From NCBI GenBank assembly GCA_051362555.1, contig CM120645.1, positions 124,001-188,000 on the forward strand: a DNA stretch of 64,000 nucleotides. Direction: 5' to 3'. The translations under genes were made by a program, and so were the position numbers. Under the pieces are notes generated by a model. That model was not told where the DNA came from. It saw nothing but the letters and a program-made list of their open reading frames with translations, and did no database searches. This document shows positions 1 through 64,000 of the stretch, piece after piece. This DNA is from Lingula anatina (taxonomy: Eukaryota > Animalia > Brachiopoda). Position 1 is the first letter of the stretch, and each line of letters starts with the position of its first letter.

Positions 1-72
1 TATTATATACACTGGTCAATATTAATACAGTCTGTCAGCTTATTTAGTCTACTGTGGAAATGCTGGCCTCAC

Positions 73-753
73 CTGACTTTTCAGTTCTGCCACTTTGGAG
101 GAATGTTCAGCATCTGGGAGGTGGGATAATTCCTCGGCCTGCTGTCTCAAGGTTTGCTTCAAGTTGTCAATCTCCTCAGAATAATTCTGCTCCATGAGAA
201 CCTTGCTCTGTAACTTCATCTGCAGGCTGTACTTCTCTTGCTCCAAAGTCTGGAAGACAATATCTTCACACTGTACCTCTATCTTAACAGTGTAGTCTGT
301 ATACACAGAGCTCTAGCTGTCACTGTACCTCTGTCTTAACAGTGTAGTCTGTATACACAGAGCTCTAGCTGTCACTGTACCTCTATCTTAACAGTCTAGT
401 CTGTATACACAGAGCTCTAGCTGTCACTGTACCTCTATCTTAACAGTGTAGTCTGTATACACAGAGCTCTAGCTGTCACTGTACCTCTATCTTAACAGTG
501 TAGTCTGTATACACAGAGCTCTAGCTGTCACTGTACCTCTGTTTTAACAGTGTAGTCTGTATACACAGAGCTCTATCTGTCATTGTACCTCTATCCTGGC
601 TGTCATGGACCTCCGTGACTCCTCTAGCTCCTTGTTCAGCTCTCGGTTGTCCTCTAACAGTGACTTGCCAATCTCTGCTGCCCTCTGGAGGTTGGTTTCA
701 CTCTCAGACAGCTGTTGTCGCAGATTCTGTATCTCCATCTCAGCACCAGACAT
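73..753 (-). CDS. SPDL1: Spindly-like coiled-coil dynein adaptor, first two coding exons (753-589, 249-73); gene continues past the window start
   Basis: Spliced translation MSGAEMEIQNLRQQLSESETNLQRAAEIGKSLLEDNRELNKELEESRRSMTARIE|TLEQEKYSLQMKLQSK... has the CC1 box (AAxxG) close to the N-terminus and an EQEKYxLQ motif as recalled for Spindly. GT-AG sites are in phase 0. A BICDR-family identity is the alternative. Confidence 0.72.
269..595. repeat. 52-bp tandem repeat (~6 copies) containing the donor site of the SPDL1-like first coding exon
   Basis: Unit cactgtacctctatcttaacagtgtagtctgtatacacagagctctagctgt. On the minus strand each unit contains GATAGAG|GTACA, the exon end plus donor. Confidence 0.93.
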
Positions 754-1612
754 CACAGTAGTTTTCCTGCTAAAACAAAAGTTCTTGAACCATTATAATC
801 GTGTTTTCAACAAAATTTTGAAAGTGCCCATACAGTCTGAGACATAAACAGCCATTATCAAAGTATTTGGTTTTATATAAAACAAAAAAAAAAAAAAATT
901 TCTTTTCTTTCAGATCTGTACAGGTTAGAAATTAATTGATATAAGCAATCAGATGCATGGTTTGGGCCCAAAACAGGACATTACATTTCTAACTTACATA
1001 GTGTATAACGCAATCCAAAGATTCCACAGTTCATGTCAAATTTACTTAAGGTTGCATTTATAAAGAAAAACCCAATGATCAGTTAAATGATTTATTCATC
1101 AGTCAGTAACTACATATTTTAAGTCAAGTCTCCAACCCTTAACTCTCTGAAATCGCATCCATCTTCCACGTGCTCCCAAGATCATCTCTCCCAATCTCCT
1201 CCCACGGTATTCACTCTCAAAGCCTATATACTGATTTCTTATCTTAGGTGGATCCAATGCTGCACAAGTGACTTGTGTGAAATGAAGGCAAACCTTAATT
1301 CCTGATAATTGTATAGTTAATTGCTTTACATTTGTGTTGTACAAAGAAGCTGCCACATTTCTCAAGAACTCTTGGACAGCAATAAGTTTCATCATACAAC
1401 ATCAAAATATATTTTTTATCTTCACATCAGACACAACAAGGGTATCAGTGTCCTAGCTAAGCGCCCATGAACAAATTTAACATTCTATGGTTCCCAAAGT
1501 TTTCAAGGGCTAGGGCAATACTTTTTGCATATACCCCCCTACCACACCTACAAATCTTTGATTTTTATTTATTTTAGGGTTGGAGATGGGGTGACACTGA
1601 TCAATGTCTATT

Positions 1613-3386
1613 AACCCATTACAGTGACGTCATATTTGCTCCGTAACACTAGTCCCGCGGCCATGCTGGAGGGAATGAACGACGGGCAATAGTAGCGGTA
1701 ATATAGGTGAACCAAATAAAATAAAATAAACTTCATATCGCGATCAAGTACACCAAAGGGAAAAGGATATATACAAGCTGAAGCGTCAGCTGCTCAGCAG
1801 GATCGACCAATATGAACTCAAGACAGTCTAAAAACATGGAATCCTACCAAATGCTACTTATCCAACATCGTGTTGTCAGAAGATAGTTCAGTTATCTTGT
1901 ACTTCATTTTTCTTGTTCATTGGGTAATAACAGTTATAGTTTGAGAGAGTTTAATGTGTAATCATAAGTTTAACCTTACATAGAAGCAACTTTTTTCATA
2001 AAGGATAGATATAAGGAGAAATTTGAGCTGATCATCAGGATAAACCCTTATGGACTCAAGGAAGAATGTATGCAGGATTGTCATAAAGTATGACATGAAA
2101 TATTGCTGTCAGTTATATGACTTATCTCTACATCGTGAAGCTGTCAGAAATTATTTCAGCATTCTTGTACTTCATATTGGTGCATTAGAAAGTACATGTA
2201 ACAATACTGTGGTTTGAGAGAGTTTATTATTCACCATGAATGCAACCATTCGTATAAGCTACATGTTAGGATTTTATTATTATTCAGTCATTCACAGAAG
2301 CAAGGCATTTTTCACACTTATGTATTTATGATGTCCAATGTAAAATAACAATAATTCAGTTCATGAATTGATCTTCATTTCTGTTTTTTTTTTTTTTTTT
2401 TTTTTGATAATTTACTTGCGCCCAATCAGTGTGGCTTGGTGGGAAATGCCAGTCAATTTCCTAAATGTAAATTAATAGAAAGATGACAATAGTGATTTTT
2501 ATTCATATTGTAACTTACAACATTACAGTTGAAAGGAGCAGAATTTAACATTTTTACAGAGGAAAGTGCAAATTCATTTCATGAGGTTATATGTCAATTA
2601 CACCTGAGGTAGAATTTACTTGCAAAATAAAATTACTCTTATCACTACACCAAATCGAAAATTAAGCCACTAACTTCCAAATGCACCTCATACAGGTAAT
2701 TGATTTAATTGGCCCAGCTCAGCTGTGTACAGTACAAATATATAGCCTTGACACTAATTGGCAATACTGCTAGCCAGGTATTAAAGAGGTAGGTGACAGC
2801 CGATAAAATCTAGAGAGCACCGTAACTGATAACAAATTACACCCAAGGCAATAGGTGAGTCTTCATTATAAAAGTCGAAACCCTGCCTGGGTATTTCCAC
2901 ACGTTTTAACAAATTAACACACTCTCCACCCAAACTTTTTGGGCACTACTTTAAATATATATGTAGTGTACGTGCGCCCCAAATGTACACACCTAGGTCT
3001 TTGGTTTTCTACTGTTTTTTCTTTTATGGTAAAATCTGCACAGCTGGCTCTCCATTCTTTGCTATAAAATAAATTAGTTTTATCCTTTACTTTTCCGAAG
3101 AGTCTTGATTCAAAGCCACCTCGCCGTCTCTCCTCCGTTTATGGTTTTAGTTCCTTCACCATGGATTGTTACCACTGCAGGCAGCCTGTGAACGCTTGTA
3201 AAGTTAGTTATCTTCTCTCGATCAAATAACCTGCAGTAATTCATCATTTTGCTCGGTTAAATATCAAAGAAAATACAGAAAACGAAAACTGAACTACAGA
3301 CATGGCTTGTTCATGCGCAGCAGACGATTCCGGTCTCCCTCCAGAATGGCTGCCGTTTGTTTTGATGACGCAGGCTCTAATGGGTC
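1613..3386. mobile_element. Possible degenerate DNA transposon with imperfect inverted ends
   Basis: Left end acccattacagtgacgtcata...ggccatgctggaggga. Reverse complement of the right end acccattagagcctgcgtcatc...agccattctggaggga. No intact ORF. Confidence 0.4.
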
Positions 3387-3729
3387 ATTATTCAAATACA
3401 CTGTATTATCGGGCCGTATTATCTAGAGAAGTTAGGAAATTTACCAAATCAGTATTTGTATAGTTGCCCTCTTACAATTTAACGGGCCTGACATTTCAAA
3501 TTAAAATATCCAAAATTTAGTAAATGAATTGCCGAACTAATTCACAGCAAGCAAATCAAATCAAAGATGGTAGGTTTGACATCCAGATTCGCCTTCCTTA
3601 TTTCTGTAGTAATTACAAAGTGGAATTTGGTCGCTGACGAAAGAAAGATAGAGAACAAGAAGAAAAGATCCCTTTGTCGAAAATTGAGTAATAAAACAAA
3701 CTACAACCGATATGATACCCACTGAATAT

Positions 3730-3780
3730 TACGCTCCGCTTGTTTGAATTCTCCAATATGGCGCCGCTTCAAATATTGAC
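3730..3780 (-). promoter_or_regulatory. Candidate promoter/5' end of the SPDL1-like gene
   Basis: Local CpG cluster with TTTGAA (CHR-like) on both strands, CCAAT and a YY1-like AATATGGCG, upstream of a probable mitotic gene whose first coding exon has an acceptor at 767. Confidence 0.3.
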
Positions 3781-5937
3781 CTATGATAAATCAGCATTAC
3801 ATTTTGTCCGTATACACAACAAGACACAATTGAGATGCACTGAACGAGATCAGTGGAACGAGATAGAAAGTGAAAGTAATAAATGAAGAAAATGGCTACC
3901 TTTTGCGGTGTAGATTATGTGCACAAAAAGTACATACTAATACATCTGTGACGTACATGTGACGATTAGTTTATTATATTCCATATTATTTTAACTAGTA
4001 GAATATACCCCCAAAATAAATAAAAAGAAAAAATACACCACTGACGCTCACATATTCAGACAGGAACAAGCTTGAACAGCATTTTGCTAGAAGTTACTAG
4101 CACTCTGGAGAGTTTTTCAACCTGTTATGAAATTTAAACCATTTTCTCTATAGAATATGTTATTTGAGATGCACGTTGAAAGCTTCAAAACTGAAAAGCA
4201 GGCCATCCTTTGGTTCCATGCTATACTGTAAAAGCATGACAAAGGCTACAAAAATATCTTGAATGCTTCCAAAATAATGTACAATTATCTGAAAAGTTGA
4301 TTTTTTTTCCATTGAAAAGAGAGAGAGTAATTACTGTATTTCTTTTTTTTTTAAACCTGTCTAGAAATTTAATTTTAATTTTTCTCTTTGGAACATGTTA
4401 TTTGAGAACTACATTAGTGTATGATAATATATATATGTCCTATTTGCTGTAAAAATATCACAAAGGCAACTGATAAGAGAAATTATTTTTCCTCCTCCTT
4501 CTTGTCACAAGTGTCGTATGTAGGCCCATTCACATTCTGTTAAAAAAGTATCCATGCATATGGCGGCAACTACTGCAGAGAAGAATTTGAAATTTTGCAC
4601 GGAAGCGATCGGTTTTGCAGTGCGTAAAATGATTGTCCATGCAGTTTTTTGGTTAACCTCTACCAGGGTGGGAGATATTACTGGCACATTTCAGAGAACC
4701 ATTTAAATGACTATTTATCTATTTATCTAAAGATATCTGTGAATATCTTGTGAAAAATCAATCAGTGGCTTTGGTAGAGGGTAACAAACAGTCAGCTTGC
4801 CATTTCTCCCACATGACCTCGAGGTCAGGTCATGGAAGATCCGTCTGTGAAAAACGTTACGGCCTGTGGGCTTATGATTTTAAAAATTTGTCAAAAGTTA
4901 CAGCTTGACAAAATCGTAGAGACCACGGACACCATATTTTTAATTTTAGGTCTGGACATTGGTCAGCTGTGCGGTCTTGTTATTTCTTCACATAAGTTGC
5001 GACATTGTTTAAAATTAATGTCAGTACAGGGAAATATTCAAATATTATATTAATTTAAACTAAAATATTCTAGGATCCACATTCCACAGTAATGTATTAT
5101 AATATATACTTTCCAATATTGCTTATTATAAAGATTTTATATTATAATAACTGAAATTTGCTGAAGACAGTGTGTGATAATTATCAATAAGATTGTTCAT
5201 GGTTACATTTACTAAAGATTTTTGTGATAATAATCACATGCTTTGTAACAAAAAAAATTAAGTGAAACAGCTATGTTTCATTCTTGTCACCAGAGCATCA
5301 TCAGGCAGAATGCCCACAGATAGTTAGGTGTTGTGATTGTCACTTGGGGTAGTAAGTGGCCAGTTGTTTAAGATCTAACTGGCCAAAAGCCCCCGAGTTG
5401 ATGTTATGATACAGTCTTGTTGTCATCAACTAATGCTCTGGATTTTTTTCCATTTACACAATTTATGTATGTGAAAGATATAAATAATGTTACAACACAT
5501 GGAGTGAGACACAAATAAGAAATATTTTTTTGTATATATGTTTATTTGTTCCTCCTTAAATGAAAATATTCACCTCTTAATATGTACAGTCCAATTTACC
5601 GTAGTTTTAAAAACCACTATTTACAACCTCAGAACACCCCAAATAACCACCATTAAGTTTTTGAGTGCTTTGATTAAAATTTCTTTTTTTATGTAATAAA
5701 TTTCATAATTTATACCCACAATACAATACTCAATTCATCTTATCTGAGGCTGTTACATGTTCATATTTTAATATCAAAATAGTAGCAAGTTGTGGGGGTT
5801 CTCATCCTCAACCACTGTCACAGTTTCAGTTAAAGTGAACAAACCCCCAAGTCAATGAAATAATTACACCTCACTGGAAAAAGTTCATGGAATATATAAA
5901 TTCCATTACTATGTCTCCTTGTCAGCTGATATCTTCA

Positions 5938-8900
5938 CTAAGAACAAGTCTGCATACCTCTCTGTAGTAAGTCTAACATAACTGGGTACACAGCAGCAAA
6001 CTCCTTTCCCTCTCTGACACGCACAGTCTGCACATAGGACTCAAGTGTGCCCCTGGAAATAGTTAATTTTTTTATCACAGTCTGCACATAGGACTCAAGT
6101 GTGTCCCTGGAAATAGTTAATTTTTTTATCACAGTCTGCACATAGGACTCAAGTGTGCCCCTGGAAATAGTTAATTTTTTTATCACAGTCTGCACATAGG
6201 ACTCCAGTGTGCCCCTGGAAATAGTTAATTTTTTTTATCAGAGGAATCCTATCTGGGATTTCGCACCAAAAGAAATTACTTTTAAAAAGTTATTTTAAAT
6301 TTCCTATTCAAGAGTCACTACTCAACCCATCTCTGCACTTGGATTCCATGTTGCATTCTATTTTTAATGAAATAACTCCGTTCTACATCTTTCTTGTAAC
6401 ATTTAGACTAGGATGTTTCTCTGTACATTTCATGTGGAAATAGCATCAGTAATAAGTGCAGGATGAGAAACAAAATAGTTCTTATTTCGGCCTTACTTTT
6501 CGGCAGCTTAGTTAAGAGCATCTTATGGCTTTAATTAATTAATTATTTTGGATAGTATTTCTGGACTTACTTTAACAATGCCAACCTTTCTTTCTCTGCT
6601 GGGTGATCATCTAACCACTGACTATATCTACTAATAGACCAGTTTGCTGCCTGGAAATGTGGAAAACAATTATATAAAAACTCAAGTTTTTTATACATTG
6701 CCAGTTTGATACATTTTTACAGATCTTTTAAATAATCAATTTTTTAAGGTGGGGTGGGGGGAGCATGAACGTTTAGGGTCTTCTTTTCCACCTTAAATGT
6801 CACAGCTCTCTCGGTGGTGGCAGTCATATAACAATCAACATCAACTTATAAAAAACATGTTTTGAACCTTGTGATGTTGAACAGACACTGAGTTTATCTG
6901 GCAAACAGAAAGTGTAAGGCAGTACTATAGGGTCCTATATCTTACCTGATGTGGACTACGTAATTCCTGAGGACCTCTGGCAAACAGAAAGTGTAAGGCA
7001 GTACTATAGGGTACTATATCTTACCTGGTGTGGACTACGTAATTCCTGAGGACCTCTGGCAAACAGAAAGTGTAAGGCAGTACAATAGGGTCCTATATCT
7101 TACCTGATGTGGACTACGTAATTCCTGAGGACCTCTGGCAAACAGAAAGTGTAAGGCAGTACTATAGGGTCCTATATCTTACCTGGTGTGGACTACGTAA
7201 TTCCTGAGGACCTCTGGCAAACAGAAAGTGTAAGGCAGTACTATAGGGTCCTATATCTTACCTGGTGTGGACTACATAATTCCTGAGGACCTCTGGCAAA
7301 CAGAAAGTGTAAGGCAGTACTATAGGGTCCTATATCTTACCTGGTGTGGACTACATAATTCCTGAGGACCTCTGGCAAACAGAAAGTGTAAGGCAGTACT
7401 ATAGGGTCCTATATCTTACCTGATGTGGACTACGTAATTCCTGAGGACCTCTGGCAAACAGAAAGTGTAAGGCAGTACTATAGGGTCCTATATCTTACCT
7501 GATGTGGACTACGCAATTCCTGAGGACCTCTGGCAAACAGAAAGTGTAAGGCAGTACTATAGGGTCCTATATCTTACCTGATGTGGACTACGCAATTCCT
7601 GAGGACCTCTGGCAAACAGAAAGTGTAAGGCAGTACTATAGGGTACTATATCTTACCTGATGTGGACTACGCAATTCCTGAGGACCTCTGGCAAACAGAA
7701 AGTGTAAGGCAGTACTATAGGGTCCTATATCTTACCTGATGTGGACTACGCAATTCCTGAGGACCTCTGGCAAACAGAAAGTGTAAGGCAGTACTATAGG
7801 GTCCTATATCTTACCTGGTGTGGACTACGTAATTCCTGAGGACCTCTGGCAAACAGAAAGTGTAAGGCAGTACTATAGGGTCCTATATCTTACTTGGTGT
7901 GGACTACGTAATTCCTGAGGACCTCTGGCAAACAGAAAGTGTAAGGCAGTACTATAGGGTACTATATCTTACCTGATGTGGACTACGTAATTCCTGAGGA
8001 CCTCTGGCAAACAGAAAGTGTAAGGCAGTACTATAGGGTCCTATATCTTACCTGGTGTGGACTACGTAATTCCTGAGGACCTCTGGCAAACAGAAAGTGT
8101 AAGGCAGTACTATAGGGTACTATATCTTACCTGGTGTGGACTACGTAATTCCTGAGGACCTCTGGCAAACAGAAAGTGTAAGGCAGTACTATAGGGTCCT
8201 ATATCTTACCTGATGTGGACTACATAATTCCTGAGGACCTCTGGCAAACAGAAAGTGTAAGGCAGTACTATAGGGTACTATATCTTACCTGGTGTGGACT
8301 ACGTAATTCCTGAGGACCTCTGGCAAACAGAAAGTGTAAGGCAGTACTATAGGGTCCTATATCTTACCTGGTGTGGACTACGTAATTCCTGAGGACCTCT
8401 GGCAAACAGAAAGTGTAAGGCAGTACTATAGGGTACTATATCTTACCTGGTGTGGACTACGTAATTCCTGAGGACCTCTGGCAAACAGAAAGTGTAAGGC
8501 AGTACTATAGGGTCCTATATCTTACCTGATATGGACTACTTAATTCCTGAGGACCTCTGGCAAACAGAAAGTGTAAGGCAGTACTATAGGGTACTATATC
8601 TTACCTGGTGTGGACTACGTAATTCCTGAGGACCTCTGGCAAACAGAAAGTGTAAGGCAGTACTATAGGGTACTATATCTTACCTGATGTGGACTACGTA
8701 ATTCCTGAGGACCTCTGGCAAACAGAAAGTGTAAGGCAGTACTATAGGGTACTATATCTTACCTGGTGTGGACTACGTAATTCCTGAGGACCTCTGGCAA
8801 ACAGAAAGTGTAAGGCAGTACCATAGGGTACTATATCTTACCTGATGTGGACTACGTAATTCCTGAGGACCTCTGGCAAACAGAAAGTGTAAGGCAGTAC

Positions 8901-11900
8901 TATAGGGTACTATATCTCCCATTGCTGGACTGCTGGCAATATGTTCACTAGTTTGGAACAGCAGAGGCCTAGAATCCACGGGAAAAATACAAAATATTGT
9001 GCTTTTAAATCTATTCAATGCTTTTTCAAAAGAATCATACACCTTTACTGGACAGTTAAAACACTTCTCAAACTTCTTCACAAAACAGATCATTTAGCCA
9101 TAATCTTGGCAAAGTGGTGCCTAGGAAAATCTTAATATTAGATTACATACTGTGTTAGAGTACTGATTCAATTAACTTCCAGTATTTTCACATCATAAAA
9201 AAAAACTCTTCTTTGTTAACAAACAAGTTTCCCTGTACCTGAATGCCCGCAGCAGTCGGTAAGGTTTCCCCAAATCTGTCACTCGCCTACAGAAAGGCAT
9301 AATGGCCATCTCCATCTGGGCAAAGTCTGCCGCCAGGCGTAATTTCCCTCCATCCCCCAGAGGGCGCACTATGCTGGCATGTCGTACAAACAAGTCCAGC
9401 GCTCTGCAGGCTATAGTATGAATACTGGGGCGAAGAGAGGAGAGAGAGGAAATTACAACACCAGTCTGAGATTATTCATATGTAACACTAATAAAACAAA
9501 TACCTTCATTCATAATATCTAAATGCAAAACTGTTCACGTTTCCTCAAAAAAGTTCCCCAACCTTATCTGCGTTAATAATATTACCTTTAGAAGACTTAA
9601 CTCTATAAAACCCTCCAGTTGTCTTATATATTACCTACCTGTCCATGATAAAGTCAGTACAGTTGAACTGTGTCAGATAATCTGACTGCACTTTGGCTAT
9701 AAAACCCTCCAGTTGTCTTATATATTACCTACCTGTCCATGATAAAGTCAGTACAGTTGAACTGTGTCAGATAATCTGACTGCACTTTGGCTATAAAACC
9801 TTCCAGTTGTCTTATATATTACCTACCTGTCCATGATAAAGTCAGTACAGTTGAACTGTGTCAGATAATCTGCCTGCACTCTGGCTATAAAACCCTCTAG
9901 TTCTCTCATGTACAGGGAACATGGTATGTCAACTTGGCCCCCGTCACCCGGCACAGAGCTAAACAGAGAACAAGGCAAACAATGAAGGAAAAGGTTTCAC
10001 ACTGGTTTCTAGATAACATGAGGCTAAATGCTGAAATCATTTCATTCCTTCAGTTCTCAACACATTGAGAGGAGTATCAGCTGTCACTTTACCCAAAGTC
10101 AAATACTCACCTAAAATATTCACTTTTCATAATTAATTTTGTCAACGAAAAAGAAATCCTCCAACTTACGCTGCAAAGTCCTCATTATGCATGGTAAGAA
10201 TGATGGACTCTATGGCGTCTGAGATTGAAGTCAGCAGTGGCTGGATTGTGTTTCCCATCAGGACAACGACAGTCTGGAAAATAAACATAAAGTATATTGT
10301 TTATAACTGGAGAACAAGAATACTCCTGTAGGCTCGCTGTAAAGACTAGAAATATTATTACAATTTGTACACTTCACTTTGCCTGTATATATTTCATTTG
10401 ACATTGGGCCAATATCCTTTATTAACACTGCTAACACAGAGGGTGTAAAAAGTAAGTCATACATTACATCATCTGTTGAAGTATAGGGACGTTTTCAAAT
10501 TGGTTTTTAAAGAATCTTACGTCATTATGATGAGAAATGAGTAAAGTCCTCTCAAGTACCGTGGGAACATACCTCTAACGCCTGCTGCATGCTCTCCACG
10601 GCAACAGGAGGAAAATGAACCAATCCATTAATGACCTGAAAGAAGAAATTAAATGTAAGATATAACATATAATACAGTTTGTTATTTTGCCTCATTGAAA
10701 ATAAGCACACAGCAACTCAATAAACTGAGCAAAAACTAAATACTGTAATAAATACTATAAAAAAGTTCAATGTGGGTATAAAGAATCTATGGTGTCTAGA
10801 AATAGCATGAAAATATCTCAATGAAAACTATAAGCAGGTACCTTATCAATTCAACCATTAGTCCATGTCAAGATATCCATTACTGTTACATACTGTTGAT
10901 AAAACTTAGTCCATGTCAAGATATCCATTACTGTTACATGCTGCTGATAAAACTTAGTCCATGTCAAGATATCCAATACTGTTACATACTGTTGATAAAA
11001 CTTAGTCCATGTCAAGATATCCATTACTGTTACATACTGTTGATAAAAACTGAGTCCATGTCAAGATATCCATTACTGTTACATACTGTTGATAAAACTG
11101 AGTCCATGTCAAGATATCCATTACTGTTACATACTGTTGATAAAACTTAGTCCATGTCAAGATATCCATTACTGTTACATGCTGCTGATAAAACTTAGTC
11201 CATGTCAAGATATCCAATACTGTTACATACTGTTGATAAAACTTAGTCCATGTCAAGATATCCATTACTGTTACATACTGTTGATAAAAACTGAGTCCAT
11301 GTCAAGATATCCATTACTGTTACATACTGTTGATAAAACTGAGTCCATGTCAAGATATCCATTACTGTTACATGCTGCTGATAAAAAACAGGGCTTTGTC
11401 CTCTAAAGACACACCAGATCTATGCATCCTATAACATCCTATAACAGGGCTTTGTCCTCTAAAGACACACCAGATCTATGCATCCTATAACATCCTATAA
11501 CAGGGCTTTGTCCTCTAAAGACACACCAGATCTATGCATCCTATAACATCCTATAACAGGGCTTTGTCCTCTAAAGACACACCAGATCTATGCATCCTAT
11601 AACATCCTATAACAGGGCTTTGTCCTCTAAAGACACACCAGATCTATGCATCCTATAACATACTATAACAGGGCTTTGTCCTCTAAAGACACACCAGATC
11701 TAAGCATCCTATAACATCCTATAACAGGGCTTTGTCCTCTAAAGACACACCAGATCTAAGCATCCTATAACATCCTATAACAGGGCTTTGTCCTCTAAAG
11801 ACACACCAGATCTAAGCATCCTATAACATCCTATAACAGGGCTTTGTCCTCTAAAGACACACCAGCTCTATGCATCCTATAACATCCTGTAACAGGGCTT

Positions 11901-14757
11901 TGTCCTCTAAAGACACACCAGATCTATGCATCCTATAACAATCTACAGTTTATGTGGGTTTCATGACAATAACAATAAGTATCATTTGGCACCTGCTAAA
12001 AGCTATATATGACTGTTTTACCTTGGACACTGCCACATGGAGCTGGAACAAAGTGTTGACAACTGCAGCATTTCTTCCCTGTCCCTCTGTGCTAGGACTT
12101 ATCACCTGGCTAGCTTCACCATCAGTACATACCTGGCAGACAGATAACACATAGAACATCATCAGTACATACCTGGCAGACAGATAACACATAGAACATC
12201 ATCAGTATATACCTGTCACATAGATAACACATAGAACATCATCAGTATATACCTGTCACACAGATAACATAGAACATCATCAGTATATACCTGTCACACA
12301 GATAACATAGAACATCATCAGTATATACCTGTCACACAGATAACATAGAACATCATCAGTACATACCTGTCACACAGATAACACATAGAACATCATCAGT
12401 ATATACCTGTCACACAGATAACACATAGAACATCATCAGTACATACCTGTCACACAGATAACACATAGAACATCATCAGTACATACCTGTCACACAGATA
12501 ACATAGAACATCATCAGTATATACCTGTCACACATATAACACATAGAACATCATCAGTATATACCTGTCACACAGATAACACACAGAACATCATCAGTAT
12601 ATACCTGTCACACATATAACACATAGAACATCATCAGTATATACCTGTCACACATATAACATAGAACATCATCAGTATATACCTGTCACACAGATAACAC
12701 ATAGAACATCATCAGTATATACCTGTCACACATATAACACATAGAACATCATCAGTATATACCTGTCACACAGATAACACATAGAACATCATCAGTATAT
12801 ACCTGTCACACATATAACACATAGAACATCATCAGTATATACCTGTCACACAGATAACACATAGAACATCATCAGTGTATACCTGTCAGACAGATAACAT
12901 AGAACATCATCAGTATATACCTGTCACACATATAACACATAGAACATCATCAGTATATACCTGTCACACAGATAACACATAGAACATCATCAGTACATAC
13001 CTGTCACACAGATAACACATAGAACATCATCAGTACATACCTGTCACACAGATAACACATAGAACATCATCAGTACATACCTGTCACACAGATAACACAT
13101 AAAACATCATCAGTACATACCTGTCACACAGATAACACATAGAACATCATCAGTATATACCTGTCACACATATAACACATAGAACATCATCAGTACATAC
13201 CTGTCACACAGATAACACATAGAACATCATCAGTACATACCTGTCACATAGATAACACATAGAACATCATCAGTACATACCTGTCACATAGATAACACAT
13301 AGAACATCATCAGTACATACCTGTCACACAGATAACATAGAACATCATCAGTATATACCTGTCACACAGATAACACATAGAACATCATCAGTACATACCT
13401 GTCACACAGATAACATAGAACATCATCAGTACATACCTGTCACACAGATAACACATAGAACATCATCAGTATATACCTGTCACACAGATAACACACAGAA
13501 CATCATCAGTATATACCTGTCACACATATAACACACAGAACATCATCAGTATATACCTGTCACACATATAACACATAGAACATCATCAGTATATACCTGT
13601 CACACAGATAACACATAGAACATCATCAGTATATACCTGTCACACAGATAACACATAGAACATCATCAGTATATACCTGTCACACAGATAACACATAGAA
13701 CATCATCAGTATATACCTGTCACACAGATAACATAGAACATCATCAGTACATACCTGTCACACAGATAACATAGAACATCATCAGTATATACCTGTCACA
13801 CAGATAACACATAGAACATCATCAGTATATACCTGTCACACAGATAACATAGAACATCATCAGTATATACCTGTCACACAGATAACACATAGAACATCAT
13901 CAGTACATACCTGTCACACAGATAACATAGAACATCATCAGTATATACCTGTCACACAGATAACATAGAACATCATCAGTATATACCTGTCACACAGATA
14001 ACATAGAACATCATCAGTACATACCTGTCACACAGATAACATAGAACATCATCAGTATATACCTGTCACACAGATAACACATAGAACATCATCAGTATAT
14101 ACCTGTCACACAGATAACATAGAACATCATCAGTATATACCTGTCACACAGATAACACATAGAACATCATCAGTATATACCTGTCACACAGATAACACAT
14201 AGAACATCATCAGTATATACCTGTCACACAGATAACACATAGAACATCATCAGTATATACCTGTCACACAGATAACACATAGAACATCATCAGTATATAC
14301 CTGTCACACAGATAACACATAGAACATCATCAGTACATACCTGTCACACAGATAACATAGAACATCATCAGTATATACCTGTCACACAGATAACATAGAA
14401 CATCATCAGTATATACCTGTCACACAGATAACATAGAACATCATCAGTATATACCTGTCACACAGATAACATAGAACATCATCAGTATATACCTGTCACA
14501 CAGATAACATAGAACATCATCAATACATACCTGTCACACAGATAACACATAGAACATCATCAGTATATACCTGTCACACAGATAACATAGAACATCATCA
14601 GTATATACCTGTCACACAGATAACACATAGAACATCATCAGTACATACCTGTCACACAGATAACACATAGAACATCATCAGTACATACCTGTCACACAGA
14701 TAACATAGAACAAAATCAATGTAGTCTGCTTTGATTTCATGAACAAAATCTGGATAC

Positions 14758-14831
<74 letters not shown>

Positions 14832-17800
14832 CAGAGAGAGTGTGCACATACCAGCTGTTCACATTTCACAGCAAACAACTTGACAGTTTTGGCCACATTC
14901 CTTGCTATGGTAACACTCAGTCCATTGTCCACACTGGCCACATTTAACTCACTGGAACAAGAACTTCATTTCATTTCTCCTAGCTTTGAACTTGTTTTCT
15001 TCTTTTAAATTTCCAGACACAAAGCTACTCGAGACTTGCCATTTTGCACTTATATATATCACATACCAATATTGACAAAAATGTCTTGTGGCAGAATCTA
15101 GTAAAATCATTCACAAACAAATGCTAGACTAAAGTAAAAATAATTTGCTGCAATAACCTTGATATAGTTTTGACGATGCTGTCCACTTCTTCAGCAGTGG
15201 GAGGGTAGAAAGTGCTGCCAGAGAAGACCAGGTTGATGGGATCAAACAGCCGTGAAAGTGATCTTGAGATGTAGGCGGTCTCAAAGGTCGACAGCGACTC
15301 CCTCAGGGCGTGCTCAGGACTGACACAATGATAACAGATATTAATATGAACCTAGTCACTTGTCAAACATTGGTGTAAAGGTACAGAGAGACTTTTGAGT
15401 CATGGGCATTAGTAATTAAGGCATTGTACACACAGCTATACAGCATAATGGAAAAAACTTGTTTTCAAATATAAAAAATAATTATGACAGTACTAACAGT
15501 ATTAAATACATCCATAGTTAACATGACATTGAATACTTCCTGGTGCCTAAAACACTTTGCAATGGCAGACGAAAATAACATGGAACCTTATTTTCAATGG
15601 TTTGATTTGGTTTAGAAATATTATCAGCGTTTTAGCCTAAAACACAGTATTACTAGAATGCTGTCAGAGCAGCCTACTTGAATTCAGTCTCTTCCTTCGC
15701 CTTCTCACTGAACATATCTTCCTCTAGCGCTGTCCTCATGGGGACGTCAGGTGCGCTGCTGGTCACATTCATATTAGCGCTGAACTGCTGGAGCCTCTTC
15801 CACAGCTCATTGTACAGTCGCAGGAGTTTAGGATACTCCCCTTCAAATGCCTGCTTTAGGAAGGTGGAGGCTGACAGAAGAATTAAGATAAAAAACACCA
15901 GTCACTACTGTGAACAAAAGATTTAAGTACTGAGCTACCCTTTTTTACAAATCAATTTATTTAAGTAATTAGTTATTTTAGGCACTTTCCTTCAAAGGCC
16001 AGATTCAGCAGTGCAGATGTTGAAAAAATAAAACTTTTTACATCACATTGCTTTTCAATAAGAGTCTCCTGATGTTAATGACTGTGCATATTTTTCAGAA
16101 TCCAAGATCAAACATCCAATAATGAACAGGGGCAGGGGAAGGGTGGGTGCAGGGGAAGGGTGGGGGCAGGGGAGGGGTGGGGGCAGGTGAGAATTAATTT
16201 ACAGGACACCTGTCACATTGTCCAGACAGCAGTCAATTAGTAAAATATAACAACTGTTGCAAAGCCAGCATGTTAGCTTCATTAATGTTTTACTTATGTA
16301 CAAATTATTTTTGAATCTTACTTAAGAAGTTAAGACTGTTTCACATATCATTTTATAAAATACAAAAAAGTAAAGGATGTGTATTATCAGATTTGTATCA
16401 CAATATTTAACCCACCATTTGAGGCACTGGTGAATTCTTCTTTCAGCATACAGGTCACCATGACCCAGAACGACTGCATTATATTGACTGGACCTTCCTG
16501 GAATATATATTACATACTTTAGTATTACATATAGTCATATTGATATACTGTATCATATTGACTGGACCTTCCTGGAAAATATATCACATTTGCTTGTATA
16601 ACATTACAGTCATATTGATATACTGTATTATAGTCACTGGACCTTCATAGGAAATATGTCATGCAGTCATACTGATGAATTCAAATATAAACTCACCATA
16701 CATTTTATTCACTATGTAGTCAAAATCAAAATGCAATTATCAAAATATGAAATACTGGGCTTAAACAGCTGGCTGTTAAGAAACTGACCATGTAACTCCA
16801 GTAAAATCCATCACAACAATACAGAGATATAAGGTGTATCACCTTTGCTAACTTTTCAATAAAGCAGACATATATCATATATAGATATAAGGTGTATTAC
16901 CTTTGATAGCTCATCAATAAAGCAGACATGCGTCACAGGGTCCTTCTTCTTTACAAGAACTTTCTGTAAATGCTGCACCTAGAATTAAAAAATATCTCTT
17001 TTTAACTACCAAGGAAAAATCCAAGTTAAACACAAACCAGAAAATCCATTAATTTAGAAGCAGTCTGAAGCATAATATAATATAATATTTTACTTTTAAC
17101 ATACCACAGACTGAAATAAACCATATTATTAAACACCCTGTAACTATGTCAAACTGACCTGGGCACAAGCTGAGTATATATTGTCCATCAACTTCTCCAT
17201 GTTTGTCCACAGATTGGCCCTGAACATGGCTGTGTTTCCTGTGGCAGGGATAGCTGCTTTACCAGGCCCTCCAGCTGGATATATAACAATATACAGTCAA
17301 TATCACATACAGTCCATAAGTAAACCCTGAACATGGATATGTCACTTAAAGTCACTTAGCAAAGTTGGAAATCTGCCAACAGTCAGAATATATATAAATA
17401 AATATATATCATATTCCTGTAAGAGGCCCTGACCTTTTCCATGTGTCTGTTGCTGCGACAGAGCGCTGACATCCACTGCCATCTTGATGTTGTTCTGCAG
17501 GTTCATCTTACAATCCTCTATCACCTTGGTAACCGTGTGGTGTAGAGAACCAAGATTATGGAACACCTGTAAACTAGTAGCTACCTGGGTCTGGTTCTGT
17601 AAACATAGCAACAATTTCTGTTTATTTACATTTAAATTAATACTCTTGGCCAATTACTAAAGAAGAAAATGTAGTAGGTATTTACTTTATCCAGGATTCC
17701 TTGTGAACAGAAAAATCTTATACAAGTAGAAACCACTGCTCCAATATCTCTCACTTGTCTCATTTTTATTTTATATTGGTGAAAATTAATTACTTTTCAA

Positions 17801-20800
17801 CATCTTCTTTGTACATCAAAACAGGTAAATCTGTATCCCACTGTAAGTCATTTCATCCCCTGTGTAACTGACGAGTAGTAGGGTGTGGCTTATAATAACT
17901 TGGCCATAAAGCACAAATGTACCATTACATTGTAGCACATACTATTTTGACAAGTGATTGACAGAAAAAAGTTCAACATGAACTCTCCTGCTTGAGTGTA
18001 AGGTGGTCAGCAGATCATTATTAAAAGTTTTGTTTCATTTCTTTCATTTCAATTTCTTGTTGTTGTAGTCAAGTTGTCAAAGTTATAATGAAGTTGTTAT
18101 CTAGTTTTTCAAAAAAGTTGTTATCAAGCCGTCATCAAGTGTATTTAACTTGAAAGTAACAGTGTTAAGACAACACCCATAGGTTACCTGTGTCTCCATT
18201 CCCTGCTCTAACATCTTCTGAGCCTGAGCCTCCACTTCCTTCCTGGCTTGCTTGATAAACCTCCTGTCAGACTCTACTACATCTATGCCAGAGAGATCTA
18301 CACCCTCAGAGAGATAATCTAGGAGAAAACAGGCACTTTAATATTGGACAGATCTACCAGCTCAGAGAGATAATCTAGGAGAAAACAGGCACTTAAATAT
18401 TGGACAGATCAACCAGCTCAGAGAGAATCTGGGAGAAAACAGCCACTTTAATACTAGCAGATCTACCAGCTCAGAGAGAATCTGGGAGAAAACAGGCACT
18501 TTAATACTGGACAGATCTACACCCCAGAGAGGTAATCTGTATATTTAATATGGAATGTGAATCACATTTCTTTATAATGTTGTATTTTTGACTTTCAGAC
18601 AATGACCAAATGAACTGTGTGACTTTAACCTGTTAGCTCTGTGCAAACTATGTGGAAAACAATGGTATGGTGACCGAATATAAAATAGGTCCTTTTTTTC
18701 ATGGGAGTCCAAATCTCATGGGTATAAAAATGAAGATTTTCATGATTTCTTTTTCATTCTTTCACTCACTATTTTATCATCAAACTTTTAAATATTTCCA
18801 ATATATTTTTAATAAAGTATCCTAAAAGGGAAGGTGTTGAAATGATCATCAATTATTAAATAGATAGCTTTTTCAAAGGGGAGTTTTTGGGTGATAAAAT
18901 GCACATTTTTAATTTTCTTATTTTTCATGTTTTTTAGTTTTTTCACCCAATATTTTACAGTAAAACTTTCAAATATTTCTAATATAATCTTCATAAAGTA
19001 AAAGTTAAGGAAAGGTGTTGAAATTATCATCATATATTAAATAGATAGCTTTTTCATAGGGGAGTTATTGGGTGATAAAATGCACATTTTTTTTAATTTT
19101 CTTATTTTTCATGTTTTTTTTTAGTTTTCTTCACCCAATAGTCCACCATCAAACTTACAAATATTTCCAATATAATCTTCATAAAGTAAATTTAAAGGAA
19201 AGGTGTAGAAATGATCATCCAATATCAAATAAATAGCTTTTTCATAGGGGAGGCAATGGGCGGTTAAGTGCACATTTTTAATTTTCTTATTTTTTCATGA
19301 AAATATTCACCTGCAAACTAAAAAAGTGCCAATGTATCCTCCATTTTACATACTACAAGATCACAGTCATATACTCAAATAAAATAAGATTTATGAAGTT
19401 TTGTGGAGGGGGAGTCAAATTTTCATGGGGGGAGTCAGATTTTCATGTTACACCGGGCCTCAGAGGCCCGGTTTCCAGGACATGGGACTAACTTTTCCAA
19501 AAGTAAATTATTTCAAAACTAATTATTTATCCACTGATGGGGTATAAGTTGCTTGAGGATTACATGAAAGGTACAGGCTCAAAACCTCATGCGAACGAAG
19601 AGAGAGCAAAAGATACATGGGTCCGGGCCTGCGAGGCCCCTGAAAGGTGGATGAGGGTTAATTTTTAACTTCAAAATTTGCACCATGAATATGTCAGATT
19701 CAGGCAACAAGGCATTTAACAAGGCCAGTTTAACTGCAAACCTATAAATCCTAGCAATTGTTATAGAAAAAAGCAAATATTAAATAAATAACTGGTTTGT
19801 ACCTAACTCATTGAGGCTTTGTGCTGCCTTGGTGATTTCTCTGGCACCTCCTTGTAGTTGACCATGCAGCCGTTTACTCAGGTACAAAATTCTGATGATC
19901 CTGCGCAGTAAATCACATGTCTCCTGTAGTCTCCGCAACTGTGATGTCCTAGTGATGATTTTAGTGTATGGTTCCACCACCTTGCCCCGTATCCTGTAGA
20001 AAGAGAAAAAAGATTTTGATGTACTTTTTTTCATTAAAACTGTACCAATTTCTTTCACGTACACAATGTGTTAGCATGGGATATGTTTGCAAGCATTTAT
20101 CTGACTTTGTTGTAGCTGGTAATATTCTCATTACATGGTTCAAGTACTCTGCCCATAGATTGCCTAAACATTTTTAACCTTGCAATGTGTTCTAAATAAA
20201 TTCAGCTACCTGGTTGTCCTTAAAACCACATACCTCTCTACAGCAGAAAACCACATACCTCTCTACAGCAGAAAACCACATACCTCTCTACAGCAGAAAA
20301 CCACATACCTCTCTACAGCAGAAAACCACATACCTCTCTACAGTAGAAAACCACATACCTCTCTACAGCAGAAAACCACATACCTCTCTACAGTAGAAAA
20401 CCACATACCTCTCTACAGCAGAAAACCACATATCTCTCTACAGTAGAAAACCACATACCTCTCTACAGTAGAAAACCACATACCTCTCTACAGTAGAAAA
20501 CCACATACCTCTCTACAGTAGAAAACCACATACCTCTCTACAGCAGAAAACCACATACCTCTCTACAGCAGAAAACCACATACCTCTCTACAGCAGAAAA
20601 CCACATACCTCTCTACAGTAGAAAACCACATATCTCTCTACAGTAGAAAACCACATATCTCTCTACAGTAGAAAACCACATACCTCTCTACAGTAGAAAA
20701 CCACATCTCTCTCTACAGTAGAAAACCACATACCTCTCTACAGTAGAAAACCACATATCTCTCTACAGTAGAAAACCACATACCTCTCTACAGCAGAAAA

Positions 20801-22621
20801 CCACATATCTCTCTACAGTAGAAAACCACATACCTCTCTACAGTAGAAAACCACATATCTCTCTACAGCAGAAAACCACATACCTCTCTACAGCAGAAAA
20901 CCACATACCTCTCTACAGTAGAAAACCACATACCTCTCTACAGTAGAAAACCACATATCTCTCTACAGTAGAAAACCACATATCTCTCTACAGTAGAAAA
21001 CCACATACCTCTCTACAGTAGAAAACCACATACCTCTCTACAGTAGAAAACCACATACCTCTCTACAGTAGAAAACCACATACCTCTCTACAGTAGAAAA
21101 CCACATACCTCTCTACAGTAGAAAACCACATATCTCTCTACAGTAGAAAACCACATACCTCTCTACAGTAGAAAACCACATATCTCTCTACAGTAGAAAA
21201 CCACATACCTCTCTACAGCAGAAAACCACATATCTCTCTACAGTAGAAAACCACATATCTCTCTACAGTAGAAAACCACATACCTCTCTACAGTAGAAAA
21301 CCACATACCTCTCTACAGTAGAAAACCACATACCTCTCTACAGCAGAAAGCAGGGATTGAATCCGTGTCTGCATCATCTGCAAAACTCCTTAAAAAGAAT
21401 AATATTTCTTATGCTTAATAGTTTTGGGAGTTGGATCTCTTTCATAAGTATATTGATTTTATTATTTCACCTCCTAAAGCATTTTATTTAGTTCGTAATC
21501 AAGCACTGTATCATCTTTACAATACAGGGACAATTCACTCTTCATACTTCTTACCAAGTACCCAAATAACATAATACAAAAAACATGAAAGCAAATGTTT
21601 AGATTCATCCAGTTAATATATAATTTATACTAAGATAATGAGAAAATTAAATCAAATACTGGACTGAGACATTTCAACCTTATCACAAGGTCTTCTTTTG
21701 GTTAATTTTCTCATTACCTTATTTTACCAATAATTTACAAGAAGCACATTACATAGAAATACATTTTTTTACCTTCCAAAGTCTCAACTCCTGTTGCTTG
21801 AGATAACAAGTCTTCATGGTGAGCCACAACCTGACACATAAAACATACATAATTTGAGCTAAAGTGGCGTGTGCTTGCATGTGTGTACATGTACTAGTAT
21901 GTGTGTGTGCGTAATATGATTGTGAGTCATTAATGCTGAGGCATACAAGAAGTGCAGAGGGAGACAGGGAAAAGTGAGGTTACTATGAAAGTCGCTGATA
22001 TTGAAATTTATATACATATATATTCTGAGGTAAAGAAAAGAAGAAATGCATCTAGAGACCTAGTGTATATACCTGTGAATGTAGTTCTCTATCGAGCAGA
22101 CTTATTCCCTCTGCCAACTTTCCCAGCTGTTGTGTTATTCCCACTCCTGCTTGTATAGCCTGGTTGGCATACGTCTTCACATCAAACTGTTCATGCAGGA
22201 ATTCCTTGAAAGAATCTGGGGCACAAAAAGAAAGAAAACCAAAGGGTATAAGTTTTGGTAAATGAAAACAAAACAGTAATGCCTTGAACTTAAGACTTGT
22301 TATTGACAAACACACAAATCCGACGGAAATAAATAAAAGAGAAAGTATTCAATATTTTTTAATAAACGTGTGATTTTTTTTAATAAACGCCCCTAGTGTT
22401 CTAATGAAGTTCAGCAAGTTCAAAAGATGTGACACGCTGGCAAGGATTTATCTGCGACTAATTATTTCAAACGCAGCCATTTAAATTGCATTTATTGAAT
22501 CATAAAAAGGAAAGCATATGCGTATACAGCACTCTTTATTTAACTTAAAAGAAAATGCTTAAATAGTCAAAATAAAAATATTACCATCTTGGTCAAGCCG
22601 GCCGAAGAGATTCTCCTCCAT
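5938..22621 (-). CDS. COG5: Conserved oligomeric Golgi complex subunit 5, 21 exons, about 808 aa
   Basis: Exons: 22621-22585, 22215-22073, 21830-21773, 21388-21334, 19993-19803, 18318-18188, 17596-17434, 17274-17159, 16978-16901, 16497-16416, 15870-15678, 15319-15158, 14951-14852, 12132-12022, 10635-10573, 10273-10170, 9958-9827, 9424-9239, 8968-8842, 6650-6571, 6052-5938. All GT-AG, phases consistent, 2427 nt total. COG5 motifs: [76 protein letters not shown]. Confidence 0.96.
6022..6240. repeat. 54-bp tandem repeat (4 copies) containing the acceptor of the last COG5 exon
   Basis: Minus-strand unit ...aattaactatttccag|GGGCACACTTGAGTCCTATGTGCAGACTGTG. Confidence 0.93.
6897..8917. repeat. 79-bp tandem repeat (~25 copies) = 3' end of COG5 exon 19 + donor
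   Basis: Unit ctggcaaacagaaagtgtaaggcagtactatagggtcctatatcttacctgatgtggactacgtaattcctgaggacct. The terminal copy is the coding exon end (…[14 protein letters not shown]|gtaag). Confidence 0.96.
9603..9900. repeat. 94-bp tandem repeat (~3 copies) = 3' end of COG5 exon 17 + donor
   Basis: Three copies of ...ttacctacctgtccatgataaagtcagtacagttgaactgtgtcagataatctg... Confidence 0.92.
10858..11387. repeat. ~48-bp intronic minisatellite (~11 copies)
   Basis: Unit agtccatgtcaagatatccattactgttacatactgttgataaaactt. It does not overlap a modelled exon. Confidence 0.93.
11388..11940. repeat. 56-bp intronic minisatellite (~10 copies)
   Basis: Unit acagggctttgtcctctaaagacacaccagatctatgcatcctataacatcctata, directly abutting the previous array. 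Confidence 0.93.
12119..14711. repeat. 38-40-bp tandem repeat (~65 copies) containing the acceptor of COG5 exon 14
   Basis: Minus-strand unit atgttctatgtgttatctgtgtgacag|GTATGTACTGATG. The terminal copy is the real exon start ([10 protein letters not shown]). Confidence 0.96.
14760..14840. repeat. (TG)n followed by (AG)n microsatellite
   Basis: Directly visible. Confidence 0.95.
18293..18540. repeat. ~55-bp diverged tandem repeat (4-5 copies) containing the acceptor of COG5 exon 6
   Basis: Repeated agatctaccagctcagagagataatctaggagaaaacaggcactttaatattggac. On the minus strand this is gttttctcctag|ATTATCTCTCTGAG. Confidence 0.88.
18770..19300. repeat. ~180-bp AT-rich tandem repeat (~3 copies), possibly inside a non-autonomous element ending ...catgttacaccgg (~19456)
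   Basis: Three copies of aaggtgttgaaatgatcatc...aaatagatagctttttca.aggggag...gcacatttttaattttcttatttttcatg. Confidence 0.75.
20222..21349. repeat. 25-bp tandem repeat (~45 copies) = 3' end of COG5 exon 4 + donor
   Basis: Minus-strand unit TTTCTGCTGTAGAGAG|gtatgtggt. The terminal copy encodes ...LSAVER. Confidence 0.96.
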
Positions 22622-25600
22622 CTTGATGACCTTGACCGGATTTTATGACTGCAAGCTGCAAAGTCGTCTCTTTTTCATTGTAACTTATTAACTCCTCTGC
22701 ATATTTGTAGAAAGGTCTAAGTTTAAATGATTTATTATTTTTAAATAAGCATTAAATTTCTAAATATTTTCTAACAATCAAATAGTCATGGATATTTTAT
22801 AATTATCAATATCGGCAGTGTACGCGCGTACAAGCGAGTTGCCGCAACACTCAACAGTAGGACACATACTGTCAGGATTTAGGTGTGATTTGAAACGTCA
22901 TGGATTTTTTGGTACATCCGCGTCACGAAATAGCGCCAAAAAAGCGGCGCGATGAAAAATCCGTAGGTCTGAAATAAATAAACTTTGCGAAAAAACTACA
23001 GTGAATTGACTTTCCATGTTTTAGAGACTAAACGAGGAGTTATCCGTCTATTGAAAAACTGTAAGCTTTTGTCAATGCAGTGTACAGAGTTACAATTATT
23101 TCTCTCCGAATCAAGAAAACTGAAAATTTTACGTGTCCGAAAATGCTTTTGTATAGCGAGGGACTATATTGCGAGGAAATTGTTTCCAAATACGAAATTG
23201 GCTTAAAATTGATAAAATGGTCGAATATATATCCAGGTTTTCGATTTTGAAGGGAATTTCCCGCACACTCTCTGGTTAAGAAGTCTCGACAGAAAATCCG
23301 AAAAGTTGTGAAAAAACAGAGCAAAATTTCTCCCCTGAGGCACCTCCGATAAAAGTGCACATCTCATTCATTTCCCGAACTTAAAATTACGTTTATTCAT
23401 CCAAAAAAGTTATTGACTAACCTCAATTTTCACGCAAAGCAATGATGTTCCATAACTTGCTACGACAGTATTTTTTTGACCTTGAACTGTGGAAGTTCAA
23501 AAAAGTCATGTGATACAAATCATGTGACGCACAGATTTGGGTGCTAAAATGCACCTTTATAGACCCATATTAAGTCAAATATAAGTTTAAGAAACAGAAT
23601 AAACATTTCTTTTATCAAAGACCAAAAACTTAATACAAATTTAGTAAATTTACCGAAATCCCGCCCACTAAACGAGAGGTGAACTGAGGTGCTTTCCAAC
23701 GAAACCCCGCAATTTACCACGAGGCAGGGACAGGTGAAGTAGGTTGTGCGGCAAGTTATGATTTTTATCCTTGCTGAAATATGGAACCCACATATTTATA
23801 GCATGTCAGAGACTCATTATCAGGTACGTATGCAAATTATTTAGATTTTAAAATATAAATAAATGTTTTTTATTACGAGAAATGTGCTAGTTTCGCTCCA
23901 CTACATACTGTACATAATCAAACACATTTGTTATACATTGTATCTTGTAGATTTGTTGTTAAAATGTGCACCGTGTGACCGACGCAGGCTCATTCAGAGT
24001 AATCTAACTCCGACTACAGTTCAGTTTAATAATAACTTTTGATCTAGTGTTATTTAGAATACTAATATTACATAACGACATATGTGCCTTAATTAGTACG
24101 TACGTGTACTGTAGCTGTATAACGTAGCATTGCGAGCACCTGTCATGTGAAGCATAGATAATGTGCTTGAGAGTTGTATATATTGATTGAATTATGAATA
24201 CATCACCTTTTATTTGTAATAATTAGCAATAGATCAGGGGAGTATTTGGCAAGATTTAACATTTCCCTTGTCTTATTTTCAGGCTGATAAAAATTTAAAA
24301 ACTTTCTAACATTGATGTAAGGAAAAAGATGTTTGGATATACATGTAGAATGGTAGAAGTATTTATGTACTATGAGCTTTTTTCATGATCAGTTAACACT
24401 CATTTTTAGTATAAAGGTCAATTTGAAAGTGTAGGGTTTATTTTATAAATCATTGAAAATTTCAAAATCAATGACTTGCTAGTACAGGTATGAAAATGAA
24501 AGTTGAGACATTTATACACCATACTCGCTTACTGTTGAAGTTGTAGATTTTTTACTTAAGTTAAAATGAAGTAGATCTATTGGATAATGTCATATGGTTC
24601 TAAGATCAACAGTAATAAAGGTTTAAAATATAATCCATTTTCTGTTTTTTTGTATGAAAAAAGATAAAGCCAGTATTTATTATTTTATAATGTGAGTTCC
24701 TAGACTTGTGTTAGTTAAGTACCACTTGGACATATCTTCCGACCCTCTCTCATTGTTAGTCAATTTTTTTTATGTTAAATTGACCTATATATTGAAAAGG
24801 GGTGTAAACAGATTGTTTTTATTTTTAGTTGCATGGAATTGTAAATTCTGAATTTATTCTGATTTTTTTTTCCAGATAAAAGAAGAACAGTTTTTTCAGA
24901 TATTACAGAATGTCTGCCAGGCTTTGAAGTGCCCTGAAAAGTGATCACGATGATATGCTGCAGCATTATCATGCATTCCTATTAGTCATATTAAAAAAAA
25001 CTGTCACCAAGCCCTTAGTGAAAATTGGTTATCAAAGTATTCTTTGGCAGCACTTACATTTTTTGAAACATAAAAAATTGAATTTTTAAAAAGAAATATG
25101 ACTTTGGTGGTATTTCTTTAAGATAATTGGATGGCAGTGTTGCAAACAAGTGTTATTATGGACACATTTTTTCTAATTGGACTCCCAGGAGCCAGGCTGC
25201 TTTTCACATTCAAACAAGAATTTAAAAAGAAAAAAAATGTCAGAATAGTAAAAGAGGTATTTTGAATATATTTACAGTCCACATCCATTTATATCCAGTA
25301 TATAATGCCTGGTGTTCACAAATACAGGTAGAGCCCTTTTAGGAAGCAAGTTACATACAGTGTATTCCCATATTTTGATATCAGATATCAAATACAAGCA
25401 TATGAAACTGTTTTGAATAAAGACATAAATTTTCCTTGGTGATCAGCATATTTTTCTCTTATTTCAAGTCTTAAAAGGATAGCTAATGTATTTTGAGATA
25501 ATGCATTTGAAGATGGAACATGTATGAATATTTCTTCAGCAAAAAAAAAAAAAAAAAAAAAAAAAGATAGGAAAGTCATTAACCTAGTGCAATGAAAGTG

Positions 25601-27183
25601 GAAATTTTATATTAATTTTGGAAATTTTTATTTATGTATTTTTTACATTTTTACACACTTTGTGAATTCTTACTAGCGCTCATGCATATGGACTTCCTGT
25701 GCATGTATACTTGTACCATTGTTTTGAAAATAAAATTTTATCCTGTTGTTTTTTTACCCTCTATTTTTTATTGAATATAAAAGAGGTAACTGTTCATATC
25801 AGCCCAAAATGGATTCTCCTGGAGTAAATGACAATTTCCCCCTTCTTACCAATAGTTACCGGGGTACTGAATCAGTTTTGACATTCAAAATTAGTCTGTA
25901 CTGTTAATTTTTTAATTAATTTTAATATTTCAAAAGATTATTATAGAGTACAGCCACCATGTGATTGGATGGCAAGAACAGTTTCCAAAATAATTGTGAA
26001 AACTACCATTTTGGTGGTAAAATGGAATATATATTGTATATTCCTATGGGTTCTTTACACTATTTATTCTTAAATGTGAATCTCAGTAAAACAGTTGTTA
26101 ACCCTTTAAAATATTAATTTAAGAAACGATGAATTTGTCTGTGCAAAATAAAGAAAAACAATTTTGTTTTATTTTAAACTTAAGTTTTGGACTCAGAAAT
26201 GTTCAATTACCTACATAATTTCATAAGTAACATTGAAACATATGCAAGGTACATGTACCGGTAGTAGGGCATAGAAAAAGAAGGTGCAACAATATTAAAT
26301 TTACAAGTTAGATATAAAACTGACACGCATTGTTTGACTATCAATTGAAAACTGTAATAATATCCAAAATAACCGGTGATAATCGCCAAAATAAAGTAAT
26401 CTGCAAATGTAAACAAACGCCGAGTTGGGCCCGTCTTGGGTCATGGATGACGCAAAAACCTGGATTTTGCACGATTTTTGGTACAAAAAATTCTGCAACA
26501 ATTTTTTCCAAAGATGGATTTTAATGATTTTTTATACATACAATATTGATTAAAAGATACGTTATCTCTTATCCGGAATTTCCCGCACACTCTCTAGTTG
26601 AGGAATAGTGGCCAATGTTACGATGTTGCCAAGGTCAAATTTTACCGCTCAGTGCGACTTTGACGAACGCAAGCTCACTCTAAACGACAAAATTTCAGTA
26701 GAAGGCTACGTGAATATGAAGTCTACATACCCCACAATCATAATATCGTATTAGACTTGCTAAGTATGCATTTATTTAAAGTATATAGCCATTTTTCGAC
26801 CAAGTTTAAATTTTTACAAAATTTGAGCCCGACGTTACGTCCTGGCGCGAGAAAACGACGTTATATCACTCCGCATCGACAGTATGTGTCCTACTGTCAA
26901 AGAAACTGCGAAAAGTGTGCTGTAGGATTTCTAGCGTAAAGTTACCTGACAATGAGGTGTACACTGAAACGGAGAGAAATCAGACATGAGCAGAAGGCAT
27001 TATTTTCCCCAAATGAAACTTTTGTGCTGCAGCAGTGTCTAATTTGTTTGATATTTTGTTCAACTTAAGTTTAAACCATGCAGAAACTTGTGGCTTCTAC
27101 TGTAGGTCAACTCCGAGGACCGCGAAAAAGGACCTGCAAAAGACTCGATTGTTTTAATTTAATGTCATTTCAGTTCTGGATAT

Positions 27184-27226
<43 letters not shown>

Positions 27227-30200
27227 TATCAGTGTTTATCAGGTCATAATGAAATTTATCTATAAAGTCAAATATCGCTTTTAAAAAATTAATGTGTGTA
27301 ATTCATATGACCTAAAATTCAGAATAAGTATCAGTTCATTCTGATGCGTTTTGAAATCCAGTTGATACTTGGGAGTATTCACAGTTACGTCTGATTTTTT
27401 ACTTTGTTGTTACATTTATGTCCCAAGTAACAAAAACAAAATATAACACTGTCTTTTCTTATGAAAATCCGTTAATATGAAGGGAAGTATATGTTGCTTT
27501 AATACAACATTAGTTTTTTCTTGGTAAATAAAATTGTCCATTCCATAAGTCTAAGTCTGGCATTTCATTACTTATTTCACAGCTGGGTCTTTTTTTTGGT
27601 CTAGTTTTATGATGATAATTTTTCTGCACTTAACGCGAAAGAATTATGCCACCCAACAGAGAGTTGAGACAGCATTGATAATTGTTGTAGAGTTCCAGTA
27701 AGAAAGAAAATCTGTTCTTGAAAAAATGTGTGTGTAGAGGGAGGGGGGCTTAAATCACCCATGTGTATTTGAGAATACCATGTTGACATTTTTTACTGAA
27801 AACTAAAGAAAAGAAACCCGTAGTGGTACATACATGAATAGATAAAGCGCACAAACAATGCTTCAAGGGGTAATTACATGGAGGCAGAGGGGAACCTTGC
27901 ACCAAAGAAAGGAAAGCCAAGAGGTTTTCCCAGACCCAGACAATGTAACTGAAAGAAAGAGGAAAAGTTAGCTGCCTAGGATTTCATTGTAGTATTGTGA
28001 TTCTGAACCATGGAAAATGAAGGTAGAAAGAGAGGTAAAAAAGAGGGTTAGTGTTTCAGCCTTTTTCTTGATCTGTCTGTGCATTGCTAATTAACTGAAC
28101 AATTCTTTTATGACTGCAGAGGCCCTGCTCTTACTACACCATCACCATCTCAGAGTGGCATGTAAGAATTTGTTTTTGGTCCTAACCTCTAAACCAACAT
28201 TTCCATCTTGACTAAAATAGATTGGAAAAAGACTATAGTTACAGTGGCCTGAAATAATTTCAAGGGTTCTTTTTAAATGAACATTAATTACTATCATGAG
28301 GAGAATCATATAGAACAAATCTCAAGAAGAATAGAAACTACTGCCACTGATTTTATTTCTGTGTGTGCTGAGATATACAATGGGAGGTGACCTTATGGGT
28401 CCCTTTTGTCAGACTTGTTTATGTTACAAGACCACATAAAGAATACCAGATATCAGTGACTTGAGAACACTATATACTTAAACTATGTTTGTCTGTATCC
28501 ATAGTAACTGACTACTATTAGTTACTATAAACTATAACATGGCCTATATCAGGAAATAAGACGATAAACTAGTGTTGATAGACTGGCTGATATGTATTCC
28601 TATGTTATCTGCAGTGTGGTAAACATACCCCCATGTGTGCTGACTACCACAACTAGGAAGTTCTAAAATTTAGCCTTGAATGGACATGTATAGTAACTGT
28701 TGGCTTGGTTGTTTTGATATTTGCACAGCAAACCTTTGGTGTCATTGTCCTCTGTATGGGTGAAGAGAATCAGGTGTCAAAATTTAGTATATACATTGTA
28801 TGGGGGGGCATGATCCCTTGAATTTTAATTTTATTTATGTGCATGCTATTTGTGGCATTTTGAAGTTTATAAAGTCTGCAGTAATGTGGTGCATGGTGCA
28901 TTTTTTTTCCTCTCAAAGAAGAGGATTTGGGCTAATATTCTGCTCAGAAGTCAGGGGGCACAGTCTGAGGACAAGAAGTACGTTGCCTGTTTGCTCCCTG
29001 AATCTCTGGTCCCTGAACTGTGACATATGATCACAAGATATCAATGGTTTCCTCAGCTGTGGCATAGAGACCCTTCTATCTCGCAGTTATGTCAGCCTGC
29101 CGAGATTACTGATAGCGTCAAATTAATCATCTGAAAAGTGCACAAACCATCATTCCTGCGATGCCCCTTCAGTGAGAGACCCAATTTAACGCAAAGTTTA
29201 CACAGTGTTGAGATATGTTTGCTGTTTAAGGTGAATGGAACAAAACAGACTTTTACACTCATAACTAAAAGGTAAGTGTATAAGAAGTATTTGATAATAA
29301 CACATTTATGAAAAAAATAAAAAAGTTTTGAAAGATAAATTTTATGTTAAAATGTGAAAGAGAGAATGTATGTTACCCGCATTACTATTTGTTGTCAACA
29401 TTAACCAATTCCATCCAATTCCATAACCCTTTTCTTTGTTTTGAAAAAGAGCTTTTGCTGGATGGACATTTTCTCCATTTGTGAGCACAACCAAAAGGAA
29501 AAAAAATGAAAGTGCCCCCTTTTAGCTTTCTTGATACATGATAAATGCACACATTGTTTGCTGATAAGTTTCTCAGGCCTATACTTTAATTTGGTATGAT
29601 TTAAACTTAGACCAGGTCTCATAGTGACTATAACTGAAAACTAATTAATTTATGTTTCAGATTTATCAGGAGGAAGTATCAGGAGTGGAAGAAAACACAG
29701 GAGAGGAAAAAGGTTGGCCTCTTGTCACATAGATTTTTATTATCACACAATTTATAAATTACAGTGCCATCTATGAACTTTAAGTTAATGGATTTTATTT
29801 GTGGCAGATAAATCTGTGATGGTGGAGGATAACAACATGGACACTGTGATCACCTGACTAGCGTTGTCATGGTTACGGTAAAGGTTATTTGCTCATCCTA
29901 GAACTACACTGCCAAACTTCTGAATTACTTTACTATTGTCCAGTAGAGTAAACATCAAAGTAAAATAAAATTTTTTAACTAATTCATCATAATTGTTTTA
30001 AGGTGCATGCAACTGATCGTCAACAGTTATCTAATAACCTGAAAAATGGAAGAGATAATTGCTATAGAAATAAAAGCAAAACTAGGGCACTAGCTACTAC
30101 ATGTAGTATCTCAGACAACCAAAAACTGCATCATACAGACATGAGAATTTATCCACTGACAATTGGGGAGAGCGTGTGAAGCCTTACTTTAAGGTTATCA

Positions 30201-30950
30201 ACACCCTGTGCCTCTGTTCAGTAAACAGACAGAAGATAAAGATAGGGTACAAGTTAAGGTATTTTGCACAAGGCTGATTTGTGAATGTAACCAAAAATTA
30301 TATTTCTTTGGAATTTCCCGACAAAATGTCAGTTATGAGTAACCTTCATCTCTTTATAAAGCAAGTTGTCCTATCATTATGCATTGCTATCTTCCTCTCT
30401 TTCCCAACATACACACACACACACACATTTGGTAGAGAAAAAGATTATGCTGTTTGAATAAACTTGATTGTATTTACTCAGGTTTGACATTGCAAATAGC
30501 AAATTGGAAAAAGTGACTTATTGCACACAAGATTTCCATGTGAAAGTCGCCTAAAGCTGCTGTCATTTGCTGATTAAAAATGTTTCATGTCATGTGCTGA
30601 TTAGAGAAATGTTTCAGGACTTAAATCACAGTGAACCTTGTGTTACTCATAGCTCAACTCAGAGTTTGTTATGTCAACTGCTGTACATAAAATATTGGTG
30701 TTACAGCATTTCATACTTAGCCTAGTTTTGTGTCTGTTTCAGTTTAATGTATGCATCATACTTGAAAACTTTGACTATTGATCTCGAGCACCTCCTTTTA
30801 TTTTTTCTAAACAGGTTCATTTCTTCATGTGATTTAATTCTTGTTAGAAATTTTGCATGACTGTATATCCTACTTTGTCATATTGTTTTCACTGAAATTT
30901 TACTGAAAAGTCGTGCTAAATTTTTTTTCAGTGCCAGTGAAGAATCAAAG

Positions 30951-33900
30951 ATGGTTCATAAAGACTCCATTGCTGTGTGGATCTACTGTGTAGTCTGGCT
31001 GGGAAGTCTTCAACCAACTGAAACACAACCTTCACATACCTCACTGACCACGATATCTACATTAACATCTGTAACAGCTGAGTCCTATCAGTTATCAGTT
31101 ACAACACCTACACCAGTACATTTATCTACATCATCACAGTCACCTGCAACATCACAGTCATCTACATCATCACAGTCATCTACATCATCACAGTCATCTG
31201 CAACATCACAGTCATCTACATCATCACAGTCATCTACAAAAGTACAGCAGTCTGCTTCATTAAAACCATCTTCTCTTACCCCCTATACCACAGAGACATC
31301 TACAGGTACCTCAGTAGAAACAACTGTCACAGTGGCATCTCCAGTAAGTCCAGTTTCCACAGTGGAGCCATCAAAACCTGCAGAGTCAGCTAAGTCTTCT
31401 GCATCTTCACTACAGACACCCCCTGCAGTTTTATCAGAAAATGAGACAACAAAGATGACAACATCAGGATCAGCCACAACAACATTAGCTCTGAACACAC
31501 CATCATCTACATTACTAACAGCAGGGAATATTACAACATCAGGATCAGCTACAACAACATCAGCTCTGAGCACACCATCATCTACAGTACAGACAGAAGG
31601 GGATATGACAACATCAGGATCAGCTACAACAACATCAGCCCTGAACACACCATCATCTACAGTACAGACAGAAGGGGATATGATAACATCAGGATCAGCT
31701 ACAACAACATCAGCTCTGAACACACCATCATCTACAGTACAGACAGAAGGGGATATGATAACATCAGGATCAGCTACAACAACATCAGCTCTGAACACAC
31801 CATCATCTACAGTACAGACAAAAGGGGATATGACAACATCAGGATCAGCTACAACAACATCAGCCCTGAACACACCATCATCTACAGTACTAACAGAAGG
31901 GGAAATGACAGCAATGTCACTTTCAACAGCATCAACATCAACAACTTCAGCAGAGCAAATGACATCAACAACATCAAAAACATCAGTACATACAACAACA
32001 CCTACAGTAGAGACAGCAGTGGTAGAGTCTACAACATCTGCAGTAGACAGTACAACAACATCTGCATTAGTGATAGACCCATATGTAGCGAATATAACAT
32101 CATCAACAGTTGAGACAACACAACCAAGAGTAAATGCAACAATGGTAGAGTCTACAACATCTACAGTGAAGGTTTCTGCAGTAGAGACAACATCTATAGT
32201 AGAAACGGCATCATCTACGGTAGACACAGCACCATCTGCAGTAGAGACATCTACAGTAGACACAGCACCATCTGCAGTAGAGACATCTACAGTAGACACA
32301 GCACCATCTGCAGTAGAGACATCTACAGTAGACACAGCACCATCTACAGTAAAGGCATCTCCAGTAGACACAGCACCATCTGCAGTAGAGACATCTACAG
32401 TAGAGACAGCACCATCTACAGTAGAGACATCTACAGTAGACACAGAATCATCTACAGTAAAGACATCTATAGTAGAGACAGCACCATCTACAGTAGAGAC
32501 ATCTACAGTAGACACAGCACCATCTGCAGTAGAGACATCTACAGTAGACACAGCACCATCTGCAGGAGACACAGCACCATCTACAGTAGAGACATCTACA
32601 GTAGACACAGAACCATCTACAGTAGAGACATCTACATTAGAGACAGCACCATCTATAGTAGAGACATCTACAGTAGACACAGCACCATCTGCAGGAGACA
32701 CAGCACCTTCTACAGTAGAGACATCTACAGTTGACACAGAACCATCTACAGTAGAGACATCTACATTAGAGACAGCACCATCTACAGTAGAGACATCTAC
32801 AGTACAGACAACATCAAAAGTTGAGACAACAATGATGGAGCCCACAAAATCTACAGTTAAGGCTTCTACAACATCTACAGAAGAGACAGCAACATCTATA
32901 GGAGAGACAACAACAAAATCTACTGTAGATACAACACCATCTACAGAACAGACAACAGCATCTACAGTAGAGAAGACATCACTGGCAGTGGAAACATCAA
33001 CACAAGAGACAACAACAAAATCTAAAGTAGAAACAACACCATCAGTAATAGAGACAACATCATCAACACTGGAGGCAACAACAACATCTACAGTAGATAC
33101 AAAACCATCTACAGTACAGACAACATCAACAGTAGAGTTGGTATCACCAGCAGTAGAGACATTATCAACACAAGAGACAACAGCAAAATCATCAACAGAT
33201 ACAACATTCACAATACAGACAACACCTTCTACAGTACAGACAACATCATCAGCAGTACAGAAAACAACAAAATCTACAATAGATACAACATCATTTACAG
33301 TACAGACAACATCATCAACTGTAGATATGACGTCGTCAGCAGTAGAGGCAACATCTGCAGTGGAAACACCATCCTTATTAGAGACATCATCTACAGTGGA
33401 TATAGCAACAACGTCTACAACTGAGCCAGAAACATCTACCATAAAGACAACACCACTTACATCAGAGACATCATCTTTACCAGAGACAACATCACCTATA
33501 CTACAGACAACATCTACAGTAAAGGCATCGTCAACATTGAAGCCACCATCTACAGTTAAAACAACATCATCTACAATGTTTGCAACAACACCATCTATAG
33601 TAGAGACAACCTTATCTATAGTTAATGCAACATCTACAGCAGACACAATATCTACACTCAAAGCAACATTTACAGTAGAACCAATAACATCTTCAGTGAA
33701 TGCTACATCTACAGTATCTACATCCTCTTCAGTACAGACAACAGCATCTACAGTGGGTACAACACCATTATATACAGAAGAAAGCAACACAACTTTACTA
33801 GAGACAACATCATCTGTGGTAGAACCAGCAACGCCTACAGTAGACACATTATCTACATTGAAGACACCATCTACAGTACAAATCACATCTTCTACAATTG

Positions 33901-34290
33901 TTGAAACAACCCCATCTACAGTGAATGCACTATCTACAGTACAGACAACATCATCAGTAGAGACAACAACAACATCTACAGTATGGACAACGCCATCTAC
34001 GGTGAATACACCATCTACAAAAGAGACAATGCCATCATCAGTAGAGGCAACAACAACATCTACAGTACAGACAACCCCATCAACAGTGAATACACCATCT
34101 ACACTAGAGACAACATCATCATCAGTACAGACAACATCTACAGTACAGACAATCCTATCTACAGTGAGTACACCATCTACATTGAATACAACATCTACAG
34201 TAAAGACAACAACACCCACATTAGATACAACAGCTGCAATGTCCAGTGTGAAAACAGCACCAACAACCATGTCTTCTCCCAGAACTACAG
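30951..34290 (+). CDS. First coding exon: signal peptide + Ser/Thr-rich mucin domain with 25-aa and 12-aa internal repeats
   Basis: Acceptor tttttttcag just upstream; hydrophobic N-terminus IAVWIYCVVWLGSL; repeats TTSGSATTTSALNTPSSTVQTEGDM and VETSTVDTAPSA; donor ACAG|gtgagt. Confidence 0.9.
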
Positions 34291-35007
34291 GTGAGTACAA
34301 GAAGATGGCCATCCTTTGTTTTCAGCAAGTTAAAGCAGAAATGGAAATGGTTTAAACTTATGCCAGGACATAAACTGCAATAATTATGATATGTGTGGGC
34401 ATAATACTGTTACATTGTGTACCAGTAGTTGAACATTTGATAACAACATGCTTTTTATTATCAGATGTACTTAACGTGTGGTTTAAAATTTGAAATTAAA
34501 GGTGTTTGATGTGAAGATCAATATGTAGATACCAATTTTCATGTGTTAAGTTAAGATAGGTTTACTGATGTAACACATGTATTACAGGCTTTTTAAGATA
34601 TCCAAGAAATTTAAGCACATATTTTTTAAGCTGAATAACACATTGTAAACTTATTGCTATTCTTTATTTTTACAGTACCAGTATCTTCCCTTCAGTTTGT
34701 TACCAGGAAACATGCTCTGAGCATCCCAGAAAACACAAGTGTGGGGACAGGTATGGAATAAGCACTGTTATAACTAGCTGGTTTGTAAATCATGAGAGTT
34801 ATGTAATCTGAAAGTGAAAAGTAATTGTATTCTGCAATTCATTCCTCTAGCTGTCACCAAAACTAGGTTTACAGCCATGCTTACATAATATAGGGTTTAA
34901 TTTAACTGTCTGAAATACTCAACAGAGGTAAGATGCAATTCATTCTCAAAAATGGGCCAGATATTTTTTAACATTCAACTTCTCTTGCTTTATACATAAG
35001 TGTTTTG

Positions 35008-35070
<63 letters not shown>

Positions 35071-38000
35071 AAGAATTGCATGCGTATTATTGTATGGCTA
35101 AATCGCTGTTATGACTGAAATAAAGGTGAAAGAAGGGGGTGGCCCCTATTCAAGAATTTCTGTGAAGAAATTTTCCTTTACGAAATGCAAGTCATACTAC
35201 CGTGTCCTCTTTGTTTTCAGTGTTATATAACCTGACACTTACTGGAGGAATACCCAACCCAACACAGGACTTTGACTTTACCTTACTCAGTGATGGCAAT
35301 GGAACCTTTAACCTCACAGAAAGCAGAGCTATAATACTGACCAGACCTCTTGATTATGAAGTCCAGAAAACACATGTGATATTGGTCCAAGCTCGTATGA
35401 CAAAAAGCAGCATTGAAGATATTAGTAGTAGAGACTGTGTTGAGACCACAATGGAGATAACAGTGATGGTAGAAGACATTGATGAGTATCCTGTGATGTT
35501 TCAGTATTATAGCAAATCTACAACCTATGGTGAAAACTTTACCACAGGGATGTCAGATGTAAATGTCCCTATCTACTGGATTGTGATATCTGCAGATACT
35601 GAGGTGGGAACATCCATATTTAGGTTCACAGTAATGGATGCAGATAGAAGCCCCCCTGCAGTGACAGGATTTCATTTACATGGAAACAACTCTGCACAGG
35701 ATTTCCTAGGAGTGACATCAGAGGGGGAATTGTACACAACTGATGTTATTCCTGTTAATACATATGTTTGCCCCTTTGGATGTGCTGTGCAGGTATATGA
35801 ACTCCTTGTCACTGCCTTGCAAGGCTCCCAGGAATTCACATCCAAGGTTCTACTGGTCATCAGGGATGTTAGAGTAAGACTGAAGATTGAAGAACATTCT
35901 TACCTCCAACATCTTCAAATTATAGATTATATTTCTTCAAATGGGACTTCCATTGTTGATAGTTCTCTTTCTGCATTTGTCAATGACAGTGCTGTATTTT
36001 ATGTCAATAATTATGAACTTGAGATCTATCACTTGAATTATGAGTCCATACAAGAGTATCACCTGCTGCTGAACTGTTCCTATGGCGGTTTCTCTGTTCT
36101 TACAGTTCCAATTGTGTTAGAGGTGCTGGATGTGAATGAACACATTCCAGTGTTTGATCAGAGAGAATGTTATCTAGCAGTTCCAAGAGCAAGCCCAGCT
36201 AACACCAGTATTGCTGTGATAAAAGCAGAAGATGGTGATGACGGTGCCAATCTGGTCTATAACCTCACTGAAGGAAGTTACTATTTTTGGTTGACTGACT
36301 GTGGACAATTGCAAACAAAAATTGAGATGGATTTTATGCCAAATTCTCTTCAAGTTATTGAAGGCAAAGTGAGTGTTTCTGATGGTCTCCATTTCAGTGA
36401 GACCATGGTCCATGTCCTTGTGTATGCTTTGGATCTAGAATACCATATACCAGAGAACCAAACAGTGGGCAATACTGTGGTTCCTAACTTGTGTGGAAAT
36501 ATGTCAGCTTATGAGTATGCCAACTGCAGTATTCTTGACCCAACAGGGACATTTGCAGTACACAGAGGTGACCTTGAAATTGTTTCAGATTTGGATTTTG
36601 AGTCAAGGAATACTTACATATTATTACTGAATGCCATTATTGCTACCATTGAAAAGAACATTACTGTCACAGTTCATGTACTTGATGTCAATGACAATCC
36701 ACCTCTCTTTCTTCAGCAGCAGTACAATGTTACTGTTACAAGGGAGACTAACCCGTATACCCTTCTTACCACCCTCACAGCAGAGGATGCAGACCAGGTT
36801 CAGAATATCACATACAAATTACTTGGGAATGACACTGAGAACTTCCTGATAAATAACTATGGTCAAGTGTTCAGTTTGTCATCTATGAACTTCTCCAACA
36901 GTTTAATTCACATGGTCAATTTGACAGCTCAGGTCACAGATGGTGTCTATACCTCCCATGTTTCACTTCTGGTTGTCATTGCTGCAGATCAGTTATATAT
37001 CAAGGTGCCCGAGGACACCCCAGATGGAAGTGTTATACAGCCAAATATCTGCAGTCCAGAATTCTTACTACAAGGAACATGCAGCCTCTCTGGAAATGAC
37101 TCTACATTTGGACTGGTGGCTGAAGAGGCCTTGGTGCTGCAGGGTTCATTAGACTTTGAATTAAAGGAGAACTATGACCTTACATTAACTGCAATAACAG
37201 CAGACATTACCTGGATTTTACCTATACATGTTCAGTTGTCAGACACCAATGATGAAATCCCCTTGTTTCTGAATGAAGACCATTTCTTTGGGACTGTCAG
37301 GAACTCATCACCTCCAAATATGACCATTTTCAGCATCAGGGCCAGTGACATTGTCAGATCAACACTGGAGTTCAGCCTTGATGACACTGGAGCAGAATAT
37401 TTCCAAATTTCTCACTGTGGACAATTGCAGACCACAAGTTCCTTCCCAGCACAGCTTCAAGCTCCTTTTCATTTTGTCAACTTCTCCATATCTGTCACAG
37501 ATGGTGTCCATGTCACCACAACCATTGCTGGAGTCCTCATTTCTGCTGAGTCATGGCAGGTGTCTGTGACTGAAAATGACACAGAAAATAACTTTGCCCT
37601 CCAGAACTTATGTGGAAACCTGAACTCACATGGAGGAACTTGCTCAGTGACTTCAGAACCAGAAATACCAGGATTGTTTTACAATGTCTCTGAAAACACT
37701 TTGTATCTCAACACAAGATTAGATGCCAGAATTCAAAATATTTATGAGGTAAAGGTTCAGACCTCATTGTCACCATTTACACCCATTACAGTTCCAATAT
37801 CAATCACCATAATTGATGACAATGACCATGTACCCCAGTTCACCCAACAGTCTTATTCTGCCATCCTCCGTAATGGCAGCCATGAAAACACCATTGTCTC
37901 TGTGGTAGAAGCTGTGGACGGAGATCTGGGGAACAACTCTAAACTCCAGTACACAATTATCTCTGACCCTTTGGGCTTCTTGAATATCAACAGCTATGGA

Positions 38001-41000
38001 CAGATTTATACCAGCAGTAGACTTAATATGTCAGATGTGATCAGTGATGTTGAAGATCTCATAGCATACACAGTACAGGTTACAGTGGAGGCCAGAGATT
38101 TAGGAACACCTCCCAAATATAACAGCACTACAGTGGATATTATATTCCTTGCTGATCAGTTTGAGATCAACATTAAGGAAAATGTGGATAATATAACATT
38201 TGGAAATATAAGTGTTCCTGCTTTGAGGAGTGTAGACTTTGTTGGAGCACCTGCTGGTATAAGTGTATTGCAAGATTTGACCCACCTTTGGCTTTCAAAA
38301 GGGTTGGATTTTGAGCAGAACTCGAGCTTTCACTTCAGCCTCAATCTTACCCTGGATGACAGCCACTACACTGTACCTGTGACAGTGCATGTCATTGATG
38401 TGAATGATGAACCTCCAGAGTTCAGTGAAAGTGTCTACAACTTCTCAGTGCCAGATGGTGCTAGGTACTTTACAATGATCAATATGACCACTGCCACTGA
38501 CAGGGATTCTACACACATAACATACTCCATAACAGATGTGGAAGATGCCAGGAATTCAGTGAAGGAACTATTTTTGGTGAATGAAGAAACAGGAGCACTG
38601 TACACTAATGATCAAATCCGTTTCAGAAACCTCCTTAGAGAAAAGCGCTTCAAGTCAAACAATGACACTTACCTTGAGTTCATGGTATGGGCATCAGATG
38701 AGAACTTCACAGCCAATGCTACAGTCAGAGTGACTGTTCTGAAGTATAATCCTAATTCCTTCAACCTGGAGAACACCACCGAGGCCTTCTTACTGGAAGG
38801 AAATTACAACAACTCTTTACATTTAGTAACCAATAAAACAGCTCGAGCAAATTTCTCTGACTACAACTTTCAAGTGACTGCAAAGCAAGATGAAATGATG
38901 TTCTTCATCAATGAAACAACTGTAAGATTTTTTTCTTGGTACAATATTTTCTGTTTTATCTATTTATGTTAATATTTCAGATGGGATCTTGGTACTGTGC
39001 TACTTTGTCAGTCTGTTAAAAATTTATAGAAAATGATGAAGAAAAAAGATTAACTTATGGTGAATCAAAGTCAAGCTTTGTAAAGCATGCTGCTGTGATT
39101 TTTTACGGTATGGTGTATCACAATATCAGTCTATATTCCTTTCATTGTAGTATACTTTACTAAATTCTATTATTTATAGGGATTCATCTATACAAACAAA
39201 GTATTTGACAGGGAACAAAATGACAATTATATAGTGTATGTGATGGCATTAGAGGAGGAAGTGGATAGCTGTCAATCTGTGGTGAGTGTATTTTATATGT
39301 CAGCTGTCAATCTGTGGTGAGTGTATTTTATATGTCAGCTGTCAATCTGTGGTGAGTGTATTTTATTGGTCAGCTGTCAATCTGTTGTTTGTGTATTTTA
39401 TTGGTCAGCTGTCAATCTGTGGTGAGTGTATTTTATTGGTCAGCTGTCAATCTGTGGTGAGTGTATTTTATTGGTCAGCTGTCAATCTGTGGTGAGTGTA
39501 TTTTATTGGTCCACTGGTGAGATTACTGCCCTCTAGTAGCCAAAGATGAAATTAATTTTCAGACTGATATGACTCATATGACGACAGTGCTAGGTTTCAC
39601 AGTAAATTTAAAAAACAATATGTCTCAACTTAAATGTTGACAATGCACAGCATATAGATGTTACATATTATGTAAATATGTTTAATATATATATTGTCAG
39701 GGGCAGATCCAGAGATATTTTCTGACTCTTCCAAATAATCTCTATTGATCCATCCTCTAATTGACCATCTTCCAACAGAAAAAATAGATGCCCATCAATG
39801 TATACATAAAAAATGTTGACTGTTTTCCAGAAGACCCAGAGGGCAGCTTCAGTCCGCCCCTGAATGTAGATAGTCATGGTGGATTGATCTCCATTAAATA
39901 AATATACATATATACAGTTTACATGTAAAGTACATCATCACTATCTTGTTTTCCAGGTGATAGCCATTGTAAATATCACTATCAGAGATGACAATGACAA
40001 TGCACCTGTTTTCTCTCATACCACCTACAAGGGAACAGTACAAGAGAACACAACAGGTGCTACAGTGGAATTACAGGTATTAATATTAATATAGTAAATT
40101 TAGATCATTATGATTTACTCAGTATTATAACATATTGCAGTATGTAAATTAAAATGAAGGATTAATGTTAATTGAACTACTTGCATTTAATTAGCTTTTT
40201 GTTTATGCCTGCTGTCAGTTTAATAGTTGGTAGAGATGAGATACTTACAGGTGGTATGGACATTCATGAGTGCACCTCTTTTGTCCAAAAAGCCACTTCC
40301 TAAAAAATACATTGTGCGTGCCTCCAAATGACAAGGTGATTTTTTATGGCCACAGATAATGATGATTAATTGACTGGTAGTTTACATGTAAAATTGTTTG
40401 TCCTAAAGTTTATTGTATTACATATACAAAAATTTTTCTTCAACCCAGAAATTAAAATCAAAGGAGTTGATAGTACTACAATGTATATTTCATTACTTTG
40501 GCAGCCACTCATAGCAGCATCAGACAAGGATATTGGATCAAATGCTTTGATACACTATGCACTACTGAATGGGACAGATGCCTTCCAAATTAACAACACA
40601 TCAGGGGTTATTTGCACCAATGGTATTTTGGACAGAGAGGAGACAGACAGTCACACTGTCCTGATTTCAGCCTCAGATGGGAAGTACAATGACACAGCAA
40701 TAGTTAATATTACAGTGGTTGATGTGAATGACAATGCTCCTGAATTTGAGATGGAATTCTATCAATTTAATGTGTCAGAAGACCAAGAAGTGGACACAAT
40801 TATCGGTCAAGTCTTAGCCACAGACAGGGACAGCAGCAGCACCACATCACTGCACTACAGAATTGCGGAAAATGATGAAAATAGAAATTTCAGAATGAAA
40901 CACCCATTTGCGTCCGGTAAGATCTGGATTTACAGTAGCCTTGATCGTGAGAAAATCCCAAATGGCACAATAAAGTTTCATGTCATTGTGGATGATTCAA

Positions 41001-44000
41001 AGTGCGACTCTTCTCCAACATGTACATCACATTCTTCCACTGCCACAGTCCAGGTGGATATAGGAGATATTAATGATAATTCACCCAAGTTTGACCAAGA
41101 TGAATACACTGTCTACGTTGATGAGGGTTGGAACGGCACATTTGCTCAGGTCAAGGCCACAGATCCTGATGCAAAAGAAAATGGCACCGTTACTTACTAC
41201 TTGAGCGAGCCAGACAAACAAGCATTTGAAATAGACTCCACATCAGGAAATATAACAATGCGGCACCCTTTTGACTATGATGAGAATCATGCTCTAGATA
41301 TAAGTTTCAAAGTTTATGCTAGAGATAACGGCAAAGATGCTTGCAATACTAGTGCAAAGGTCAAGGTCATCATTAAGGACATCAACGACAACCCACCTGA
41401 GTTTTTGATTTCAGACATAAGTCTAGCATTACAAAATGGGCTAGTCATTCCCATGGTGGCCCTTGATAAAGATTCTGGAGAGAATGGAAATATTACATAT
41501 TCTCTTCCAAGTAACCCGTGCAACATGTCATCTCATGGTACTGATAATCCCTGTAGAGAGTGCTTTGACATTTCAAACACTGCCCTATTATCAGTCAAAG
41601 ATACATGTATAAAATCCAAAGAAAAATGTAAACATTTTGTTCTCACAGTGGAAGCAACTGACAACGGCTCCCCACCTCTTTCTACATGTGCAAACATCAC
41701 ATTTTCAAGTTTAGGTCAAAATGTACCATGCAAATTTGATAACTTGGACTATTACATCAATATAACAGAGGAGCAGCACTACCCCTGGCCAGTGATAAAT
41801 TTAACTTACACCAAATCTAGCGAGGAGAAGAAGTGTAACTTTGATCTGGACTGTGGCTCAGGGTCCAGGTTTATTATTATCAATAAGACAACAGGAGAAA
41901 TCCGTCTCAATGGCACACTGGACAGAGAAGACTATTACAACACAACTGGTAAGATGGATGCCATGCTGTGTAGTGTACGTGTCAGTGCACCTGGAGAGCT
42001 CAGCAGTGTGGCTCAGGTAAATGGTGGTTGTAACTGAGTTATTATTTAACTCCTTTCCTCATTGTGAAGTTTTTTCCTTTTCATTATACCAGTATATTGT
42101 ATCTCATCTTTGAATATTTGTAATTTATACCACCTCACTGACAGTATGATGATGACTTAGTTTTGTTTATGACATTATATGTATTCCTCTTTGTATCATC
42201 CCTTGGTACGAATCTAGTAGTCCCATCTCAGGAAATATTGTAGACATTTTTAAGTTCTTATTGACAGGGACAACACTAAATCACAAAAAAAAATTCAATT
42301 TTATTGCCTCTTGTAAAGTATTTTAACTTATTACTATATTTTAACTTTTGGAATGATTTTTATGTATTACTATTCTTTTCTTTTTTTCTATCCACCATAT
42401 TGTGGTGAATATATAAACAAATGTATAAATAAGGAAATAATTGATCAGTTCAACTCTTAAAAGTGACATTTGCTCCCCACTTCATTCTGTACTGTCACTG
42501 ATATTTTCAGGTACATCTTCATATAAATGACATCAATGACAACACCCCAGTGTTTGACAGTGACAGTGTCTTCTGGTCCAGGAGTGTGAATGAAAGTTAC
42601 ACTGGACATGTAGTGACCCTCACCGCTCATGATGCAGACATTGGAACCAATCAAATCATAAGATATGTTATCAGAGAGCAAGACCCACCAGGTATTAACT
42701 TTCAATGTAATACTGGTAATATCATCTACATATGTACAGCCACAAATCTTAGCTGTACACAGACAAGTCAGGGTCTAGCCCTGTTCTAAAAAAATCCGTA
42801 CTTTATAAGTTTGGAGTCAACATGCAATGACTAGTTTAACAATTTTTCATGTAAAGAATAAATTGCTTTAAATAGTTTCCTCTACAGTCAGATTTGAAAA
42901 TGAATCTCAAGCATAGTAAACATGGCATATACTTACAGGCTATAATGATTTCATTTATTGTTTTCATTCACAAAACATTTATTTATGTTAAATTTCTTGT
43001 TATTGAATTGGATTTCTGCAGGTCACTTCAGCATCAATGCAACCACTGGAGAGATGATGGTCACCAAGTCATTTGATAGAGACACAATGGATGACCCTAA
43101 TGTGAGGATTGTTGTATGGGTAAGTAACAAGATGGAGGTGATTTGTTGTGTTTGATATAGACATATCATGGATGACCCCAATGTGAGGATTGTTGTATGG
43201 GTAAGTAACAAGATGGAAGTGATTTGTTGTGTTTGATATAGACATATCATGGATGACCCCAATGTGAGGATTGTTGTATGGGTAAGTAACAAGATGGAGG
43301 TGATTTGTTGTGTTTGATATAGACATATCATGGATGACCCCAATGTGAGGATTGTTGTATGGGTAAGTAACAAGATGGAGGTGATTTGTTGTGTTTGATA
43401 TAGACATATCATGGATGACCCCAATGTGAGGATTGTTGTATGGGTAAGTAACAAGATGGAAGTGATTTGTTGTGTTTGATATAGACATATCATGGATGAC
43501 CCTAATGTTAAGATTGTTGTATGGGTAAGTAACAAGATGGAAGTGATTTGTTGTGTTTGATATAGACATCATGAAGATCAAAAATGACCTAACATAAATA
43601 AGTGGTCTAGCAATTTCCTCCCCTCACAATGGAGGACAACTCTGCTCACGATAGGAGAACGTGTGAGGGGAGGCAATTGCATATATTACAACTTACTTGG
43701 CTGTCAGTTCTGAAATGGTCTTACTCATTGTTTAAGACCATGTTAGATTATTTGTGTTCTTAAATTTCACTTTCAGACCAAATCAAGAGCACTAGTGGGA
43801 GCAGCAGTAAAGATATAACTGTAGAAATCCTGGACATGAATTAGTTATTTTAATATTCATATATATTATCTATTAAGGCAGTTGATGGTGGAGAGAGGAG
43901 TAGTAGTAAATCCTGGACATGAATTAGTTATTTTAATATTCATATATATTATCTATTAAGGCAGTTGATGGTGGAGAGAGGAGTAGTAGTACAAATATAA

Positions 44001-47000
44001 CTGTAGAAATCATGGACATCAATGACATAGCTCCTGTGATCTTCTGTGCCAGCTGTAATGGATCCCACATTGAACTGAAGGAGAATACAACAAATGAAGG
44101 CATTGTAAGTAACATATGGATCTTTATAGGAGGGGGGGGCATTCAAACTTTTCTTTATTTTTATAAAATACATGTACTTGTAATATGTCGTTTACTATTT
44201 GTTCATTTAATGTCACTTTCATACTTGAAATTTTAATTGATTATCTTTATTTGACCACTATGTGTGTTTCATCCCATATTATGTTATCTGAGGCATTTGA
44301 TTATTACCTTTTTTTAAGAAAGAAAGTCATATACTTGTGCTGGTTTGTTTTTATAAATTATTTTAATACATGTTTTTGGGAGCTTTTTATTCTGAACTGC
44401 AGTTTTAAATTAAATTATATTTTGCATATAATAATTGTTATTATTATTGTTGTTGTTGTTGTTGTTCATTTTATTGTAGCTCCTGGTTGTTAACAGCACT
44501 GACAATGACATTACTCCAGGGAAGGTGACATATTCTCTGGATACACTTAGTATAACAAGGGGGTTTGTTATTGATGGTAAATATACAAGTTATCTTCTCA
44601 TAGCTGCTGGGAGGAAGATGAAGAATGGAGATGGTTCTCGTGTTTACTGGTTAATTGTAAAGAGTATTGTAGAATGTCATATCAAAAAGTGCCACTAATT
44701 TTAAAATGCATATATACGATATGAGTGAATACATGTTGGTGATGAGAAAATTAGCACAAATTAAAGCAACATGTTTTTAACAGGGAATTCACTGAAGTTC
44801 AAACATTTTAATTTTTATTAGATGAAGGTCAAACTGAAACATCTAAGATTAACAGCATTCTTCACATTTACAACTTCAGATGTCACAGGAGAAATTCGAG
44901 TGACAAACAACACATTTGACTATGAAGACGAAGCTGATCACTATTTTAATGTCACAGTTTATGCAAATGATGGCACAAATGTCAGCCAAATGAAGCTTAC
45001 TTTGAGCCTGGTGGATATCAATGATAACGCACCTGTCTTTGACCAGAGACGCTATGAGTTTACTGTGCCTGCAGCGGCTAAGGCTGGCTACACAATAAAC
45101 AATGTAACAGCAGTGGATGCTGACAGCCAGTCTTATATCACATACAGTATATCAGATACAGGTCAGTCTTATGTCACATACAGTATATCAGATACAGGTC
45201 AGTCTTATATCACATACAGTATATCAGATACAGGTCAGTCTTATATCACATACAGTATATCAGATACAGGTCAGTCTTATATCACATACAGTATATCAGA
45301 TACAGGCAAGTCTTATATCACATACAGTATATCAGATACAGGCAAGTCTTATATCACATACAGTATATCAGATACAGGTCAGTCTTATATCACATACAGT
45401 ATATCAGATACAGGTCAGTCTTATATCACATACAGTATATCACATACAGGTCAGTCTTATATCACATACAGTATATCACATACAGGTCAGTCTTATATCA
45501 CATACAGTATATCAGATACAGGTCAGTCTTATATCACATACAGTATATCACATACAGGTCAGTCTTATATCACATACAGTATATCAGATACAGGTCAGTC
45601 TTATTTCACATACAGTATATCAGATACAGGTCAGTCTTATATCACATACAGTATATCAGATACAGGTCAGTCTTATATCACATACAGTATATCCGATACA
45701 GGCAAGTCTTATATCACATACAGTATATCAGATACAGGTCAGTCTTATATCACATACAGTATATCCGATACAGGCAAGTCTTATATCACATACAGTATAT
45801 CAGATACAGGTCAGTCTTATATCACATACAGTATATCAGATACAGGTCAGTCTTATATCACATACAGTATATCAGATACAGGTCAGTCTTATATCACATA
45901 CAGTATATCAGATACAGGCAAGTCTTATATCACATACAGTATATCAGATACAGGTCCATCTTATATCACATACAGTATATCAGATACAGGTCAGTCTTAT
46001 ATCACATACAGTATATCAGATACAGGTCAGTCTTATATCACATACAGTATATCAGATACAGGCAAGTCTTATATCACATACAGTATATCAGATACAGGTC
46101 AGTCTTATATCACATACAGTATATCAGATACAGGCAAGTCTTATATCACATACAGTATATCAGATACAGGTCAGTCTTATGTCACATACAGTGTATCAGA
46201 TACAGGCAAGTCTTATATCACATACAGTATATCAGATACAGGTCAGTCTTATGACACATACAGTATATCAGATAGAGGCAAGTCTTATATCACATACAGT
46301 ATATCAGATACAAGTCAGTCTTATATCACATACAGTATATCAGATACAGGTCAGTCTTATATCACATACAGTATATCAGATACAGGCAAGTCTTATGTCA
46401 CATACAGTATATCAGATACAGGCAAGTCTTATATCACATACAGTATATCAGATAGAGGCAAGTCTTATATCACATACAGTATATCAGATACAGGCAAGTC
46501 TTATATCACATACAGTATATCAGATACAGGTCAGTCTTATATCACATACAGTATATCAGATACAGGTCAGTCTTATATCACATACAGTATATCAGATACA
46601 GGCAAGTCTTATATCACATACAGTATATCAGAGACAGGTCAGTCTTATGACACATACAGTATATCAGATAGAGGCAAGTCTTATATCACATACAGTATAT
46701 CAGATACAGGTCAGTCTTATATCACATACAGTATATCAGATACAGGTCAGTCTTATATCACATACATACCACGGGGCTGATATCTAAACAAAATGATTGC
46801 AGAGACCGATATAATGAATGAGACGGAGTGACTGCCACGTGCGAAAGATGGGCAGGAAATCAGCCAACTACTCGCAGAAAACCACTGACCCATGTCCCTG
46901 TCAGTACACACGCAACCACAAACCATTCAAGTAAATGAAAATGATTGGACGGTGACTATAATTAGTCAGTATACGCGGGGAAAGTCCATTCTTTGATATC

Positions 47001-50000
47001 ACCCCATGCGCGGTGATATCAGCGTGTTCTATTCAAAGTTAGGGGGGTTGGGTGGGGAACACGCACGATTTCCCTTTGTATGTATGACAAATAATGCACT
47101 GTTACCCCCTCGCCCGATATACACGATAGCATGCCTCGCTGGAGCTCGGCCTGCTATCGTGATATCGGGCTCGTGGACAGTGCATTATTTACTACATACA
47201 GTATATCAGATACAGGTCAGTCTTATATCACATACAGTATATCAGATACAGGCAAGTCTTATATCACATACAGTATATCAGATACAGGTCAGTCTTATGA
47301 CACATACAGTATATCACATACAGGCAAGTCTTATATCACATACAGTATATCAGATACAGGCAAGTTTTATATCACATACAGTATATCAGATACAGGCAAG
47401 TCTTATGTCACATACAGTATATCAGATACAGGCAAGTCTTATATCACATACAGTATATCAGATACAGACAAGATATCAGTATGAGTTTACAGATGGCAGC
47501 TAATTCCTGACTGCTTATTTGTATTTTTTATGATATTATAATTGTTTCAGACAATTTTGTATACAGACAAATTTTTAGATGTTGATTTTTCAAACATTTT
47601 AGAAAGATTACATCCACATTTGAGAAGATCAGGCAGATAAATTTTCAATAGATCTCAGAAAATGTTAAGTCCAAAACCAATAAACATTGGTCACAATTGT
47701 GAGAAAAAGAGTTTAAACCTTTCAAACATAATACTGCATTTGATATCACACTAGATGTTGGAATATATTGAAATTGTTCACTTCCAGCCTCCTTTGCCAT
47801 CAATTCCTCCACTGGTTTTATCACCAGAGCAGGGACAAATTGCATCAGTGGTAACAACACTTTCAATGTCTCTGCTACAGATGGAACATATACATCTGTG
47901 GCTGAAGTAAGTAATTTTTAATGGAATTTTGTACATTTTCCCTTTCTTTTGTTAAAAGCTGACTGGTTGTTACTGTCTAGTGTATACATGTATTTTGTAT
48001 ATTTGTCACACATGTAGGATGCTTTGGTCTGTAATGGATACATAAAAAATTCTTCAGTTGAGATATTTGGGTTTGTTTTAGCTTTAATTTTAAGATAAAC
48101 ATCCTGCACATTGTCTGGCAGTTGGATATACCATGACATGACTTGGTGAATTATTTCAATATTGCCATATTGCAATGATCAAACTCCTCTTTACTCTATA
48201 CTTTTATATTTTTCTTTTGATAAGATGCTGAACACATCAGTTAATTTCTTTGTATGATATTTATGTATCCAACCATGACTATTTCTAGGTTGTGATTACG
48301 GTGACCTCAGAAAACACATATCCTCCTGTATTTAACCAGTCAGTTTACAGCTTCACATTGGACAGAATACAAGTGCACAACCATTTTGCTAGTTTAGTAG
48401 AATCAGATTTGGTAGTCATGGCAACAGATGATGATTACCTGGACAACTGTGCCACTCATGTAGATAATAGCAATGGAAAAGTGACTTATTCATTTCAAGA
48501 TAATCATGGTCAGTGATACAAGAAATGCCTGAGTTGCCTTTGAGGATATTTACTTTTCTGTGATGATATTTACTGTTCTGGAACTTATGTGAAATATGTT
48601 ATCAATTAAAACAGTGAAATTTTGAATAGTAATCATTACAATTAGCACACTGAAATATAACAAACCTATTTAGAAAAACAAAAACTTTTATTAATGTAAA
48701 ACTTCAATATTAGACAAAAGGTAATACATCAATTACCATATTTGCTCACATTTTCAGATTTTTTTCAATAGAGTAATCATGTATACATTTTTCATTTCAG
48801 ATATGTTTATTTTTTCAAGTAATGAAGTTGGGGTTATTGGAATTCTTAGAAGTGACTTTCTGAAATATGGCAATCCTAGGGTAGCACTGAAAGTTCTTGC
48901 TACTGACAATGGAAGAAACAGAAAGCAGGGAGAGGCCACTGTAGTCATAAAAATTAACAACCAGAAACCAGTTTTCAGCGCCAGCTACCTACGGGTGAAT
49001 TTGTCAGCAAATGCAGTGAGTAACTAAAATTAGCTTGCACATGTAAATATTATTAATAACCAGCAATCTGCACAGTATGTATGTGGATATTATCTTGATT
49101 ATCTCATAGTCCAAGCACGAGACTATGCAGTATAATGTGTAGTTGAATTTTGAACTATTTACATTGAATAAAAAAGTAGAATTCACAAAAATTGTCTGCT
49201 ATTTATGTAGGTTATCTAGATAACAATATACCTAGCATTTGTTTTTCTTAATTTTGCATCATTATTGTACGCCTAAAAACAAAAATATTTGTCCTGTGAC
49301 TTATAAAATTAATTATTATCGAGTTTCATTTGCTACAGATGTATCAGTCAATTGCAAGTAGATCAAAATAAAACTTAGCTGTCCATCCTCATTAATAAGG
49401 GTGTAAGTGGCTAGTAATATTGTAACAATGTATCAAAAACTGTAAACTTAATTCTCTGTGTTATCAGGCTGTCCACACCACAGTGGCAGTGATAGAGGCC
49501 GAGGACAGTGATGAGAATTCTACCACACTCTACAGCCTTGTGGAGGGAGATAGCAAACATTTTCAACTCAAGAACTACACTGGTATTTTACAGTTGATGG
49601 AGAAACTGGTTCTGCAAAATGAAGACTACAATTACACTGTAAGGCCCCATTTAGAATAGGGGACTAACTAGTCTGAGGGTCAAATATGGTGTCCCACTAC
49701 AAAGCTTGCCATCTAATCTGCTAATAGACACTGAAAAGATATCCCATGGGGAAGTATTCAAGTGGGCAAGCCATATTTGACCCTCAAACTAGTTAGTCTC
49801 CTCATTCTAAAAAGGCACTTAGAAGATAGATTGATTCGCTATTCACTGGAAACTTGTCCTTGATTTAATGCTGTGACTGAAACCATCCATAGATAACAAA
49901 TGTAATAAATTCCAGGTAAAAATAAGAGCCACAGACCCTGTGTTGAAGGAGGCTGGACTACCTGATGAATACTGCAGCAGTGACCTTGACCTGATTATCA

Positions 50001-50627
50001 CAGTGGTGCAACCAAACAAAAACCTCTACTCACCAATATTCCAAAGTAAGTGTTACAATGAACGTGACATTTTCAGGTATTTAAGTTTCAACAGTTTTAT
50101 TTCAGGAAACTCTTTTTGAAGAATCATGTTAAAATATAAGGTGATTGTCATTATGTTATGTGAAATTTATATTAATAAAAATTGCATTTTTCATCGTGTA
50201 AAGATAGTAAAGAGGTTGCTTCAAATACAATTTAGCTTTTTTGCTGATATTATTATTTTTCATGTTTTTCATGTCCAATTAAAGGAAGTATTTTATTATG
50301 ATTCAGAAATCAATGAGGTGAACATTACCAGCAATGTGAAGGACATAGTTATTCTAAATTTGTGCTATGATGGGACGCTGGGCAGGATCAACGTGACTGC
50401 TACAGATGGTGATGATCCAGGGACACCTGAAGGACAGATGATTTTGGGTTTGGAAAATACTTTCTCATGTTTCAGAACTAGAAGTGAGGCTGGTCAGGAT
50501 AAGAACTCAGATTGGGTTAGTTTTAAGTTAAACCTGTCTATTTTTTTCTTTTTTCGTTGTTACGTTGTATTTATTTATTAGTTTTTAATTTATCTTTAAT
50601 GATTATTATAATCATAAATTTTTGCTT

Positions 50628-50678
<51 letters not shown>

Positions 50679-53600
50679 TTCCTGGTTCTCTCATTTCAAA
50701 TTCATGGTTGTATTATTGCAGTATTATATATTTCACAAGCCCATGCCCTGTTGAGTAATTTTTTAATCTATTTATCTATATATTGACATGAAATTGTTTA
50801 TTAGACATTCCCCAAGTAAATGTGGTACCAATTCCAATTATGTATAGCAATCATAGATTACTCTTATGTGCAGTGTGATCTTGTAGTACTTTAGTGTAGA
50901 TGGCACCACTATCCAATACAGGGGCAATGTCACTGACCTCCCTGTACACTGTACTGTGGTATTGACTGTGAGGGACAATGGAACAGTGAAGTCCATGGAG
51001 AGGTAATACATTTTCTATATAGACATAATAAGATCACCTTGTAAAAAAACCACAAGTTCACTATATAGTAATGTTTTTTTAGGAAGAAATGCTCCTCATT
51101 GGCATAAGTAAGTTTAATATCAAACAAAGGATTACGCAGTTTTGTTACAAAATGTCCTTAATAGTCAGAAATATGTAGTACTAGAAACACTGTCTTAAAG
51201 CAAACATATATTTTTTGTGAATTAAGTATATATAAATTAAATATTTTCAAGATTCAGAATTTTACATGCATTATATTGAAGGTTTATTTTTCTGATACTT
51301 AAGACTTAAGACATCATGCACCTATTTGTATATATACATGTACTAGTAGCAGTTAATGATTTCATCAGTCATATATGTACATGTATTTTACAAAATTTGA
51401 CCGGTAAATCAGTTTATGGTCTGTTTCACTCTGGTTTTTTTTCCAGCCAAAGGACAGTAAGTATACACATCAGATCTCAAGAAGCAGAGTGTGAACTTGA
51501 GAAGAGTTTTCTGGGACTTGTGAAGAATGCCACGTCCTGTTCTGATGCCCAGGATCTGATTGTTGTTGGTGCGTAAAGGGATAGATTTGTGTTTGACACC
51601 ATTCTCATAGACACCATTGCTCTATTGACCCAACTCTGCAGGGATTCTTGCTGAGTGCAATCAGCTTAACAGATTAACGCCCCTCCCCTCCCCCCCCCCC
51701 CCCCCCTGGCATTAAGTAGAATCATAAAAGTTTTAGAATTCAACTTTAACTGGCAATACTGAGATTGGAACTTTAAGTTAAACTACAATATATTAATTAA
51801 ACTGTAATATGTGTGTGTGTTTTATCCTTCGTATTTTCAGAAGTATATATTTTGTGTTGATGCAAGCTTAGTGCATTGATTGTGTTTTGATGTTTTTCAG
51901 TTGGAATCTCAGCCTCTCTAAATGGAGTGTTATTTGTAATGGTGATTGTATTGAGCTTTGTTTGGTAAGTTACACATGGACATATTTAAGATTTATGGCA
52001 TGATTGTTTCAAAACCAAACATTTATATTATTTTTATAACTTAAAAGTTAACATATAAAGCAAGCATGGATTTCAAGTAATGCATATAAACTCAGCTTGT
52101 GCTAGTTACTTATAAAACTAAAATAAAGTTAACATGCCAATTTCAAAAGTCTTGAACAAAATAAGTCTTTTGTTCGGTCAAACAATACTACCAGCTTTAA
52201 AACTGCACCTTCTTAAAATTTTTGGTTGGAAATTGACATACTAGTTCATCCCTCCAGTTCATAAAAGTTCTGTAATAAATGAATGGGGCAGCACGTACAA
52301 TGCATAATCATCACTCACACATGTATGGATGTAGCTACACATGCAATATGGTATACTTATTCTAATGAGACTGCATCTGAAAATGTTTTAAGTGGTAAAA
52401 TTATGTCATTACTGAATTAAGATGGTTTAAGTGGGAACTTTTAATAATAATAATAATAATAATAATAATTTATTAAGCCAATAAAATACAAATGTATAAA
52501 ATCGGGAATCTTTTGCCCTGTAGTAGCGCCATTGAAATATAAAAAAATGAAAATTAAAATTACATGTTAGAGTTAAAAATAGTTACTGCCGAAGGATAAA
52601 AGCTATTTAAAAATCGCTTACTACCCTTAAAAGCTAAGAGTCTCGAATTGCTAGGTAAAAATTTAAAAAGGGTATGGGCTGGATGGTAACTGTCTGTCAT
52701 TATTGATAATGTTTTCTTTTTAGTCCTGTCTAGATATATAGTATGGACGGGAGTTAGATCTGTTCCAATTACAATCCCTGCAGTTTCGACGATCTTTTCC
52801 AACTTGTTCCTCTCCTCCACAGTTGCACGTCCATACCAAACAGTTACTGAATAAGTTAAAATACTCTCTAAAACACACCTGTAAAAGTTCGTTAAAATAA
52901 ACACATTTCTGGTAAAAGCTTTCAATTTCCTTAAGAAATACATTCGTTGACGTGCCTTTTTCAATAGCTTCGTGATGTTATCGCCCCAGGTTAACCTATT
53001 ATTCAGCTGAACCCCTAGTAATTTATAATTAGAAACCTGTTCGACCGCTTTACCGTTAACTTCCAAGGGATTTTTACTTATCTGATTTCTTCTGAAGTCT
53101 ATGATCATTTCTTTTGTTTTGCTCACATTTAATATCAAGTCATTGTCTGTGCACCAATTTACTAAACATTTAGGTCATCACTTTATCTAAAGATGTTTTA
53201 TGTGGGGAAAAATTGTGAAATTGGAAGTTGCTGCAACTTGTAAAATTTCTTTTCTTTACTTTAGGAAACCAAATGTGAAGTGCAAGAAACCAGTTATCAA
53301 ACATGAAGCCACATTTATTCCATCTCACACGAAGGATGAATATGATGTTAATGTAAGGAAAATGTTATATGATTTATAGCCGTTTACATTTTTCTATAAA
53401 TGTGAAATTTCCAACTTACATCAGGCAAACTTAGAGATTCCACCTTTAATATAAATTTTGATTTGTCAATACAAAAAATGTTTTAATGAAGTGTTGAGCT
53501 AATAGTTGGTAATTTCTTTTCAGAGCTTATTTCCAAGTGGTGATTACAGCTACATACGAGAGTGAGTACTTCATTTACAAAACAAGACGTTAAAACAGAT

Positions 53601-56003
53601 ACGGATGCGATAGTACAATTGCCAAATCCTCTTCACTTCCTCTCTCCTCTCTCTGAGTGTTTATCTTTAGTACTCCTTTTCTCTGTTTTTGGAAAATAAG
53701 GTTCTGACATTTCTACTAATATGAATGTAACTCTACTAAACTTATGATACACTGTATCCGTATGAATCTGCATGGATCTGCAACAAATACATAACTACTT
53801 GTAGATCACTCTGCCACATGTAATCATTGTGAATCAAAGCCATGTACATATGCAGAAAGCTTTGGTTTGTTAAGTATGGGCTTTTTTATTCATGCTGATG
53901 GTTAAGTCATAACACAACTACTACTTTATCAAATTGCTGTTTTCGGTACATTTGATGTACCATTTTACTGTAGATTATTCTATAACCATGCAGTGCCGCA
54001 GGTGCCTGGCTGTATGAATTCAACATGGTATTTACCTTAATATTCACTGTTTTATGAAATGAGGCATTCAGAAAATTGGAGATACATTATACAGAGCCCA
54101 GGGAAGTACATATTATAAAATATCTTATATTTTCAGCATGCCACCAAAACCACCTCCAAGACCCCAGTTTACATTCACAAAGAGACAGGATCCAGTTGAA
54201 GGCACCACTCCACTACCCCCACCTGGTGGCAGCGATAACACCAACAAGAGTTACCTCAGCCTCGTGTCACCAGAGTGTGATACGTCACGTCACGAACACC
54301 TGGAACATAAACCCAAACATTCTGTTTACGCTGATAGATATGGAACGGACGAGGCTTGCAGCTCCTCTCAAGTGGGGTCTCAAGTTTCTCTTCAAATAGA
54401 AAAACATTTTCTGGTAGATGAGTCTCAACAGAGTCATGGAAACCACCGTCTTGGAGACCATCATCATGGAGACCAAAGCAAAAGTTCTTTGACACAAAAG
54501 TCAAAACAGCAGCCAAGCACAAACTCTAGATTTGAAAAAAGTGGATCTTCCATAGGACAAACTGTAGTTTTCAGTGGACCTATTAACATAACCAACATAA
54601 CTCAGCCTAATCGCACTGCCATTCTGCCTCCTCTTCGTCAAATCCCTAGTGTGTTGGACAAAAACCAGAAAGAGGCAATGATGCAGAAACTGATAGGGAG
54701 TAATGATAAGTCTGCAGAAACCCCGGATAAGGACAAGGCAGCCGAGGAAGAGGCCAAAGCTGGCATTGAATCTGCTGGTAAAAAGTTGACAGAAGCTTTA
54801 TCAAAGAAAGTAGGTCACAGCCAGGGGGAGCTGATGACAGTTGGTGCAAGGGAACTCCAGAACTTATCCCTGGGCACTGAAAGCATTTCAGAAAACACAC
54901 ATGGAAAAGAGAGCCCACTGGATAGAAGTGTTGGTACAGTCAGTCCAAAGGATAGTGGCATTGGTACAGATGGTGAAGAGCTAGAGCCAACACAAGATGA
55001 CCCTGTCATCTCCACCAGCTCCCTGCCATTGGAAACAGGTCAAGGGCAAGGTCACCATCTCCCAAGCACCTGCCCATCAGATGAAGGCATAGAGACTATC
55101 ACTATATCAGAGTCAGAGTCAGTCCACAATTGGGATTACAGTACACCACATGAGATGGTGCTGAGTGAACGTCCTACTGTGCGCCCAGGTACTGCAGTTG
55201 AAGTGATGGAGAAAGCTGCTTTGCATCATCTTCCATTGCAATCAGGCAGGCGGACTGTTGCATCCCAGCAGCCATTTCAGTTTGAGGCAAGCCTTGTCAA
55301 TGCAGAGGTGAACAGTCCCAAAGCTGAGCAGAAACCACAGCCAAAGAGAAGTTTCCTGGAGAACGTAGGTAGTTCATTGGAACCTGTGAATGTTCCAGAA
55401 TTAGAGAATCTCCGTCCAGGAAGTGCATCCAGTGGTTCATGTACTGTTATCTCAGATGATGGTGCCATTCAATACGTGAATAGCTCCAAATGGCAAATGT
55501 CTCAGACTATAATTGATGTAGAAACACACATACCCACACTGGAAGAATCTAACACAAACACTGAAATGTCTCCTCTGAAATGGAGGCAGAAAAGGAAAGT
55601 AGCACCAAGTCCTTCGGATCCAGTGCATAATGAGCCAGAGGAGGCTTGGAATATGAACAATTTGGACCAAGAAGATGATACAGGAGATGGGTTGTTGGCA
55701 AACACGCCAATAAGTGATGACGGTGTGCCACAGCATGAAGATTACGATGGTCAGCCATTGGATGGAGAGACCGTATTCCAGGCACCAGGTGGCAGCACCA
55801 TCAGGGCCTATCTGCCACAGTTAAACCAAGAGTCGGAAGTTACTGTGACTGGAGACAAGAAAACCAAGAGGAATAAAAAGTCAAAGAGGAGATTGGGAAT
55901 GCTAGCGTTGACAAAACGTGATCACAGAACTAAGATAAACTCAAATGTGAACTCTACTATGAAGTTTGAAAACTTTATAAAGCGGCGTGAATCCAAATTT
56001 TAA
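30951..56003 (+). CDS. Giant mucin-domain cadherin (Fat/protocadherin-like), 23 coding exons, about 4336 aa
   Basis: Exons: 30951-34290, 34676-34750, 35221-38921, 39180-39281, 39957-40076, 40505-42016, 42511-42691, 43022-43119, 43961-44104, 44480-44576, 44880-45161, 47788-47906, 48289-48508, 48801-49015, 49468-49638, 49916-50045, 50307-50515, 50887-51002, 51447-51568, 51901-51964, 53265-53352, 53524-53561, 54137-56003. GT-AG, phases consistent, 13011 nt. Many LDYE/LDRE, AxDxD and DxNDNxP motifs; TM segment LIVVVGISASLNGVLFVMVIVLSFVW. Boundaries near 50045-50515 are the least certain. Confidence 0.85.
35009..35065. repeat. (TA)n microsatellite
   Basis: Directly visible. Confidence 0.95.
35221..38921 (+). 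CDS. 3.7-kb exon encoding about 11 cadherin repeats
   Basis: Motifs LDYE, DIDEYP, DVNEHIP, DVNDNPP, DTNDEIP, DDNDHVP, DVNDEPP. Confidence 0.93.
39267..39512. repeat. 35-bp tandem repeat (~7 copies) = cadherin exon 4 end + donor
   Basis: Unit AGCTGTCAATCTGTG|gtgagtgtattttattggtc. Confidence 0.93.
43087..43572. repeat. 81-bp tandem repeat (6 copies) = cadherin exon 8 end + donor
   Basis: Unit ATGGATGACCCCAATGTGAGGATTGTTGTATGG|gtaagtaacaagatggaggtgatttgttgtgtttgatatagacatatc. Confidence 0.94.
43800..43990. repeat. ~83-bp duplication spanning the acceptor of cadherin exon 9
   Basis: Two copies of aaatcctggacatgaattagttattttaatattcatatatattatctattaag|gcagttgatggtggagagaggagtagtagt, plus an older diverged exon-like piece upstream. 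Confidence 0.88.
45128..47468. repeat. 36-bp tandem repeat (~45 + ~8 copies) = cadherin exon 11 end + donor, split by an insertion
   Basis: Unit cagtcttatatcacatacagtatatcagatacag|gt; open in frame as QSYITYSISDTG. Confidence 0.96.
46767..47193. mobile_element. ~430-bp non-autonomous element inserted in the minisatellite
   Basis: Unique, more GC-rich sequence between two acataca copies; imperfect inverted ends ccacggggctgatatc / gatatcgggctcgtgg; 3' hairpin 47112-47170. Confidence 0.8.
49640..49821. mobile_element. ~180-bp MITE-like foldback element
   Basis: ~55-bp imperfect inverted repeats: tttagaataggggactaactagtctgagggtcaaatatggtgtcccac vs gtgggcaagccatatttgaccctcaaactagttagtctcctcattctaaa. 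Confidence 0.8.
50628..50680. repeat. (TTTA)n microsatellite
   Basis: Directly visible. Confidence 0.9.
52442..53170 (-). mobile_element. 5'-truncated non-LTR retrotransposon (Rex1/Babar-like) in a cadherin intron
   Basis: ORF 53138-52560 has the RT C-terminal motifs LNVSKTKEMIIDFRR, KKARQRMYFLRKL, FYRCVLESILTY and HPAHTLF. It is followed on the minus strand by a short 3'UTR, AATAAA and an (ATT)n tail. Confidence 0.9.
54137..56003 (+). CDS. Terminal exon: long low-complexity cytoplasmic tail ending RRESKF
   Basis: 621-aa open frame after acceptor tattttcag; phase matches the preceding exon. Confidence 0.82.
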
Positions 56004-58083
56004 ACCATTTTAGGTTTTATTTGGTACAAACATATTGTACTTCTCAAACACAAAAATCAGAATAATTTGTTATTTTTACCAGGTTATATCACATCTTCTG
56101 GTATTTTGCATATATGTAAGAATAATTTGACTTGCAACTACCAAATCCTGGTTGTATTTTAATCTAAATTAAATTGGAAGTTTTTTTCTATGCACTACTT
56201 GTTTCTAATGAATTGGAAGTTTTAAAAAGCTGTGTATCATTGTTCCCTTAGTTCTATATGTGAAAAATTTTAATTAAGTTTAAGAAAAAAGAAATTTAAT
56301 TTCCTACATTTATTACTGTAGCCATATTGATGTTATCACTGCTGTAGTGAAATTTTTAGCTGATTTATTCAGCACAGATATTATACGTGTCATGGCATGC
56401 ACAGTATGTATATTTGGACTGTTATTGCTATCTAACAGGCACCTTAAGTTCAGCTTAGCTATTGCACAAAAGGAAATACAAGTAGGTTTTAATGCTAATT
56501 TAAGTTCGGTTAATGTCGTTAATGACATTTCATGGATAATTTCTGAGAAAGCAAAAGTTTAAGTTCATTGCATTTTTTCCTCTAACTAAAATCTAAACTT
56601 AGTCAGCAGACAACATTAACCATGTTTTACCAGTAGCTCTATATGAAACAAAATATATTATTTCACGTACGCGTGTACCTTTGGTGTTTTAAAGCTGTTG
56701 ACAGGATCACACGATAAAACATGATTAAAACTAGATCATTTCAAATAAACATCTCTCACATAGATTATAGCACATGTATATGTTACTAGACCTGTTTATG
56801 CAAACTTGAACAAAAACATGAAATTGTTTTTCAATGATTAAAAAACTACGTAATGTGGCGAGAAAATCTTTAGTGTATATAAAAATAGTAATAAATGGTA
56901 GGTGCATTATCCAACAAAATTTGGTTAAATATTTGCCTCATATGGTTATTTTATAGTTATTCAAAATAAAGATGTTTCCGAACTTTTTTGGTCGAGTTAT
57001 ATAACTGATAAACATGCCCGCAACCAAGACTAACAAAAAGAATTGCGGACTGTTGCAGGAGGTGGGTGGAGGAAGGTTTTATTATGAAGAAATTTTCCAA
57101 ATCCTATCTTTGACTCAGAATCCACTGGTGGTCCTTTCCTAAAAATGAAAATACACGGTCGTACGCAGGGGATTTTGGTCTTGAAGGGGGGGGGGGGGGG
57201 GTGATAGAATTGTAATCTTGGTCAAACAATGTCTCCTCTGCATTAAAACTTAATCTGGGTTCTATGCCATTTTTCAAGTTGGGTCACGTGAAAAGAAAAA
57301 GAACGCCCTTTCACTATCTGACCTTTCACAGCATTTCTCCGAAACTGTGAGTTTAAAACATCGCCAAATTTTCCTATTCATCAGAATACAGTCAATCATT
57401 ATGTTTTTAATATAATCATATTTTTTCTGTGTCTGTTGTTCATTTGATTTAACGCATTTAAAGTTAACAAGATTTTTGTTACAAAGCAGCCTAGTCGTAT
57501 TTCAGTGATAAACATAATCTTCTTGGCTGTTGTACATTCGAACTAAGATCTAATAAACAGTCTTAGATTCGAATAAACACATTGACAGATAGACTAAGAT
57601 AACACAATGTTACAAAGAAGTCTAGTCGTATTTCAGTGATTCACGAGCGTTGGCCTGGTGAATTTCTTAATAAAACATATAACTAGCGTTCCATCTCTTC
57701 ACGATACAAAGTCGAGGCAGACGCAGCTAGAGTTGCTGCAGTCGATGTTGCTTCCCAGAACTGGTGTTGGTGTCAACCATGTTAATTACCATCACAGCTG
57801 TCGTTATCGCTAAACCTACAGGTGTGCCCTGGTCTTAACAACTATAGATACAGATATAATAATGAACTATGATATCTCTCGATCAGTTCTTTTAAACAAA
57901 AGTCTCGTATACACAAACTAATTCCGCTGATCTGTCTTTGAATCATATTTTTATAAAATTTGTTATAAATTATATTAATTACAGGGCGGTATAAAAAGAT
58001 GTATATTTTTCCATTGCAGAAAATAACAGTGGGTATTAACGTGATCATCGCTTTCTTATTTTCTTTTTATTAAAGATAACATA

Positions 58084-59358
58084 GGGGAGACCGGGGCTAG
58101 TTGGACCCCGGGGTAAGTTGGCCCCCCGTCAATTTATGAAAAAGTAACTACGAGGTAAAAAAATTGGCCACATACTCTTGTAAAGTGACCGTAGCCTACA
58201 ATACTAAGGAAGTGTCGTACGTGAAAGAGTTTTACTTAAGCGGTGAGTCCAAATGAACGATTTTTGCACCTAAAAGTAATTTTGTTTAAGAGAATTAAAA
58301 ATCTATTTTCATAGGCTTTTAATGAAATATAATATATGTATAGGGCATCAAACTGAAGCTCAGTGTTTCAAGTTTCACAGAGATATATCATCGTTGCTCA
58401 TTCTAGCATCATAAATGGCTGCCATCCTTTAAAATAAAAAAGATGCACCCGGGGCTAGTTGGCCCCCTAGACTCGGGGCAAGTTGGACCCTCATGTTACC
58501 CACAATCCTTTGCGCGCAACGCTGTTTGAAATAAACAAGTTGGTGAAATTGACAAAGCTTGCCGGACGGTGTTTACCGTCTGATTGATTTTATTTAATTT
58601 GCTCTCTGTCTTTTCGAAAATTTATATTAGAAATGTTCTGTTGATTGTATGTATTAAAAAGCAAATCCATTGGAGCTTCCTAAGAAAAACATTTATTTTG
58701 CCTCAATTCATTTTAAAGGGAATGCCCCTTTTTTTATAGTGTTATATAGGGGATTTTCCACCCCTCCCTAGCTAGAGATCATTGTTCAAACAAACTCAAT
58801 GGTTTAAAACTGAACTTGTTACTTTCTTTTAAAACGAAAATTTATCATTCGTTTTCATTCATTAAAAATCTGATTTATACCATTATTAATGTATTCTTAA
58901 CTAAAACAAAACTATTTTATTGATAGATATTTTGGTTCTTGCAACACATACCCCCCCCCCTACAACGTGACGTACGGAAACCTCAATAAATCTGCCTCAT
59001 TTGAACTATTTATTCATCAAAGACACTCAAAAATAAATTTCATAAATTAAAAATGTATAAAAATGTATTTCAAGGCGTTTACATGGGATATATACTTCAT
59101 TTTCGTATAGGGGAGCCAACTTGCCCCGACCATGGGGCCAACTTGCCCCGTGGCGGGGCAAGTTGGCCCCCTTGACGTCAACTGCGTTTTTTGTCAAATT
59201 GTGAGCCATCTGGCATTATATTTGAAAAATAATGACGTTGCATACGTAGCTTAGTTCATGGGCCTTACTTTAAAACCGGTTCTGTTACTCTAACTCATTC
59301 CTAGTTGGCTCTACAAGGCCAAAAGTGTCTAACTGGGCCAACTAGCCCCGGTCTCCCC
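58084..59358. mobile_element. Non-autonomous DNA transposon (Tc1/mariner-pogo-like), 1275 bp
   Basis: Perfect 21-bp TIR ggggagaccggggctagttgg / ccaactagccccggtctcccc, TA on both flanks, subterminal copies of cggggcaagttggcccc, no transposase ORF. Confidence 0.9.
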
Positions 59359-59590
59359 TAGATTTTAAGATTTAAAGCTTCTATTTGCCCTCGCAAATGA
59401 TGGCTTAGAACACCACATATAGTCGTGTTGGAAGCCGTCATTCAAGACGAACCATTTAAGATAACAGGATTTGATTTACATAGTCGTCACATTTCACAGA
59501 GTCACGATCATGGACTTGCATCAGCTTTTTCATTCTCGTACATAATATATGACAGATGGCTCCAGTCTACAGTTTATTTTGCTGCCGGTC

Positions 59591-62022
59591 ATGTCTCTCT
59601 GTATACTGTCAAAGACAGCAATGCTGGCCGCCATTGTGTGGATGGTGGTACCATGGAATATGTCTGCTGATTCCAGCACAATAGAAGACAGTGGACCCAA
59701 CAAACTGGAGGAGAGAGTTTTACGTTTAGAGAGAAAATTCCAACAGGAAACCAGTCTGCTGAAGAAAGAATTCCGACAAGAAACCAGTCTCCTTAAGAGA
59801 GAAAACCAAGAACTTAAGGTATGATTAGACAGTGAAATGTGAATTTGAAGAACATACAGCAAAAAATAGTATTTTTAGAGGTGGCGATATTCTTAGGAAG
59901 AATGTATTTTCTACAAATGTCGTTTGTAAAACGTACTGAAAAATATTTGGCTACTGAAATTCCGTGTTTATAAATTGTGCACATAAAATAATCCTACCAA
60001 TCTTGTGCCTAAAACAAACTTTATAATGCGCCCATTTGGAAAAATTAATCTCGTGATGCATTTAGAACATTATGGTAGTAGGAAAATTGTGACTATATCT
60101 TCATGGCTTTTAGTCAAAATCGTAAAGCGCGCACCGAGAAACATACTTCTAATTACTATTTATTTAACTCCAGGAATCCCTTCACAGACTCCAGCTTTCC
60201 ATAAGTCCCACTTCTGACGACGACTTGATGTCATTGAAAGATGACAATGGGAATGTTTTATCAGGAACAGGGACACACAGCTGTGAGTAACATCTGGCAT
60301 TTCACGTATACCATTATGGCTGTATTTTTACTCTGTTAATCCTCATAATGCTAAATATATTCACAAAGTTATCGTTGTTTTAGCTTAGCCTAGCAGCACA
60401 TGTAGATTTTCACATATACACACATTCACTTGACACACGAAAACGTGCGCACGGAAACACAGTGGTGCACACACACGTGTAAAATAAGCAACAATACCAC
60501 GCACAGATATTCATGTATAATTAACAATATTATTTTAACTATGAGTTGGACCTTTCAAACATCTATTCACCGACAAATATTTCATTCTAATTCAAGAGTT
60601 TTTATGCCTTATTTCTCCGCACATTTCACTCATTTGCTTGTTTTCGTTACATTGCCTTTTGTTGTTTACCAAAATGGAGCATTCTGATTTCTCATTCCAT
60701 CCATTCTCATTTCTCATTCCTGCCGTATTAGGCAGTTTCTAAGAACCTTGTTTTTAATTTAAATATAAAATAGTATTTGAAGTGCATCGTATCTAAACCT
60801 GAGTTTGCATGCGTTATACACAATGTACACATTACAGACACTTACCATTTAATTGTGAAAATTAACCAATCAAATTAAACTTTGTGACTTTGAAATTTTC
60901 CATTTTTCCTAACACAAAAACAATTTCAACACCTGTGGAAAGTAAACTTGCACTCAATAACTCGCCAGGTTTTTACTTCTTCGGCCTTATTTTCCTTTTA
61001 ATTTGAAATTAGTGAAGGCATAAGCCACAAACTTTGCTACAGCAAGAATACGACGCACAGATACGCATGTAAAATTAGCACCAATACGACACAAGAATAC
61101 GACTGCTGTAATGAAGTGTACCGGGCATCACTGGAAGTGTACTGCACGTATTGTGTTTTTGCTCGGCAAACACGTCACGTTGGTACCACGTGGTTAATCC
61201 GTCGCTATGACGTTTTAATATGGTAGCAACGTGCTGGCCACGTGATCCACGTTTGCTGGTGACTTATGGTCAAACATCTATTGCAGGTGATGAGGACCTC
61301 ACTGGACAATAAATAACATATAACTAAATTTTTGAGATATTTCAAAATTTCCACTTATTAAGCTTTAATAACTTCTTGAAGGTTATTTAAACATTTATGA
61401 AAAGCTCGATGGCATTATTTTCAGGTTTATTTTTTAATTATCTGGGTTTGTAAATCTGTTTATGTAAATTTCGTTAAACTTTGGAAAAGATAATTTATTT
61501 TGGAATGGGTAGATTGGAATGGATAGATTGAACACTTTATGTTATCTTTGATAATATAAAATCAGACACTGAAAGGCACATAATACTAGTACATTGTTGT
61601 CATAATTACAATAATATACATTTACAGCTTTCATTTGCCCAAGTGCATGCAGGGGCCTTTCAGGCAGGGATGGCAGAGATGGGACACCTGGTAAAGACGG
61701 GAAACCTGGACATGACGGAAAACCTGGTGAGGATGGGAAACCAGGCAGAGATGGGAAACCTGGAAGTGACGGAAAACCTGGTGAGGATGGGAAACCAGGC
61801 AGAGATGGGAAATCTGGCGAAAACGGGAAACCTGGTAGAGATGGGAAACCAGGCAGAGATGGGAAACAAGGCAGAGATGGGAAACCTGGTGAGGATGGGA
61901 AAACGGGCAGAGATGGAAAACCAGGCAGAGATGGGAGACGTGGCGAAGACGGGAAACCTGGCCATGTTGGTCAACCTGGGGCAGAGGGTAAACCTGGAAA
62001 AGATGGCAAAGACGGACTCCAG
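59591..62022 (+). CDS. Secreted coiled-coil + collagen-domain protein (collectin/C1q/short-chain-collagen-like), 5' exons 59591-59818, 60174-60282, 61628-62022; 3' part outside the window
   Basis: Signal-like [26 protein letters not shown] (an upstream in-frame ATG at 59549 is also possible), coiled coil [15 protein letters not shown]..., then CPSAC and 41 uninterrupted Gly-X-Y triplets; splice phases consistent. Confidence 0.85.
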
Positions 62023-62122
62023 GTAGGTCAAGCCACATTTGTTAATTAAAACAAATTTTTATATTTCACTTTATAAATTTACGCATTGCGTCTTCGGTGC
62101 ATCGGGTCTTGTCGTAGTTTTC

Positions 62123-64000
62123 TGTTGTTATGTAACTCAAGTTAACATTTTTTAAATAACTCATTTATTACATAACACGTCCAGCCATGCTGGCTAACTG
62201 GTAGAGAAAAGAACAATGCATTATGGGAGATATGTTAATTACATTATAATATGCAACATCTCCCTTTTTTTTTTTTATAAAAATAAATCCTGGAATTTTT
62301 TTTTTTTTTTTTTAAAGTTGCTAATAAACATAATCAGTTCACTGTCCGTGTTGTCTTTGTCTCCAAGACATTTCAATGTTCACAGTTCATAGGCACATGT
62401 AAATGTTTTTTTTTTTTGTTTGTTTGTTTTAACACAAAAGTCAACAGAATCTCAAGTCCAGAGTTCATAAATGAAACAATTATGATTAAGCTTATTGAAA
62501 TTACAGTCAATTTGTGACACTTTCACAACTGACTTGTTACAGTCACTATTACTGAATTTATTCATAAGTTCAGTCTCTCTGGAGGTTTAATGTTCCTGCT
62601 TGATCTGCGTAAGGGTTGAGATTGAGGTGTTTCACATTTTGTAACAGTCTCTGTGTTTGTAATGTCAACAAGAGGTTCATCAGTTTCCTCAATCTCATTG
62701 TTTCTGAAATCAAAATGTTCTTTTGTCTTATGAATGTGTTTCCTGTTGCGTCGGTAATTTCCACCATTGGATTCCACATAATAAGATCTGGGTTTGTCTG
62801 ATACAGTTTTAACTTTGGCAGGTTGCCATGTATTATTCTGAGTGTCATACATGCGAACAAATTCTCCTTCATGTAAAGGTTCAAGCGGTTTGGCATGCTG
62901 ATCATAGTGTGTTTTACTTGCGTTCTGTCTCTTCTGTAATGCTACATTGTAGTCGGAGTTCAACTGTGACTGTCCAGCGGGAATATTTGTTTTATACTTC
63001 CGGTTATTCAATAACTCACAAGGCGCTGGTAGGTTGTGATCAATGGGTGTTGTGCGAAGACATAACATGGATAGGTGGGGATCTGAATTCGATTCCCATG
63101 CTTTCTGAAATAGACTTTTAACAGTCTGTACCATTCGTTCTATGAATCCATTTGACTGCGGATACATAGGTGAGGATGTAATGTGCGTAAATCCCCAAGT
63201 GTTTGCGAAGTTTTTGAATCCTTCTGATGAAAACTGAGGTCCATTGTCAGTTTTAAGAATCTCAGGGATGCCATGCTCCTCGAATATGCTCTTTAAGTGT
63301 GCAATTACACTGCCTGATGATGTACTTGGAAGTTTCCTCACTAAAGGATATTTGCTGTACTGGTCAGCAACTAATAAGTAGTCAGTTTGTCTCCAATAGA
63401 ACAAATCTGCTGCTAATGTGTGCCATGCGCGGGGAGGTACATCTGCTGGCAATAAGGGTTCCTTACTGTTGGCAGCTTGGTGTTTCTGGCAAGGTGGACA
63501 CAGTCCGACTGTGTGCTCAATATCATTATTCATGCCAGGCCAGAATACAGACGATTTTGCACGTAGCTTACATATCTCCACTCCCTGGTGGGCATAATGT
63601 AGCTGTTTAAGTAGGTCAGGGCGAAGTACTGTAGGAATAATCATCCTATTCCCCTTCATTATGATTCCATCTGCGATGCCTAACTCATCACGGTAGTTCC
63701 AGTATGGGTGAAGAATTTCTGGACACTCGCTGCGTGTAGCTGGCCATCCTACAGAAATCATTTCACGAAGAGCTGCTAGCTGTGGTTCCTTACTAGTTTC
63801 CTCGCGAATTTGCTCAATGCGTGTTGGACTTGCGTTCATGTACGAGTGTAATTCATGTACTGTAATGTCAAGTCCTTTGATGTCGTCACCATCACAAGGT
63901 TTCATGCGAGAGAGGGCATCAGCTAGTCCTATATTTTTGCCTGGGACATACACAATCTCTGTGTCATAACACTGCGTTCTCAGCAACATGCGAGTCAGAC
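62123..64000 (-). mobile_element. Ty3/Gypsy LTR retrotransposon, 3' part (pol end, PPT, 3' LTR), within the collagen-gene intron
   Basis: Polypurine tract 62276-62259 (A-run + GGGAGA on minus) followed by TGTTG...CAACA (62258-62123) containing AATAAA. Confidence 0.88.
62562..64000 (-). CDS. pol: Gypsy pol C-terminus: end of RNase H + integrase (K02A2.6-like)
   Basis: YVPGKNIGLADALSR; HHCC finger (LHYAHQG...CPPCQ); integrase core TDNGPQF, SNGFIERMVQTVK; YRRNRKH; uninterrupted frame. Confidence 0.95.
   Translation of the reverse strand, partial: LTRMLLRTQCYDTEIVYVPGKNIGLADALSRMKPCDGDDIKGLDITVHELHSYMNASPTRIEQIREETSKEPQLAALREMISVGWPATRSECPEILHPYWNYRDELGIADGIIMKGNRMIIPTVLRPDLLKQLHYAHQGVEICKLRAKSSVFWPGMNNDIEHTVGLCPPCQKHQAANSKEPLLPADVPPRAWHTLAADLFYWRQTDYLLVADQYSKYPLVRKLPSTSSGSVIAHLKSIFEEHGIPEILKTDNGPQFSSEGFKNFANTWGFTHITSSPMYPQSNGFIERMVQTVKSLFQKAWESNSDPHLSMLCLRTTPIDHNLPAPCELLNNRKYKTNIPAGQSQLNSDYNVALQKRQNASKTHYDQHAKPLEPLHEGEFVRMYDTQNNTWQPAKVKTVSDKPRSYYVESNGGNYRRNRKHIHKTKEHFDFRNNEIEETDEPLVDITNTETVTKCETPQSQPLRRSSRNIKPPERLNL

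Follow-up and report, generated by a model that had tools for sequence, protein, structure and literature searches.

Minisatellites of the amphioxus "mirage" kind at splice junctions of three neighbouring genes in the brachiopod Lingula anatina

Tandem repeats known to cross exon–intron boundaries

Mirage minisatellites were first described by Canestro et al. 2002 (as cited in PMC3087553 and PMC3902484), and the passages of these two papers that deal with amphioxus name the genes for Adh3, the globins BflGb6 and BflGb9, troponin C and PGBD5; for Adh3, somatic length instability has been reported. In the account of PMC3087553, tandem units of 10–160 bp span the boundary at donors as well as acceptors, many copies keep their splice signals, splicing is normal, haplotypes differ in copy number, and the origin is termed unclear. 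Human VNTRs of similar build are given in the relevant passages of PMC1557585 for F7 intron 7 (37 bp), CBS intron 13, interferon-inducible 6-16 intron 2, LMNB2 and PDGF intron 4, where the first unit crosses the exon–intron boundary, the donor is reiterated and the length is polymorphic. In F7, LMNB2 and PDGF splicing uses only the donor furthest upstream, and in 6-16 and CBS it also uses the next one or two; in F7 minigenes the identical downstream donors were functional yet unused (PMC1557585). Moreover, internal tandem repeats at exon–intron boundaries are mentioned for human segmental duplications in a passage of PMC2812944, and intron gain through tandem duplication of AG/GT segments has been put forward (Rogers 1989; Zhuo 2007; as cited in PMC3087553).

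The structure reported here, found in a window of 64,000 nucleotides (the whole stretch of DNA that was analysed), is of this known kind. Its units of 25–94 bp are specific to their loci and fall within the amphioxus range; the host is a brachiopod, and 13 arrays of up to 66 copies occur in three neighbouring genes. An excess over a geometric null was measured in Lingula only, as far as the passages of PMC3087553 and PMC3902484 go. In contrast to the human cases, which in the passages of PMC1557585 are isolated and concern donors only, the Lingula arrays are dense and include five acceptors. Among papers readable without subscription we found no brachiopod mirage, and the titles and abstracts listed gave no count of minisatellites across junctions for any whole invertebrate genome; in the chromosome-level genome paper of Lingula (PMC13121700) the main text has no match for 'tandem repeat', 'satellite' or 'intron'. 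Repeats of an earthworm metallothionein gene, considered as a comparable case, were set aside, being intronic and not junction arrays in the passages of PMC12783039. Mirages are little studied, and the value of Lingula is that its arrays are dense, their excess has been measured, copy number is likely polymorphic and splice choice can be seen in reads, which makes it a workable system for mutation bias at exon edges and for 3′ splice site choice among identical tandem copies.

Thirteen arrays and their excess at junctions

The exons of COG5 and the cadherin gene were modelled on homologues and had to give an open frame, with cadherin exons 18–19 placed by frame alone; the junctions of the first gene listed were taken from RNA. 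The three host genes are:

73..3754, minus strand: Spindly/BICD-family dynein adaptor gene, 5′ part; exons ~3754-3723, 769-589 and 249-73 (RNA joints)
5938..22621, minus strand: COG5 gene, 21 coding exons, 808 aa + stop
30951..56003, plus strand: mucin-stalk cadherin gene, 23 modelled coding exons, 4336 aa + stop

Exon 5 of COG5 in the window is a 100% match to Lingula anatina COG5. For the adaptor gene, Spindly was the best PDB match (E = 0.02), followed by BICD2 and BICDR1 (E = 0.14–0.24), and the label SPDL1 is plausible but weak, hence "SPDL1-like". Arrays lie at 8 of 40 junctions in COG5, where they make up 46% of intron bases, at 4 of 44 in the cadherin gene (22% of intron bases) and at 1 of 4 modelled junctions in the SPDL1-like gene. 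They are as follows:

269..595, minus strand: SPDL1-like donor array, 52 bp × 6.3 (exon 7 nt + intron 45 nt)
6022..6240, minus strand: COG5 exon 21 acceptor array, 54 bp × 4 (intron 23 nt + exon 31 nt)
6897..8917, minus strand: COG5 exon 19 donor array, 79 bp × 25.6 (exon 76 nt + intron 3 nt)
9603..9906, minus strand: COG5 exon 17 donor array, 94 bp × 3.2 (exon 80 nt + intron 14 nt)
12120..14712, minus strand: COG5 exon 14 acceptor array, 40 bp × 66 (intron 27 nt + exon 13 nt)
16473..16661, minus strand: COG5 exon 10 acceptor array, 75 bp × 2.5, decayed (83%)
16819..16929, minus strand: COG5 exon 9 donor duplication, 58 bp × 1.9, decayed (86%)
18294..18538, minus strand: COG5 exon 6 acceptor array, 55-56 bp × 4.5 (88%)
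20222..21349, minus strand: COG5 exon 4 donor array, 25 bp × 45 (exon 16 nt + intron 9 nt)
39267..39511, plus strand: cadherin exon 4 donor array, 35 bp × 7
43072..43569, plus strand: cadherin exon 8 donor array, 81 bp × 6.2
43821..43991, plus strand: cadherin exon 9 acceptor duplication, 83 bp × 2.1
45128..47472, plus strand: cadherin exon 11 donor array, 36 bp, 45.5 + 7.8 copies

An earlier sequence-only reading had proposed these 13 arrays, and all were confirmed. As in amphioxus, the unit crosses the authentic exon–intron boundary in every one, with the junction inside the unit at 8 donors and 5 acceptors. TRF recovered 12 of the 13 at score 50, and the remaining one (COG5 exon 9 donor) under laxer settings. 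In a test free of repeat finders, the 24-mer at each of 88 junctions was sought again 20–300 nt away on the intron side; the same 13 junctions were flagged, with 0–4 mismatches, the next best junction having 8. Among 1,706 intronic control positions 168 showed such an echo, of which 6 lay outside listed intronic arrays, including 5 in one TA microsatellite. Unit sizes are 25, 35, 36, 40, 52, 54, 55/56, 58, 75, 79, 81, 83 and 94 nt; the earlier list lacked 58 and 75. Each unit matches its own exon edge only, and the arrays range from near-identical to decayed; they are unrelated to one another and of mixed age, both as had been claimed. The total span is 9,969 nt, of which 9,202 nt were added beyond one unit each; the first estimate was ∼10 kb.

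Splice signals are kept in many copies, e.g. GTAAGA in 24 of 24 scored copies at COG5 exon 19, CAG in 65 of 65 at exon 14 and GTATGT in 31 of 44 intronic copies at exon 4. The exon 14 units read AG/GT, because exon 14 begins GTATGT, and tandem duplicated splice signals are shared with the intron-gain model; the Lingula arrays, however, lengthen existing introns and create none. A new intron with both ends from duplicated exon was found at none of the 13 arrays: the array lies at one intron end and holds intron bases, and the flanking exons join into the conserved protein, as in COG5. The SPDL1-like array occupies most of its 339-nt intron (250-588), the COG5 exon 19 array ends in a 47-nt partial exon copy, and directly upstream of the cadherin exon 9 duplication the start of the exon is present once more, as an older and decayed copy. 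The cadherin exon 11 array is cut in two by an unrelated insertion of ∼425 nt (46767-47193).

The exon share of the unit ranges from 0.13 to 0.96 and is compatible with a uniform distribution (KS p = 0.34); this range, together with the occurrence of both donors and acceptors, indicates that breakpoints are not set by the splice site. Where unit content was shown, it consists of the exon edge and its own adjoining intron and contains no exon–exon join, and hence nothing points to mRNA as the template. Selection for in-frame units was looked for among the 13 arrays and not found, units divisible by three (4 of 13) being at chance level. In the exon-derived parts, copies differ from the exon by 19 synonymous and 43 non-synonymous variants, 6 of the 62 being unreliable 7-nt matches from the SPDL1-like array; no synonymous excess was found there, and with 15 synonymous changes expected the variants look unselected overall.

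The null used for the excess is geometric, i.e. the chance that a repeat seed overlaps a junction when arrays are collapsed to one unit. The introns are short (median 345 nt collapsed) and the expectation is already 0.19–0.26 per array (∼21% of seeds), which contradicts the earlier view of junctions as a tiny part of the DNA. The enrichment beyond neutrality that had been claimed nevertheless holds up: in this one window, which was chosen for the pattern, 13 of 19 seeds span a junction (P = 6.3e-6, odds ∼10, lower bound 3), or 13 of 16 (P = 1.2e-6), or 12 of 18 with TRF score 50 only (P = 2.1e-5), and a null limited to introns <1 kb gives P = 5.5e-5. Thus, within this window, junction arrays exceed a uniform neutral null, by P values that take no account of how the window was chosen. 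These counts leave out ∼20 weak intronic rows (scores 41–97) from the laxest TRF setting. The earlier figure of about three intron-internal arrays is right for units of at least 24 nt (three, with units of 48, 56 and 181 nt) and too low for units of at least 15 nt (six). The counter-examples with longer units are:

10858..11940, no strand assigned: two abutting intron-internal arrays, 48 bp × 11 + 56 bp × 9.9, COG5 intron 14
18760..19299, no strand assigned: intron-internal array, 181 bp × 2.9, COG5 intron 5

Splice choice and copy number in public reads

Splice joints with 3 reads or more were listed from two RNA runs, X12 and X15, and bear on 2 of the 13 arrays. In the SPDL1-like intron the sole joint listed was 249/589 (32 reads, 24 starts, X12), and in the COG5 exon 21 intron it was 6051/6570 (26 reads in X12 and 7 in X15); decoy joints sought at these two arrays in both runs were not listed. 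Normal splicing at the authentic site, as in amphioxus, was therefore seen at 2 of the 13 arrays, in RNA from animals that need not carry the arrays. The array copies are likely harmless, because spliced RNA joins only at the true site at these two places. That the true exon is the terminal copy, as first pointed out, stands as geometry and fails as evidence; what informs is the site used. By arithmetic on depth bins, X12 reaches ∼5–6-fold coverage within the 54-bp array and ∼27 in the exon. The reads within the array could come from unspliced RNA, or from decoy acceptors used so rarely that their joints stay under the 3 reads needed for listing. Decay of mRNA is unlikely to mask such use, because the acceptor copies of COG5 exon 21 are in frame (open throughout) and lie in the last exon. 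The cadherin gene had almost no exonic reads and no splice joints in X12, which says nothing of its expression elsewhere.

Contigs from four public DNA runs with four study codes were compared over stretches with arrays of up to ∼500 nt. Run X1 may be the source animal; the other runs differ from the window sequence. At four shorter arrays contigs break or depth rises. X1 contigs run into the SPDL1-like array from both sides, X3 and X4 contigs end 30 nt inside the cadherin exon 4 array, where X4 depth is 162 against 84, and over the cadherin exon 9 duplication an X3 contig (43825-43908) has depth 110 against ∼48.

At the 81-bp array one X3 contig omits 405 nt, i.e. 5 × 81, with depth unchanged; its joint links the beginning of copy one with the end of the final copy, the two sharing 17 letters there. 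X4 and X10 contigs break within this array, which is likely multi-copy (2 or more) in both runs. The array is thus likely single-copy in X3, with 6.2 copies in the window, and at least one array likely varies in copy number between animals; among the mirage features, variation between haplotypes is read from contigs at this one array (81 bp). Collapse of the assembly graph was considered as a cause of the X3 contig and rejected: first and last copies share a 30-nt run further on, but the joint has 17 shared letters, beyond which the contig has the sequence of the last copy; at both neighbouring arrays X3 contigs do break; and this array contains no further long X3 contig, the bin depths being 17.9, 0 and 14.5 where this contig alone would give 14.5. 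This rejection carries some doubt, as a filter leaves out some records. The single-copy allele leans to contraction, because X10, which is more diverged, seems to have 2 or more copies. The likely single-copy X3 allele encodes Lys where window exon 8 has Arg, and X3 contigs show 23 differences over ∼3,390 nt, exons and introns pooled.

Possible origins of the excess

The explanation we prefer, with about even confidence, is that these are mirage minisatellites from microhomology-guided duplications whose origin is biased to exon DNA, which persist only where they cross a junction and which gain or lose copies by unequal exchange. A segment of 25–94 nt would be duplicated with breakpoints at varied distance from the splice site, several of them with 2–4 nt of shared sequence; read by eye, shared ends are TTT at COG5 exon 4, TG at exon 21, TGAT at exon 14 and GTA at cadherin exon 9. 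Wholly exonic duplications would then be purged, and junction-spanning ones would leave the mRNA unchanged; survival across the junction only would be expected because splicing keeps to the exon-proximal site, as seen at two arrays. Slippage or unequal crossing-over would shift copy number (1 to 66) and homogenise the copies, which would later decay, and deletions or insertions would trim the far end. Against this, several arrays end in long partial exon copies (15, 22 and 47 nt) that a single simple duplication would not produce, so second events must be assumed. In the least secure step, the ∼tenfold excess would come from a higher rate of duplication in or from exon DNA, which is GC-richer (0.48 and 0.42 in exons against 0.32 in unique intron) and would be more alike between homologous chromosomes; junction arrays would then be the surviving rim of an exon-biased process and not products of the spliceosome. 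Against this step, an exon bias might predict exon-rich units, whereas the exon share fits a uniform one, and the argument from conserved exon and divergent intron is weakened because allelic divergence of introns is modest in the contigs.

A broader proposal, which we advance tentatively and rather doubt, is that a junction-targeted process acts in Lingula and many marine invertebrates, tied to splicing, to exon-edge chromatin or to recombination between divergent homologues. It would duplicate exon–intron boundaries at ∼10 times the rate of intron interiors, account for as much as half the intron DNA in certain genes and be reversible by contraction, and a decayed copy could enter a coding exon, for which the Lys/Arg difference of the likely single-copy allele at exon 8 would be an example.

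Uniform duplication with neutrality would make the arrays ordinary minisatellites, their excess arising from choice of window, from survival beside an exon that cannot be deleted and from easier detection of higher-complexity units. The window was indeed picked for its pattern among very many, the null already expects 21–26%, and the ∼20 weak rows under lax TRF settings are intronic. This account is nevertheless unlikely in the face of P values of 1e-5 to 1e-6, a lower bound of the odds of ∼3 and the scarcity of echoes at intronic control positions outside listed arrays.

The sequence-only reading had suggested a mutational mechanism coupled to splicing or transcription. In a mechanism of this kind, breaks or slips at splice sites would arise from R-loops, paused polymerases or the edges of nucleosomes, and their repair would leave a tandem junction copy. 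This would accord with the ∼tenfold excess, with three units that break 2–9 nt from the donor (COG5 exons 4 and 19, cadherin exon 11), and with raw counts of 8/40 in housekeeping COG5, expressed in both RNA runs, vs 4/44 in the cadherin gene, near-silent in the one run compared; in green algae, tandem repeats are more frequent near intron–exon junctions (Zhao et al., in a passage of PMC3887541). We regard the mechanism as improbable: breakpoints cover the whole range without concentrating at the splice site, there is no bias between donors and acceptors (8 vs 5), and the units shown are an exon edge with its own intron.

A function is very unlikely, whether stacked splice sites tune splicing or give alternative protein ends, or the 36-bp block acts as a coding repeat of 12 residues × 45. 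Donors or acceptors are intact in most copies, the first block of the cadherin exon 11 array is in frame and open for 652 codons, the 81-bp array seems common to a run ∼6% diverged, and the COG5 exon 17 and cadherin exon 8 arrays differ from their exons mostly by synonymous or conservative changes; but overall neither in-frame units nor synonymous changes are in excess, two arrays have no listed decoy joint, the 81-bp array is likely absent from run X3, and the first 36-bp donor, if spliced, restores a normal cadherin repeat, with the block itself broken by the insertion. An assembly artefact can practically be dismissed, for although the long arrays (1.1–2.6 kb) fell outside the read check and no contig spans a whole multi-copy array, contigs of four DNA runs agree with four shorter arrays, copies carry many distinct substitutions, and variant copies of the 79-bp array are also found in an independent gene model from the database.

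Junction arrays also mislead gene models. The database COG5 model P0001 follows the exon 19 array copies over 22–24 residues instead of the true exon, and the database COG5 protein is without exons 15–18.

Host genes and anatomy of the arrays

Arrays are carried by three genes of the window, which contains no N bases, and two of these genes are laid out as follows.

22621-5938, minus strand: COG5, 21 exons separated by GT-AG introns and together forming an 808-residue open frame
30951-56003, plus strand: cadherin with a mucin-like first exon, 23 modelled exons, 4336 residues

Translated, COG5 exon 5 matches Lingula anatina COG5 at 100% identity; the others among the matches listed reach 91% at most. 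The window therefore comes from this brachiopod or one extremely close to it. The cadherin was modelled solely from its reading frame and splice signals. The first gene encodes a Spindly/BICD-family adaptor, for which the best structural-database match, Spindly, is weak (E = 0.02).

Thirteen arrays had been placed at splice junctions by the sequence-only reading, and all 13 positions were recovered by Tandem Repeats Finder (TRF) and by a junction-echo test. TRF at score 50 detected 12 of them, and the array at the donor of COG5 exon 9 needed laxer settings. In the independent echo test, 24 bases across each of 88 junctions were sought again within 20-300 nt on the intron side; they recurred with 0-4 mismatches at 13 junctions, and the remaining 75 gave at least 8 mismatches. 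Every unit consists of an exon edge (7-80 bases) and the adjoining intron bases. The arrays add 9.2 kb and make up 46% of intron bases in COG5 and 22% in cadherin.

The 36-bp array at the donor of cadherin exon 11 is split by an unrelated insertion of ~425 nt (46767-47193), which is bounded by a 7-nt direct repeat in the manner of a small transposon and its target-site duplication. Among 52 donor copies scored in this array (45162-47472), GTCAGT occurs in 30 and the GC-type donor GCAAGT in 20; the +1 G is missing from the final copy. At the acceptor of cadherin exon 9, the 83-bp duplication is preceded by an older, decayed copy of the exon start, itself behind an AG (43777-43840), which points to this junction having been duplicated in two rounds; a loose end in the DNA run X10 resembles this copy.

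The 3.3-kb 5' exon of cadherin (30951-34290) encodes a mucin-like stalk, rich in Thr/Ser, that is ~1,100 residues long and contains several internal repeats; the next exon (3.7 kb) encodes divergent cadherin repeats. In cadherin intron 20, a 204-codon open frame (52560-53174, minus strand) resembles the C-terminal portion of a LINE reverse transcriptase. High-copy dispersed repeats, whose summed contig depth exceeds that of single-copy DNA by a factor of tens to hundreds, lie at 1600-3450, 4500-4830, 39613-39870 and 43590-43800. A fourth gene (59546-62049, plus strand), whose start resembles a signal peptide and which contains a collagen-type Gly-X-Y stretch encoded by an 18/54-bp repeat, stands outside the statistics.

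Excess at junctions and origin of the arrays

When arrays were collapsed to one unit each, the 44 introns totalled 18,969 nt. Because these introns are short (median 345 nt), a random seed of the observed sizes would overlap a junction ~21-24% of the time under a geometric null on the window introns, so the argument that junctions are a tiny fraction of the DNA fails. The claimed enrichment over intron sequence was borne out within the window under this null. With units of at least 15 nt, 13 of 19 arrays span a junction against 4.1 expected (P = 6e-6, odds 9.6, lower bound 3.2); with units of at least 24 nt, 13 of 16 do so (P = 1e-6, odds 16), and the excess persists when the null is limited to introns <1 kb (P = 5.5e-5). 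This count merged the second block of the 36-bp array with the first and takes in neither the mucin exon's coding repeats nor microsatellites, arrays beyond the three genes or ~20 weak rows from the laxest TRF setting.

The two largest intron-internal arrays (56 and 48 bp; 10858-11940) meet without a gap at a single seam and extend from it in opposite directions; on the COG5 sense strand this seam resembles a weak AG, ~31-37 nt and then a GT. If it were an unannotated or poison micro-exon, both arrays would also count as junction arrays; such an exon would not keep the reading frame, and the homologues compared lack it.

Most likely, the excess would stem from a raised rate of duplication within exon DNA or starting from it, with wholly exonic events being purged. 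Higher GC and better pairing between homologues could provide the basis for such a rate; GC is 0.42-0.48 in exons vs 0.32 in unique intron. In several arrays the two ends share 2-4 bases, as judged by eye, and such short shared bases are a mark of microhomology-guided duplications. Other arrays end in partial exon copies of 15-47 nt, which would need later deletion or a template switch. The copies look unselected at the sequence level, since 4 of 13 units are multiples of three and the changes in exon-derived parts comprise 19 synonymous (15 expected) and 43 non-synonymous ones. As the sequence-only reading rightly held, neutral survival accounts for the persistence of the arrays, not for their outnumbering intronic duplications.

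That ascertainment and survival bias produce the excess is unlikely. The window was picked for displaying the pattern, and genome-wide odds are therefore probably lower. Splicing-coupled damage is a similarly unlikely cause: the exon share of the unit (0.13-0.96) is distributed no differently from uniform, thus the splice site does not set the duplication breakpoints, and no exon-exon join was found inside the array units.

Splice-site choice and known junction minisatellites

Splice joints were read from two polyA RNA runs, X12 and X15, at the 52-bp donor array of the Spindly-like gene and the 54-bp acceptor array of COG5 exon 21; these animals differ from that of the window and may carry other array genotypes. 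In the 339-nt intron filled by the 52-bp array, splicing used the exon-proximal donor, the first of the series (X12, 32 reads with 24 starts), and X15 had nearly zero reads there. The last COG5 intron was cut at the last, exon-proximal acceptor (26 reads in X12, 7 in X15). No decoy joint in an array copy was listed at cut-offs of 2 in 100 and of 3 reads. Since the 54-bp copies are in frame, open and ahead of the last exon, mRNA surveillance is not expected to hide decoy use; residual X12 coverage within that array, ~5-6-fold vs 27 as estimated from depth bins, counts against a clean reading. Cadherin was almost silent in X12.

The description of lancelet mirage minisatellites (Ebner et al., PMC3087553) gives units of 10-160 bp, normal splicing, copy number differing between haplotypes and an origin called unclear; a lancelet PGBD5 paper (PMC3902484) extends the cases to PGBD5 and troponin C. 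Donor-spanning VNTRs are described in human F7, CBS, 6-16, LMNB2 and PDGF, and in F7 experiments the most upstream donor was selected (PMC1557585). Five of the six mirage features were found in the Lingula arrays, with normal splicing seen at two arrays and copy-number variation likely at one, and our literature search for junction-spanning arrays returned no brachiopod case. The Lingula arrays extend a repeat type already known, though little studied, to a further phylum, and the example is real, dense and well supported. This window adds a measured local excess, a likely copy-number polymorphism and read-level splice choice.

Arrays in public DNA runs

Contigs from four public DNA runs (X1, X3, X4, X10) were compared with the window at the 52-, 35-, 81- and 83-bp arrays. 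X1, which may come from the source animal of the window, enters the 52-bp array from both ends with no differences, at depth 422 vs 108-212 alongside, and X4 also shows depth there. At the 35-bp array (donor of cadherin exon 4), X3 and X4 contigs end 30 nt in, with X4 depth doubled, and at the 83-bp duplication an 84-nt X3 contig has depth 110 vs ~48.

At the 81-bp array (donor of cadherin exon 8), X4 contigs break and depth is raised. In X10, whose cadherin exon 6 differs from the window at 58 of ~900 positions, a contig covers the stretch from the copy-5 donor across copy 6, hence at least two copies. A single 3,752-nt X3 contig omits 405 nt, i.e. five units, joining the first-copy start to the last copy over 17 shared letters. 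This is likely a single-copy allele, which could be ancestral or could have arisen by contraction; as read from the contig, its exon 8 would encode Lys instead of Arg.

P0001, the Lingula anatina COG5 protein in the database, aligns over 22-24 residues with variant copies of the 79-bp array (donor of COG5 exon 19) and is without exons 15-18 of the window's COG5, which suggests that the array is also present in another assembly and misled its annotation. Residues ~325-503 of P0001 recur as 504-682, and with this internal duplication and the missing exons the protein looks misassembled or misannotated.
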